Source of the DNA: Lepidodermella squamata | Lineage: Eukaryota; Animalia; Gastrotricha | Length of the DNA stretch: 64,000 nucleotides | Assembly (NCBI GenBank): GCA_047495785.1 | Contig: JBLDXI010000026.1 | Coordinates: 310,001-374,000 of the forward strand | Reading direction: 5' to 3' | Shown: positions 1-64,000 of the stretch, one piece after another | Position numbering within the stretch: position 1 is the stretch's first letter | Layout: each line of letters begins with the position of its first letter | Translations under genes and position numbers: made by a program | The notes under the pieces: model-generated | The model's database searches: none | Seen by the model: only the letters and a program-made list of their open reading frames with translations | What the model was told of the DNA's origin: nothing

Positions 1-929
1 CAGTCTCTCGCCAAGAGCGACCAATGGAGAATGTATCATTGATCATGCGCGACCCGGTCTCATACGATGGAATTGCGATCGAAGAGTCTGTTCAGGCAGT
101 AATCTCTGCTTACATCACACTTCAAGCTTTCAATAATGTGAGACTTGAGGAGACTTGTTAATGTCAAAAAATCTATGTTGTCCTGTTCAGAGTCCAGCTA
201 CAACTAACGGTCTTGATGTTGATTTGAGTCAAGAAGCATGTATCGCCAAGATGTCTGAACACTTTTATATAAGCTATGCTATATCAGCTTCATACGGAAA
301 AGAAGTTGCAAGTAAGTCTTAATCCGATATTAATTCCCATAATTCAATCATATTGTATAGACCACGTAGAGATGACGGAGGAACAATTATCGATGCTTGT
401 TTGTTCTTTTGCTGGAGTACTTTGGCCTATTTATTCGGCGATGTCTGGGGGAAACAATCAGCTTTTTGGTACAAATCTTACTCATAGCAGGATGCTAGTG
501 ACTCACTTCCCAGAGATTCGGGTAAGGAGTGACAACTAATTTAGCGCTATTTTTAGCTCTTCTCCTCTTGTAATTGGACCTCTAGGAAGGAATGGAGATG
601 CAGGAAAAGTTATGCGAACAGATACTCATATGGCAACCTACACATCTCGAATTAGCTCTCCTTTTCGGATTGCTTTTCTTTGACGGTAAGTGCGTTTCTC
701 AAGTCTCACAGCATTATATTGATGCCGAATTCCAGAGAAAACGCTGACGATACCTAAACTTGCTCGAATGCGTAGGCGCTTGTGGTTAGCACTCAACATT
801 TTCCTATCGAGTACAACTTATGCGAGCGAATTCCGTAGACAATATTTCGAGCAATGTCTGCGGATGGCAGGCATCATTAACGAAAGCCTCGGCGGCTGCC
901 TGAGTAAATTCCTCAGCCGGAAGCAGTAA
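1..929 (+). CDS. Divergent nuclear receptor, ligand-binding-domain exons (5' part outside window)
   Basis: Exons separated by ~50-nt GT-AG introns read ...DPVSYDGIAIEESVQAVISAYITLQAFNN...ERMEMQEKLCEQILIWQPTHLELALLFGLLFFD...LSKFLSRKQ*. The WQPTxxELALL segment matches WQPTMPEFAL and WKPSLAQFSLL of the NR genes at 42-61 kb. Confidence 0.6.
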
Positions 930-1608
930 AAGTTTACACCTGTCGCCTGACATTTTATCACCATAGCGATAGTGATGCCCAAAGGATTTAACATTTAATA
1001 TCCGATTACCATATTTACAGCCTATTTTTAACTTTTACAAACCATATAACTATCAAGCACCATTAATCCAGTAATCTCAGTAATCCGATTTTTCTCAGCT
1101 TTATTTTTAATTTTAAATTGGGAAAAATGAGACTTTGATTCTTTCGCAGAACTCTTCGTGATTGTGATTTTAGTATTGCGTGCTATTATTTTCTAGAGAC
1201 ATCATAGACATAAGGTTGAACTTTAAATAAATTTGAAATGGAAATTTTTTGTACGGCGAACCACAGTGACAAAGGTGATTTGAAATGCCGCACATTGATT
1301 AACTCGAAATGATGAAAGCCATGTTGTTATTTGTTATTAATAATTTTTTTTTAATTGTTTAATGTTGTCTATCACAATATGTAATCAGGATTTCGGACAC
1401 AGTGGAGTATAGCGCAAGGTTTGACTGTGAAATTCCGCAGAATTGTTGAACATCTTTGACTTCTAAGTTAACTTCTAAGGCCAGAGTTGATAATCTAGGC
1501 TTCTATTTACTCTATGATATTTACAGAACTCTTCACCTTCACCATACAGCAGAATAACCATGTATAAGCATGTATTAGCAGAATAAAGATTATTTTCTCG
1601 TTCCGGTA

Positions 1609-2572
1609 TTATTTCCTCCAACAATTTTCCTCATCCTTGCCGTTACTGCAGTCATTGTAGCCAGTGCACGGAGCAAAAGAGGAGACACATTCGCCGTTTC
1701 CACAGTCGAACTCTAAAGACGGATTGCACGGGCGGTTGGGGCACATTTTCGGGTCCTCATCAGCATTATCAGCCGGGCAGTCGACCTGGCCATCGCACAG
1801 GGCATAGTAAGAAACGCACTTCTTATCAGCCTTGCAGTGCCACAGGTAGTTATCACTGCATTGCTGTTCACTGCAGTTCTTCTCATCAGAGCCGTTGGCG
1901 CAATCGGCGTTTCCGTCGCACCTTTGCCAATCATAAGCGCACTTTCCATCGCCGCAGTTGAACTGACCCTCGGGGCATTTGCGAGTGGCACAGCCCTTCT
2001 CGTCGCAACCAGTGCTGCAGTCCTTGACGCCGTCGCAACGCTGCTCAGGCATCAAGCAGATCTTATCGGCCTTGCAGAGGAAGTTTGCCAGGCTATCGGC
2101 GCAGGTAGTGCAGTTCTTCTCATCGGATCCGTCCTTGCAGAACGCGTAACCATCGCAGCGAACTTGCTTAGGAACGCACTGGCCGCTGGCGCATTGCCAT
2201 TGGTCTTGGCTGCAAACGCAGTTCTTCTCGTCCTCACCATCAACGCAGTCAGCATTGCCGTCGCAACGCTTTTCATCTCCGATGCATTTGCGAGACTTCT
2301 TGCAGTGGAAGCACGGGCGGCGCAGGTTGGGGCTGCAAGTGCAGGAATCGCAGTTATCTTCGTCGGTGACTTTATTGACGGTGTAGTTGAAGCAGTCAAT
2401 TACACCGTTGCACTTCAACGAATCGGAGTAGGTTTTCTTGTTGTCGGCGCAGTACCAATCAGCAACAACCACTCCGACTAGGAAAAATATTTCTTATTGC
2501 AAATATGATAAAAGATGACCTTGAAATCTTACTGGTAGCAACAAGGAATACGATAACAGCAGGGCTCTGCAT
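1609..2572 (-). CDS. Secreted protein made only of seven LDL-receptor class A repeats
   Basis: Exon 1 (2572-2533) encodes MQSPAVIVFLVAT, followed by a 55-nt intron (2532-2478). Exon 2 has seven repeats of the CDGxxDCxxGxDExxC type. No TM helix; ends CWRK*. Confidence 0.9.
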
Positions 2573-3049
2573 TTTTTTAGTTTATGAGAGTTAAACAGCA
2601 ACTGAAATTGACAGTGAATCTCCGTCGGCTTATAGCTATCATTTATACCTGAAAATCATCAGCTGTTCAAACAGGTTTCCAATAAAGTGCGACACGTAGC
2701 CCAAGAAAAATCATCCCTCGGCAATTTTTCAGCCGAGGGTGGTCGCGAAATTATACTGGATGTGATCGTTCTGAAAGCAATGGCAGGTGAACAAACATTG
2801 CTGGGCGGGTGTGATGAATTTCATAGGATAAGAGCTATTAAAATGATGAGTAATCTTTCATGGCGTGGCAATGTGTCACATCAGTGCACTGATAGGCAAA
2901 CATTTACTGCGAACTGCCTTGACGGTAGATCTGCCTGGCAAACATTGTTAAATTCAGTTTTAACTTAGTTTCAACTCGTTTATTCTCGAGTCATTAAACA
3001 GAACAGTCCCAATGTGAACCGGCAAAAATTAACTTCATAAGGCATGAGA

Positions 3050-4615
3050 CTACATTGCATCATCGCCGTAGTACGATTTCGAGTAATTCAGAGGTGCTAA
3101 TGGCAACGCTGGCGGTGACTGCTGAACCTTTATCACAAAAGCTGCAATTGGATACAGGATAGCCAGAAGCATGCTGGCAACAAAGCCGACAAAATTCAAG
3201 ATGACAACGGCGATAACCGTCTTTGATAGTGGTGGCATTTCGTCTGGCTCGTCCTTTGCTTCGACTTTCTCGCCCAGGGTAAGCTCCGATTGCGTTGGGG
3301 ATTTCGGTGGTACAACAGCAACAGGCGTCAATCTGTTCCTCTTTGCCCGATATTTCTTCAAGAAATGCCATCTGTTGTAGTAGAAAATGATGAAATTTGA
3401 GTATATGTCATGCTTCGAACGAACCTTAGCCTAATTATACCCCACCATTCCAAACCCTCATCGGGATCGAATGCTTGAAGCGTGACCACGAACACAAAGA
3501 TTGTTGCAACTGAACCTCCGATAAGAATGTTCAAATATGTTAGAATTAGCGACTGCTGTGAAGACTTGGGTAATTGATCGACAATGTAGCCTGCAAAAAA
3601 GAACGTAGTAAGACCATTTCTTCAGTTTACTGGGGTTTTACTTTCGACGAATAGATTCGTGAGGAGGATGAAGATTTCCAGCGAAGTTCTTTCAACTTGT
3701 TTTATTGGAATCAGGTAAACGATAGCTTGAACGATCGTCAGTAACGCAATTGGTATCAAAAATGCTTGCTGGTAAAAGGTTGGATTTCTTTTGATGACGA
3801 TCCAGAAGTGAATTCGGCTAAAATATGTGTTGGTCGAAGCTCGGTACAAAGTTGGATAGGCTGTGCTATCTAAAGTTGGATTAGGAATTTATAGGCTAAT
3901 CTGATATCGTATATCTCACTTATCAGCTTCCACATCTCATTTTCAGCGAAAATTGACAACGAAACAGGGTCAGGCTTGTCAGGTCTCAATTTAAGCTTCA
4001 GCTCTACAGTTGTGTAAATGACCGATTCGATGATAAAGGCGCATCGCCTAAAAATTTGACTTCGAAATGGCTTAATTGAATAATTTAGATGTCTCACTGA
4101 TAGTCAAATGGGTAGTAAGTCAAATCGATTGCGCAACGAGTTTGAACTTTCCCAGTTGGATGCCACCAAACCTGTTCGTCGTTTGTAAGACGATAGCCGA
4201 AGCTATCGCCAGCAAAAATTGTGTACATATCATCGATACTGTTCACTAGCTGCAAGTCTGGCTTCCAGAGGGTACCGCCAGGAAGTGTCAGTGATTTCAC
4301 CCCTCCAAAATCAGCCGGGTCCCAACTAACCGAAGGGTCGACCCACCCGAGCTGCACTCGAACGGTTGAAACCAATGTCTCAGCATTTTCGACAACCTCT
4401 TGAATTCGGATTAGGAAAAGACGGCATACAACTGTAAAAGGGCAAGTTGCGTCGCTTGGGTCAGGGCAGCCTGTAGACTCTGGTATTATTGTTTTGTCAT
4501 AACTTCCAGTCAGATTTTTTGCTAGGAGTAACGCTGTTTCATACTGCGGGGATAAAGCCAATGATTGGACGAATAAATGTGCACAAATATGAAGAAATAT
4601 GAGCTTTTGTAACAT
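3050..4615 (-). CDS. Cys-loop ligand-gated ion channel subunit (nAChR-like, non-alpha), multi-exon
   Basis: Signal peptide, WxD..W and LWKPDLQLVNS motifs. Cys loop CAIDLTYYPFDYQ|RC is joined across intron 4097-4048. Then KRNPTFY-M1, M2 ERTSL..., and M4 in ORF 3050-3361. No vicinal Cys in loop C. Confidence 0.88.
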
Positions 4616-5308
4616 GATTTTGTTCACTTAAACTAGTCAGGTCATTAGGGCCACAGGTGATCAAGCAAAGCTGATTTAGTATTAGAGTGTCCTAGCAACG
4701 CCAGCCATCGCGAACTGTTCGGTTCATAAAATATGCAACTCTTGCAAAGAAACAATGAAGCATAACGACCCAATGTTGATTTATTGGAGTAGGGCCATTA
4801 CTCATTGAATTGAATTTTATAAATAGAATGGGTCCAAAGCAGGGCAGTTTGTTTACTTAATCGATTGGACATAAAAAGAATGACAAAGCAATCTCACATT
4901 TTTTATTACAATTTGGGTCTTGGACGCTTCTTTAATTTGATTTTCAAATCGTTGTGGAAGGAACATGCATATTTCCATAAGAACAGGGCGGGAAACTCTG
5001 CAAACTCCTAGAACGAATTTTGTGAGATATTAAGCGATCAGTCGAAGAAGTACTAGTAATGCATGTGCCTAGGCGCAGTACTCCGTATCGGAAAATAAAC
5101 AAATCGCAATCGAATTTGGTATATTTTGTATTTTTTCCTCAATCGCAAATGAGTTTGCGCGCAACTATTCCAGCTGTTGTTGATTGGTATGAAACACAAC
5201 CGGTAACTAGGTCTGCAACAAAATGCGTATCAAAAGGCATAACAGTAGTTGTGAGAGTACTAGCGGGGTTATCAATTGTAAAAACTCCTTATTTTTCTGA
5301 AAAATAAT

Positions 5309-6552
5309 ATGCTCTGGATTGTTGTAGCACTTGTCGCTGGTTATCTTATAGCCGGGCTTTTCTACCATTTCTTCATCAACCGAAATCCAGAAGCGTTCGG
5401 AGCTGCTAAAAAGCGCAAGAGCAATGATAAAACCAGTCAAGTTATCGAGGATATTTCGTAAGTGTAAATGCAATTCTTCTTTATGCAGAAGAAATTGTCA
5501 ATATTTTTAGGTACGCCCATCCATCCAAATCCTTTTTAATATGGCCGAATGGAATTATACCTTATTGGATTCACGAAGTGTCCTTCAACAACGCTGGATC
5601 GCCACACCTCATCGAGAACATAAAAGCCGCAATCGATGAGATGAACAACAAAACTGTGGTTCACTTCATCCCAGTCGATTCGAATAACGCCGGAAATTTC
5701 ATTTGCTTCGAGTATCACGCCTCGAATAGCAACACATTCGTTGGCCGGGTGAAGCGAAGAAACCAGGTCGTCAATGTTACGGACGATATGGGGGATGTTT
5801 CAATGATCCTCCATATGTTAATGCACGTGCTTGGATTCACTCATGACCTGCAACGTGGCGATCGGCGGTTATACATCACATCACGAAATCCTGGAACTGA
5901 CGAGACAATTGTGGGAAAACTTGACGAAGAAGGCTGGCATTACGTTACGTTGGGCAGATTGGACAATAGATCTGCTATGAATTACCACTGCAGCCGTTAT
6001 GGAGACGACGATGATGAGACTGTTATGCAGCTCAGGTATGAAGATTCGCATAACGAAAGTATGCAGACTCTTCTATCGAATTTGAGCGTGACAGATATTC
6101 GGGCGATCAGGTACTTGTACTCCACTCCAACTTGCACTTTTGACGCTTTTGACGGCGAGAGATACCCCCAAGCTATGAAGGAATGCATTACTTGCTGGGG
6201 CGAACGGGCAAATTTTGCTGTATGCCTGTTCTGCGCGGAAATTCATCACAAAGACCACGATATGGTGTACCTAAGTCTGGAGCGAATGATGGCGGCAAGG
6301 TGTGAGAATGTCTGCGATTGCGGGCGTAGTCGGCATCGGCTTCAGTTATGCACCCGGGAAACAATTGGAGACCAATTAACTACCCAAGCTCGTTACAGCT
6401 GCAGTGAGTGTAGCAAACTGGATTTATGCTTGAGCTGCTTTCGCAGATGCCACCACGGCCATCGCGGGGCGAGTCGGAATTACATACCTAAAGACTTTGC
6501 CTGTGAGTGTGCCTACGGCTCTGAGACTCACCCCTGCCAAGCTCAACATTAA
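5309..6552 (+). CDS. Membrane-anchored astacin-like pseudo-metalloprotease with two UBR-box-like zinc fingers
   Basis: Exon 1 (5309-5457) encodes MLWIVVALVAGYLIAGLFYHFF...AAKKRK; intron 5458-5510. Exon 2 has WPNGIIPY, HMLMHVLGFTHDLQRGDR (HExxH with E>M) and Met-turn SAMNY, then two CxxC...CxxC...HxxH...CxC clusters. Confidence 0.8.
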
Positions 6553-6588
6553 ATAATAAAATTTTATTCATAATTTTTCTTATTTGTA

Positions 6589-7290
6589 TTAACATCTGTA
6601 GCTGCCTGGTCTTTGAGGTAAACGTTCAAGATCGAGAGTGCTGAAGTTTCGCTGATTCTCAGAGTACCGTTGGCCTAGTTCAGTATGTCTGAATCGTTTG
6701 AGACCTGGAGTTGAGGCAACGAGATCGTCCTCCTTCGGCTTGCAGCAGACCTTTTTACAGTAGTTGATCAAAGCCCATATGATAAGGCACATAACAGAGG
6801 CTGTGATTGATCCTATTCCTATTCCCATAAGGACAGAGTACCTATTAAGGCGCCATAGCTCGCAGTTGTTGTGCATTACAGGCATCAATGCTTTTGCCTA
6901 TAAAACATCATACGATTATGAAAAAAAACTGAGAAAGCGAGGTCAAAATACCAGATTTATATCTGTGGCTTGCTTCTGAGGGCAGCCATTAGGTGAGACA
7001 TCCTGCCAGCATTTGACGACTTCTGAGATGTAGTCGCACATAGCATCGATTCGACGAATTTGCTCGATGACGTCACTGATATCAACAGACGATGTGGATG
7101 CGTTAACCATGCCAATGAGCGCCATACTCCGACCACCCAGCGTCTGAAAATCTGGCCGAGCTTTCAAATTTGAGGTTAGCCGTTCGCATTCTGCTAACAA
7201 CGTCACATCGCAAATCGCCTCTACTTCGGTAGAAATCACCTTAACAAGACAAGAGGAGATTGCGATGAAGAATAGTAATTTCTCGAGCAT
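6589..7290 (-). CDS. Uncharacterised single-pass type I membrane protein
   Basis: Signal peptide, Cys-containing ectodomain, 54-nt intron (6951-6898), TM helix SVLMGIGIGSITASVMCLIIWALI, then CKKVCCK and a short tail. Confidence 0.7.
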
Positions 7291-7837
7291 ATTTATGAAA
7301 ATGTTGTTTTCAGCCGGCTAAATTTTTGCGAGCGCGTGAAAGAAATGCGTGAAGTTTTGGCGCTCGCGAGACCTCTTGTTTCTGGAACGTGAGGGTTCTA
7401 TTCAGGTGTCAGTTTCAAGTGCGCGCTTTCAGCATTCAACTGAGCGCCAAGAGGGGTGTTATCGTTGAGACCGTCGCATATTTCAATTCATTGTGAAGAC
7501 ACTTTGTCTTCAAAAATTTAAGAGCCGGGAGAATTTCGCGTGTACCAGTCCTGTGGCGCCAGAGTATTCTTGATCGAGCATGATATTAGATTTTTTGAGT
7601 GCCTTCGAATTCATAAATGATTAAAATAATAGTCAAAATATTCAAACAGTGCAATTTTGGAGAATTATTACCTAAGATCGAAAATCGTTGGGTTTAGAGT
7701 TTAAAATTACATAAATAAAATATGCGTGCCAAGAAAAAATGTATCCCACGCTCAGCCCACGCGAGATGTGTAATTTTCAGATATAAAACAAGCATCGTGT
7801 GCACAGCTTTTGACAAGATAGAAAAAAATCAACAGAA

Positions 7838-9281
7838 ATGTTACGCTACATCAAGCAGGTTTGGAAAGCAATTGCTTGCTCATGTAATTTCCTCAAATTG
7901 TGATTATTTCAGGGGCTTGCCAGTATTATTCTCGGCTTTGCATGGATTCAGCTATCACTATGCCAGTCGTGTTGTAGCCTACAGGGACAAGCATCTCCGA
8001 CTATTAGCCCGTCTAGTTTTCGCAGCCGGTCGACGGCTTTTCAGTTATTCTCAGATGTTAAAGTTACATGCAACGGCAGAGTTACAGGATGGAACTTCAT
8101 CTCACGAGTTGCAACAGTAAATGGGCTCCATCTATCGATTTGGCGTTTGGTCAATGGCGACAGCAAAACCTATCGCCTTGTCGGAGAAACGAAGATCGAC
8201 AATTTCGCTGCTCAGCCGAATGCTTGGAATTCTTATTTAGTTGAAACGCCATTTTCTGTCCGGAGTGGAGATGTCCTCGGAGTTTTTTACGATACCGCGA
8301 CTGCCAGTGATTCAAATGCTGCGTTCGTCAGCGCCTCTGAGACTACAATGTCTGCGGGAGAAAAGGACGGCCTTGTTTTTACTCGAACGTACATCTCTGT
8401 GGTTGGGGCCGACAGAATCTTCGACTCGGGAAATGACAACCCAGTTTACTCGTTCAATAACGCTGGGGTCGATTTTAGAATTCCGGGGGTTCAGGTTACC
8501 ATTCAACAAGGCTCTGGTAGCGTGGTTAATGTGATTGATTCGCCTGATGGCGTGTGCAAGTCCCCAGCATATGATAGCGTTTCTGCTAGCCCATCGTTGT
8601 ATCAGTCAAAATCCACCCTTTTACAGCTCCTCACAGGCTCATCCATTGGATGTAGCGGCTGGTTAGTAGCTTGGAACTACATCTCATCTACGACCACGGT
8701 TAATACCTTTTTTCCTGACAAATTGAAGTTAGACCTATTTATGTTTCGCAGATTAACGGATTATACCTTTCCATATGGCGAAAAGTCTCGATTACGGATG
8801 CTGTACGAGGGGATGACCCAAGTTATATCTTCAGGTTGATCGACAGCGTTCCGCTGAACAATGTTGGTGCATCCCGAAATCAGTGGAATTCATACTCTCG
8901 ATTCTCTCCTATCGCAGTTCAACAAGGCGATGTGATAGGTAACAACTTTTCTAGCGCTTCCTTAACGAAGTATGATAAATTGAAACTTCAGGAATTTTCT
9001 ACGACGATTGGAAACGCAATGCTAACACTGCTGTCATTCCTCACGTAGAAGGGTCTCAAAGGGTTGATACTACGCCGACTTATGTTTCTCTGATTTCAGC
9101 TGATGATGTCTTCAAAAACAGTTGGTGAAGCTGTTTCCTTATCAAATTTCTATTGTATTTTTTTCAAGGACTGGTGACGTTCGCTAACTTGCCGACTGAC
9201 TCGAGACAGCACGCGCTGCAAGCAGTAGTTTGGACAGGAAGTGACCCAAGTAGCGGCCGATGGAAAAGTACTGGATGTTGA
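7838..9281 (+). CDS. Secreted protein with two tandem copies of an uncharacterised beta-rich domain
   Basis: Signal MLRYIKQ|GLASIILGFAWIQLSLC. Repeat 1: CNGRVTGWNFIS...WR..NAWNSY..PFSVRSGDVLGVFY. Repeat 2: CSGWLVAWNYIS...FRR..NQWNSY..PIAVQQGDVIG. Several ~50-nt introns; stop at 9279-9281. Confidence 0.7.
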
Positions 9282-9873
9282 GAATGAAAATAATACTGAA
9301 TTGTCATTAATTCTCAGTGACAAAATTCTATTTTAATAATTGAGGCTTTATTGAAAGCTGTCTGAAATATTTTTATAAATGGGTCTGGTACAGGAAGTCG
9401 TACAATCGACTGTTTTTTGAATTTTCGGCCTCGAAAACAATTGGGAACAGGTCACCGAGTTCTCAGGCATTTTGCAAACGAAACGTTGGATGTTGGATGA
9501 ATTATTCACAGTTTACTTTCCTCAAACGGAGTTCATTGTTGCATTAATTTTCATTCGTATCCAAAAAGCAATGCTTCTCACTCGCCATTAGTTAATAATG
9601 AATGACGTTGCTATGGGAAACATCAATCAAAGCCTGACGTAGTCGCATTTCACACACCTATTAATGGTCAGATTTTCTTCACAATGAAGGCCTATTCCCT
9701 TGAATACGCTGCTTCTGCATGGATGTATTCTTGCCCCTCCGTTTTTTAATAGATCAAGCTGTGAATAGGGCTCAAATCTCGCGAGAGCACGAGAAAAAAG
9801 CAGCTTCTTTAGTATTTTCAGTAATCCTCACACCCGTCTGCTCTTGAAAGGGACCACTCCAAGTCGTCAAAAA

Positions 9874-12361
9874 ATGCTAGTTGCCCTGAGCAAAACGAAC
9901 CGCCCGCAGACAGCTTCAGCTGACTCGATGATGAACGAGTTCGATGTAGCAGCGTATCAGCAGAAAATGGTCGAAGCTACCCAATCGATCTGCCGGTTGT
10001 CGTATCGCAACTACAAGGGTGAATTGTGCCGAGCGATGGGCTTCCTCCTCGCCATCAAGTTGCCAATCAAAGGCAACGTATTTGGCCTCATGACAAATGG
10101 AACATTCCTGCCCCGCCACATCCTAGAATCGAGCCGATTCTTCTGCTTTGACATGGAATTCGATGAGTCTCTGACAAATATGAAGCAGCATACTATCACT
10201 GTTGCTCTTCATCGAGATATCGAAAGCTTTTACACCTCGGATCTGAAGCATCTTGATGTTACTTTTGTCGAACTACGGCCTCAAGTGCAGTTGGCTTTCG
10301 CTGCTAACAACTGCGTGTTCCTCAAGTCATCCGAAGAAGCTTTCCCTCCAACGGACCAAGACATTCTCATTGTCGATGAAACATTGAATTTAGCGAAATC
10401 ACGAATCTCGAGCAGTGGACGAATGCCTTCTGAACGACAGCTGACAAAGTTCGGTATGATCGGGTCGCCGGTTTTAAATGACTTCTCTTTCAGTGTAATT
10501 GCTGTTGCGAAAACTGGTGATAAGTTCTTCAAGAATGTGGCGACTGATCTTCGGTCAATTGTTCAGGATATTATTAAGGAGGGATTGAAGTTAGTCCCTT
10601 TACCTCCTCCGCCTCGGAAGTCTGTCATCGACAAAGAAATAACAACCATAGATGCGGTTAGTTCTATTCCTTATAAAACCTTTCATCTTCTAAATTTAAA
10701 TATATTTTCTCGCAGACTAAGGGAAGATTGGCCCATATCAGGGATTCGGTTGTTATTCCTTTCGCGATGCGAGCATCTATTTGTGCTCGTTTGAGAAGTA
10801 TGACTGAATTCCATTCGTTTTAATGGTCTTGAAATAACATTTTTCCAGATTTTCTAATACTCTCGGCTGATGATCTGCTCTCTTGCTCTGATGATCAAGT
10901 TAAGAGAGTCTTCCCGGAAGATAGCCTTCAAAAGGCTGTCACTAAATGGCAAAAAGCCATAAACAGGAATCCGGTAAGATTTTCCTATGTTATATCGTAT
11001 ATACAGCCGAATGGTTACCCTTGATATAGGATGAGCAACTTAGAAAAGAAACAAAGCCACAGCGTAAAATAGTGATTAACGGCTACGCTGCCAAACGAAT
11101 CATTAATTGCTTCAGAAATCCATTCAAGGTGAGAAATATACTTTGCGTTGAATGACTGCGTCACGTTTGGCCCGTCCTATAGCCTCGTTCTGCTGTTCGA
11201 ACTTGCTTGAGCGATCCTCAATTCTTCTCGTCGCTAGGGAAATCGCCTAAAACAAAACTCTTCGAAGCTCCTTGCTACATCCGAGCAATACTAAATATCC
11301 CAGAGCAGCCACCTCAAGACTCAAAAAGCAAACCGGGTACACCTGTCATCCTGATTCTGACTGCTGAAGGTCACGTAATCGCTCTAACAGCACTTGACTG
11401 GTCTTTCCGCTGGAAAACTCGCATTTCCCTACCGGAGCGGGAAAAATTAGACGCGGAAGATCAAGAAGAAAAAGAAAAAGAAGCTCCTCAGCCTATCGAT
11501 ATCGTTTATGCTGTTTACGACAACATCTTAGACAGCTTGTACATAGCATGTGGCGACAGTAATATTTACCGGGTGAAGCTGGCTATCTTGAAAGAAGCAG
11601 CTAGATCGCATCATAAATCAAAAGGCCAGAAGACGAGACCTATTGTTCCCTTGAAAACGCTTCTTGACTCAACAGCAACTGGTGGGAGGTGCTTCTGGGG
11701 ACTTTCGATCGACGTTAGATCAAGACTTCTCTTCGCTTGTGACAATGGAGGGGCTGTTAACGACATTTCAGTCTGGAAGCTACCTACCCCGGTTGAGACA
11801 TCGCCGAAACGAGCAAGTTTAGTAACTCCGATGGAGCTTATCGCTTCGTTGAAGGCCGATTTCTACCCTGCATTCTGCTCGTTTTTCACCCCGACTCGAG
11901 AACAAGCTGAAGGCATCATTGGAAAAGAGAATCTAGTAAATGCAACCAATTTTCTAGTTTTAGCAATTAGCGACTGGCGGATGAGTAGAATCGAGCTATT
12001 CGCCGGTCCCTTGATTGAAGATGAGGAAGATCTGGCCAACACTGAACTACGTCACATCAGCACTGTGGCTAAGAAAGACACGGCTAACCCAACGCGACCT
12101 GGCTACATCTCAAAACCCTGTGAAATCTCGTTCGATGAAAACGGCAACTTGATAGCCGCTGATCAAATGAATAACCGAGTTCTAATCTTTGGACTCAGCA
12201 GTGATGGAGGTGACGGCAGGCCATTGAAATGTGTTTGGTCCTCGAAATCTATTAACTGCGTGGTCGAGAGATTTGCGTTGGCTGTTACGCCTAATACCGG
12301 TCGCCCGGCTCTTTTGACCCATGCTGATTATAACACTCTAGTATCTTTCGAATCGTCGTAA
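9874..12361 (+). CDS. Trypsin-like (Trypsin_2-type) pseudoprotease + linker + C-terminal NHL-like beta-propeller
   Basis: N-terminal motifs SICRL, AMGFLL, LMTNGTFL, LDVTFVEL and TKFGMIGSPVLN parallel GTGF, TNxHV, LDY and GSSGSPV, with His and Ser lost. Short middle exons lie at ~10717-11128. The last exon has DPQFF and ISKPCEISFDENGNLIAADQMNNRVLIF (NHL-type). Confidence 0.65.
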
Positions 12362-13025
12362 TAGAACTCAGAGCTTCCTTTAAATTGATTATCACATTGA
12401 GTAGTAAAATGATATACGTTTCGCCATAATATCGGGAATGTTTTTGTTACCCCTGGTGCGCTAGAGAGTTAATGTTTACCTTTCAGAAGCGCCGTATCTT
12501 TTACGGGCAACTTGCACGGAAAAATAACTCAACACCTATGCTCGATAAACGATAACATCACGAAGCCATGAGGCGAAGAAAGCCGATTACTTGGATAAAA
12601 TGAAGCACCCTGTTATGAATTTCACATTAGTGAATCCTTTAGAATGCATCACTGGCTAATTTTACTGATACTTAACGGAAAATCAAGAATGCATGACGAG
12701 AAATCCGGCCTGATTGTTTGCATTCATCGTAGGTCTCTGAAGGCCTAAATAGCAACTTAGCGTTCGCTCTACTTTTGATCGCTCTCACTCAGATTATCGA
12801 ACGAAAACAATGAGTCCATTGATTTTTCACGATCGCTAACGGCCGCCTCGCCTGCGTTGGTCCCAACGGAGCGCGCCTTAGAGATGACCTCCATTAATAA
12901 TCGATTTAGGCCTCCTCAACAATGCGAATCTTAAATTACGCCATTCCTTGCCGTTTCTTGATTTCCCCTAAGTTGAATTTATTTTCATAATTTTTCAGAG
13001 ATTAATTCGCGTTAATTCATCCATT

Positions 13026-16000
13026 ATGGCTAACTGGGCTATGGTGTCGGGAATATCGCGGCGCCGCTCGCATAAAGCAAAGCAACAGCCGCACGCCCAC
13101 CCGGCCCAACTTAACGCTGATCAATCGGCTGCTCCCGCCCCATTCGACCAGCCAGCGCCGAGTGTGCGCGACGAATTAGCCAGAGTTTTTAAAGGTATCT
13201 ATTTTTTCATCCCAAATATCCTATTTATTTCAATATTTTTGATGACCCCATGTTTTCAGTAGTGCGCGCAGGAAGCTTCACCATTCGAGAAAAATGCCAA
13301 GCATGTAAATTGACAAACAAACTAACGTAAAAGCCCTATTCCCTTACATTTTTAACCCCGATTATTATATACGATAGTTCTCATTTTAGACATGCACCAA
13401 AAATAGAACCAGCCCTTAATAAATCATCGGATAATCGATGATATACGGTCTATAAAAAGCTCTTTCGTAGAACTGACCATAAGCATCCCCCGTAATTGCC
13501 CTGTTATCTTTGCTGTTCAGAAAAAGGGTACTGTTATACTCTCTTTAGGGGGTATATCGCGTTGTTTTTTTCCACCTTGCGCGCGGTATAGAACGATCAT
13601 TGCCTTCCGTTATAATGCCAAGCATAATAATATACCATCTGCATCGTTGAGTCACGCACTTTATTATTAGATCACGGAATATTTTTACCGCAAAATGTGT
13701 AAGTGATTTATTGATAAAATTAATTAACACGCAAAATGTTCGCGGCTGCGAGTCGACCGCGGCAAAGCCGTGCGCCGCAATCGTCACACTCGTCTGGCCT
13801 GGTCGCTTCATTCTTTTTTGGTGGAAACTCATCCGGTTCGCAACACCCAAGCGCAGCACTTCTCACATCTCCAGCCGCTAAAACATTAGCTAAAACTGCT
13901 CAAACCTCCGGCCAACACTCGTCTGCTCCAAGAAGGCGAAAACGCAGCCGTCGAAATGCAATCATCATGACCAGTGAAGATGAAGAAGTGGCGGAGGACA
14001 GTTTGGACGATGCTGAGCGGGCTGGAGAGAAGGCTCGACATCGACGCACCTCACAGCAGAAGGACGGTACATCACGAGAAAATCATCCCGGGATCATTCA
14101 AATTATCACCTTAATTATTTGAAAATCAGGTTTCGGTTTCCAACTTATAGATTTCATTCAGTCCCACTTGCTGGGTAATTGCAGCGCGAGGGCATTCTTC
14201 ACCTCTCAATTAGAAAGAATTTGATTGATTAGAAACGAGCTGTATCATCTAAATAGTAGCGCTATTCGCTTAATCTTCCCATTTCTTTCTTTTTTAATGT
14301 ATTGAGCACTAAAGCATGTTCCATGCCGCTTCTACTCCGTATAGGCCTGTGAAAAGACGGGGTGCTATCCGTCCTTCTAGATCTACCCCCGCTATTATGG
14401 CAAATTTCCAAGAAGGTTTTCGCTTCACTAACAACCTTTTGCACTATCTACAAATGTCTCCAAATAATTCCTGCATTTTCTTTCATTTTCAGTCTCTCGG
14501 CGAACCTCAAACACTGCTCAGCCGCTTTCCGCTGCTCAGCAATCGATTGCGAAGAGAAAATCTATAGTACCGCACCTTGTCAGGTCTTCATCAGGTCCTC
14601 AAGATGCTGGTTCGACAGCGGAGTTGGTGGACCTGCCTCGGAGTTGTGCCCTTCTCGCGCCGAGGAGAGTCACTAATTTATCGAAATATTCCCAGGCCTC
14701 TTTTTCACCGGCACCTCCCCCGCCACCGGTTTGGCCTATTCGAGCACCGGCCCGTGACACGTCACCGTCATCAAGCGACGTCGACGATAAAATACTACCG
14801 AAGACCCATCCTGTCACTGCGATTCTAGAGGAAGACGATGTAGACGACGAGCTAACCGAGTCTGATGAAAGTAATACCCTTCAAATAATCACCCGTGTTA
14901 ACTAACAAAAATTACTTACAAAATATACTAACAGCTCGAGCTAGATCCGAAAGGGTTGTTAAAGAAATCATGGATATGGCCAAGCCCCCTTTGCCGCAAC
15001 AGAGGTCTTTGGATGAAACAGTGACCTCGCAACGCAAAAGCAAGCGATGGTTCGGTAAAAAAGATAAGGATGCGGAGAAAAATATGACGAAGAGCCTATC
15101 TGCCCCGAACAAGCTTGCCATGATCGCAACGGCGTCGCTTATGATGATAAACGCTAGCATTGTCGGGATTAGTCGGAAACCAAAGCCACCTGTAAAGAAG
15201 ACCCATCCTGAAACAGACTCCGAGGGTACTTTGAATGCATTATTCCCACGCTTTTCCATGCATGCTTAGATGTATTTGTCAAAATTTGCGTTTTCAATTT
15301 CCTGAGATTCAGAATTGAAAGATATTTTTATTTCAGATGAAAAGCACGATTGCGGCAAGGAAGGGTGCGAAATCGTCCGGATCAATATTAGCGGAATGCC
15401 TTATGACATTCGATTAGCTGCCCTCAACAGTAGGCCTGATACTCTACTTGGAAATCCAATCAAAAGAATCGAATACTGGGACCCTGTTCGCCAGGAATTT
15501 TTCTTCGACCGATACAGACCAACATTTGAAGCAATTTTCGAGTACTATCAATACGGCGGGAAGTTGAAACGGCCGAAGCATGTCCCTGAAGATGTTTTCC
15601 TTGACGAGGTCAAATTTTTCGAAATCGAAAAATCATCAGTCGATGAATATCTGCGCGAAGAGGGTTACGTCGAGGAGAAATACGAATTACCCGAGGGTGA
15701 GCTGGCTAAGAAGATCTGGATTATGTTCGAGTACCCTGAAACTAGTCGGCTAGCCTTCGTAGTTGGTCTAATATCGATCGTCTTTACAGTTGTTTCAATC
15801 GTTTCATTCTGCCTAGAGACACTACCTCAATTCGCGGCGATCCACGTTTGTGTAGACCATAAACCTAATTTCGTCGAGCCTTTCTTCGTTATCGAAACGA
15901 TATGCACTGCCTGGTTTACGTTTGAATACTTGATGAGACTCAGTGTTTCGCCCAACAAATGGACCTTCCTGCGTAATTTCAAGAATATCGTCGATTGCGC

Positions 16001-16490
16001 AGCTGTTGTTCCTTATTACATCTCTCTTTTTACAACTTTGTACAAGATGGACTGTGAAACGTCGAAAGGAAGTGCCTCACTTGGGTTTCTAAGGGTCGTT
16101 CGCTTGGTTCGAGTCTTCAAATTGACAAAGCATTCAGCTGGTCTTCAAGTTCTCATGTTAACTTTCAAAGCATCTTTCGGCGGTCTTGGCTTATTTTTAG
16201 TCGCCCTGTTCGTCTGTATGCTGCTATTTTCTTCAACAATTTACTACGCCGAAGTTGGCCAACCAAATGCTACGATCGATTCTATTCCGGACGCGTTTTG
16301 GTGGAGTATAATTACGATGTGTACTGTCGGCTATGGTGATGAGTATCCAGTCTCAGTTTGGGGAAAAGTTGTTGGGTCGATCTGCGCAATTGCCGGCGTT
16401 CTGACACTAGCTATACCCGTTCCGATCATCACGGAGAACTTCAATAAATTCTATGCTCATAAATCGAAAGCTAAACCACCTACGAGTTGA
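13026..16490 (+). CDS. Shaker-type (Kv1-related) voltage-gated K+ channel with long low-complexity N-terminus
   Basis: T1 domain (INISG..PDTLLGNP..EFFFDRYRPTFEAI..YYQYGGKLKRP), S1-S6, TVGYGD filter and PVP motif in the exon from ~15338 to 16490. Upstream exons 14492-14870 and 14935-~15226 splice in phase. The 5'-most exons and the start (13026 or 13736) are uncertain. Confidence 0.9.
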
Positions 16491-16640
16491 AACAAATTGG
16501 TTGCTACTATAGACTGAAAAATCTTCATCGTTGTAGAAATTAATTGTCTTTATTTTCAGAGCAGCTTTCACGGCGTAATTTAATAAAATAATGCTGATAC
16601 ATGAACTATTTTTGAAAATGAAGTTGTTTATATGGGTTGG

Positions 16641-17046
16641 CTACTTGGCTTGTCCAGTCATGATTTTTCGAGCTACAACTTGAGCCCAAAGATAGAAGCT
16701 GACCTTGTTCTCACACATTTCGATTGACTTCAACACAGATAAGCACCGCATAAGCCGTTTTCGATAGTCGTGTTGCCCGACCCATTTCAGAAGTTCAAGC
16801 AGATCATTGGAACTGCTTTTTGCTATGTAGGTCTCGACCCTGTTTATTAGCAGGCGTTGAAGCATGTCTGGAAGATGGAAATACGACTATTAAGGGTTGG
16901 AGAATGTTATAAATCAAAATGTTACCTGATTTGGATAGTTTCGAAGCGGTAAGCTTAAGGAGATCATTCTTTCGAACAGCCTTGGAAGAATCACATGAAT
17001 GTAATCCGTAGATAATAACAATTAGAACCGCAATAAAAATTGCCAT
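16641..17046 (-). CDS. Small secreted basic protein, paralog of 21435-21845
   Basis: Signal peptide, phase-1 intron 16925-16868 after ...KS, C-terminus YRKRLMRCLSVLKSIEMCENKVSFYLWAQVVARKIM. Confidence 0.75.
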
Positions 17047-17759
17047 TTTCGTCGCTACTGAGCTTTGCCAGGTTTATATAAATGGTGATAGCTTTCAATG
17101 TCTCACTCCTTAATGAACGGCGACCTTTTTTCTTGGGTGATATACGTGTCGTGGACAACTGGAATCGCATTACCTAATTAATTTACGGCGAATTGACGCT
17201 CGTGATAGAATAAAAAATGCGCAGATTGATGATGACGCGTCGCATTTATTTAGCCATTGAATCATTGAAGTGTGTACAATATGTACAAACCGCTGTGGTC
17301 ATTCAAAATCAATGAACAATCATTTTCAGAGTGACTAATTTAATATGAAAAAACCAACAAACGTCAAGGTAATTTAAACATATCGCATAATAAGCAGGAC
17401 GAAACAACAGTCATATTCTAAATAATTGAGGCTAAAAAATTAAAAAATCGGGCAGACATGTCGGCCAATCAAAGCCAAAACTATTTTGAATATTTAGGAT
17501 GGATTTTAGTTCTTGTTATTTCTACAGCAGAATACAGAGCTTGAACTGAAATTGGCTGAACTCAAAGATTTTCGAGGGGTTCCTTGCGGCTGAAACTAAT
17601 TGAAATGGTTAAATATGGTTGAATTTGAATCTTTCTTTAATTTGATGATTATGATAGATGAAAAGGGTAATTATACCATCTGAATTACACGTTCTAGAGA
17701 GTCGTGTTTCACCCAGAATGTTCCATCGGGCTTCCTTTCCAGATTTCGGGCTACACTGT

Positions 17760-18797
17760 TTAATATATAGACCTATTGAGCATGAAGACAATTCTTGAAA
17801 ACTCAGGCACCAAGTAAAATCCGTCACTGCTTGCTTGCAAACTTGATGAAAGAAGACCATGATGTGCAGCGAAATATCCCACTCCAGCAGCTTGCCACTC
17901 GACCCGAGTGATATGGCCGCGAAAGTCTGCTACGTCAGATCCTTCCTCAACATTGAACACCCTAGTTATCCAACCACTTATAATACCATCACTTCCACAT
18001 CCTCCACTACCAAAACTGAACATTTCGGCCCAGAACTTGGCATTCATCTCCTTTGCCAGGACATCAGTCAGCATTTGACTTGCAAGAGCAGCAACTTCGC
18101 CTAGGTAATCCACCATTCTTTGGGATGAAGCGAGTAGCAACTGCCATTTCAAGGTAGCCTCGATTATTGAAATCCAGTCCTGCGCTTCTCCCTCCAGTCT
18201 CACCCTTGGTATCCCGCATTTCATAGTGCTGTATTGATAGTAAGGCGAAACAGCCTCCGCAAACGCTGCGTATCTTGCCTCCTCGGAAATGCCAGTATCA
18301 GTCGAGAATCTGGGCAGTAAACCAACGATATTCGACGGCATCTTCGTCCTCAAAAGTGTGATCACAGAGCTAAGATTTATAGCTCTTTCAGGATCTTGGA
18401 AAACAATGACCGTTTGCAATCGGCTTGAATTTGTGAACAAATCCCGATTCTGCTCTACATTACGCTGAACGTGCTGGGAAATCACGTTCAACACTGTAAA
18501 GTAGAACATGTCAGGTCGCATAACAGCTCCAATATGGTCAGCCCAACATTTGACAAGATACATAGCCAGATTTTGATGGTAGTAATCGGCGACGTTTGGC
18601 AGGGTTGTTGTGACATGGGGTTGATAGGTCGTCCCATCACTTTCACCTGTGTTGAGAGATGACACTGCCCTTAGCAATTCTCGCCTCATGAAGTCTCGAT
18701 CTTCGCCGAACGGATTCAGAGTTAAGTTGCCTTTCAAGTTCAAACTCAAAGATTGAACACAAGGAAGAAGAAATAATATTAACATAGTCATTTTCAT
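17760..18797 (-). CDS. DUF4419-domain protein, intronless, with signal peptide
   Basis: Motifs H..AVMRPDMFYFTVL..ISQHV..N.E..RDLF, PRFST, YYQY...CGIPRVRLEGEAQDW and ISGWI, which are typical of DUF4419. Confidence 0.8.
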   Translation of the reverse strand: MKMTMLILFLLPCVQSLSLNLKGNLTLNPFGEDRDFMRRELLRAVSSLNTGESDGTTYQPHVTTTLPNVADYYHQNLAMYLVKCWADHIGAVMRPDMFYFTVLNVISQHVQRNVEQNRDLFTNSSRLQTVIVFQDPERAINLSSVITLLRTKMPSNIVGLLPRFSTDTGISEEARYAAFAEAVSPYYQYSTMKCGIPRVRLEGEAQDWISIIEATLKWQLLLASSQRMVDYLGEVAALASQMLTDVLAKEMNAKFWAEMFSFGSGGCGSDGIISGWITRVFNVEEGSDVADFRGHITRVEWQAAGVGYFAAHHGLLSSSLQASSDGFYLVPEFSRIVFMLNRSIY

Positions 18798-18894
18798 TAT
18801 TTTAATCTGTACGAAACGAAGATATAGTTTAACATTTTATACGTGAAATTATCACAATTAGTCAAGTTAGTTAATGATTAATGATAGAGCTAAA

Positions 18895-20193
18895 CTAAAC
18901 ATTACTCAAAAGCAATTGTGTTGCGAGATATTTTGAGTATTCTTGTCCCCTGCAGAATGTAGACAGCTCGTTGAATTTCTCTCGAAATACAGCCACGTTA
19001 AACTTGGGAAACATAGTCTTCACTAAGTTCGACATTTTAAACGGGTGAAATGCAATGGTTTTGTTGAAATTAATCATCTCATTCACAGGCATATCAAGTG
19101 GCAGTCCATTCACAAAATTGTTAGAACCATCAATGATTCCAACTGTTGATAAATTAAGGCATAGGAATGTGTTAGGAACTGCGATCTCTTGAAACACTAA
19201 ATGCTTAGCGAACACTTTGAACATTGCTGTTACTAGAGGAAAGTCTTGCTTTGAAATGTAGAAGAGTTCGGTTTGGCCGCCGCCAAGAAGCCTCCCTTTA
19301 GCTCCAGTGTATCTGACTAGATCAGCCAAGCAATCAGCCAGAATTTTCGATTCCTTATCAGATACTGACTTGCTTTCCTCCAAATCCTTAAGAGCAGCTA
19401 GAGATTGTTCTTTGTAGAATTGTGGCCACAGCCATTCGACTTCTTCACTCGAGCATGAAGTTTCGTTCCAGTCACATCTCTTCATAGTCCGAATGTCATA
19501 AACCATCCGCCTCTTCAGGGGTAAGGAATAACTCCTATCCAGATCGAACTCAGGCTTGAAGATGAAGTCCCAGTAACTGAATAGAACATCGTCGTGGGCG
19601 AAGAAAACTCCAGAGACTGATTTCAACTCTGTCCTCTCCAAAACTTGGCTTACACATGAGTAAATCGTCTCTCCGACATCTCTGTAGTAAAAGCTGTAAC
19701 TCACAAATCGATCGGTGAAGAATTTGATGAAATCTTCAGAGGCATCCATGTAAAACCGCCTGAGTTGGACGTGCATGGTTGTCGACTTTCTCGCAGGTCC
19801 ACAAAAGTAGATTTCAGCGAAGACGCGACCATAAATTGCGTTGACCAGCGGCGACACTAGGTACTGTCTTTGCTTATTGAAACCAACGACAAGAATGGTT
19901 GAATTTTTCAATTGCTTCAGTCGATTCAATGCATCGCTGGTTAGTTCACTGTCGTAGGGAAGTTTCAAATGGTCTGAGATCCCTAGAGGATTTCTCGGCC
20001 CTCGACTTTGGTCGAACCAGCATAGCTTTTTCGAGGTTATATAGTCTGATTCTGACCAGAAGTCGTCGAATTTGTTAACTACGGCTGTGCCGAAATTCGG
20101 TAAATTGAAACTTAGGCGGTAATTAACAATGAAGGATAGCAAGAACAAGAAGCTAGCTGTTGGCAATAGCCAGAGTGTTGTATGAGTCTGCAT
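18895..20193 (-). CDS. STELLO/DUF288-like putative glycosyltransferase, type II membrane protein, intronless
   Basis: N-terminal signal anchor; ILVVGFN..Y...F..IYFCGP, GVFFAHDDVLFSYW, ELFYI, VFQEIAVPN and FHPFK resemble the STELLO C-terminal region. Confidence 0.7.
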   Translation of the reverse strand: MQTHTTLWLLPTASFLFLLSFIVNYRLSFNLPNFGTAVVNKFDDFWSESDYITSKKLCWFDQSRGPRNPLGISDHLKLPYDSELTSDALNRLKQLKNSTILVVGFNKQRQYLVSPLVNAIYGRVFAEIYFCGPARKSTTMHVQLRRFYMDASEDFIKFFTDRFVSYSFYYRDVGETIYSCVSQVLERTELKSVSGVFFAHDDVLFSYWDFIFKPEFDLDRSYSLPLKRRMVYDIRTMKRCDWNETSCSSEEVEWLWPQFYKEQSLAALKDLEESKSVSDKESKILADCLADLVRYTGAKGRLLGGGQTELFYISKQDFPLVTAMFKVFAKHLVFQEIAVPNTFLCLNLSTVGIIDGSNNFVNGLPLDMPVNEMINFNKTIAFHPFKMSNLVKTMFPKFNVAVFREKFNELSTFCRGQEYSKYLATQLLLSNV

Positions 20194-20433
20194 TCATTGT
20201 TGTAAAAAGCAAACGCAACAATGGCTCTCTATTGATAGCAGTGTGAGTCATATAGCTACCACTGCACCCGAGTAAGGAGAATGCACGCACCAAAGCGGCT
20301 TAATTTTACACAAAATAAAACTGTTCCTGCAGCCTTTTGGCTGTTGACATCCTGGAGATGAAGTGGGAAAGGCGCCTAGAAGCCTTTCTAAAATAAATAA
20401 AAGTCTGGCCTCGCACTAGGGATTGGAATCAGC

Positions 20434-20626
20434 GGCAGACCATCGCAACAGCAAATAGCCAAAACAGCAAACGCGACAAAACAGCAACTTTTTCAATTTG
20501 CGACATAACAGCAGAAACACGATGCATCTTTTGCATACTAAGTTTTCGCTGTTTTGTCGCAAAAATAAAATTTGCTGTTTTCGCCGTATTCGCTGTTCTG
20601 CGCAGTTGCTGTTTTGTCGCCGTAAC
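20434..20626 (-). mobile_element. ~190-bp MITE family A, copy 1
   Basis: Ends GGCAGACC...GCCGTAAC with internal GCGACAAAACAGC subrepeats. Flanks GAATCAGC and AAATCCGC match 6/8, consistent with a decayed 8-bp TSD. Confidence 0.7.
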
Positions 20627-20837
20627 AAATCCGCACGATTGAAATTCAAGACATTTTTTTCCAAAGATTTTTCGAAGGAGACACCTCATAATAATGTAAT
20701 GTATCATTTCAACCGCATTTTCAACAACTGCAACCACTATCTTACCCGATGAAGCTCATCATAGTGAAAATGTTAGTCTATCCCCAAGATCATCGCTCGG
20801 GTCACATGACTAATTACCGCGTGTCAATAATTGATAA

Positions 20838-21037
20838 GGTACGGCGACAAAGCAGAAACTTCGCGAAACATCGAATGCGACAAAACAGCAAATTTTTTAT
20901 TTCGCGACAAAACAGCGAAAACTTACTATGCAGAAGATGCATAGTGTTTCTGCTGTTGTGTCGCAAGTTGAAAAAGTTGCTGTTATGTCGAGTTTGCTGT
21001 TTGCTGTATTGGGTATTTGCTGTTATGACCGTCTGCC
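20838..21037 (+). mobile_element. ~190-bp MITE family A, copy 2 (inverted relative to copy 1)
   Basis: Approximate reverse complement of 20434-20626 (GGTACGGCGACAAAG...GACCGTCTGCC). Confidence 0.7.
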
Positions 21038-21434
21038 ATTACGAATTTTTTTTCAAAATTCAAACCTGGCAACAGCAGTTGTATTTTATTATCCCGGATG
21101 ATTTTGCAGTTATTGGTCATATAACCAGAATTTTCCTGTCATTCAAGTGATTTGACCTGGAGTATATTGACCTGAGCAAGGCCAGCTTGGGGATGCGATC
21201 AAATGCTTGACAGTGTCACAACGCTAACTGACATGATTGACACAGATTTGTCGGTCAACTATTAGGCTTGACCGCATAATTATTATCAGTGACATGTGAC
21301 ATGCTCGAAATGAAAATTAAACATAAAAATTGCTGTAATATCCCCAAATGCGACATTAGTGAATCCTAATAGTGTTGACCAACAAAATATTCCGACATAA
21401 GGAAAAAGTATAACATATTTAAAATTGCAACACC

Positions 21435-21845
21435 ATGGCTCGAGGAATTTTCCTGACTTTAGTTCTTATTTCCCATATTTTAGCAGCTTTATCGGCTAAA
21501 CCGATGCCAAGCAAAACGTCAAAGGAAGCTCTGAAAAATGCAAAGTTCAACTCTACGGCTGCTAGGAAACTCATCGTGAAATCAGGTACAAAAATTGAAT
21601 TTTTACTGATTTTTAACAAAATAATTTCGCGACTTTTTTCAGCTGCTTACAGTCACATTGAAAGATTCATCAATAATGCTGAAATTTCGGATTTGCTGTT
21701 CTCGTTCAGGCCTATCGTTCAACGGAGCTACGCAAAGCGTCTTGCAAAGTGCTTCTCGTCGTTGAAATCGATGGAAATTTGCAAGAATAAGGTTGGATTC
21801 TACTTTTGGGCGCAAATTTTGGCGCGGAGAATTATGGCTGAATAA
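21435..21845 (+). CDS. Small secreted basic protein, paralog of 16641-17046
   Basis: Signal peptide, phase-1 intron 21586-21642 after ...KS (same position as in the paralog), C-terminus YAKRLAKCFSSLKSMEICKNKVGFYFWAQILARRIM. Confidence 0.78.
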   Translation: MARGIFLTLVLISHILAALSAKPMPSKTSKEALKNAKFNSTAARKLIVKSGTKIEFLLIFNKIISRLFSAAYSHIERFINNAEISDLLFSFRPIVQRSYAKRLAKCFSSLKSMEICKNKVGFYFWAQILARRIMAE

Positions 21846-22086
21846 TTACGATATTATCTGATTCACGCTAGCCAATTTTTATATCAAAAATGCCTTGTTG
21901 TATTTTTTTAGTGAACAAAAAATAAATATTCGCGTTTTTACACCGGAGTTTGATAAGCTTCGTAATTGATTCTGTTAGCGATAAGATAAGCGGACAGGTA
22001 AGTTCCCATGAATTATTGCAAAGCGTGTAAATTACCACGCGCGACTCGGATCCTTTTCTTTGCAATCAAGGTCGAGGATTTCAGCC

Positions 22087-23616
22087 ATGGAATTATTTTT
22101 CATTTTCTCCTTTTTATTTTTTCTGGCGCCTGGGGTGACGGAGGATACCCACGGCGATATCGGTACTCGAGCTAACAATTAAATAATATTGTCTTCAATT
22201 TTATTGAAAATATTCAATGCAGATGTAACAGGTACATTTTCGGCATCGCAAGTCGTCATAGACGGGCCTAAAAATGTCACCTGGACTACTGAACTTGAGA
22301 AACCAGAATCCGAAGAGTACAAGGCTGTAGTGTCAGTTCTAGAAACGGAGGTAATCGAACCAATTTAAAAATCAAGCCGCATACATTTGCTACGGTTTAT
22401 TATTAGATACAAAAGATTTATCAACTTGCCGAACTATCAGTGGAGAAAATAATTATTGAGTCACTCAGGTTTGTCTTACAAATTTGCGGAGTGATCCGCT
22501 ATTTTAGATGTCCATTTTTAGCGAGGCGTTTAAGATTGAACCGGCCATTCTAAGGTCGACGGAGACCAATGGGATAAAAGCGAAGTACAGCACCGTTGTA
22601 ACGGAATATTCGGACTCACTGCAAGTCGGGGACCCGCTCGAACTCGCGAAAGAACTAGAAACATTGCTCATTACTGCCATTGGTCAATACGAAGTTGAGG
22701 ATGATCTCGAGAAACATTTCGGAGCCGGCACTGAAATCTTGAACAGCATTGAGACGGCCGTATTAACAGGTGAAAAATTAGATAGCGCGGTTTAAAAACA
22801 TTATTATTTATCCAAGCAATATGCGCCGTGCAATTGAGACCGAAAAATTTCATCTTGAAACGATAGATCGCGCTATAATTTTTGCCCCAAATTGCAATGT
22901 ATTAATCGTGAAATTTGAGGTTGGAAACTGAAACTATTGCCTTGAATAGAATACTTTACATCTTTTTGATAATCTGACCATTCTACTACAGCATCCCAGG
23001 CGGAGATCACCACTGCATCAATACCAGAAACCAGCACCGAAGCTTCAACCGATGAGATGTCAACAACGGAAGATATGACTACCACAGAGGAAGCTACAAC
23101 AGAAAACTTGACCACAGATAGTTCAGAGACTACGCTTGTGACTGAACCGGATTCTAGCGGTGACGATTCGACGACAGCAAGCGGCTCGCTGACAGAAGAG
23201 CCCTCGAGCCCCGAACCTGAGGTGGAAGCTACTACCACAGCTGAGCCTCCAATTGAGGAGCCAACAACTCCTGCTATAGAAGCAACCTCAGCCACAACTG
23301 AACAGGCTGAAGATATCACATCCGATGCTCCAGTGACAACCGAAAAAAGCGAAGTAATATCTATCACTACAGTGAAACTCGCTGAATCGCAAGTTGGCTC
23401 GAGTGACGATGGTGCCGTGGTTGCTGCGGCCATTTTAGGCGCCCTACTGGCACTGGCTCTCATCGCTATCGGCGTGCTCGGGTTAGTTTCGATTGCAAAT
23501 TATTGTTCGCAAAATGAGGAGTTTTTTCGATTATCAGGTATATGGTTTATCAGTCGAATCATCACAACCACGGTTACGACGATACTATGCAAATGACATC
23601 GGATTTTTCTCCTTAA
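22087..23616 (+). CDS. Transmembrane mucin-like protein with SEA-like domain
   Basis: Signal MELFFIFSFLFFSGAWG; SEA-like WTTELEKPESEEYKAVVSSLETE; Thr/Glu/Ser/Pro-rich stalk; TM VVAAAILGALLALALIAIGVLG|IWFY; short tail ending TSDFSP*. Confidence 0.75.
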
Positions 23617-24632
23617 ATTTATGGCCAAAGTCGAGTTAACTCTCAACTAAGATGAATCAATAAAAGATGCATTTTGGTGATAACATATAAAATTATATTG
23701 GATTGAGTGCCGAATTTCCAAGAAAACGTTGAAAGTTTGAATTACAAATTAGAATGCTCCGAACCTTAGCAGGAACCTTAACGATAAGCCGATACGCTTA
23801 TTTTCTTGCCGAAGGAATTCCCCCAGATTTCGGAATTTTCAGCTCGGAAATAAGTTTAGGAAATCCTGACTTGGATCAACTGAAAGCTGAAATGGATGAT
23901 CTTCCTACTGAGCATCGTAATGTACCTTACCTACCCGAGGTCACACCTGAGCGATACTGAATTTTACTAGGGAAACCCGGAAAAACCCGATTTATAAAAA
24001 TAATCGGTATTTTCGGTATTCAACCCGATTTTGCTGAATTTTGCTGAATTTTCCATTTAACTTTAAATGGTCTTTATCAATTATCATTCCGTTCTTGGTT
24101 TTCAAAAAATGTTCTTAAAGAAAATCCCTTCTCGTTACATGGCTGGGGTGACTATTTTTTCTCAAGTTGTCTGATGAATCATCGAAATTACCCCGTATTT
24201 TGTATCACAGGAGTTAATGGTACCATTTCATTTTCAGCGTCCAAAATTAGGGCTCCATCTTGAACCTCAAGGTTTCTGCTTACCTGTGTGAAAAATGGAA
24301 GGCCGGTTAGCAGTGCCCCAGTTTCGGACAAATTTCATTTTAAATTATCACAGGTAATCAATCGCCTCAATCTAGAATTCCAACTGAATCAGCTTCGTTA
24401 CCAAAATAACGGAAATTAAAAAATGATGAAACTCGGTGATAATTCCGGTCTAAATTTAGAATCAATACTGCGACATAATAACATCACGCCAATATTTTTC
24501 AATTATATTTCCAAGGCATAATTTCGCTAACAAAATGAAATGAGTCGTTTATTCAGGCCTAATAGGGTATTTAATAGTTGTAGCACAAAATTATATAGAA
24601 AAAATGATGAAAATTAATGTCTTCAGTAAATT

Positions 24633-25800
24633 TTAGAGTTCGATATGCGTTCGGGTCGATACCGAAGGCATCATGGCCGCAATTCGTTCCAACTCATCGG
24701 TCGCCTTCGCCTCAACAGCATCCATCGCATCGGCCACGTTTTGCTTCACATTTTCCACGCCATCGTTATAACGCGAGTACTGCTTCTTCAAAAACTGCTC
24801 AATCCTCGGCTTCGACCCGGCATAGTACGACTTGAACGCTGTTTTCACGTCATCCCAAGACGCGGACGGCTTGTTAACAAACTGCTCCTTCATCCAGTCT
24901 TGCATCCATTTCGCGTAGAATTCAACAAATTCAGCCGCATCTTCCGCCTTATCGCTAAAGTAAGATTTCGAGGTTTCTTGAAGAACTTGGCGCCATTTTT
25001 CGTCGATTTTATCGAGATCGACCGACGTCAACAGAGCTTCGTACTTGTTGCGGTCAAGTTCATGCGCCTTGTCCAGTTTCGCCTCGAGGCGCTGGATGGC
25101 TCGATTTCGCACGGCCTCCATCGCTTCGTCCAAATTTTCGAATCGCTCGTGGTACCTGGCGTATTGCTGCCTGAGAAATTGTTCAATTTTCGGCTTCGAT
25201 TCTTCGTAGTAAGCGTTAAATGACTCGCGCCAGTTGCGCCACGATTCGCGTGGCTTTTCAATGACGTTCAGTTGCAGCCAGTCGCGGAGCCAGTTTGAGT
25301 AGAAATCAACGACTTGGGTCGAGTCTTCACCTTTTTTAGTGAAATAAGCATCGGAGGCGGCCAGGATATCGTCACGCCATTGTTTGTCAATCTGCGACAT
25401 TTCAACCTGGGTCAACAGGGCTTCATGGACCTCTGAAAAATATTAAAAAATTAGCAAGTGTGAATTTTTTGCAAAACAATTGAAATGACCTAATTAGACA
25501 CAATATCAAGGATTTTTTCATTTTTCAGGAATTTGTAGGCAATTTGAGAATTATTTGAAATTTAACTTCAAATTTTGATGGGAGGATTCGAATTTTTCGA
25601 ATTTAGCTGCAAAAAATGACATTTTTTTCATATTTTGTCCACCCTGCAAGTTTTTCTCAGTGTAATTTCACCTATGGTTTTTTCTTAAATTAGAGACAAA
25701 AATCTCAAAACGCCGATATAGACTCACTTTCATCACTACTACCGAATAGAGATGCTCTCGCGCTCAAAATGCAAATTTCGACAAGAAGAAATAACTGCAT
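24633..25800 (-). CDS. Secretory-pathway helical protein with two ~115-aa repeats and C-terminal HIEL
   Basis: Exon 1 (25800-25728) encodes MQLFLLVEICILSARA; the intron ends at 25433. Two repeats of LLT...IDxxW...YF...ED...V(D/E)FYxxWxxDW...W...FxxYY..SKPxIEQFLxxQYxRY. Ends THIEL*. Confidence 0.8.
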
Positions 25801-25902
25801 TTTCGACAGAAATTCATATGTAAAAAAATCTCAAGAGAAATTTCGAAATCGAAAAACGCGGAAATAATAATGGCAATTCTAGGATTCAACTTTCATAAAA
25901 TG

Positions 25903-25927
25903 TGAGTCATCATTGTGTTACGTAACA
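25903..25927. promoter_or_regulatory. Candidate bZIP sites (AP-1 TGAGTCA and palindrome TGTTACGTAACA) in a bidirectional promoter
   Basis: Both motifs lie mid-way in the 235-bp gap between the divergent ATGs at 25800 and 26036. Confidence 0.45.
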
Positions 25928-26035
25928 GAGTTCACGCCATGCTTGCTGCTCGCATAACAGCATGGCAGTATTTTTTCAACCATCGTCAAAGTTCACTTTT
26001 TTGCCCTAATTCAATTCTGATATTGAACCTAAAAA

Positions 26036-26907
26036 ATGTTGATTAACTTTCTTTACTGGGTGATGTTTCTGCGAACCGTTATCAATGGAACTCAAACAGG
26101 TAAGACAAGATAATGACCGATTTCGAGAATTTCAAGTCACGATTTTAAACGAAATTAAAAAATTATACTGCTAAATTAAAAAATTTTAATAAGAATTTTG
26201 TCATGATTTTCTAGAATTTTCTTGATTTTTCAAATTTTTCGATGGAATTTTGGAAAATTTCGAAATTCTAAATTATTCAAAATTCTGATCACCTTCCGGC
26301 CTGAAACAATCAAATTTAAGTTTTGGTTTCGCTGGAAGTGGGATTATTTTTCTTAATTATATTCAATTTTAGAAAACCAAGTTTTTGCTAATTTTGAAAA
26401 AAACCAAATTTTTATTATTTTATGTGCAATTTTCTAACCCTTGCAGATGATGGGCACTGTGAACCTTTGCTAACCCCAGCCGAGTTGGTGGCGATTGAAG
26501 CCGATTGGCAGCAAGATTTGGCCAATACAACAACGTCTTACTTTGAAGACGTCAATTCCGAAGGCGCAAGCGAAGACGCGGCCGAACTCGTTGATTTCTA
26601 CCACAACTGGATGTCGAAATGGCTGCGCGAGGAATTTGTCCAACGGAACCGCAAAAACGAGCCGAGTATCCAGCTCGGCGACTGGCGCACGGCGTTCACG
26701 GCCTATTTCGAGCGAACTCGGCCGCAGGTGGAAGAATTTCTGCGGCAAAAGTACATGCGCTACAACGAGGACACGCGGCATATCAAGGCGACGATGGATG
26801 CTTTTGAGGCTATTGCCATACTGCGGATGGAACAAATTGCTGGCAAGTACCCGAAGATTGCTGATGCGAAAAACATCAGCTCATCATGCTCGCAGACTAG
26901 AAAATGA
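26036..26907 (+). CDS. Secreted single-repeat paralog of 24633-25800
   Basis: Exon 1 (26036-26099) encodes MLINFLYWVMFLRTVING; exon 2 starts at 26447: LLTPAEL..IEADW...YF..EDAAELVDFYHNWMSKW..W..AF..YF...PQVEEFLRQKYMRY. Confidence 0.8.
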
Positions 26908-27120
26908 GAAACTTTTTCATTTAATACTAAGTAAACAATCGATTTTGAATTTTTTTACTTATAATAAAAAGGTGTACTCGATATTTCGCCAACGAGCCTT
27001 TCTTTTTTCGTACAAATTTCTAAAAGGACTTGTGAAACCAGGATGTATTTTAACGGAACCAAAGTCAAAATATGACTAAGGCCATTTTTGTAATAATTCT
27101 ACGAATTTTAGGTGCTTCGA

Positions 27121-27295
27121 GGTGCGGCGACAAAACAGCAACTGCGCAGAACAGCAAATGCGACAAAACAGCAAATTATTATTTCGCGACAAAACAGCGA
27201 AAACTTACTATACATTGTGGTTTCTGCTGTTATTTAGCAAGTTGAAAAAGTTGCTGTTATGTCGAGTTTGCTGTTTGCTGTTATGACGGTCTGCC
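27121..27295 (+). mobile_element. MITE family A, copy 3
   Basis: GGTGCGGCGACAAAACAGCAA...TTGCTGTTATGACGGTCTGCC, with the same ends and subrepeats as copies 1 and 2. Confidence 0.7.
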
Positions 27296-28114
27296 GACGA
27301 CGCGTGAGTTCTGCATTGAACACTCCTTCTTATAGAGAATTTTACACTGAAGTTACTGGTGATTTCTTAAGAATTATTGGGGTCAATCTTGACCTGCAAG
27401 AAAGCAAGGATTTCATATGACACTAGAAAATGTGTCTCCGTTACCGCAAATTTGGTTCCAGTTAAAGGAGGACACCCTGTGAAACTTACAAAAGGCGAAA
27501 ATCGAAATGAAGAATCTGATGTCTGATGCATGGTAAACATTCAAGATTGAAGCTTGACTTCGGAAATTACCTGTTGTTAGTTGTTAGCTATCGCATGTTT
27601 TCTAGTAATTTTTAAAATTTTCGTTATATTTCTCGTTCTGAGATTTTCGCATCAGCACAAATGTTCGCATCGTTACAATTCTGACGAAGCTAAAAAGCCA
27701 CAGCTGAATGGCCGTTATCCTGAGCTGATTTGCCGATTTCTTTGAGTCCGCCTCAAGAAATCAGCAAGACATTTTGAAATGGCACATAGGAAAGGGCAAA
27801 ACATAACCGAGCGATATTTCGGGTTCCTGAAGGACTGTTCGAAATTTCAGCAACGGCTGATTTAGCCGAAATTTTCTGCTAAGCTCTCTTTTGCTGTTAT
27901 GTCGCATAGACCAGAACTTTGCACTGCGTAAATAAATCTTCCATTTTCATGTGATGCTTTGAGACTATTTGAATTAAGTAAGCCTCATTTTTACTCTTTT
28001 TCACGTTATGAATTGATTAAACGTGGATTCTGCACTCAGCGTTCAACAAACATGCATTGAAAAACCGTGCACATATTATAGTAGTAGCTGTGATACACAT
28101 TGATGTGAGTAGTC

Positions 28115-29542
28115 ATGAGTGGATACGGCCTCGAGCTGGCAATTTCATTGTCAGGCCTCGCCGCAGTTTTCATACCCATCGCAATCTCCAAGTTCATTAA
28201 AAGCTTCTTGCAACAAAACAAGCTGATCCAAGCCGAAAAGCTGAAATGGCAACAGGACCATACCCTCTACTTCGACAGGGACGTCCGAAGCCAAGCTATC
28301 GAACTCCTAGACCGCGGCGAATTTTCACCCGGCAAAACTGTAAACCTATGCAAAATCGACCGACATTACCTCGGCGTGAGTTACTCCCACTGGTTCCTGA
28401 CCTGCGACGATTACTGCCTGGAATTCGGTTCGGACGAAATCGACCTCGACGAAGCTAGAGTTCAAATCGTGAGAAACCAGTATGAAGACGGCAAGTACCG
28501 AATTGAAAAGATCCAGCAAATCACCGAGGTCATGCATCAACGCATTCGAAGCGTTGTTGGCATGTGCAATTACTCGATGTGTCTCCGCAACTGTGAGCAT
28601 GTCGCTAATTACATTGTCCGTGGCCGATGGATGAGTGCGCAGATGGATGGCGAGAATGGGCTGATGCGATTCTTCAAGGTTCACATTGCCAGCGACATTC
28701 TACGGCGCATCAATTCATTCCCAGCTCAAATCAGGCCGCATTTCTTCGACCCGAACCATGCCCCGAGGAAGGTTTACAGCTTCATCGATGACAACTTCCG
28801 AGCTACTAGGTTTGAGTACTATCTCGACTCGAACCAGGATAAGGATTACAACATCCTTATCGTTGGACCAACCGGCGCTGGAAAGTCTCGTCTTATCAAC
28901 GTGATTTTCAACGAAGAGATTTGCGAGTCGGAGATTAGTTTCGAAAACGTGACCAGGGAGATCTACTTCATCAGAGGTAAGGGCAAAGTCGCTGGGCAAA
29001 AACGAAACATTATCGTGGCTGATACTGTCGGCTTCTGCGACCGTCAGTGGAACAACGAAGAAGTTCTTCGAATGTTACGTGGTCGCATTGGAGCTAATGT
29101 TCGCCATCTGGATGCAGTTTTCATCCTGTGCTCGGCTTCAGACCGACTACCACCTGCGTATTTCGAATCAGTGGGAAATATCCTAGACTGGTTGGGCTAT
29201 CAAAATCGGAAGAATCGTTTCATGTTCCTCGCGACTAAGTCTGATTCGATAAACGATCGGAAGATTGAACAGCTAAAGGACCAATTTCCGAGGCTATTTC
29301 AGGCCGAGAAGAATGCGGCAGATCCTCGGGATGTCAACCAAAGAGCGCTGCGGAGGATCGACGAGTTAGGCGAGCTTCATTTTGTTGGATTCCCCGATGA
29401 AACGGTTTTTGATGGCAATGCGTCGACGAAGCAAAAAGTGCTGCAAAATTGGAAGGATATAAGGGATTTCATTGACGCGGGAAGCGACGAAAGTAACATT
29501 CACGTTCCATCACTGACTGCTGGTTACTGTCCAATTTTGTAG
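28115..29542 (+). CDS. Intronless fusion: N-terminal TM + LRAT/PLAAT-like (H-NC) domain + AIG1/GIMAP-like P-loop GTPase + CaaX
   Basis: YSHWFL and NYSMCLRNCEHVANY (LRAT NCEHF box); GPTGAGKS (G1), VT (G2), DTVG (G3), TKSD (G4); terminal CPIL*. Confidence 0.8.
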   Translation: MSGYGLELAISLSGLAAVFIPIAISKFIKSFLQQNKLIQAEKLKWQQDHTLYFDRDVRSQAIELLDRGEFSPGKTVNLCKIDRHYLGVSYSHWFLTCDDYCLEFGSDEIDLDEARVQIVRNQYEDGKYRIEKIQQITEVMHQRIRSVVGMCNYSMCLRNCEHVANYIVRGRWMSAQMDGENGLMRFFKVHIASDILRRINSFPAQIRPHFFDPNHAPRKVYSFIDDNFRATRFEYYLDSNQDKDYNILIVGPTGAGKSRLINVIFNEEICESEISFENVTREIYFIRGKGKVAGQKRNIIVADTVGFCDRQWNNEEVLRMLRGRIGANVRHLDAVFILCSASDRLPPAYFESVGNILDWLGYQNRKNRFMFLATKSDSINDRKIEQLKDQFPRLFQAEKNAADPRDVNQRALRRIDELGELHFVGFPDETVFDGNASTKQKVLQNWKDIRDFIDAGSDESNIHVPSLTAGYCPIL

Positions 29543-29749
29543 AATGTGATTTTCAGTAAAAACATAATCAAATATAAGTTTCGATTCAGATCATAGGAAG
29601 TCTGTTTTCCGCCATTAAGTTTTCCAGCAATCTAGAGGAACCTTCGAAAGTAATCAACGACAAGAAACGTTACAACTTTTATTTTATGTTAATTGCTGAC
29701 TTCGAATCATCGTCAGAATTGGCGTAGTTCTATGTTCTTGAGTTTGCAC

Positions 29750-32700
29750 TCAATCCGAAAGTATTGCAGGGGCTAGGCCTAATTTACACAGGCTTCGGTA
29801 ATTAACATTCAACAGCAAAGACAACTGCAAAGCCTCAGTGTTTTGATCGGCGTTTTGGCTTACGGTGGAAGGCAATACAAAATGCTTTGTTCCAGTCGTC
29901 GATGAAGGGAGTGAGAAGACATATTGTGCGACCAGAGAGAGAATAGGTATATCATCCTTCAATCTGTTCCAAAATCGGTAGTTTTCATCACATTTGCCGA
30001 TTTCGTTTGTGACTAAGGGCGCTGTGAGGTAGCTACCATTAAGGTATCTAATTTCTTGGGGAAGAACTCTCTGAAGCTGAGACTGGTTAACAGCTGAGTT
30101 GTCTTCGACCCTTCTTTCTGGCAGGCATATGCGTTTAAGCGGCGGCAGCTGGTGGTTGAAACTTTCGGAGTATTTCTCGAATTCAGGCTCCGTTGAAGGA
30201 TAGCGTTCGTCTTGCTGAGATTTAGTCTCCAGCAAGTCTCGAATAGGCAGTCCTTCAATTAGAAGCTTGACATCTTCATCAGTTAAAGCTGAGTATCGTC
30301 GCAGCCGAAAGTCGAAATGGAGAGCTAACAAGTGAATGTCGCTTTCAAAATGACTTCTGAAGCTTTCCTTCAATCCATTGCAAACCAGATCACGTAGAGG
30401 CTAAAATGTGTCTCAAAATAGGTACTTGTGCACAATTTAATTGGGAGAAAACAAACCTTTAATCTGTTTTGAAAATTTCCGCAATTTTGCAAGTTCGCGA
30501 TCGCTTGTCGGACAACAACGAGAACTACGCCGCAATGAGCATCCTGCGTCTCGCAGGCTTCAATGGCATCGATCAACACTTCGATCACATTAGCGAGAGC
30601 TGTAGTCTTATTAATATCCTCTTCTTTGACATCGGGCATTAAATAGGCCTCTTCGGATTTTTTTATAAATCTGATCGCCTGGAAGTCAATAAATTGGCGC
30701 AGGAATTGAAGAAGATAATTCCAGCGATAACTGCGCTCTGAATTACGATGGAACTTGGAGTCATGAGAAGAATCTGTCTTCGTATAATCTTTGGCCATCT
30801 TGACTATCCGTCGAACTTCATCTGAGCTTTTGAATGACTCATAAAAGCTGTTGATCAACAAATGGCAAGGATCTCTGAGCGTTCTTCGGCCGTAGTCGCA
30901 GTTCAATCTTGCAAACGTTTCGTTGGCCAATGAGGAAGGATTCATTTCACTCATGAGTTCATCTAACAGCTCAGTGAAACCGTCTTTGAAATGACTGCGA
31001 GCGTTCGAGATGATTTCGCGGTCTGGGGATAATTTCGATAGATCAAGGCAATCGGAACTCGTCCTTGATGGGTTCGAAGTGATCGCAGCTATGAATATCG
31101 GTTTTTGAGCAGAATCCCCGTTGAAGCTAACTTCTTGCTGAAATCGCTCTACAGCCGCTTTGATTTGACCGAGCAACATGCAGCTGGTGACTTGGTGATA
31201 ATCTATTTCGAAAATTCTAGGAGCAAATCTGATACGCTGAAACGAAGCGTTCATCATGTACTCAACATCGATGGTTTTACGCTATAACAGACCGATCGCA
31301 TACACGCTCAAAAAACTCTGCAGCTTACATAAAAGTATGCAGGGCTACTAGCGCGTATTCGGAGTACTGCGCACTATAAAAAGTACTACGCGCGCGCATA
31401 ATACTATGAAATATACTTGGCCCGCAATTTTGTGGTAAAAAATGAATGCACTGGACAATTGACCGACAAATATACTGAGCTTTTTGTGGATGTTTCCATG
31501 AAATTTTCGGATTACCTGGTGGAGAACAGTCGAGCGTATCCAGAAATTGATAAAAATGCATGTGTAACCGTGGGTTTTCTGCCGTTAGGCGACCTGATAG
31601 CGACCTGAAAGTGCAAAAACCTTGAAAAAATGCACCCACTGGCGTTTTTGGCGGCGCTTCTTCAAGAAGCAGGATGGGTTCAACCACAAGTTTGTCACAT
31701 TCCCTAGTAGAGCACATAAAAGGCTTTGTGGGGAACCAAGAAATAGCTAGTTAATATGGTGGTTATCCACGGCTTTTCAGTCGCTTCCCTCCCGGCTTGC
31801 AAATCAGTGAGAAAATGAAAATTTGGTGTTTTCAGTCGCTCTTATCTCGAAAAAAACCCATGGTTGCACCATAGCTTTTTGTTGTCAAATTGGAGACGGC
31901 GCTGGGAGGAAGGTTTTGACAGGAAAAGCAGCAAGGATCCCCACAGCCTATCCACGACTTTTTCGTCGTGATTAGCACTCACTTCGTCCGACCCAACACC
32001 TCGAAAATGCATGACCTTGCGTCTTTTGGAGCACTGCTGCAGAAACGGAATGGGTTCAACCATAGTTTTGTCAAATTCCCTAGTAGAGCACAACAAGATC
32101 TAACTTGGGAAGAAAGAAGTCCCAGTAAATGTAGTGTTTATCCACTGCTTTTCAGTCTTTTCCCTCCACTTCCGAATCAAGTCCGAATCGAAGGAAAAGT
32201 GAGCATTTAGGATCTTTCATCGCACTCATCTCGAAAAAAACCATGGCAGCACCGTAATTTTTCGTAGTCAAATGGGGGAGGCAATTGAGAAGAAGGTTTT
32301 AAAAGGGAAAAAAGCAAAAACCACCACAACTTATCCACGACTTTTTCGTAATGCTTAGCAATGACATTTCAAGCACAAAATCGAGATTCGGAGCCGTTCT
32401 ATTCTGAAACCGCACAACGCGGAGACTTTATTCCAAGTCTCACAAGTTGATAAAAGTGCCTTCTTCTATAAGGATAACTAATATGCCGGTGATAGCATGA
32501 ATTGGGGTATGCATTCCGGCCTGAACCGTTGCCCTGACCGCGGCAACAAGACGCTCGAGATGCGGACCCATACCATTTAAATCCCTGGTATCTGTGGACT
32601 GACGTAGTACACAGATAGGTTTCCGATTATCCTTCTTGACTCTCATGCTCGCTTGCATCAACTTAAAGAAAATACGGTGGTAAAACCAGTAGATTTTGCT

Positions 32701-35700
32701 AATTACTCCTGCGGAATGCTCTTTGTGAGATGTAAGTAAGTTGGTTTCCCTTTGATTTAGTAGGAGTGGTAAAGGTACCATTTTGGCACTATGGTAGTCT
32801 TCACTTTGTATCAAGAACGCGGACAAGATTTACTAAAATGCCCACAATGGCAGTTTGATTAATTGTTGCGGCCGCGGTTGGCCCTTGGTCTTGGCCTTGA
32901 TCTTGCAACAGCATGAGTGCCTACAACATGCGCCACCGCACCACCGACAACTGGCCTCTTTGTCGAGTTGCGCTGCTGGACTGCCTAGGGATCGGGATAA
33001 CTTTTCCCGTTGGCGCTAAAACGTGATAGAGTGCCATCTAATATGGCTAAAATCCTTGCTTTTGAGTCATTTCACTCAACGGTGCACTTTCCAAACCGCG
33101 GAAAAACCTTGATCCGTCATTTTTCAACTGCGTCAATCGCGTTCTATTGTTGGCGCCGCCCACCGTCAAATTTTTAGCTTCATGTTCAAAGAGCAAAGTA
33201 GCTTGCGTGTGCCTTTAGAATGGGAAGCATAATCTGAGGGGCAGCTGGTTGTATGTAAGTTGGGTAGGTTGCTTTTGGTTAGGACTTAGGACCAGAGGGG
33301 AGACTCCCGTAGCCCGATACCTCCACATCCATCTCCTTGTAGTTCGATGTTGTGAACATGTAAAGCACTGGGGCCCCGCCAAGGCAGGAGATGACGGTCA
33401 CTCGTCACTTTTAAACCAAGACCAAGTCTCCCAATTTGCTGGTAGCTAGCTAGCTAACGCGTGGAGGCTTTCCTAGACGATCGTTTTTCACTCGCCGAGA
33501 GTCCACTTTCAACGACAGCAGGGCGTACGCGACCCGACCCAACATTTGCCGTGAATTACGTTGCCCGCTACCGCCACGGGGAGACTGCCGTTGTCGCTTG
33601 AACAGTAGTAAGGTCTACCATCAAAAGACTCATTTGGGTAATTTAGTTAAGCTCGGTGGATGGAAGGTTTTAGAGAACTAAATCGTTCAGCCAAACCATG
33701 GCTGCAACTCGAAAGCGAGAAAAGTTGCCAGTGGTTATTAGTACGGCCGAGCATGCCCGCTGCAGGATCCAGCCCAAGGGCCAACCGAGGCCGCTACAAT
33801 GAATCAGAGGGCCATTGTAGGCCACTACAGTGATACTTTTCCGACTAACGGTTTTACCACCAAAATCTTGGATACGATGCAAGTTAAAACGGGTGTGGAT
33901 AACTATGATGGGGAACGCATCTTTACCAAGCAGCTAAACGGAAACGAGCAACTGAAATCGGACTAAAATCGGATGACTCCTTACCTCAACCATCTTGTTA
34001 CCGCAGTCTGGGACCGAATGGATAGCAAATCGTGGTAGCACCCGCATATTTGCTATTTTATAAGAAGTATGCGCTTCCTTCAACTTGTTACAAGTGAAAA
34101 AGGGCTCTGCTGTATAAGGTCTCGGAACAGCCCAATTTTGAAACTCGATTTTGAGCTTAAAATGTGATTGCCCATCAGGGCGAAAAAGTCGTGGATAAGT
34201 TGACGTGGTTCTTGCTGTTTTCTCTTTTAAAACCTTCTTCTCAATCTCCTCTCCTTTTTGAATACAAAAACTTATGGTGCAGCCATGGGTTTTTTCAAGA
34301 TAAGTGCCATGAAAGATGAAAATGCTCACTTTCTCTTCGATTCGAACTTGAATCGGATATGGAGGGAAAAGGCTTTTAAACTGTGGATAAAAACCGCATT
34401 TACTGGAAATTTCTTACTTCCTTAGTAAGATCTTGTTGTGCTCTACTAGGGAATTTGACAAAACTATGGTTGAACCCATTCCGTTTCTGCAGCAGTGCTC
34501 CAAAAGACGCAAGGTCATGCAGTTTCGAGGTGTTGGGTCTGACGTAGTGAGTGCTAATCGGGACAAAAAAGTCTTGGACAAGTTGGGGTGGTTCTTGCTG
34601 CTTTCCCTGTCAAAACCTTCCTCCCAGTGCCTTCTCCTATTTGACTACAAAAAGCTACGGTGCAACCAAGGGTTTTTTCGAGATAAGACAGGTTAAAACA
34701 CACCATTTTCACTTTTTCCTCGTTTTGCAAGCCGGGAAGGAAAAGACTTCAAAGCCGTGGATGACAACCATATTAACTGGCTATTTCTTACTTCGCTGAT
34801 AGGCTCTCCATGTGCTCTGCTAGGGAATGTGAAAAAACTGTGGTTGAACCCATTTTGTTCCTCGCAGAAACGCCGCTAAAGGCGCCAGTATTTGCATTTT
34901 TCCAAGGTTTTTGCGCTTTCGGATCGCTATCAGGTCGCCTAACGGCAGAAAACCCACGGTTACACATGCATTTTTATCAATTTCTGGATACGTTCGACTG
35001 TTCTCTACCAGGTAATCCGAAAATTTCATGGTAACATCCACAAAAGCGCATTATATTTGTTGGTCATTTGTCCAGTGCATTCATTATTTTTCACACAGAA
35101 TGCGGGCTATAAGTATATCTTATAATATTATGCGCGCGTAGTACTGTTTATAGTGCGCAGTACTCTGTATAGAGGTTTTTTCTCGCTGGTCGCCTTTAGC
35201 GCAAAATCATCGACATGCAGAACTAGGAAATCGCATCTCCCCGTGCAAGTCCAGATTTCTGGGTATAATGCAAACCCGATACAACCTAAAACATTGGTCA
35301 GTTGAATACATTTCATGGGACGGCATATGTGTCTTACCTGAGGATAGTGAATGAAACGTATTGAATATTCTATCAAGCAGCCGTCGCTGCTCAGCCGTGA
35401 CTTCATCCGCGCTAGGAAGGTTGAGATTAGGTTGGCGACAGGCGACTTGAATCGTGAGAAGATGAAAGTTGAGTGGGTCAGGGCTAACCAGATCTTGTAC
35501 TGGTACCCCATTTACTGCGGACTGAAGGGCTATGCTAGTTAGCAAACTCGGCAGCGTTTCGTTTTGATTTCCGTGATGAGGTTTTCCAGGCAGTAACGCT
35601 CGGCTCTCCTGCACTCGTGACTCATTGATAATCAACTCGGCATGTTCTTTACTCAGATGACGTCGAAGATTAGCGACATTTACAGAGCCATTCGTGTTCA

Positions 35701-35935
35701 GGGCGGCTGTTTTTAGCTTTGCGCATTTGTTGCAGGCGTAAACAGGCGCCCCGGAAGGATTGCAACCTGCCCAAGTAAAATTTGACTCGCAGGTTGGGCA
35801 GGGCATACGAGGAGCAGGCCTGCAAGGGTCGAGGGTAGTCGAGAGAAGGGAATGGCGCCGCTTGATACATAGGCCCATACTCTTATTATTGCTGCTGAAA
35901 TCTGACATTTTTTCGCTTTTCTGAGGGATGAACAT
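29750..35935 (-). pseudogene. Domesticated hAT-derived ZBED-like gene interrupted by a 3.9-kb insertion
   Basis: BED finger CNKC...NLRRHLSKEH; introns at 35337-35286 and ~30457-30402; FALYPEIWT, AITSNPS and C-terminal FW...IPILS.VAQYVFSLPSST (hAT dimerisation). Removing 31269-35212 plus one TSD restores FLVLHVEYMMNASF in frame. Confidence 0.75.
31269..35212. mobile_element. Foldback-type non-autonomous DNA element with ~1-kb imperfect terminal inverted repeats
   Basis: Termini CGATGGTTTTACGCTA and TAGCGCAAAATCATCG; ACAT direct repeat at 31265-68 and 35213-16. Arms ~31269-32350 and ~34185-35212 give mirror ORFs (31325-/34810+, 31842-/34433+, 31417+/34820-). Confidence 0.85.
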
Positions 35936-36879
35936 TCATCACAAGCCTGCGGCTATGTGGCCACACAGACTCTGATGCAGCGCCGCAAAATCAAATCAGC
36001 CAGCATTGAAGCGTTGTGAGAGTAAAATCAATAGATTAAATTAGATCTGCGCATATGCGCTTTGCATAAAAATCAAATTAAATCAAGAAATCTTCGTCTC
36101 ATCTGCAGCTAAAAATTTTGCAGCGAAAACATCAGAAAAGGTTTTACATTCATAATAATAAGGGTTGCGACTTACTGAAATACCAATCATTGAATATTCA
36201 GAATTGGTCAAGTTAACTCGGGACTTACCCAAAGGTATCCCCTCGTCGAGGATCCTATTTCTTACACCGATGACACGTATGCTTTTTTCCCTGGCTAAAA
36301 AAAATAAGTTGAAAATGACGATCGGTTTTTATTTCTGTGCCGATATATTTGACTAGAGTATCCTAAATTCTAAATTATCGGTCATTCGGTAAATTGTTAT
36401 TGTTATGAATATTGAATATTGAATGTACCAAGATTTGTTGTTTTCAACTCATGAGTCTTCCTCGCTTGCTGTGTGACTTGAACGAGCCTGCGAAATTCGA
36501 GTTTAATCACAAATTTTAATGCGCATAACATTTTGGGACAAGCTTTTGCATGTCCATTTTTTCATTATTTGTCCTAATTACCCCTAATCATTTTTCTGAT
36601 TGAATTCGTTATCGAGCGAAAAACGCGTTGCGTGCAGGTAAAAGCGCATTTCCTAGCTAAAATTGTTCGTTGTGCGAATCAAAGCCCTACATTTGGAAAA
36701 TCAATCATCAATGTAAGTTGGTTTGGTTTTTTCGGCGTAGCAGTAATTATGGGACCACGGAATAATTGGGCCACGGAAAAGCTGATTCGTGATTGATTAG
36801 GGAGTCTTCCCGTGAGAGCGGCAAATCTCTACGCTTCATTACCGTCGATTTATTCCTGTTGAACTTGTTTTAAACAGCC

Positions 36880-38148
36880 ATGAAAACTCTTCGAATCTTC
36901 TGTGTTCTTTCAGCCATCCTAACAGAGTCATGCATCCTAATGGAGTCACTAATTTTCGCTTCCGATGAAGACAATTATCGATTCGGTAACGAATCGCAGA
37001 GGCTTGCAAAAGCATTCTGGAGCACATACCCAACTTTAGAACAACCGAATCCGACTTCGAATGGCTTGTATCCTGTTAAGACGGCACTTGAGCTTTCCGT
37101 CGTATCATTTGATGGGATTGATGATATGACTGAGACAATGACTTTTCTTGGTCGCGTTAAACTCTCGTGGCAAGATGACGGCGTCTCGAAATTGGGGAAA
37201 ACAACATCACCGTTCGTCATCAACTACCTGATACCCGCCACGCAAATCTGGGTACCAATAATTTGGCAATTCAATGATCCCAGAAATCCTGACCTATTCA
37301 ACTCAATAAGGCAGGTATCGCAAATTTCGGTTCAATGGAATACGGTAAATGACGTCAAGTCAGATAACAGTAGCTGCGGGTGGTACATTTTTGCGTATTT
37401 CTATGCAAATTGTCAAATGGAAGACGGCATCAAGTACTTCCCTTTCGACACGCACTCATGTGACTACAGCTGGGCGCCCATTGCTCATGACCATCAGGTT
37501 AGAATCTACCCGGACTTATCGCGTGTGAATGGCATGGACTCTGTGAGTTATATAATTGGCAAAGAGAATGCGTCAGTCAATGGCTCAGTGTGGTCACTGA
37601 TTAGAGTCGATATCATCCAACAGATTGCTATAAACGACCGAACTATGTTGACCTACCGATTTACGGCTCAACGGCGACCAGGCTATCACATTCAGACCAT
37701 CATCATCCCAAGTGGGCTCGTTGCTATTCTTCAACTGGTCGCCTTGTGGTTCCCACATTCGCCTGATCGTTCGACCTTTTTGATAACCATACTTCTGGCT
37801 TTTTGGATCATACAGTCCGCAGTAACAGCAAGTGTTCCTAAAGTTGCTAATTCTGCCCTACTGATCAGCATTACTGTGCTATCTTGCATCAATGTAGCCT
37901 TCATAGTTGAATCAATAGCGGTTCTGTTCTACCTTGAAGGGCCGGAAATATTTTTCGGACGATTTATTATTTACAAGTCGTCATCTTTGCCTTCAGCCGA
38001 TAGCAGGATGGATAGAATGGCTCGGGATGTTGAGAAAGAAATCGGAGGCAAGAAGAATCATCGCCTGATATTCTACATAGACACGTCTCTGTTTGTGATT
38101 GGCATTATTGTGACTGTTCTTAGCCCAGCAGTTTTGTATTTCTTGTAG
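36880..38148 (+). CDS. Divergent intronless Cys-loop ligand-gated ion channel subunit, copy A
   Basis: Signal peptide, LSWQD, IWVP, CQMEDGIKYFPFDTHSC, QRRPGYH-M1, M2 DRSTFLITILLAF, four TM helices. Confidence 0.88.
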   Translation: MKTLRIFCVLSAILTESCILMESLIFASDEDNYRFGNESQRLAKAFWSTYPTLEQPNPTSNGLYPVKTALELSVVSFDGIDDMTETMTFLGRVKLSWQDDGVSKLGKTTSPFVINYLIPATQIWVPIIWQFNDPRNPDLFNSIRQVSQISVQWNTVNDVKSDNSSCGWYIFAYFYANCQMEDGIKYFPFDTHSCDYSWAPIAHDHQVRIYPDLSRVNGMDSVSYIIGKENASVNGSVWSLIRVDIIQQIAINDRTMLTYRFTAQRRPGYHIQTIIIPSGLVAILQLVALWFPHSPDRSTFLITILLAFWIIQSAVTASVPKVANSALLISITVLSCINVAFIVESIAVLFYLEGPEIFFGRFIIYKSSSLPSADSRMDRMARDVEKEIGGKKNHRLIFYIDTSLFVIGIIVTVLSPAVLYFL

Positions 38149-39863
38149 TAATTTTAGCTATTGCCTCATCGCTTCGAATGTGATTTTCAGATACCAGATG
38201 TTCCGGAATGCCAAAGTTGGCGAAAAGTTATTGTTGCTCTCTGTTAACTTTTTTAACTGTGTTATACTTCGGATATTAGTTCATGATTATAGAATCCTAT
38301 AGAAGCTGCAGCTGACTAAGAACCAGTATGATTCAAAATTGTAGTTAATTTTGGTTATTTGTTCTCGGAAAACATAAAATTCAGTTAACCTTTACATTTC
38401 AGTATTGCGTTATTGTGGGTAGACATCTTGCTTGTATGATTGAAATTATTGTTAAAAATTTTTATAAATAAATACGTTGCCTAATGGCGTGTTCTTTTAC
38501 TGACAAAATAACCAGAATAACTAATTCGGCCATCTTCCCGTGTTCATCCCGCCGTCGTACCAGACTTTGCATGTGCTTGAGCGGGAAGGGGGAAGGGGGA
38601 CTTCGGAACAATGTAGGAAAAGTTCCAACTTTTTTAATCGTCATGTTTAATTTGAATCAACCGCTCGAGGTACAGGTGTAACCCAAGGGCACCAAGAATT
38701 TCAGTTAAGTTTGGCTGCGGATTGAAGAGAATGGTTAACTTCAAGCGATTCCTTGTTTTTTTTTTATTTATTCAGGTACAATAGAACTGCACAGTAAAAA
38801 CTTAACCGCAGTGGGTAGAATAGTAGCATTTTTAGGTCAAGCAGCAATAACATAGCTTCGGCAGTTGATTTGTTGGGTTATCAATTATGTTGGGAATGCA
38901 TAGGTTTTGCAGTCGCAATGCCTTATTTTACCTTCCCTTGCTAAGTGCACTCTGCGGATTTCCTTGGATTAGTGCAGCACTTTCACAGCCCCCTCAAAAT
39001 TAGCGATTAGAAATTACTTATTTATGAGAGAACAAATTAATTGCAAGAGTAAATATATTGAGGTTCAATAAAGAATGGCAACATCAATTGCAACACTCGC
39101 TGAGGCACATCATATCTGGAAGTAAAAAGTCGGTGCCGAAGGGAGAGCTAAATAGGGGGTCAATTTCATCTGCTCACAGAAAAACGATTATGAATTATTT
39201 TTGAGTGAAATATGATTTCAAAAATCGTTTTTTTACTCAGAAATAAAAACAGACACCATCTCGCCAGTTAAATCGCTAGTTAGAGGTTCAGGGTGTTCAA
39301 GGTATGAGTCTCTTTTGCGTCCAAGTGCTAGTTTAGGAATCGAGCTGAGAAGAAGACGATGCTCTCACCCGACCATTGCGCGGCGTAAGAGCGCTTCACG
39401 TCTCTTTCTCGAACAAAATGTCCACAATTATCCACAAGACATTTTAATGCGGAAAATTGCGGAATTGTCACGCTACAGCAATGACTGCAGCCGGCCTAGT
39501 CAAGCCTGACAATTTAGCCATAGTAACATAAAAAGCCCTGTTGCTAATGGGTTCGCTTTTGCCCACGAGCTAAGCTCGTGATATGCTACATAAATGACCG
39601 AGGTAACCCCGGCTCGGTTCTACTTCGCACACTGGGTGAATTAGTTATTCTTGGTATTCCCCTCGCTATCCACCTTGATACCTAGCTTTTTGATTCCGTG
39701 ATCTCATGTGACAAAGTAAAAAATGCTAATGTAACGGTGGGAACAATCCGGCGAATTTGAAGCCTTGTTAATTATATTCGGCCGCGTGATCTGGAAATCA
39801 TGGGCCAACGGTTTTCCGACTGCATTCTGACGAATTCTATTTATTACATAAAAACAGTATAGA

Positions 39864-41712
39864 ATGATCAAGTACATCATTTTATTAAGCTGTTCTGTAG
39901 AGCTGGCAGCTTGCTGCAAAGCTCCGTCTCCGCAGCTAGACAATGAACCAAAAGAATCGATTCAATCGCCTCCTTCGAACAAAATACAGATGCCGACATT
40001 CTACTCATCGTCCTTCCCAGATCCCGCCACGCCCCTTATAAAATCCTCATCCGTTATACCCATAACAACTCACTTCGAAGAAAAAGAAGCAACAACGACG
40101 GAAAGTTCAGATCCATCTACTACGCAACCCTTCATTCAGCCGGTGAATAACAGGAAGCGAAGAAGTTGTATCGATTCCTATACCGAAGAGACGAATGGCG
40201 GCTTTTGTTTGTAGCAGAGATGATTTCTTCGATATTCCCGCAAATTGGACGTTAGGACGGACCCAAAGGTATGAAATTCGTATTTTGAGCAATATTCAAG
40301 TTTAAGAGCAATACGGTTTTTGGATATTGCTATAGAATGGAAATAATTCTCGATGAAAATCTTGAGTTTCGCGGCACGAGAGCTGGCGAATGCGAAAAAT
40401 GGGGTCCACTTCTACCAGTAATGGAATCTTCGAGGAGAACGAAGAAGGGGAGGATGAACAATGTCCTCCTGCCAGTCATAGAGAACGGAGTGATCACTCC
40501 GTTCTCTATGCTACCAGTAAAGAATTCTTCGAGGAGAACGAAGAAGGGTAGGATGAACAATGTCACGGCTTCATGGAATCTATTCGAGTGCCACATTTCA
40601 CAAACAGCGTTCGCATACCACACAAATTTGATAACCTACTTGGCTAAATGTTTCGCGGAGCATATTGGGGTTGTAATACGGCCTGATATGATATATTTTA
40701 CAGTAATGAACGAAATATCTCGTTTTGTGACAGGAAATTCTGAAGCAGTTCGCCACTTGTTCACCACTCGAAAGGATGGTAAAGATACACTTATTGCCGT
40801 CGTACCTCCTGGACGGACGATGCTTGATCTTGATCAGATCATGGACCAATTAGAACAGAAAATTCCCAGTAATATCAGTGGGCTCACGCCTAATTTCACG
40901 ACAGATTCGCCAATGAGCCTTGAAGCCCGAAAGGCTGCATTGGCTGAGACGGTTTCTCCATACTATGATTTCAAGATGGTATCATATTGTGGAATACCCA
41001 AAGTTCGGCTGGAAGGAACTCCTGTAGACTGGACGAAAGTATTGATCGCCGCGAAAAAATGGCATCAGCTCCTCAGTCCTTATGGCCTGGGTTCCTATTT
41101 ACAAGGCGTTCTTGAATTGGTTAGCAAAATTCTTGAGGATGCTAAAGCCGAACAGCTGACACGAGCGTTTTGGGTAAATATATTTCGAATTGGTCATCCG
41201 GAATACGGTTGTGGGGATTTTCCTCCGCTAATTCATGGCTGGATGGCTACGCTTCATAATTTGAAAGAAGGCGTAGAGTTGGGCGCCTTCCCACATCATA
41301 TCACCAAGGTTGAATGGGAGCATAATCAATATGGGGACTTCGTTGCGCATCACGGCTTGTTTTCTTCAAAACTTGACAGCGATAACTTTTTGGTTCCTGA
41401 ATTCTCCCGATTCATTTTCAAGAAATCAATTGTGGGGATTTTCCTCCGCTAATTCATGGCTGGATGGCTACGCTTCATAATTTGAAAGAAGGCGTAGAGT
41501 TGGGCGCCTTCCCACATCATATCACCAAGGTTGAATGGGAGCATAATCAATATGGGGACTTCGTTGCGCATCACGGCTTGTTTTCTTCAAAACTTGACAG
41601 CGATAACTTTTTGGTTCCTGAATTCTCCCGATTCATTTTCAAGAAATCAATGGCGACTGACGAAGCTAGGAACTGGGAAGGGGATCATTTTCGAAGCAGG
41701 GACTGCTGGTGA
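39864..41712 (+). CDS. DUF4419-domain gene with internal duplications; possibly disrupted or misassembled
   Basis: Motifs HIGVVIRPDMIYF, PNFTT, YYDF...CGIPKVRLEGT..DW and IHGWM. The signal-peptide ORF 39864-40214 is out of frame with the exon ending at 40268. There is a ~55-bp internal duplication and a 221-bp tandem duplication of the 3' end. Confidence 0.7.
41210..41651 (+). repeat. Perfect 221-bp tandem duplication
   Basis: 41210-41430 and 41431-41651 appear identical by eye. Confidence 0.9.
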
Positions 41713-42213
41713 GCAGACCAATCATAAATTGGGCTCAACTACCATCCATTCCATTCTATTTTTGAGTTTCAAGCTACCTGATTCAATAGAGACATTTGTC
41801 AATCGATATACCTAACATGTAATCCTTTCAATGGAATTTCCCCACCTTTAAATGAATATTATAGCCATTTCAAACTTCGCATGTTTGTAGCTTTAGTGGC
41901 TCCTTCACGTAAAATGTCTCAAGCAATTAAACCTGAACCCGTTTCAGAAATGCAATTTCCCATGTTTTTTAAAAGACAAATCAAGAGGAACCAAATCTTC
42001 CCAATTTTCAAGCTTCATTAAAATCATCAGTCAACCCTGTGAACTAATCTACTAATGAACTAATCAGCAGCTTCTTATTTGAATTAGAAGCTATCCTAGT
42101 CTCTTGTATAGCTTGTAATTTGGTAAAATAAATGGGACCGCTATTTATTCACAATATTTCAACCAGAAAACTGAGTAGGTATTTCACAATGTATCTAGGC
42201 TTAGAATGGCAAC

Positions 42214-43700
42214 TTAATGTTGCGCAACCAGGAACTTGGTCGATCTTCTGCTTTTTTCAAATACCTTAGCCTGTGGACTGCGGCTTGCTCCATAATAGCA
42301 ATTGCTCTTTCGACGTGGTCCTGCCACTGAATCCCTCTCCTCAAAGCAGCGTAGTGCATGAATAGAGATGTCCGCAAGACATTTGATAGCCGAATCAGTG
42401 GTCGAGTCGTAGCTCCTGGGTGAGAAAATCAATGGAAAACACATGTGGAGTGATCGTCAATTAGGTGCGCACCACTGAAAAACAGGTAGCAGATGAATAG
42501 AGCGAATTCCGGCATCGTTGGTTGCCAGCCATTTAGAACGTGCGATAGCTCCTGCCCCAGCGTAGCGAAAGGCTGCAAATGAAAATAATTTGTTTCATCG
42601 AATTTACTGAAGAAAGATATGCTCCGATTAAGTCAATATCACTGATCAATGATACCTCATCCCTCTGAAAGTCGAATACTTGCGTTACAGAATATCCACA
42701 AGTGCATCAGATATCATTGGAAGAAATGTTACCTCCAACTCGGGGAAAACAGCCAGAATTTGGGGTAAGAGCGCTAAATTGACTGAAAGTGGATTGTCAT
42801 TGCCGGTTTGTGCTGTAAAAGCTAGCGTGGATAACATCAATCCTGGCGCAACAGCTTGTACCAGATCCTGATCGGATATGGCGAAAGCGTCTGCGAGATA
42901 GAAGGGCTAATCAGAAAATCAGATCGTAGCAAATGTTTTTCACCTTTCATGTACTGTGCGAATCGTGCGCCTCCGTGATTGTAGATTCTCACCTGATCGA
43001 TAGAAAATGCAGATGCCAACTTGGAAACGTCATCATAAGGAACGCTCCTTTTCCGTAGAGGAAACTAAATTATATACGAAATGAGACGAAAATTAGAATG
43101 AGGAATAGCGAAAAATCACTTCATGCAAGTCGTGCAGGAACGTTAGTCCAAGAATTGATGCTTTCGTGGCTCCCTCAACTATTCTCAGTTCGACGAGATC
43201 TGGGCTGTCTGGGATCGTTGATGACAAACTATTGGAAGTGGTTTCAAGGCCTTCGGCCTCTGATTCGATACTAGTATTCCTATGGTGGCTTCTTTTCAGT
43301 GCTAAAGTAGAAAGTAGGGTTTACCAAACTTCAATCGTAAACAAATATTGTACCTGCGTTTAAGCGCAAATTGAAGCACTTTTCAAGACGGCAGCGAGTG
43401 CAACAGCCACGAGTTTTTCCTGGAAGGATTTCGCATTTATTCATGCCGGTAACACACTGAAACTCATAGCGCCTTGAAGCTTGCCGCGTGAAGAATTTCT
43501 GTAAATTATGCACAGGTTTGAAGAACTATTCTGAAGTTTCATCTCTTTCACCTGACACGCCGAGCATTGCCCCGGAAAGTAGGTTTTTCGTCCCACAACA
43601 GGCTTCCCACACACCTGTAAAGAAGATGGAGAATGACGATTTTTATCATTCTTGATGGTAATAATACCTTGCAATCATGATGTCTCCCGTTAGATGCCAT
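42214..43700 (-). CDS. Divergent nuclear receptor (C4 DBD + LBD), multi-exon
   Basis: DBD reads DCK|VCGKPVVGRKTYFPGQCSACQ|KFFTR...CVTGMNKC...CTRCRLEKC. LBD exons include WQPTMPEFAL. Confidence 0.8.
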
Positions 43701-43920
43701 AATAATCAGTCATGTCAACAAATTCCTAGTAAAAGCAAGGTTCGTTCGATCATCCTATGTTGGCATAATTAAAAGGGAATGGCGAGCGTCGGAAAAACCT
43801 GAGAGAGTGTCGCAATTTCTAGTTCTCGCGACGATAGACGCGCTTGCGCGACTTATTACGTGACTTATTACGTCGCTACTTTATACGGGATAAAGCTACA
43901 GCGCATTGAAATTGCGACTT

Positions 43921-44115
43921 TCACTCATTTGCTGTGAGACGCTCGCACAGCCACACATAATTTAATCGGGCATCTGTTCGCTTCACAGACTTTCCGCATA
44001 CCTGGAGAGAAATTATGGAAGGGGTAAACTCCATGTTTTGTTGAAGATGAACAAACTTGCAAGTAGCACTCCTCAGGCCAAGGGGAAAACACCATAAAAG
44101 CCCACGCGGGGCCAT
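43921..44115 (-). pseudogene. Degenerate duplicate of nuclear-receptor DBD exons
   Basis: SATCK...cag|VCGKSVKRTDARLNYVWLCERL mirrors DCK|VCGK of the adjacent NR. The splice donor and the second CxxC are lost. Confidence 0.4.
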
Positions 44116-45681
44116 CTGGTGATAAAATCTCGGCCTGAAAATACCCCCTAGTTCGAGGATCCTACTTCACGCACTGTTGAGTATTAGTCTCAAAGCTCAA
44201 TTATAGATCGGACCAAATCACCTGTTGCCTGTTATATGATATCATACAAGCGAACAAGAAAGCTAAAAATCGTGATCAATCACGTCAACCTAAATACAGC
44301 GTGAATAGCTTGCCAGATCTATCTTACCTAGCTATCAATGACAGATTCTTACATACATAAGCATCGTGCGGTTTCCCGTGGCTCTAGCTGTTATTAAATT
44401 AGGATCTACAGTCTAGTGAGCATTATTATCAAATATTTTTCTCAATGAACATGAGCACTAAACGAGCATTATTCTGCTCGTGTTTATTGAGAAAATGATG
44501 GAAAAAAGGATTGATAACGGCACGTGTGTGTTGATTCGACGCAAATAATGAACAAGCTTCCAATTTTGCGTGAGGCACCCGTATGTCCTCGCCAAGTCAA
44601 TTAGAACAAATATAAAATGTTCGAGTATGATGTGTTCTTTTGATTGCGCAGCCAACACTGATACTTGCAGAAATCAATCAAAGAAGTCAAATAGGAACAA
44701 ACAAGAAAAATACGAAATTAGTTGTGAGCTTTCCTCGTGATTCCTTCCCTATGCATATCCTTTCCTATGCTTTTTGAAAGATGACATTAATCTCATGCAG
44801 TTTCTACAGCGTGAAATTCCTGATAAGTTTGAATATACTCAAATTAGGAAAAAGGCCCAATTCCGGACCAATATTCGTTCCGTCCGGCCCCAAGCGTAGG
44901 CCGCTGTGTTGATACTGTGATGTACAGCGAAGAGCGAAGTGCAAACTTCGGCGAGAAAGAGCAAAACTTGAGATTGCAACATTAGACAATGGTCTTCGCT
45001 CATAACTCACAATAAGGCGAATAACTGAAATAACATTTATTGAATATTCCGAATTTTTAGTAGACAAAAAAATACAACACATATATCCGCCAAGCTATAC
45101 TTGCCGGGGCAAATGAAAGAGACGTTAAACGTTAAAAACGACGATCGGTTTTTATTTGAGTGAAGATTATCGACTTGAGTATCCTTACTTCTCTGTCATC
45201 CAGCTAATTTTACGCAAGGAGATTTGTTGCATGCTTTATGCTTTCAACTCAGAAGATTTTACTCGCTTTTAATGTATCATGAGCGAGCCAATACAAAATC
45301 TGTGTTGAAGACGATGTTTAAACGGGTATAATACTTTGGGACAAACTTATGTATGATGATTTTCCTATTTTTCTCTTAATTATTCCCAATCATATCTCTG
45401 ATTGAATTATCTATCGAGCGAAAACCGCGTTCCGTGCAGGTAAAAACGCAGCTCTGAGCTTAAATTGATCGTTGCACGATTCAAAGCCCTAGGGCTGAAA
45501 AAATCAATCATCAATGTTTGTAGATCTAAGTTGGATTGGGTTTTTGCGCAATAGTAAATATGGGACCGCGGAATAACTGAACAGCTTATTCATGATTAAT
45601 GAGAGAGTCTTACCCGAGAGAACGACTAATCTCGGCGCTTTCATTACTCTCTTATTTCCCGCTGAACTTGTTTAAACAGCA

Positions 45682-46950
45682 ATGAAATCTCTGCGAATCT
45701 TTTATATTCTCTCGGCCATTCTAACAGATTCTTGCATCCAAATGGAGTCACTAATTTTTGCTTCGGATGAAGACAATTATCGATTTGGTAACGAATCGCA
45801 GAGGCTTGCAAAAGCATTCTGGAGCACATACCCAACTACAGAACAGCCGAATCCATCGTCGGATGGCTTGTATCCTGTCAAGACGGTGCTCGAAGTTTCG
45901 GTCGTAACATTCGATGGGATTGATGACATGACTGAGACAATGACATTTCTCGGCCGAGTTAAACTCTCGTGGCAAGATGACAATGTCTCGAAATTGGGGA
46001 AAACAACATCTCCGTTTATCATTAACTACCTGATACCGGCCACACAAATTTGGGAACCGGTCATTTGGCAATTCAACGATCCAAGAAACCCCGACCTGTT
46101 CACGTCAATAAGGCAAGTCTCGCAAATTTCGATACAATGGAATACGGTGAAGGACGTTAAGGCACCAAACAGCACCTGCTCTTGGTTCGTTTTTTCCTAT
46201 TTTTATGCAAACTGTCAAATGGAAGACGGGATCAAATACTTCCCGTTCGATACTCACTCTTGCGACTACATCTGGGCACCCATTGCTCATGACCATCAGG
46301 TCAAACTTTACCCGGATTTGTCGCGTGGGACTGGTATGAACTCGGTCAGTTGGATAATCGGCAAAGAGAATTCATCTATCAATGGATCCGTTTGGTCGCT
46401 GATTGGGATTGAAGTTATCCAAAGAACTGGCATTAATGACCGAACTGTGCTGACCTACCGATTTACGGCTCAGCGACGACCAGGCTATCACATTCAGACC
46501 ATCATCATCCCAAGTGGGCTCGTTGCTATTCTTCAAATCGTCGCCTTGTGGTTCCCACATTCGCCTGATCGTTCGACTTTTTTGATAACCATACTTCTGG
46601 CATTTTGGATCATTCAGTCAGTGGTTACGTCAAGCGTTCCTAAAGTTGCAAATTCTGCCCTTCTCATCTGTATTACTGTTTTATCTTGCATTAATGCGGC
46701 CTTCATAGTTGAATCTATAGCGGTTCTGTTCTACCTAGAAGGCCCGGAAATATTTTTCGGGCGATTCATAATTTACAGGCCGTCAACTTCGCCATCAGCC
46801 GATAACACCTTGGATAGCATGGCTCGAGACGTTGAGAAGGAAATTGCTAGCAAGAAGAATCATCGCCTGATATTCTACATAGACATGTCTCTGTTTGTGA
46901 TTGGCATTCTTGTGACTGTTCTCAGCCCAGTGGTCTTGTATTCCTTGTAG
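45682..46950 (+). CDS. Divergent intronless Cys-loop ligand-gated ion channel subunit, copy B
   Basis: Same 422-aa length and close similarity to 36880-38148; about 550 bp of upstream DNA is also homologous. Confidence 0.88.
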   Translation: MKSLRIFYILSAILTDSCIQMESLIFASDEDNYRFGNESQRLAKAFWSTYPTTEQPNPSSDGLYPVKTVLEVSVVTFDGIDDMTETMTFLGRVKLSWQDDNVSKLGKTTSPFIINYLIPATQIWEPVIWQFNDPRNPDLFTSIRQVSQISIQWNTVKDVKAPNSTCSWFVFSYFYANCQMEDGIKYFPFDTHSCDYIWAPIAHDHQVKLYPDLSRGTGMNSVSWIIGKENSSINGSVWSLIGIEVIQRTGINDRTVLTYRFTAQRRPGYHIQTIIIPSGLVAILQIVALWFPHSPDRSTFLITILLAFWIIQSVVTSSVPKVANSALLICITVLSCINAAFIVESIAVLFYLEGPEIFFGRFIIYRPSTSPSADNTLDSMARDVEKEIASKKNHRLIFYIDMSLFVIGILVTVLSPVVLYSL

Positions 46951-47133
46951 TAAGTTGAGCCCTGAATGTGATGATAATGATTTCTAATGTAGAACCTCGC
47001 AAAATTCAAGAAGTCCAGCTCTTTCTCAACAAGTTGAAGGTTTATTTCCCATTATCAATTCAAGCGAATGTCGCAGTTTGTAAATATATAGATTTTTCCT
47101 AAATAATATAGGTCGAGTAGTTTGGCCAATTCG

Positions 47134-47288
47134 ATATTTTACGGTATAACATTCGTAAATCGTTTATATCTGATCTCGCCGTCCTCGATTTACTCATCGC
47201 CACTCGCCTCCGGCTCGTTCCGACTCGTAAATCTCGGGCGGCTCCGTACAGATATAAACGGTTTACTCATGTCATACCATACAAGTAT
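47134..47288. repeat. Imperfect palindromic element
   Basis: GGTATAACATTCGTAAATCGTTTATATCTG pairs with CAGATATAAACGGTTTACTCATGTCATACC around a central CGCCTCCGGCTCG. Confidence 0.55.
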
Positions 47289-48539
47289 TGCTATGGCTCT
47301 ATAGCGGCTCTATTAGCTATAGCAGCAGCAGAAGTTTCAGCAGTCGTGCGAAGTCACGGAGACGATGGAAATATATGCACTGACAGCACGTTCTGTTATA
47401 AATTGTTTCGCACGAGCTCTAGTTCAGGAGCCGGTAGTTGATGACACAGACCGCAAAACGTAACCCATTGACAATTGAGGGCCGAAATAAATAAGATGGT
47501 AGAGCTCATGGAAGAAGCTTCTCGCTTGGTGAATTAGCTGTGGTAGAGCTTCGCACAAGGCAGGTAGCCGGCTGGACCTTAGGCTTGCCTCTCTGGATCT
47601 TCAGGTTCGGTTCCGCGTGTCTGAGTCTGAGGCGGATGCGCGGATTTGGTCGTTGCTTTGCAATCCGGTTGAAACTGGGTCTGTGTCTTGACACGTTCTT
47701 ATTAGCAATGCAGACAGCATTTATCAAGATAGCATTCTAACCTCCCCTCTTTGAAGTGAATATCGCCCGGTCAAACTTCGCATTAGTGGCTCCTGCTCGA
47801 TTGGTGTCTCAAGAACTGCGTCTAACATGAACACGGCTTTGTGAATTTGAAATGTGTATCATAAGCTTAAGAATCTTGTGCCTCATTTGAAGGTGACAAG
47901 TGACGAAGCATCGGCAACAACGTTTTTACAAGACTGCATAGACAACAGGTTAGTCACTTCTCTATCAATCCTATACTATACCGACGGTAAATCTGATAGT
48001 ATAAGCGCTGAACAAAAAAACCTTCCGAAAACTGTACTGTATGCTGTAAGGGCATTTTTTCGGTCACCCTGGTTGTCTCGGAATTATAGATCGTTTCATG
48101 GACATTAAACATGATTCAGTTCAGTATTTTTCTATCTCGTCTATGTGTCTTAATTTAGTCTTTAATTAGCTATTTTAGCAGCTATCGCGATCTGGAACGG
48201 GAAGAGGATTCACTCATGCAGACATAAGCAGTATATTTCCTGTTTAATCTGCACGGAATGAGCATATAAGTATATAGACAAGCCATCGATCAACACGTGC
48301 AAGGCTTTGTCTAGACTTACATACTTTTCGATTAAAAAATCGATAGGCCTTCTCGTCTTGAATATGATCACATAGGCATAACCGCAATGTGCTCACCAAA
48401 TGAGAACGTGATTTTCATTTATGACATGTCCCCAGACGTTCTCATCGCTTCATTCGGAATACAAGATCTGAAACATTTTTTTAGATTTGTTTTGAGGTTA
48501 AGTCTATCAGCTTCTTTCGCCTGATTCAAAACTTGGAAA

Positions 48540-49979
48540 ATGCTCGAAATTGAACATGTATCATCGGAAAATCGAATCGTCCTCTGCAAGGTTATTCATC
48601 TTCTCTTCAGCTTCATTTAAATTTAAATTTCAGCCGAATCGTCACAGGTGTGTAGCAAGGTTGTGCCCAAGCGAAAATTCTTCCACCCTCGAGTATGCCA
48701 TGCCTGCCAAGTTTGTATTAATTATAAGCAATGATTATTGAATATTTTTCATTTTTTGAATGTCTCAGAAATTCTACATGCGTAAGATTGATCGTCGCTT
48801 TGAAATGGTGTGCTCTTCGGGCAGAATGAACTGTGACATCAGCTCAGACTTAAAGAAGTATTGTCACCGGTGCCGTCTTGAAAAATGCATTGCTGCGAGG
48901 AAGCATGGTGAACTAACAAAAAAGTAATCATATCCACCTGAGCTATTTTCGGTTCAAACTTAGGTAAGCGAAAGCTAACAGTCGAAAATTTGAAGGGTCA
49001 TGGCGAAGGTACTATCATTCAGAACCCCGAACCACTGGACCTTGAAGCAATGGAAACTGCGACTCGGCACTCAATAACAGGCCTAACTATTCTGCATGAC
49101 ATAGAAACTGTGAGTTTTCGATGAAAAAGTGATTGCAAAATCACAAATATCGCGATCTTGTGTTGCAGTTGCCATTGCGCCGTCGCACCGAACCATACGC
49201 GGACTTAGACCAACTTGTCTCGGATTTTACGGATGACCATGTGTCTCATCTTTACAACATGGGGCTGAAATATGGAGCTTTCATGAAGAGTGAGATCGAT
49301 ATTACGAGATTATACCTAACTTGTTACGATTTCTTTATTTAGGCTGTTTTAAGCTGTCGGATTCTGAAGTTGGCACAGCATTAGCCTATGGCTGGAGCAA
49401 AACAGTTTCAACTTTCTCGGCCCTGCCAAGCTGTCAGTGCTCATTGTTTGTGAGCAACGCCATTGTCCCGCAAATACGAGCGTTGTTCCCTGAATATAAG
49501 ATAAGAAATCACAACAAAATTCAATATTTCAAGTCGTCTTTTTTCTGTCAGCCAATGATGGAGGCAGAGAAGGAGCTTGCCTACGTCATCAACTGGTGGA
49601 AGCCGTCTCTTGCTCAGTTCTCCCTTCTCCTGACCTATCTGTTCCTCAGTGGTTCGTATTTGAGTGAAATTTTCATGAAGCCTTCATATACTCTCTCTGA
49701 TTAGCTGAAGCTGCCAGCTCAAGTCATCGGGTTGCTAAAGCTCGCGAAACAGTAAAAACTGCCCTGATTGTAATGATAAGTGGCTCAAACGATCCGGAGA
49801 AGATCAAATCGACTCCTGTTGACCGATTGATGTCAGCTCTCGACAATTTGTTGGTTTGTGCCCGAGCCGGCGTCGAAGCTACTGCGAACCGTCAACAACT
49901 GACATTCAAAAACAAACAACTCGAGATGCTTCTCGAACGACTGCCTGATGAAGCGGCCAAGCCTGAAATGACTGACTGA
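48540..49979 (+). CDS. Divergent nuclear receptor, tandem copy 1
   Basis: MLEIEHVSSENRIVLCK|VCSKVVPKRKFFHPRVCHACQ|KFYMRK...CSSGRMNC...CHRCRLEKC; LBD with WWKPSLAQFSLLLTYLF; ends LEMLLERLPDE. Confidence 0.82.
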
Positions 49980-50681
49980 CTCAGCTGGCTCTTCCCCATT
50001 TCGAACTAATTTTCAGTGAATCTATGAAATAATAAATAGATTATCAAGATTATTAAGACTTCGCTTGATTACAGGGACTTGATTACACGTTTAGAGTTAC
50101 ACTTTTGTATTTTAATTTAAAAATTCCCATTTTCAAAGCCGATAAGCTTCCTCCAAGCGCACACTCTGATTGGTCCGTAGCGCACTGAAAGGAAAAAGGC
50201 TAATTTTTTTTGAAAATATGAAAAATTATAAATTCGAGACTGAAGTTTCGATAATTGATCACCCTCGAGCGTCGACGCAAGCCTGAAGACAAATTAGTAT
50301 GATAACTATATGATAATTGCGGGCTTGTCGGTCCGTCTGGCCCTGATGCTTCCTTCGTTCATGCGATCGAGTCACACTTCACATGGAGCTATATTTTTTC
50401 TCGGCAAAATAACAGTGGTTTGAAAGAAATTAAAAAAATCGAAAAATAAAATGAATTTCTTTGATTCCGCGAATCCTTTCCGCAAATTTTTGAAAAAATT
50501 CCTTGCTTCATAATCGCTGTTTTTTCCACAAACAATAGCCGTAAAATTCTCAATTTAATATTCGTAGCGTTTTATAAAATTTTGAAATAAATCGCTTCAC
50601 TCAGCAATGCCCAGAGCGTGAGAGTTTGAAAATCGTCGTAATTTCCTGGTTAACTTTCAATTCTGTAATCCGTATAAAGCA

Positions 50682-50964
50682 TAATAATAATAATAATAAT
50701 GACTTTATTTATACTCCTTACGACTAAACGTCTCTAACGGTTTCCCGTTTTGAAGGAGTGGGCATTTTACTGCCTAACACAGACACACAGGGAATCATGC
50801 GCACACATAGGCTTTGCGCACACATGTCCAGGTCTGGGAGCTGGGGCGAAGCGACTTGCTCAAGGCCGCAACACTTTTTGGTGTTGCTGTGTGGGCAGCT
50901 GGAATCGAACGCACGACCTTCATGATGATGAGGGGGCGCTCGATCCACTGCGCCACTGTGTTCC
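50682..50964 (-). mobile_element. tRNA-derived SINE with CORE-like segment and (ATT)n tail
   Basis: Minus strand shows A-box TGGCGCAGTGG, B-box GTTCGATTCC, CCTTGAGCAAGTCGCTT, then AATAAAG and an (ATT)n tail. TSD CCGTATAAAGCA at 50670-50681 and 50965-50976. Confidence 0.85.
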
Positions 50965-52212
50965 CCGTATAAAGCAAAACGCATTAAATTGCGAGGAAAA
51001 ATTCGCTGACTACTGAGAATTTTTTATCATTTTTATCCCGATTCCTTTTTTTTTATTTTTTCTGATGATTATTATTTTAATAATTCGATACGCTTTTCAA
51101 TGAAGACCTTAGTATTTTTTGTTCTTTGACGAAGAGTTAAAATTTCGTGATTATTCGTGGCTCTAACCTTAATCCATAATCGAAAAATTAGGCAATTGGA
51201 AGCCCGTTAAAATTGATTAATACCCACATGAGAAGATTAATTCTTCTGTTTTCAAGAGTATTAGCTCTATTTCCCTACATTTCTACGAACGGCGACAAAG
51301 TCGGGCTTGGGGTTGTTTGATCGGGAAAAACTCTGTGGTCTGGGCCTTTTCGCGTAAAATAGAAGCGCGTAGAAGCGTTATTTGACAGTTTTTTATCCGC
51401 GGTTTCTCTCCACTCTAGACACGGCGTCGGAAATTAACGAGGATCACGTGGTTCCATGTCGTAATATCGCGTGCGGGGAACGACTCGGCTAAAATAGAAA
51501 CTAATGGCGTTATACTATTTTTGCATCTCCACCGAGTCAGTCGCGTGCCGGCAAAACTGCATTGCGCCAGTTTTTTCTCAAACGCATCGAACGCATTACG
51601 CCATTTGTTTCTATTTTAGGCTATTTCTGTCGCCCATGCCGCGATATATTAGTCAAAGCTCAAAGCCATATCTCAGACACGCCCATTTGCGCAATTCGAA
51701 ATAACGGGGTCGATTGGTTCTTCTGTAACATCGGCGGTGACCTGTTTTACTGGAGTTTTAAAACATTTTTCCGGTACAAATTGCGGCTAGACGGTGGTGT
51801 GTCCGGACGCATTTTGTTGATTGAACCCTAAACCGACCGATTTCAAACGACAAAAGGAGGAGGGTCGGTAAGGGGCAAATGATTGAAAATGAACGAAACT
51901 TCAATGCAAAATGTTCAGAATTTTCAGAATTAGTGGCGCCAAACGTCATTTTTTGGCTCATATCTGGCAAATTCGCGGCAAAGTCAAGACATCCTCGAAC
52001 CTCCAACGACGAAACAGGTATCAGAATCTGTCAAGAAAATGTAGGTGCGACGACGGCAAGGCATTGCAAAATCGAAAAAGCCAATGGCGGCATTTTGCAA
52101 AACAAATTCAGACTTTGCAAATTTTTCACCTAATTTTTTTGAAAAAAAAAAAAAAAAAATATAAATTCGGTAATTTATCTTCGATATTTCTTGAATTTGA
52201 CGCTTTTTTCAC

Positions 52213-52466
52213 GGTTCTATGTCAATTGAGCAAACGAAAATAGAGCAAGGGCTTTTGAGCAACGATATTCGACTTTTCGGCAAAATGAGATAAGAGCAAA
52301 ACGACACGACAGCAAATTCAATAATTAATTGCAGCTGTTATTTATTGTAAATAAAATTTGCTCTCGTGTCGTTTTGCTCTAATTTCGTTTGCTCTAATAT
52401 CGTTGCTCAAAAGCCCTTGCTCTATTTTTGTTGCCCAATTTTCGTTTGCTCAATTGACATTGAACC
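52213..52466. mobile_element. MITE family B with GG...CC termini
   Basis: TIRs GGTTCTATGTCAATTGAGCAAACGAAAAT and ATTTTCGTTTGCTCAATTGACATTGAACC; flanks TTTTTCAC and TTTTTCGC (8-bp TSD, one mismatch). Confidence 0.8.
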
Positions 52467-53119
52467 TTTTTCGCAGGAACTGATGTTTGAAACTTGAGGT
52501 TTGAATTTCGCGCGGTCCAATAAGGATATTTCTTGTGCACAAATTCTCAGAATTTTCAATCGTCACCGTATCATCCTATAGCTCTCGGACGTTTTGATTA
52601 TTCTGCGTAATTTCTACAACTATTTTCAGCTCTTTTCGGCGGATTTTACCTGTCACCTGCCAACCGGCCTTCAACGATATCACAATTTCGACAATTGAAT
52701 TCCTCAATTTTCTCCGAACTAAATGTCTATGAATAAAAATGTGACAATAATTGGGATGGCTCATCCCACTCCTCCTCTGTTCGGTAACGTCTGAGTTTTG
52801 TCTTGAAATAAAAATCAGCATTCGTGATGTGTAGTAAAAGTCTCTTTTGTGCGTACCGTATAGGTGCAGAAACATGACACACGCATATTAAAGTTTTGTC
52901 TTGGTTGACCTAGACGGTTATTATTGACACACATCGATTATAACACGTGCTGTCTACGCTGTATAAATCGATGGGTATATGAATGACTGAAAATGCATGA
53001 CTGACACGCGACGAGCTCACATTGAAAATACAAGTGCGTCCTATTTATTGACCCGTTCTCGTTTTTAAGGCTTCAAGCATTATAAAACGCATCAAACGAT
53101 TATACCACAGCTTCTCCCG

Positions 53120-56100
53120 ATGGAACAGAAAATAACGGAGAATCGGATCATCTTGTGCAAGGTTTTTTAACTCGAAATTATCTGAATTCACCTTCAACTG
53201 AATCGTCACAGGTTTGTAGCAAGGTTGTGCCAAAGCGAAAATTATTCAACCCTCGCGTATGCCATGCCTGTCAGGTACGTATCATCGACCATAGAGAATA
53301 GAATGATTAGAGTAGAAACTCACAGCTGAATCATTATGGCAACAATTATTTCGCGCAAAAAAAATTAAGGCGTGCTTTTCAACTTTTTTTACTCATTTTT
53401 CAATCAGATTTTAGTGTATGAAATGCCAAAAATCAGCTAAAAATGAGAGAAGTTTGCGTTGTGATTTCTGATAACGGAAATTTCACTTCGAGCTGATATT
53501 TTGACGCCTTAAAAATTAATACCCAAGAATTTCAGTGATATCAAATATGAGGTGGGTATATACGAAGTTTTCTTTCATATATAAGTATTCATATGTATGA
53601 CAAATCACCTTACATGCATATTTTCTTTCATAAAATCCTGCCTTTTCGCCAAACGATGATTAGTCGTTTAGTGTCGGGGTTCGGGTAAGGGTTAGGGTTA
53701 GGCAGTGCTTTGAATTTTATTTAGACCCTATTTTCTCTGATTTAGATTAGAAATGATTGATTTATGGGGGAAAGCATTTTGATTTGATTGATTATGATTT
53801 AGCCTTGGGGTTGCAATTAAATAAGTTATACCGGGAAGCTAAGATCTTTCCTCTTTTTTGATGGAAATTCGCTTTAGAAAGTGACAGTGGTTTCACGTTC
53901 TCGGTATTTTATCCATTTCCTGACATTTCGAAGCACCAAGCTTCATGAAAATCGAGATGCTTCGCCATTTATGGCGATTTATAGGTGTCAATGATTTGAT
54001 TTGATTGATTTAGTCCTGGAAAATTGGGACAATTATTGATTTTGATTGATTGAAGGATGTTCGTGATTTAAGCTGTAAATAAAATAAAATCAAATCCAAA
54101 GCTCTGGGGTTAGGTTTTGGTTGGGTTAGGGTTCAAGGTTAAGGTTAGGGTTAGGTTTAGTTCGAGGTTCGGTTTTCTATGAAGTTCGATTTTTAGGCCC
54201 CTAATAACCTTCCCACTTCCCCAATAACCATTTTCAAGCGAAAATAATTGACTACGCTTTCGCAACCTCGTTTTTCTTTTATATGAACCGAAGACTAGTC
54301 GTCTTACATTTCCCGAATGTTTTCATCTCGAATTTAATGAATAAAAATATGTATGAAAGATTGCTCCCAAAAAATAGTGAAAATTTGGAAGAAAAATCAG
54401 TTCAATAATTTAATTTTACGTGCATTTTTGCATGTGATTTTTAAACAGAAAATTAAGGCGAGATTTTTACGACTGCCATTCTCGTTTCTTAAAAATAATT
54501 TCCGCTTCAAAACTGGAGCTCGAGTTTCTAATCTTATAATTCTATTATCTTTGGTACCACAACAAAATAAATTTTTTACGAAATTCATAATTCATACTTC
54601 AGAAATTCTACATTCGCAAAATTGAGCACCGCTTTGAAATGGTATGCTCGACTGGCAACATGAACTGCGATATCAGCTCAAACCCTAAGAAGACTTGCAG
54701 CCGCTGCCGTCTTGAACGATGCATCGCCGCTCGGAAGAACGGTGAACATTATATTATATCGATTAATTGCACCGGACTTACGGATTTTTTTCCTACTAAA
54801 AGGTGGCACTTTGAAGCCTGAAAATTCGAAGAAGGGCGCTATCATTCAGAACCCTGATCCCTTCGATCTAACAGAATTGGAAACTGTGACTCGAAACTCA
54901 ATAACAGGCTTAACTGTTCTGCATGGCATGGAAACTGTGAGTATTCAATATTCGATTTTAATAATTCCGAAACTGAAATTTAAACCGTGAATAGTTGCCA
55001 CTTCGCCGCCGCACCGAGCCGTATTCGGACTTGAACCAGCTAGCTACGGATTTTACGGTGGATCTTGTGTCCCAGGTTTACAACATGGGGCTGAAATATG
55101 GAGCTTTTATGAAAAGTTAGCTCAACATTTTTATATATTTTTTGTCTATTACTCACTGTCTCTTCATGTGGATTTAGGCTGTTTCAAGCTGTCGGAGTCT
55201 GAAGTTGGCTTAGCATTAACCTATGGCTGGAGCAAAGTGATTTCGGCTTTTTCAGCCTTGCCAAGCTGCCAGTGCTCCATGTTCGTTAGCAGCGCAGTCG
55301 TCCCGCAAATACGGGCTTTGTATCCTGAATATTCGGTAAGAAATTCGCGTAAAATTCGCGCTTAAAATATACCAGAAATTCTGCATTGGTTCTTTCAATT
55401 TTTCATTTAATTTGATTTCACTTGAAAATTTGGAAAATTTTAATTTTAATGAATTAACCTCAACTAAATTAAATTATTTTATATTTCTTATTTTTACGAA
55501 TATCTTTCAGTGGAACTAAATTTTTGTTGCGAAAACTAAATCGAGTGCAAAATTGATGGGGGAAAATGACAAGCCTATATACAGCGTGCCCCATAAGCCA
55601 TAAGTAACGCAAGGATAGGAAATTCGCGGAAAAGGTTCAGAAACTCAAGAATGAGAGACAAAGCCACATCTCAAGGCCGGAATAATTTCAAAAAAATTGA
55701 AAACATCCGCAGAATATTAATACTGTATGTCACATTTTAATTTTTAATGGGATCGAAAAAATTCCGGAGAAATTTGGTCCAACCGGGTAAAATGCCAATA
55801 TAGCGAACCATTTACTATCGGGATATCCGGTAAATTTTTATTCCTACGGTTAAATCACGGATAAAAGATGAACTTTTCTCTCGTTAGGTTCGATTTAAAA
55901 AATAATTTTATTTAATTTCCTTAACAAAAATCAGCAAATTAAAAATAGTTGCGCTGGGACAAGCTGTTAATGAAAGGAGCAATTTTCGAATCCGTAATTT
56001 CTTTTACCCGAAACAAATTAACGGTGAGCGGACCTAATTTGCCGTAGCGGAACCAAAATTGCTGTTAGCGGCACCAAATTTTGGAATTTTGTACTAGCCT

Positions 56101-56851
56101 GATATCCCTTTTCGGATATTTCGGATGGCCAAGATTAACCACAATAATTATACAAAATCACCAGTAAATTCAGCGTAAAATCCTCTAATAAGATAAGGTG
56201 TTCGGTTCAGAACCCATTCATCGCCTAAAATTCATAGAATTATTGAAAAAATGACCGCGGGAAAATTTCGATTTTAGTTCCGCCATGTGCAAAATATGTA
56301 AAATTCCATTAATTTGCATTAAAATTCGTAGGTAATTAATGCGGTAATATTTTGCTTCATAAGTCGATGTTATTACATATGTGAGGGCTTCTAAAGACAA
56401 TATAAATTTATGAGACCCTTTTTATTTTCAGCCCTGGATGGAGGCAGAGAAGGAGCTTGCCTACGTCGTTAATTGGTGGAAGCCTTCTCTTGCTCAGTTC
56501 TCGCTTCTGCTCACCTATCTGTTCCTCAGTGGTTCGTTAATTTGTGTGAAACTTAGCCCAACTTTCATTAACTTCATCATCCCAGCTGAAGCGGCCAGCT
56601 CAAGTCCTCGTGTTGCCGAAGCTCGGGAAACGGTAAAAGCCGCTCTGATGCTATTGACAAGTGGCATGGACGATCCTGATGAGATGAAATCGACTCCTGT
56701 TAACCAAGTGATGTTCGCATTGCAAAACGTGTTAATTTGCGCCCGAGCTGGCCTGGAAGCTACTTCGGCGCGTCAGCAGGTCATTTACAAAGACCGGCAA
56801 CTCGAAATGCTCCTCGAACGACTGCCCGATGAAGTAGCCAAACCAAAGTGA
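53120..56851 (+). CDS. Divergent nuclear receptor, tandem copy 2 (two enlarged introns)
   Basis: MEQKITENRIILCK|VCSKVVPKRKLFNPRVCHACQ|...; same exon structure as copies 1 and 3, with introns ~53276-54603 and ~55336-56431 expanded. Confidence 0.82.
53703..54106. mobile_element. hAT-like MITE (CAG termini, 8-bp TSD) inserted in a TTAGGG-like tract
   Basis: Ends CAGTGCTTTG and CAAAGCTCTG; exact GGGTTAGG direct repeats at 53695-53702 and 54107-54114. Confidence 0.8.
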
Positions 56852-57868
56852 CTGGCTGATTTTTTCTTCGACCAAAGCCATAAACTGTTGTGAAACAATG
56901 ACATGAAATAAAACTTATCTTTGCTGATCCAGCATGTATCCATTTACTGATAGATATTTAAAAATTATTCTAAAAATGCCCCTCCTTATTAAATAAAGGC
57001 TCAATTTTCGAGGGAGACATAAACAATAATATATATTTTTATTGTTTTAAACAAAAAAACCCGCTACAATCAATTGAGAGCAGTCGCCGCTAACGACGCT
57101 GAAATTTTTAGATTAATCTATGGTTAATTGAATTAGTTTAGATTGGCTGTAAAGCTATTTGGTAGGCTTGTGTATATAGGAAGGAATTCAAAATCCGGTT
57201 ACTACGGCTGGCTTTTTTCACTTTTGTCAGGCGATTTATCGCAATATTTCGAATGTCGCTCGTTACCGGAATGATCTCGAAAATCCGACTCTACTACCGC
57301 ATGCTAGGCTTTGTACCCGTGAATGTGAAGCGCGAATCGCGAATACTACACACTGCCCTGTCCACCTTCTACGTCCAAGAGACCGCAGTTCCCGCACGTC
57401 ATGTGGACCTGGCTCAAGCTCAAGGTTCGACTCAACCTGAAACTCAACAGCAACCCGCTGAACTTCATGCTTAGGGTACACGAAAATATTCCGGCCGTCG
57501 ACCCAGCTGTAAACAACGCCTTAAACTACGCACCGCCTCCTCCTCCGTCTCCTCCCACGCTGGAGGAACATGGATGTTTTCGCTCCTCCTCCGTTTTCGC
57601 TGAGCTACAACCCGCCCAGGCGCACTTCGTAGCCGGACTTCATCATCTAGCTCTTCAGTTTGACGATGCTGCCATCGACGCGCCGCCAGCAAATCAGCCG
57701 ATGTGGGAAGGTGATGTGAATGGTCAGGCGATGGGTGGAGGAAGTTCGAGCAGCTCCGAGAGATATCTATGCCGCGAGTTGGTGCCGCCGAAGAACCAGA
57801 TTAGGCGGATGAAGAACTACTTGCTATTTTCAACATTTACATTGATTTATCTAATTATTGTTGTATAG

Positions 57869-58490
57869 TTGAAGGCGGCTTATGACTCGGTCTGGCACGC
57901 TGGCCTTGTGCACCGCCTCTGCGGACTTCCTCTCCCGCGGAACCTAATCGGATGGCTCACAGACTATCTGCGCGACCGCAAACGTTCGCCTGGCTGACCG
58001 CGTTCGCATCACCGATCTCGAGCGGCGCTGTCGCCTGCCCAGCCTTTCGGATTTTTTCTCCCAAGTTCAAGTCCGCAACGCCGAGAACTCCCGCAGACAT
58101 GTGCTGCCACTTCGCGAGCAAATCGAAGGCGCCCGCTTGCGTCCGCCAACCGCGATGAAGTCGCCAGTAGTCGTCCTCCATGACTGCCTGTCGTCAGGCC
58201 CGCCTGTCATAGTCCACCCTTTACCCTTTATTCCTTGTTCTTTGTTTCTTTCCGCTCATCATTTCTGTTCATGCTCTTCTCTTCATCCTCTGTGATTTAT
58301 GTTGTACTCTGTCTTCTGAACTGTTCTACCTATCTACCTGCACCCGATAAAGCTTAAGCTGCTGATAATTAATTCCTTAATGTCTCCCCACTAGTGTCTT
58401 CCGCGAACTGTTTGAGATCTCAGACAATCGCGTGTCCTCTTTGTGCCGGCGCCTTGTCTGACATGTCTTTTTATTGTTGTTATTTTCTGC
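57869..58490 (+). mobile_element. Truncated, internally deleted non-LTR retrotransposon (LINE) remnant
   Basis: LKAAYDSVWHAGLVHRLCGLPLPRNLIGWLTDYLRDR resembles the LINE RT motif KAFDxVWHxGL...WIxxFLxxR, followed by a pyrimidine-rich 3'UTR-like region. Confidence 0.7.
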
Positions 58491-58655
58491 CTCTAAATTT
58501 AATTTGTAAGTCAAATGAGGAAAAATAAAAAAGATTTTCGTTCGTTTCGTTCGTTAATCGTTAATGTTGTAATTTCCGCCCTTGCTACTTATGTTAATTA
58601 TGCTATTAATCGCTAGATTTATTGTTGATTATTCGGAAAAATGACATTAGGACAT

Positions 58656-58865
58656 GTCATTAGCGTCGTGTTGAAAAACTCGGATTAAGGCTTGTCTACG
58701 TCAGTTTCAAGGTGACAAGTGAAATGCCATTCGTGTTTGCTCCATTTTCGATTCAGAAATAAACATTCAAGTAAGAAAACACCGCTATTTACTTGTCACC
58801 CGTCACCTGGAAACTGACGTAAACAAGCCTAAATCCGAGTTTTTTAACGACGATAACGATATGAC
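58656..58865. repeat. Palindromic (MITE-like) element
   Basis: AAAAACTCGGATTAAGGCTTGTCTACGTCAGTTTCAAGGTGAC pairs with GTCACCTGGAAACTGACGTAAACAAGCCTAAATCCGAGTTTTT. Confidence 0.7.
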
Positions 58866-60029
58866 GCTGCCATTTAAACAAATAAAATTCGGACAGATGG
58901 GTTTTTGTTGGTCGTTTTTTGGGACCTAAATTCACCGTTTATGAAATTCGGACACATGCATAAAATCCCTCAAAATGTTGAATATCAGAGAATTGTTGGA
59001 ACTTTAATTTTCATCATCATAATCAAGTTTTGTCCCGCGCTTCAACTTAAAACTTTGAATTTAATTAAACAGGTGTCTAATTACTTTGCGCATGCATTAG
59101 TTTTAGCAAAACTATAAACCATCAAATTAAAAAAGTTGAGCGAAGCATTGAGAAGTTTGAAGAAATCGTTGACCATGATATGCGGTTAGGGGCACTGAAA
59201 ATTCAGTGTCCATGTCAATTTGAAGGTCACGTGTGACATGTCATAACTAAATGATAAATTACTTAATCCCGTATTGAATTTCATGATAATACTACTCGAT
59301 ATTTAGTTATAGTCTCTGGTTACTACTAAGCCCAGCTTTCATTAATATACGATATATGCCAGTTCATATTACAATGAAAATTCCCTAATCGATTTAGAGG
59401 TGAAAAATCGTGCTACAGTGAAACGCGAATAAGGGCGGAAATACGGCAAGTGTGAGGTTTGCACTTTTACGCAAATGAACGGACATTATCAACGGCTTTT
59501 TTATTTATCATCTCCGTACTGACTCGAGCAAACTTCAACGATGTTAATTTTGATAATGGGTGCCTCAGAAGGGATTAAAGCTCCGATTTTTCTTGGAACT
59601 ACAAGTCGTTGCATAAACATTTGAAATAACTGAGCTGGCTGTTCGTCTAGTACATGTCATAATTTTGCCATTGAAAAGCAGCTTTCGAGTCTGTAATGGT
59701 TTCATTCTTGCAGACTATAAGCGCAGACGTCTGACGTTGGCCTAATATTTCTGCTAAATTTGTCTTGGCTAAGTTTTTGTACCTAGGCCTTAAACCATCG
59801 ATTATAACGCGTGCTGTCTGCATTGTAAAAATCGATGAGCCTATGAATGAAATATATTACAGACACGCGCACGACATGCTCACATGAAAAACAAGTTGTG
59901 TGCGTCCTATATCCCGACCCATTTAAATACCAGTTCTCATTCTTTATTGTCAAAACATAATATATAACCAGTAGGGTCGCAAGATAAATTCGTTTAACTA
60001 ATACAACTTCATCTCGCCGATTAAAACAG

Positions 60030-61477
60030 ATGGAGCAGACAACTTCGGAGAATCGCGTCATTCTGTGCAAGGTTTTTCTACTTGTTTTCCGAACTTCTTT
60101 CTCTTTCAACCGAATCATCACAGGTTTGTAGCAAGGTTGTGCCTAAGCGAAAATTCTTCAGCCCTCGCGTATGCCATGCCTGTCAGGTATGTTTTAATCA
60201 ACTGCTCCGAAGGATCAATTGAATGATGTATTTTGCAGAAATTCTACATCCGTAAGATTGACCACCGCTTTGAAATGGTGTGCTCGACAGGCAAATTGAA
60301 CTGCGATATCAGCTCAAACCCTAAGAAGACTTGCAACCGCTGCCGTCTTGAACGATGCATTGCCGCTCGGAAGAACGGTGAAATTAACCCTTAACAATTA
60401 TATCCACGCGAATTATCGATTTTTCCCCTATCTCAAAGGTGCGAGGAAGGACACTCTAAAACCTGAAAATGCGAAGGATTTTAGCGAGGGCACTATCATA
60501 CAGAACCCGGAGCTCTTTGACCTCGGAGAGATGGAAACTGCGACTCGAAACTCAATAACAGGCTTAACGGTTCTACATGGCATGGAAACTGTGAGTATTC
60601 AGTTGAAATAATTCAATTGAAATACATTTCGTTTCCGTGAAAAGTTGCCACTACGCCGCTGCACTGAGCCATATTCGGACTTGAACCAACTAGCTTCGGA
60701 ATTTACGATGGATCACGTGTCCCAGGTTTACAACATGGGGCTGAAATATGGAGCTTTCATAAAGAGTGAGCTCAACTTTTTTCTACGTAGGTAATATGTT
60801 AATGTCTGCATCTTGATTCAGACTGTTATAAGCTGTCAGATGCTGAAGTTAATTCAGCATTAGCTTCTGGTTGGAGCAAAACGATTTCGGTTTTTTCAGC
60901 ATTGCCAAGCTGTCAGTGCTCCTTGTTTGTAAGCAACGTCGTCGCTCCCCAGATACAAGCTTTATTTCCTGAATATACGGTAAGAAATAACTCGAATAAA
61001 TGATTCCGAAAAATTCGTATAATATGGTTCTGTTAATTTGTATCATTTGATTCAACAATTCTAGCCAATGATGGAGGCGGAGAAGGAACTTGGATACGTC
61101 ATCAACTGGTGGAAGCCTTCTCTTGCTCAGTTCTCGCTTCTGTTGACCTATCTGTTCCTCAGTGGTTTGTATTTGCTATGAAGCTAGCCATATTTTACCT
61201 GCGTTTTTCAGCTGAAGCTGCCAGCTCAAGTCCTCGAGTTGCTAAAGCTCGGGAAACAGTAAAAACAGCCCTAACGGTATTGACAAGTGGCATGGACGAC
61301 CCTGATGAGATCAAATCGACTCCTGTCAACCAATTGATGCTAGCTCTAGAAAACGTCTTAGTCTGCGCTCGAGCCGGCGTTGAAGCTACGGCAGCCCGTC
61401 AGCAGCTTACATTCAAACACAGACAACTCGAAATGCTCCTCGAACGACTGCCCGATGAAGTGGCCAAGCCGAAGTGA
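60030..61477 (+). CDS. Divergent nuclear receptor, tandem copy 3
   Basis: MEQTTSENRVILCK|VCSKVVPKRKFFSPRVCHACQ|KFYIRK...CNRCRLERC; LBD exons colinear with copies 1 and 2. Confidence 0.82.
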
Positions 61478-61807
61478 TTGGCTGACTCTGTTAACATTTG
61501 CTCTTTCTCTTCGAACCAACTTTTGCGAATCAATGAAATAATAAAATAAATTTCCTATTTGCTGATCCAGCTTATTATATTCATTTACTGAAATTGATTT
61601 ACAAATTATCAGAAGAATGCGTCTCCACATTAAATGAGTCGTGCCACACAGAAAAGGTCCTCACCGTTTTTGTTGAGCCCCACTATGAGGGTGACTATCA
61701 CAGTCTCGGGATCACAACTCTCTTCTGTAATTCTTATTCAGCTCTAATAAGGGCCTTTTCTATACGGCACGTCTCAAATAAAGGCTTCATGTTTTCGAGT
61801 TTTCTGA

Positions 61808-64000
61808 TCAAGGACTGATAATGCTAACCAGGCTGTTCAGTAATCCTGTATCGGTCTCGAGAATAGCTATTGACTTGCTCAGTTTAGAACCTAGAGTTAC
61901 CACACTTGGCAAAGTCTTGTGTGTTGTTTGCCCAGGGGACGGCAAAGCAACGGCAATGCGATGGCAGCTTTTGCCAACACGATCAGAAGACCATGAAAGC
62001 TCTCCAATGTGCTCTTCTCCATCATTTGTATCCTTTTCCTGCTCGCCATACGCATAAACCTGTAAGAATTTGGATGATTCACGCCCCCGAGTCGAATAAT
62101 ATATTACTTACGATAATCTTTCCGAGTGAGCTATCACCAATGATTATATTTCCTAGCCGGTCGAATATTATTTGAGCTGGATAAGCTTTCACCATTTGAA
62201 GTTCACTAACACGTCGCAGCGTGAGTCCAGAGGTTGATCGCCGATTTACCTCAAATTTAACAATCACAGAAGTGTCTCTATTAGGCAGAAGTCTTGTCGA
62301 AGCTACTTCTTCATTAGCCTCTAAAATCTCAACGAATCGTTTTCCGTCATCGGGCATCAGAACTTCAATCCTTCTCTTCTTCCTATCGCAAACTGCTATG
62401 TGATAGCTTTCATCCTCCGCGGTGAATATCGAACAGCTGTAGGGCGAGAATCCACACAATATTGAAGCTATATGGTGGCCGATAGGTTTCCCGCATTCAT
62501 CGGATGCTATAGACCATATGGAAATGTCATTGTGTTTACTTCCATGGTAATCACAACCGAAAAGTAATCGATTCAGAGGATCGACGGATATAGTCTCCAA
62601 ATGACGTCCATCTAACATTTCACTTGGAATGAGAACATCTGTCTCTGCGGAGCAAATTTCTTGAAGGTTAGCAGCCCCATTAGTTATCAAAGTCATAACC
62701 GAGTCCATTCCAGAGTGTTTAGCCATGTCCGCTAGCAGATAGCAAACTTTAAGCAAGTTTGATGAGTAGTTTATTCGAAGAACTGATCCATCCGTTTGAC
62801 CGCTGGGGTAATTGAAAAGATAGATGTCATCAGAAACATAGTCGTAGGTAGCATGGGCGATTTTCAGAGTTTTCATCGCCACATTTTTAGGCATGACCAG
62901 GCTACAACTTCCGCTGAACTTCGAAGTTGTCCACTTTTTATCGCGATTTGGAAAATGCTGCAAAAGTAAGTAAGCTATCAAAAAAGCGATGAATGGAAAT
63001 TGAGAGCAACCTCGACTCTTCCGTTGCTTGTTAGCACTAACAAAGCTGGCTCTGGGTGCTGGCTGATTGGACTCCCAATGTATACGATTGCAGTTATATC
63101 ATCTTTCTCTTTCGTCTGGAAAATTTCCACCGGATACCTAGAAAGATTCACCCAGTACTTGGGCGATAATGCGTTAGTTCGACGTCGAGAGTCTGATAGC
63201 GTAGAAGCGAAAAATTGAGGATCAGTCGGACTAATCATGATGCCTGAATCTGTCAGTAGCTCATCAGGAACATCCAAATTATCGAGCTCTTCGCAAATAT
63301 CAAACGATTCGGCGTGGCCGCATTGGAACTGGAATTCTTTGATAGCTGCTCGGATTTTAGGGTGCTTCAACAAGTCACGCGATTTCGGTCGATTGACGGG
63401 GTTCTTCTCCAGCAACTTTTCGCAGATAAAATTACGAAGGTCTGCGCTGTAACTCTCATCAGTTATCGGCTTCGGGGATTCGCTAAAAAGCTTCAAGTTA
63501 ATGCCTATTTTCTTTTACATGGCTCATACTGTATAATTTTCCGCATCAAGGCAGCCTCGTTAATTGCAAGAAACTGGAAACGGAATAAAATTATTTCCCA
63601 TGGAAATGAAGGTTTCAAAAATAATTTACTGGTAGATCCAAAGTGGCCAACTCGTAGCAAACGATTCCCAACGTCCAAATATCGCCACGAAAGGAAAAGT
63701 GGGCATCCTGTAATGTTTCCGGGGGCCTATGAGTGATAGTTCCCCAGCCAGTCCCGGCAGAACTTATGTCTCTGAAATTCTCACAACATAACCTCATCCG
63801 TCTAAAAATTGTACGAGAAATACGTGTCGAGCTGTTTGGAAACTCCAAAGTCACCAAGTTTCAAGAAAATTCCGTAGGCAAGAAAAATGTTGTCTGATTT
63901 GATGTCCCGATGGAGGACGCGCAGTTTTGTGTGGAGATAATCAACTGCCCTGACTAGTTGGGCAGTCCAGGCCCATATTTGGCACTCGTGGTATGATCCA
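61808..64000 (-). CDS. NEK-like Ser/Thr kinase fused to DPQFF/NHL-like beta-propeller (5' part outside window)
   Basis: Kinase motifs YLH...VLHRDIKSDNIFL, KLGDFGVSKQL, PPE, DIWTLG and LLEKNPVNRP. Then TDPQFF, SVDPLNRLLFGCD..NDISIW and PAQIIFDRLGNIIIGD. The last exon (from ~62060) ends SIISP*. Confidence 0.82.

Follow-up and report, generated by a model that had tools for sequence, protein, structure and literature searches.

An expanded subfamily of six-bladed NHL-type propellers with varied N-terminal modules in the gastrotrich Lepidodermella squamata

Two genes in a 64,000-nucleotide stretch of Lepidodermella squamata DNA (the window) appear to be members of a subfamily of six-bladed NHL beta-propellers that is lineage-specific, has expanded and is diverging fast. 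Gene A occupies positions 9874-12361 (+) and gene B positions 61808-64000 (-). The best explanation of the data as a whole, and one that we hold to be reasonably probable, is that the propeller is a portable binding module of RING-NHL descent whose front ends have been exchanged. The ancestor of the subfamily would most likely have been a Thin/TRIM32- or malin-like RING-NHL protein, and the propeller would have stayed in place at the C-terminus as a portable module for binding, with repeated swaps of the part N-terminal to it. A modular family of this kind, in which a single conserved propeller is combined with N-terminal modules that can be exchanged, had been proposed from a sequence-only reading of the window, and the layout holds across the 15 front ends examined here. 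The NHL propeller would thereby become, in an animal phylum that has received little study, a C-terminal module of general use.

The C-terminal regions of the two genes are homologous (BLASTP E 5e-14), with an alignment that spans window:11207-12358 (+) and window:62082-62981 (-) over 288 columns at 23% identity. All eight pairs of colinear motifs that had been claimed for these regions are present in the translations at the positions where they had been placed, and six of the eight fall within the significant alignment. The DPQFF pair is colinear, with an E of 0.10 by itself. The WSS..R[FI]A[LV]A pair is also colinear and scores -2.9 at the correct position of the profile; BLASTP of this pair, A against B alone, gives no alignment. 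A profile built from 13 other paralogues, with genes A and B excluded, makes a single colinear match to each, at 203 bits for A and 101 bits for B, whereas the genome's canonical NHL genes align to it through one NHL-like blade only, at 9-25 bits per repeat. Since the canonical genes match on a single blade, this comparison indicates that the likeness between A and B is more than generic NHL similarity. The N-termini, in line with the earlier claim, are unrelated: a Trypsin_2-like domain in A and a protein kinase in B.

Gene A is expressed, cytosolic and 755 codons long, in five exons. Exon 1 (9874..10656, +; 261 codons), delimited by its open reading frame and by homology to the paralogue L038, encodes the Trypsin_2-like pseudoprotease domain. 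Exons 2 (10716..10797, +), 3 (10849..10973, +) and 4 (11030..11128, +) supply a linker of ~100 residues between the domains, and exon 5 (11183..12361, +; 392 codons plus stop) encodes the whole six-bladed NHL-type propeller, as judged from an AF2 model and from structure and profile matches. Within exon 5, the DPQFF motif lies at 11213-11227 (+), and about 12116-12196 (+) holds the sole blade that can still be recognised as an NHL repeat. All four introns were seen as GT..AG joints (10656|10716, 10797|10849, 10973|11030 and 11128|11183) in the RNA-like contigs of run X1, and these joints are absent from DNA run X2. The reading frame is open across every joint, and gene A is one spliced transcript. 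The concern that the propeller exons might be separate genes is thus answered for gene A.

It is scarcely credible that the relationship is an artefact, either of chance similarity or of separate neighbouring genes wrongly merged. The DPQFF and WSS motif pairs are indeed non-significant alone, and RNA support exists for the model of gene A alone, but the BLASTP and leave-out profile scores of the two propellers, together with the spliced joints that chain all five exons of gene A, argue against this reading. Moreover, single open frames cross the domain junctions of three genes: in B from the kinase tail into the first propeller hairpin, in L025 from the RING into the hairpin, and in L032 both from ankyrin into Sushi and from Sushi into the hairpin.

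The N-terminal domain of gene A showed no direct Pfam match and no PDB match (phmmer). Its relationship to L038 was detected by hhalign (probability 96.9%, E 1.3e-10, 178 columns), and L038 matches Pfam Trypsin_2 (PF13365) at 1.1e-12 with its triad intact. When the two are aligned, the catalytic His of gene A is replaced by Thr (..MTNGTF..) and the Ser by Ile (..GMIGSP..), with the Asp kept (..LDVTF..), such that gene A lacks a complete His-Asp-Ser triad. The alignment thus identifies a catalytically dead Trypsin_2-like domain of the PA clan, as the description of a trypsin-like pseudoprotease had anticipated. An AF2 model of this domain, from three sequences, reached a pLDDT of 36 and gave no usable fold. 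Between two genomic copies of the gene (contigs C25 and C26), pN/pS is 0.007 for the dead protease and 0.05 for the propeller, values that point to purifying selection on both parts, with strong selection on the dead protease. The corresponding range for gene B, between its C25 and C26 copies, is 0.1-0.2, which is purifying as well.

Gene B extends ~0.4 kb past the window end, with a start codon near L020:2915 on contig C26. All of its exons lie on the minus strand, and the splice sites of the model are predicted. The exon at 63824..64000, which runs past the window end, carries HRD..N and DFG (Pfam Pkinase, 1.9e-27); that at 63630..63771 covers the activation segment to subdomain IX (Pkinase, 1.3e-6); and a small exon at 63530..63573, with consistent GT..AG sites and frame, covers subdomain IX-X. 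In the following exon (63011..63482, with a predicted acceptor at 63482), one open frame of 172 codons runs from the C-terminal end of the kinase through a short linker and TDPQFF into the hairpin that opens the propeller; over its first ~50 residues this frame can be aligned to the final subdomains of many kinases of solved structure (STK10 residues 237-281, E 0.006). The main propeller exon, 62112..62957, encodes blades 2-5 and is the source of the significant matches to A and to the profile. The last exon, 61808..62059, encodes blade 6 (WSS..RIAVA) and a C-terminal tail, with the stop codon at 61808-61810.

The best solved relatives of the gene B kinase are NEK1 (1e-17) and NEK7 (2e-15), with Aurora, PAK and GCN2 close behind (~1e-14 to 1e-15), and hence the NEK assignment made earlier holds in the sense that the kinase is NEK-like by best solved match. 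The VAIK Lys (..IVKE..), the HRD Asp (..HRDIKSDN..) and the DFG Asp (..GDFG..) are all present; with its catalytic motifs intact, the kinase is apparently active. No signal peptide or membrane segment was found in gene B. The nearest relatives of its kinase are kinases that do not adjoin propellers.

The AF2 model of the propeller, made for gene A, has a pLDDT of 87, a pTM of 0.87 and 24+ strands in six blades. Residues 2-381 of this model match the NHL domain of Drosophila Thin (6xg7) with a VIA Z of 25.7 and an rmsd of 2.6 Å over 262 residues, followed by Lin41 (Z 24) and TRIM2/3/71, with Brat at Z 22. The propeller is six-bladed and, as had been claimed, of the NHL type. Pfam NHL (PF01436) has no match in A or B even at E<=1; exactly one NHL repeat lies above the Pfam cut-off in each of L022, L025, L026, L033, L046 and P0131, and three do in L041. 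Positions of about 205-245 of the family profile match NHL repeats of TRIM71, Thin, TRIM2/3, the Pizza designs and PknD, with each repeat of TRIM71 matched (E 7e-28) and with E values of 1e-28 to 1e-22 for the TRIM71 and Thin NHL domains and 3.5e-9 for the PknD propeller (1rwi). In the ESM Atlas, the nearest cluster by features is NHLRC1, and the neighbours by features or shape are generic NHL/SGL and WD40 proteins.

In this genome, gene A alone found 19 matches and the family profile 48, corresponding to about 38 colinear loci; these searches indicate at least about 35 loci of the propeller subfamily. We examined the front ends of 15 of the about 38 loci (A, B and the upstream frames of 13 paralogues), searching exon by exon rather than on joined full-length proteins. 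They comprise dead trypsin plus Sushi, ankyrin plus Sushi with a signal peptide, ankyrin, RING, kinase or pseudokinase, and coiled coil. Among these, the RING is confined to L025 and L028, and the catalytic Asp is gone from the kinase paralogues L026 (HCA) and L031 (HRG). Several members, with Sushi domains, signal peptides and mucin-like linkers, are secreted. In the propeller tree, the three kinase-linked propellers are placed apart from one another, and the AU test rejects their monophyly (p 8e-5), for a group that was named after the tree had been seen. Because of this post hoc naming, and because the branches are very long (median 1.8 changes per column), repeated exchange of N-terminal parts is likely rather than proven.

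The family is almost missing from a 5.8-billion-protein collection. A profile search of this large library gave 70,052 matches, dominated by multi-NHL proteins whose similarity is to the single NHL-like blade, and among the best 150 of these matches P0131 is the sole true member. Word-index protein searches with the gene A propeller, a 15-sequence alignment and P0131 returned only P0131 and one generic NHL protein, and a metagenome locus scan with one family alignment returned no relative. The one relative found outside this genome is metagenomic, and the Ank-Sushi-propeller architecture is kept in a contig of another organism at 50% identity. We found no account of NEK-NHL or protease-NHL fusions in the literature, and the paper on the L. 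squamata genome makes no mention of NHL. Not reported for an NHL propeller are front ends consisting of a NEK-like kinase, of dead Trypsin_2 and S1 proteases, or of signal-peptide ankyrin plus Sushi. The family had been put forward as undescribed, which looks right for the subfamily; neither the fold itself nor the placing of an NHL propeller C-terminal to a RING or a kinase is new. With five of six blades invisible to Pfam and the family nearly absent from the collection, annotation pipelines leave these proteins half-blank. A profile from the family alignment would close this gap and, given more gastrotrich genomes, would make domain exchange or a role in recognition testable.

If NHL, WD40 and RCC1 propellers are a guide, the propeller may act as a binding module. 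It would dock a partner (a protein, or RNA in cytosolic members) and bring the front module to that partner, with substrate targeting in the gene B kinase and the RING members, and scaffolding or decoy binding in the dead-protease and pseudokinase members. The RCC1 propeller of NEK8/NEK9 is taken as a targeting or regulatory domain, and the proposed front-module targeting would resemble its role as well as that of NHL in TRIM-NHL ligases. The likeness of gene B to NEK8/NEK9 is one of layout, with the kinase at the N-terminus and a beta-propeller at the C-terminus, although their propeller is a seven-bladed RCC1 and that of B, whose kinase is NEK-like by best match only, is six-bladed and NHL-type. 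The RCC1 domain of Nek8 is the subject of PMC3441220. In Mycobacterium tuberculosis PknD, too, a Ser/Thr kinase is joined to a six-bladed NHL propeller, but that receptor kinase is bacterial and transmembrane and its propeller lies outside the cell, whereas the kinase of B is eukaryotic and NEK-like. The TRIM-NHL proteins (Thin/TRIM32, LIN-41/TRIM71, TRIM2/3, Brat) and malin/NHLRC1 have the same C-terminal six-bladed NHL fold, and malin has a RING-NHL layout like that of L025 and L028; PMC8067510 treats TRIM32 and malin as related RING-NHL proteins. The family differs from TRIM-NHL proteins and malin in that five of six blades go unseen by Pfam NHL, in a domain about 100 residues longer, with helical and acidic insertions, and in having ankyrin and Sushi front ends. 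Unlike TRIM-NHL ligases, A and B are without RING, B-box and coiled coil, their fronts being a dead protease and a kinase.

Other activities can be envisaged for the propeller. An enzyme of the SGL, lactonase or arylesterase type is brought to mind by the near-level structural matches of Drp35 lactonase (Z 24.1) and DFPase (Z 22) and by SGL/NHL proteins among the ESM Atlas shape neighbours. We judge this very unlikely: Pfam gives no SGL or arylesterase match, profile E values are 1e-28 to TRIM NHL against 5e-4 or worse to lactonases, and the conserved D105, D169 and D310 of the exon-5 product occupy the NHL hallmark position of blades 2, 3 and 5 and form no metal-site pattern. Somewhat less improbable, yet still unlikely, is that cytosolic members are RNA-binding post-transcriptional regulators like Brat and LIN-41/TRIM71. 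The NHL domain of the latter gives the best sequence-profile matches among solved structures, and the structural scores to Lin41 and Brat are high, but NHL sequence features are retained in one blade only, such a function is impossible for secreted members, and the best structural match is to Thin/TRIM32, whose NHL domain is protein-binding.

The family had also been likened to immune and cell-death receptors of the NLR type, in which a diversified propeller would sense non-self or damage and trigger an N-terminal effector. NLR/STAND receptors are likewise an expanded family with a constant repeat domain and varied N-terminal modules; the expansion here is lineage-specific with very fast divergence, and many front ends are catalytically dead, as is common among signalling scaffolds. 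The one hint, an indirect one, comes from a paralogue of the protease-like module of A that is fused to TIR_2 (E 1.3e-15) at C61; another such paralogue is fused to ankyrin repeats at C15. A TIR match also lies ~3 kb away from L031 (C59), a gene of the pseudokinase-propeller type. Against this, NACHT/NB-ARC has no Pfam match in A exons 1 or 5, in B or in the upstream frames of the 13 paralogues, and the ~100-codon linker of gene A is too short for an NTPase. A TIR-propeller fusion was sought in vain: none of the 66 genomic TIR matches lies within a propeller gene. The secreted members fit poorly to an intracellular receptor, and the copies of A show strong purifying selection, with diversifying selection not seen. 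With NTPase, death and TIR domains all missing from the 15 front ends, the analogy to NLRs remains speculative, and we regard an NLR-like system as improbable. We give a similarly low chance to a gastrotrich-specific, non-NLR recognition system made up of the propellers and the Trypsin_2-like modules that are also fused to TIR or ankyrin, in which diversified propellers, secreted and cytosolic, would be variable receptors, and dead proteases, pseudokinases, RINGs and the apparently active NEK-like kinase would be signalling outputs.

The C-terminal regions of gene A (window 9874–12361, plus strand, five exons) and gene B (window 61808 to beyond 64000, minus strand) had been proposed, in a sequence-only reading, to share colinear motifs, and all eight of the proposed pairs are present. 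BLASTP aligns the main propeller exons with an E-value of 5e-14 (23% identity, 288 columns); the DPQFF pair and the WSS pair of the last blade are colinear across the two genes, neither being significant alone. Pfam, even at E ≤ 1, returns nothing in the C-terminal region of either gene. An alignment was built from the single-exon domain of gene A and 14 paralogous frames. AlphaFold models the gene A domain as six four-stranded blades (pLDDT 87, pTM 0.87), and the top structural match is the NHL domain of Drosophila Thin (Z 25.7, rmsd 2.6 Å, 262 residues), followed by Lin41, TRIM2/3/71 and Brat. In structural terms, six-bladed propellers of the lactonase type come almost level (Drp35, Z 24.1). 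The family profile meets true NHL repeats solely via positions ∼205–245, corresponding to blade 5, which matches every TRIM71 repeat (E 7e-28) as well as Thin, TRIM2/3 and PknD; through this same blade, a profile search of a big library was swamped by giant multi-NHL proteins. In blades 2 and 3, the NHL pattern is visible by eye, as an Asp-ended strand, a turn, and a hydrophobic strand ending in Asp or Cys-Asp. What the two genes share is an NHL propeller that has diverged strongly and grown longer through insertions.

With the gene A domain as sole query, 19 places were found in the genome assembly (121.2 Mb in 151 contigs, ∼43% GC, introns of ∼50–60 nt). A profile search gave 48 places, equivalent to ∼38 colinear loci, a count that takes in the duplicates between contigs C25 and C26 and between C29 and C46. 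When scored against a profile of 13 other paralogues, built without genes A and B, gene A reaches 203 bits and gene B 101 bits, both through a single colinear match. The canonical NHL genes of this genome (the LIN-41-like L040, L042–L045 and L047) match just the one NHL-like blade, at 9–25 bits per repeat, and L041, with a coiled coil and three NHL repeats recognised by Pfam, falls in between (73 bits). These scores argue against the possibility that the two propellers are no closer to each other than to generic NHL proteins; the propeller loci are a family of their own. In the literature, we found no description of an NHL subfamily so diverged, nor of one of such size in a single genome.

For gene A, fusion of the N-terminal domain to the propeller is seen at the transcript level. 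Coverage by RNA-like contigs is limited to about 9900–12364, and these contigs contain GT..AG joints at 10656|10716, 10797|10849, 10973|11030 and 11128|11183, linked here by chaining contigs, none of which spans all four; a DNA run contains none of these joints. The five exons keep frame to give 755 codons, and hence the N-terminal domain and the propeller belong to one transcript. The neighbour upstream (window 9000–9405) has far deeper coverage in the RNA-like run, a 48-nt GT..AG intron at 9121–9168, and a poly(A) loose end at 9405, ∼470 nt ahead of the gene A start codon.

All searches were done exon by exon rather than on joined full-length proteins. Exon 1 of gene A has no direct match in Pfam or PDB, and its AF2 model failed (pLDDT 36). 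Three paralogues of this exon occur in the genome, and one of them, L038 (L038:1324-2954; contig C15, ∼4643400–4645050), gives a Pfam Trypsin_2 match at 1.1e-12 and has a complete His/Asp/Ser triad. Combined into one profile, gene A and the other two paralogues align to L038 over 178 columns (hhalign probability 96.9%, E 1.3e-10). Compared with L038, gene A retains Asp, and has Thr in place of His and Ile in place of Ser. The earlier identification of a trypsin-like pseudoprotease is thus supported by homology rather than structure. Linker exons 2–4 (window 10716–11128) resemble the stretch that follows the dead protease domain in another paralogue (L037:728-1100), with the common pattern ..SVVI..IC..L.. 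and then ..L.SA..L..S.EE.K..F...W... This region has no Pfam match and may be a small helical domain that accompanies the protease-like module.

The kinase exon of gene B, which crosses the window end, matches Pfam Pkinase at 1.9e-27, with its Lys, HRD..N and DFG motifs all intact. Among solved structures, the closest is NEK1 (1e-17), then NEK7, with Aurora and PAK not far behind. Within a single open frame of 172 codons lie the end of the kinase (its last subdomains), a short linker, TDPQFF and the propeller's first hairpin; the kinase tail aligns with the C-termini of many kinases of known structure. The fusion in gene B is therefore independent of splicing evidence. The splice sites at 63011|62957 and 62112|62059, together with the ones flanking the small kinase exons, are predicted from sequence. 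By itself, the kinase is nearest (42–52%) to kinases of loci that lack a propeller. Genome-wide, NEK-like kinase exons also make up a very large family (429 candidates), with arrays on C36, C42, C61, C2 and C73.

We tabulated the upstream, same-strand content at 13 paralogous loci, which together with genes A and B covers 15 of the ∼38. L021 (C29) has an S1 trypsin in which GDSGG is changed to GEPGD, two Sushi domains and a mucin-like Thr/Ser linker. L022 (C21) has a signal peptide, an ankyrin array of ∼680 residues and Sushi; L032 (C9) likewise has a signal peptide, ankyrin and Sushi, with one open frame joining ankyrin to Sushi and another joining Sushi to the first hairpin. L029 (C2) carries an ankyrin frame of 1259 residues. 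RING domains precede the propeller at L028 (C17) and at L025 (C24), where the RING shares one open frame with the first hairpin. The kinases of L026 (C17; HRD changed to HCA) and L031 (C59; HRD changed to HRG) are pseudokinases. Coiled coils are found at L023 and L030, a Cys-rich region with a mucin-like linker at L033 (C1), and front ends without an assigned domain at L024 and L027. From coordinates alone, a propeller on C55 has a kinase match 0.7 kb upstream, and one on C2 has a Sushi match within the same 607-codon frame. These data bear out, and widen, the idea of a modular family with one propeller and varied N-termini. The proteins that combine signal peptide, long ankyrin array, Sushi and propeller lie at L022:4306-8273 and L032:4250-8407; secreted ankyrin repeats are odd. 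Sushi repeats form a very large family in this genome (1,734 first-look candidates), with dense arrays on C15 (∼5.0 Mb), C19 (∼2.47–2.52 Mb), C33 (∼1.16 Mb), C3 (∼3.05–3.1 Mb) and C24 (∼5.37–5.40 Mb).

In a tree of 18 propellers, the branches are very long and resolution is poor, and propellers with kinase (n = 3), RING (n = 2) or ankyrin (n = 3) are not grouped by architecture. The AU test rejects monophyly of the kinase-linked propellers (P = 8e-5), a group picked after the tree was seen. Repeated exchange of front ends is likely, although not proven. Among the matches listed, one true relative lies beyond this genome: protein P0131, from ENA metagenome contig L039, has ankyrin repeats, then Sushi, then the propeller (L039:2-2058) and is 50% identical to L022, indicating that this architecture is conserved in another organism. 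Searches of proteins, metagenome contigs and the ESM Atlas gave no further relatives. Some of the pairings have known counterparts: RING-NHL in TRIM-NHL proteins and malin, kinase-NHL in bacterial PknD, and NEK plus propeller in NEK8/9, whose propeller is, however, RCC1. We found no published description of an NHL propeller paired with a NEK-like kinase, dead proteases or secreted ankyrin-Sushi modules.

The swapped effectors had also suggested the logic of NLR-like immune and cell-death receptors. This function is unsupported, as NTPase, death-fold and TIR domains are absent from all members examined, and none of the 66 genomic TIR matches falls inside a propeller gene, the nearest being ∼3 kb upstream of the L031 kinase. 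What keeps the immune idea alive, at low probability, are fusions among paralogues of the protease-like module of gene A. In L036 (L036:1465-2683; C61, ∼130100–131330), a Trypsin_2-like domain paralogous to the gene A N-terminus, with His and Asp retained and Ser changed to Pro, precedes a same-strand TIR_2 domain (Pfam E 1.3e-15). A gene joining a dead protease to TIR is unusual for an animal. In L038, the protease-like domain is followed by ∼6 ankyrin repeats, and the product may be a trypsin-like protease that is active, cytosolic and equipped with an ankyrin arm.

The window lies on contig C26 (310001–374000), contig C25 carries a second copy of the whole region, and RNA-like contigs contain both copy variants of gene A. 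Between the gene A copies (window 9874–12361 and C25:2054160-2056641), ∼45% of ungapped intron positions differ and pS is 0.09–0.24, with the protein level hardly changed. For gene B, pS is 0.03–0.07 and pN/pS 0.1–0.2. These differences, with pS varying several-fold among neighbouring exons and genes, suggest old, mosaic divergence, allelic or duplicate, to which gene conversion perhaps contributes. In the propeller exon of gene A, pS is 0.093 and pN 0.0045 (pN/pS 0.05). For exon 1, the values are 0.24 and 0.0017, and the resulting pN/pS of 0.007 shows that the dead protease domain is maintained rather than decaying.

Follow-up and report, generated by a model that had tools for sequence, protein, structure and literature searches.

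A gastrotrich gene predicted to join an LRAT/PLAAT-like domain to an AIG1/GIMAP-type GTPase between two putative membrane anchors

The window (the whole stretch of Lepidodermella squamata DNA analysed, 64,000 nt) contains a long open reading frame that raises two questions, namely whether it is a functional gene and what a protein uniting an LRAT/PLAAT-like domain with an AIG1/GIMAP-type GTPase might do. A sequence-only reading had described a single intronless ORF with an N-terminal hydrophobic helix, LRAT-type YSHW and NCEH motifs in a domain expected to model as permuted NlpC/P60, a complete G1-G4 AIG1/GIMAP-like GTPase, and a CaaX box, CPIL. All of these elements were recovered, and the domain model agreed with the expected fold. 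The reading frame itself was as follows.

28115..29542, + strand: full coding sequence in one exon, 475 codons and a stop, from the ORF list

The ORF begins with ATG, has an in-frame stop 2 codons upstream, and showed no joint in the sequencing runs compared with it. Full-length homologues of the 475-aa protein were found with E values of 1e-102 to 2e-102. A diverged second genomic copy, on contig C25, differed from the window ORF by 67 nucleotides, 62 of them at third positions and 62 synonymous, giving a dN/dS of 0.019 (0.03 for the LRAT-like domain and 0.016 for the GTPase). The homologues and the synonymous, third-position character of the differences thus indicate that the ORF is not a chance one; the gene is intact and under strongly purifying selection. 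Contigs of run X1 spanned 28181-29555, with the flanking DNA uncovered; within the locus X1 covered only the ORF and the spliced upstream exon, whereas run X2 covered everything. Judging from this difference, the gene is probably transcribed, X1, which is stored as contigs, being taken as RNA by guess. An alternative start or an upstream exon was rejected in view of the upstream in-frame stop and the position of the next Met (aa 141), and no AG acceptor was present at 28179-28180, where the X1 contig match ends. The ATG at 28115 was kept as the start, with the opening 66 nt of the reading frame lying outside X1 coverage and so without transcript support. Probes for the nematode SL1 and bdelloid spliced leaders gave no match.

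An exhaustive profile search yielded 362 sequence clusters, the majority of which share the two-domain arrangement. Since full-length matches to the N-domain profile were mostly 410-470 aa with the N-domain first, and both domains were matched in 18/18 aligned members, the fusion of the LRAT-like domain to the GTPase appears to be obligate in the family. The L. squamata genome holds about 10 paralogues, all intronless, and these make up at least three old lineages. Residue conservation was counted over 94 family representatives, which hardly varied in the catalytic-type residues, P-loop, or CaaX cysteine; decay nevertheless occurs within the family, paralogue L010 having NSEH and lacking both P-loop and CaaX box. 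Named members occur here and there among small animals living in soil or fresh water, and database labels of relatives include "AIG1-type G domain-containing protein" and "GTPase IMAP family member 4". Beyond the GTPase and repeated N-domains, Pfam searches of longer relatives (560-1109 aa) returned nothing but one zinc finger, and gave no functional clue. The combination of LRAT/PLAAT/NlpC with AIG1/GIMAP in one protein is not described in the searchable literature; papers of the Aravind group containing both domain names treat them separately. The architecture had been called unrecognised: no characterised family was found in the literature, as this implied, but the protein is not unique, its layout being standard in the 362-cluster family. 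The architecture therefore defines a sizeable eukaryotic family without a described characterised member in the searchable literature.

The C-terminal half was assigned from the following features.

28640..28843, + strand: conserved linker, aa 176-243, from alignment A1
28844..29434, + strand: AIG1/GIMAP/Toc34-type GTPase domain, aa 244-440, from Pfam and fold matches
28865..28888, + strand: G1 P-loop motif GPTGAGKS, aa 251-258
29021..29032, + strand: G3 motif DTVG, aa 303-306, followed by conserved Cys308-Asp309
29234..29245, + strand: G4 motif TKSD, aa 374-377, from motif position

Pfam AIG1 (PF04548) matched aa 246-384 with 31.9 bits, above its cut-off of 27, and MMR_HSR1 scored 32.9 bits (cut-off 21.9). 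The best solved-structure match by sequence was GIMAP7 (3zjc, 1.6e-5). Foldseek ranks 1-28 were all Toc34, Toc33, or GIMAP1/2/5/7 (E 2e-8 to 7e-6), with Toc34, GIMAP7, and GIMAP2 at 2e-8 to 1e-6. The C-terminal half is thus a GTPase of the AIG1/GIMAP/Toc34 type. Among the representatives, G1 kept Lys257 in 94/94 and Ser258 in 93/94, G2, assigned to Thr280, was kept in 87/94, and G3 kept Asp303 and Gly306 in 94/94 each and Cys308 in 86/94; G4 was non-canonical in many relatives (T/N in 90/94, K in 53/94, D/E in 81/94). The invariance of the G1 and G3 residues favours a competent GTPase. The residues Trp172, Ser174, and Gln176 just ahead of the linker and Pro203 inside it were invariant in the family, and the linker, modelled in part with low confidence, showed 0 non-synonymous changes between the two genomic copies. 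A homodimer prediction for two copies of the G domain (aa 225-465) scored 0.01 against a mark of 0.32, which is neutral on dimerisation.

Candidate membrane anchors were located at both ends of the protein.

28130..28198, + strand: N-terminal hydrophobic helix, aa 6-28, predicted signal-anchor, from Kyte-Doolittle hydropathy
29528..29539, + strand: CaaX box CPIL, aa 472-475, predicted geranylgeranylation signal, from motif and conservation

The segment at aa 6-24, LELAISLSGLAAVFIPIAI, reached a Kyte-Doolittle value of 2.12 in a 19-residue window, the rest of the protein staying at 1.18 or below; no basic residue precedes the helix, Lys26 and Lys29 follow it, and 0 non-synonymous changes separated the two genomic copies here. 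A transmembrane-type helix is therefore plausible at the N-terminus. The window protein starts with MSGYGLE and lacks the Met-Gly of N-myristoylation signals, while homologues carry MG at the position aligned to its start; an MG start was present in 56/94 relatives and the pattern MGxxx[STACGN] in 46/94, and one MG-type paralogue is the copy at C50:208267-209490. The MG-less paralogues with a hydrophobic helix form a single lineage-specific clade, which has swapped the MGxxxS myristoylation-type start for a transmembrane-type helix. Since the paralogues that lost MG gained the helix as one clade, this pattern suggests selection for the presence of an N-terminal anchor as such. At the other end, CPIL fits the CaaX pattern: its Cys is fourth from the end, its a2 residue is aliphatic, and its last residue, which selects the transferase, is a Leu, conventionally taken to direct geranylgeranylation. 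The Cys at position -4 was kept in 86/94 representatives, and the last residue was Leu in 69/83 CaaX-bearing members. Lipidation at either end, by myristate in the MG relatives and by a prenyl group on the CaaX cysteine, is accordingly predicted.

The N-terminal domain carries the features on which a possible enzymatic activity depends.

28226..28639, + strand: LRAT/PLAAT-like permuted NlpC/P60 domain, aa 38-175, from Pfam and fold matches
28382..28393, + strand: His box YSHW, aa 90-93 (His92), in strand 2 of the modelled sheet
28421..28423, + strand: Glu103, possible third member of the catalytic site, in the following strand of the model
28589..28600, + strand: NCEH, Asn159-Cys160-Glu161-His162, with Cys160 the candidate nucleophile, from the motif and its place at a helix start

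The Pfam LRAT family (PF04970) scored 19.4 bits with the whole window protein and 21.6 bits with the domain alone, below the cut-off of 24.3; it matched 18/18 family members at E<=1 (best 5.7e-6) and was the sole Pfam family to match the N-domain in all 18, and a member from Adineta has a precomputed PF04970 match. Since whole-protein Foldseek searches gave GTPase matches only, the N-domain was folded alone (pLDDT 75). In domain numbering, strand 51-60 carries His92, the adjacent strand 63-67 carries Glu103, and helix 123-132 opens with Cys160. This order, in which the His-bearing strand comes before a Cys that begins a helix, is that of a permuted NlpC/P60 fold; an extra helix pair precedes the core. 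Foldseek matched this model to parechovirus 2A H-box/NC with probability 0.99. VIA matches were Aichivirus 2A (Z 6.1), PPPDE 2wp7 (5.7), PLAAT4 (5.6), YiiX (5.4), and CLN5 (4.8), a Z of 4-7 being the range that the tool calls common and 7/8 of the best rows coming from one fold group. Shape neighbours in the Atlas included PPPDE and LRAT-like clusters. From the model and matches, the N-domain has a permuted NlpC/P60 fold whose closest resemblance is to PLAAT/LRAT and H-box/NC proteins.

The same matches bear on what the domain would act upon. If it were catalytic on proteins or lipidated proteins instead of phospholipids, as a thiol peptidase, deconjugase, or thioesterase of PPPDE/DeSI- or CLN5-like kind, the GTPase could, for example, control the removal of acyl groups or modifiers from membrane proteins. 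In the fold search PPPDE, CLN5, and two NlpC/P60-type peptidases come close to the score of PLAAT4, the nearest Atlas shapes include a PPPDE cluster, Pfam Peptidase_C97 gave weak matches in 2/18 members, and the maintained site residues would suit any Cys/His hydrolase. However, LRAT alone matches all 18 members by sequence, PLAAT4 stands far above the other structural matches in identity (29% over 91 residues versus 9-18%), NCEH with an HW box is the signature of LRAT and H-box/NC proteins, and the predicted double anchoring would put the site beside lipids. Action on proteins is thus considered unlikely, although the fold group also holds protein-directed enzymes (the PPPDE deSUMOylases and CLN5) and picornavirus 2A, so that a lipid is a candidate substrate.

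A second alternative is that the domain is not an enzyme but serves a structural, membrane-binding, or regulatory part, the protein being a membrane-tethered GIMAP-like GTPase scaffold. The nucleophile position 160 was Cys in 65/94 representatives, Ser in 27/94, and Gly or Asn in 2/94; moreover, the nearest Foldseek matches are picornavirus 2A H-box/NC proteins, which to our knowledge have no established enzymatic activity, and the loss of motifs in L010 is an instance of decay. Against this, the other site residues were each kept in 87-94 of the 94 (His92 in 89, Glu or Asp at position 103 in 87, with Glu in 84 and Asp in 3, Asn159 in 94, Glu161 in 93, and His162 in 90), largely also in the Ser forms, where His92 was kept in 23/27 and His162 in 25/27, and the dN/dS of the domain is as low as 0.03. 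Because these residues persist, Ser forms included, a working site with a swapped nucleophile fits better than a scaffold, and the non-enzymatic alternative is judged rather improbable; the conservation suggests that an active site is maintained across the family, and catalysis is predicted. The NCEH of the window protein aligns with that of PLAAT2 (4dpz). PLAATs (PLAAT2/3) use a second His as the third catalytic residue; the window protein has Glu103 instead, an equivalence drawn from strand order in the model and not from superposition of residues.

The reading favoured here, to which we give slightly better than even chances, is that of a functional gene for a doubly membrane-anchored LRAT/PLAAT-like acyl-enzyme with an AIG1/GIMAP GTPase, acting on lipids under the control of GTP. 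Both ends of the protein would be fastened to a membrane, on its cytosolic side: the N-terminus through the signal-anchor helix, where most relatives would use N-myristoylation, and the C-terminus through a geranylgeranylated CaaX cysteine. The acyl-enzyme site, with Cys160 as nucleophile, His92 as base, and Glu103 as third residue, would lie between these anchors together with the GTPase. The LRAT-like domain would covalently bind an acyl group of a membrane glycerophospholipid as an intermediate and act as a phospholipase A or acyltransferase in the manner of PLAATs, while the nucleotide state of the GTPase would decide when or where it does so, probably with self-association of the G domain as in GIMAP, Toc34, and septin GTPases. 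Lipidation, the lipid substrate, control by GTP, dimerisation, and any role in defence are what we infer here. Glu in place of the PLAAT His, the Ser nucleophile in 27/94, and the protein's own LRAT score below the cut-off count against the favoured reading, as do the fold-match Z values in the common range, a fold group shared with protein-directed enzymes, the non-canonical G4 of many relatives, and transcription evidence from a run of guessed RNA status that leaves the start of the ORF uncovered.

Intronlessness among intron-rich neighbours had been taken as a hint of retroposition or horizontal transfer. The upstream gene does have one GT..AG intron (27111>27372), but the contrast did not hold generally, several neighbours also being long uninterrupted ORFs that take in entire domains, namely a 391-aa Kv channel, 422-aa Cys-loop channels, and DUF4419 proteins (345 and 371 aa), so the intronless state is unexceptional here. 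The second copy belongs to a collinear diverged block, in which the whole 4.4-kb locus, flanks included, is 93.9% identical; this alignment through the flanks rules it out as a recent retrocopy. A hAT-like transposase remnant adjoins the gene. An origin of this copy by retroposition or gene transfer finds no support, and the combination of such an origin with a role as a dedicated membrane-attack effector of cell-autonomous immunity is very unlikely: a link of AIG1/GIMAP GTPases to immunity in vertebrates, plants, and molluscs, as given in two papers (PMC7053062, PMC8857920), the expansion to about 10 copies, a scattering among small soil and freshwater animals of the kind common in defence families, and the transposase remnant speak for it, but no A-rich tract follows the stop and no target-site duplication flanks the gene (only short direct repeats at chance level), paralogues and outside relatives are all intronless or nearly so, the second copy is collinear, the paralogues fall into old lineages, the lipidation signals are of eukaryotic type, and the GC content is not aberrant.

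Apart from the question of origin, the family might serve cell-autonomous defence as effectors that damage membranes and are switched by GTP within a single chain, which we regard as a speculative and rather doubtful reading. The AIG1-type GTPase would then sense or assemble on a target membrane, for instance that of a damaged organelle or of a vacuole housing a pathogen, and so allow the tethered PLAAT-like domain to hydrolyse or remodel it. PLAAT enzymes can take organelle membranes apart. No reports of infection response or expression were found in the literature for any family member.

Compared with PLAAT/HRASLS and LRAT proteins (PF04970, including picornavirus 2A H-box/NC), the window protein shares the permuted NlpC/P60 fold with His strands before the Cys helix, the HW box and NCEH, and a probable tethering to membranes, PLAAT4 being the structural match of highest identity. 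Unlike them, the family has Glu and not His as third residue and Ser for Cys in 27/94, and the window protein has an extra N-terminal helix pair, a Pfam score below cut-off, and, in place of a C-terminal transmembrane tail, a linker, GTPase, and CaaX box. A nucleotide-switched, doubly anchored PLAAT-like activity would, if true, be a new control of a hazardous activity, and the natural variants (myristoylation to transmembrane helix, Cys to Ser nucleophile) offer ready-made mutagenesis.

With AIG1/GIMAP and Toc34/Toc159 proteins of the septin-like TRAFAC clade, the protein shares an AIG1 score above cut-off, G1-G4, a helical extension after the G domain, and a predicted membrane association. 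It differs in being only about 16-20% identical to solved members, in its anchoring by a prenylation signal plus an N-terminal anchor and not by a C-terminal hydrophobic segment, and in the fusion of the GTPase to an enzyme domain, no GIMAP having been found so described. The molecular action of GIMAP/AIG1 proteins is still unclear in the field, and fusion to a catalytic domain offers an assayable output of the GTPase, in a family found widely among small eukaryotes of soil and fresh water and given only a generic GTPase label in databases.

GBP1, GBP2, and GBP5 are prenylated interferon-inducible GTPases and IRG proteins myristoylated GTPases, with which the comparison is one of functional analogy: a lipid-anchored GTPase for cytosolic membrane faces is a likeness of idea only. 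GBP and IRG proteins belong to a dynamin-like clade, as opposed to the AIG1/septin-like one, and carry no acyl-enzyme domain; no homology was detected. If the defence role were true, one polypeptide would unite roles that vertebrates split between GBP/IRG GTPases and PLAAT enzymes.

The gene at window positions 28115-29542 on the forward strand was a single frame of 475 codons from ATG to stop, the nearest in-frame stop lying two codons upstream of the 28115 ATG. All of the motifs named in the sequence-only reading were present in this ORF, as follows (positions in the protein encoded by 28115-29542, forward strand):

aa 6-28, hydrophobic N-terminal stretch
aa 90-93, His box YSHW, with His92
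aa 159-162, NCEH motif, with Cys160
aa 251-258, G1, GPTGAGKS
aa 303-306, G3, DTVG
aa 374-377, G4, TKSD
aa 472-475, CaaX box, CPIL

The Kyte-Doolittle value over a 19-residue span was 2.12 for the N-terminal stretch and 1.18 or less in the rest of the protein.

The C-terminal half matched Pfam AIG1 (31.9 bits, cut-off 27) and MMR_HSR1 (32.9 bits, cut-off 21.9), and the closest solved structure by sequence was GIMAP7, followed by septins. With the full-length predicted model (pLDDT 77), Foldseek ranks 1 to 28 were all Toc34, Toc33 or GIMAP1/2/5/7 (E 2e-8 to 7e-6). In the N-terminal half, the Pfam LRAT match of the window protein, spanning the NCEH end of the Pfam model, scored 19.4 bits (21.6 for the domain alone), both under the curated cut-off of 24.3; LRAT was matched by 18 of 18 aligned family members (best, 5.7e-6). 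Only six matches, all marginal, were obtained with the N-domain profile against the PDB, PLAAT2, a picornavirus 2A protein and PLAAT4 among them. Modelled alone (pLDDT 75), the domain had His92 and Glu103 on neighbouring strands and Cys160 at the start of a helix, and the predicted order of strands and helices is that of a permuted NlpC/P60 fold. The sole probable Foldseek match was the parechovirus 2A H-box/NC protein (probability 0.99), and a shape search of the ESM Atlas placed the family's own cluster on top, then PPPDE and LRAT-like clusters. In the independent VIA search, the permuted papain-like or NlpC/P60 fold group made up seven of the eight best rows; matches were Aichivirus 2A (Z 6.1), a PPPDE deSUMOylase (Z 5.7), PLAAT4 (Z 5.6, 29% identity, rmsd 3.3 over 91 residues), YiiX (Z 5.4), CLN5 (Z 4.8), TseH (Z 4.4) and the 3kw0 peptidase (Z 4.2), individually modest scores whose weight lies in their agreement with each other. 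The N-domain thus models as permuted NlpC/P60, the fold that the sequence-only reading required.

A word-index search returned 38 relatives, mostly of 430-470 aa, with 35-42% identity across about 90% of the query. Those with names came from the nematode Acrobeloides, the springtail Folsomia (labelled 'GTPase IMAP family member 4'), the bdelloid rotifer Adineta and two Bradysia flies. Used by itself in an exhaustive HMM search, the N-domain matched 362 clusters at E<=0.001, of which 246 reached E<=1e-10, and most full-length matches were 410-470 aa long and had it at their N-terminal end; one member came from the EukProt protist collection and most others were on short environmental contigs. 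Judged from these proteins, the fusion of an LRAT-like domain with a GTPase is the normal form of the family. The architecture had not been recognised at first sight, and no description of the combination of an LRAT-like domain with an AIG1/GIMAP GTPase was found in the literature searched, but it is the standard layout of a family whose members carry database labels of generic AIG1 or GIMAP GTPases only; neither the two domains nor the two kinds of anchor are new in themselves. In some relatives of 630-706 aa (P0039, P0129 and P0031/P0033/P0140), the N-domain profile matched at least twice, a sign that the LRAT-like domain has been duplicated in tandem on the N-terminal side of the GTPase.

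Among 94 external representatives, Lys257, Asp303 and Gly306 of the nucleotide site and Asn159 were each conserved in all 94, Glu161 in 93, His162 in 90 and His92 in 89, while position 103 was Glu in 84 and Asp in 3. CaaX Cys472 was kept in 86 of the 94 (last CaaX residue Leu in 69/83), and 56/94 started with MG. The nucleophile position held Cys in 65 representatives and Ser in 27. Most of the Ser forms retained His92 (23/27), Glu/Asp103 (22/27) and His162 (25/27), and the variation is read as a swap of nucleophile in a maintained active site rather than as decay to a pseudoenzyme.

The 121-Mb genome (151 contigs) carried about 10 paralogues, each a single open frame, in at least three old lineages in a maximum-likelihood tree. 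Two had the MGxxxS/A start of the outside relatives, and five, all ending in CxIL, started with a hydrophobic helix: the window gene and its second copy, a pair at 64% identity lying 200 kb away plus that pair's second copy, and a further paralogue. They grouped as a single clade (100% support) in a quick maximum-likelihood tree, at the end of a long branch arising within the MG-type sequences; therefore, the helix took over from the myristoylation signal once, in the lineage of the window gene, which argues that the N-terminal membrane anchor itself is the selected feature. The helix has no basic residue ahead of it and has Lys26 and Lys29 behind it. The positive-inside rule thus predicts a cytosolic location for most of the protein, as does the retained CaaX box, which could be prenylated only in the cytosol. 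Paralogue L010 had NSEH and lacked both P-loop and CaaX, and several family fragments in the genome contained stop codons; thus, family members do decay. Two tandem paralogues 16 kb apart, L007 (G000:C28:1030717-1032030) and L008 (G000:C28:1047303-1048451), had N-termini of a third kind (MLSWLFGQ and MFAGLLGK), distinct from both the MG start and the long hydrophobic helix, and L008 had lost its CaaX box.

The second copy of the window gene, on contig C25, shared 99% protein identity with it, and the two loci were 93.9% identical along the whole 4.4 kb compared. Since the flanks align too, these are diverged haplotype or homeologous blocks, and a retrocopy is ruled out. Between the ORFs there were 67 nucleotide differences, and third codon positions accounted for 62 (dS 0.235, dN 0.0045, dN/dS 0.019); dN/dS was 0.03 for the LRAT-like domain and 0.016 for the GTPase, with zero non-synonymous changes in the N-terminal helix and the linker. 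All parts of the fusion protein are under strong purifying selection. Of two public sequencing runs, X2 covered the entire 4.4-kb stretch evenly, whereas X1 covered only 28181-29555 and an upstream exon with a GT..AG joint (27111>27372), leaving intergenic DNA uncovered; neither had joints inside the ORF. The X1 pattern is that of a transcriptome, and transcription is only probable because X1 is stored as contigs and its RNA status is a guess. At 27100-27400, X2 word depth rose to about 7,500 versus about 100 elsewhere, with many short skipping joints; this appears to be a repeat inside an intron of the gene upstream.

The gene had been described as intronless among intron-rich neighbours, with a hint of retroposition or horizontal transfer. 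It is intronless, but long single ORFs also encode the local Kv channel, Cys-loop channels and DUF4419 proteins. Intronlessness is a family-wide trait: a relative on a 262-kb environmental eukaryotic contig was single-exon and the Bradysia gene had space for one intron of about 56 nt. With no poly(A) remnant or target-site duplication flanking the gene, ordinary GC content and old paralogue lineages, a recent retroposition or horizontal transfer of the window copy has no support. The family is scattered among animals. Other features of the neighbourhood were as follows:

15315-16490, forward, Shaker-type Kv channel (BTB_2 + Ion_trans), one 391-aa open frame; best named matches spiralian (nemertean, brachiopod, annelid, flatworm, mollusc), identity <=63%
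17760-18797, reverse, and 40337-41452, forward, single-ORF DUF4419 genes (E 2e-31 and 6e-35)
36880-38148 and 45682-46950, both forward, Cys-loop ligand-gated channel genes, 422-aa single ORFs about 9 kb apart
29750-31257, reverse, directly downstream of the fusion gene, two ORFs side by side (207 and 295 aa), not in the same frame

The Kv channel matches make a spiralian invertebrate the most likely host, one outside the well-sampled phyla and lacking close relatives in the database; probes for nematode and bdelloid spliced leaders had no match. Each Cys-loop gene lies near a DUF4419 gene, which suggests a local segmental duplication. DUF4419 is mainly fungal and bacterial, and its presence in an animal genome may stem from an old gene transfer. 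One ORF at 29750-31257 weakly matched the hAT transposase dimerisation domain (E 0.0086), and variant positions there were without spacing in threes, unlike those of the GTPase gene; the two ORFs are probably the remains of a decayed hAT transposon.

Conservation shows two putative catalytic-type centres maintained in one chain between two maintained, predicted membrane-anchor signals. That the N-domain is a protein-directed hydrolase seems improbable, and a non-catalytic N-domain is doubtful. A dedicated membrane-attack immune effector, the role first proposed, could draw on the link of AIG1/GIMAP proteins to immunity by analogy, the copy-number expansion and the patchy distribution; we consider it unlikely. 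The reading preferred here, rated as a whole at slightly better than even, is that the protein would sit on the cytosolic face of a membrane, where Cys160, His92 and Glu103 would form an acyl-enzyme with a membrane lipid under the control of the GTPase cycle, probably with self-association of the G-domain. Such an acyl-enzyme on lipid would be as in PLAAT and LRAT enzymes.
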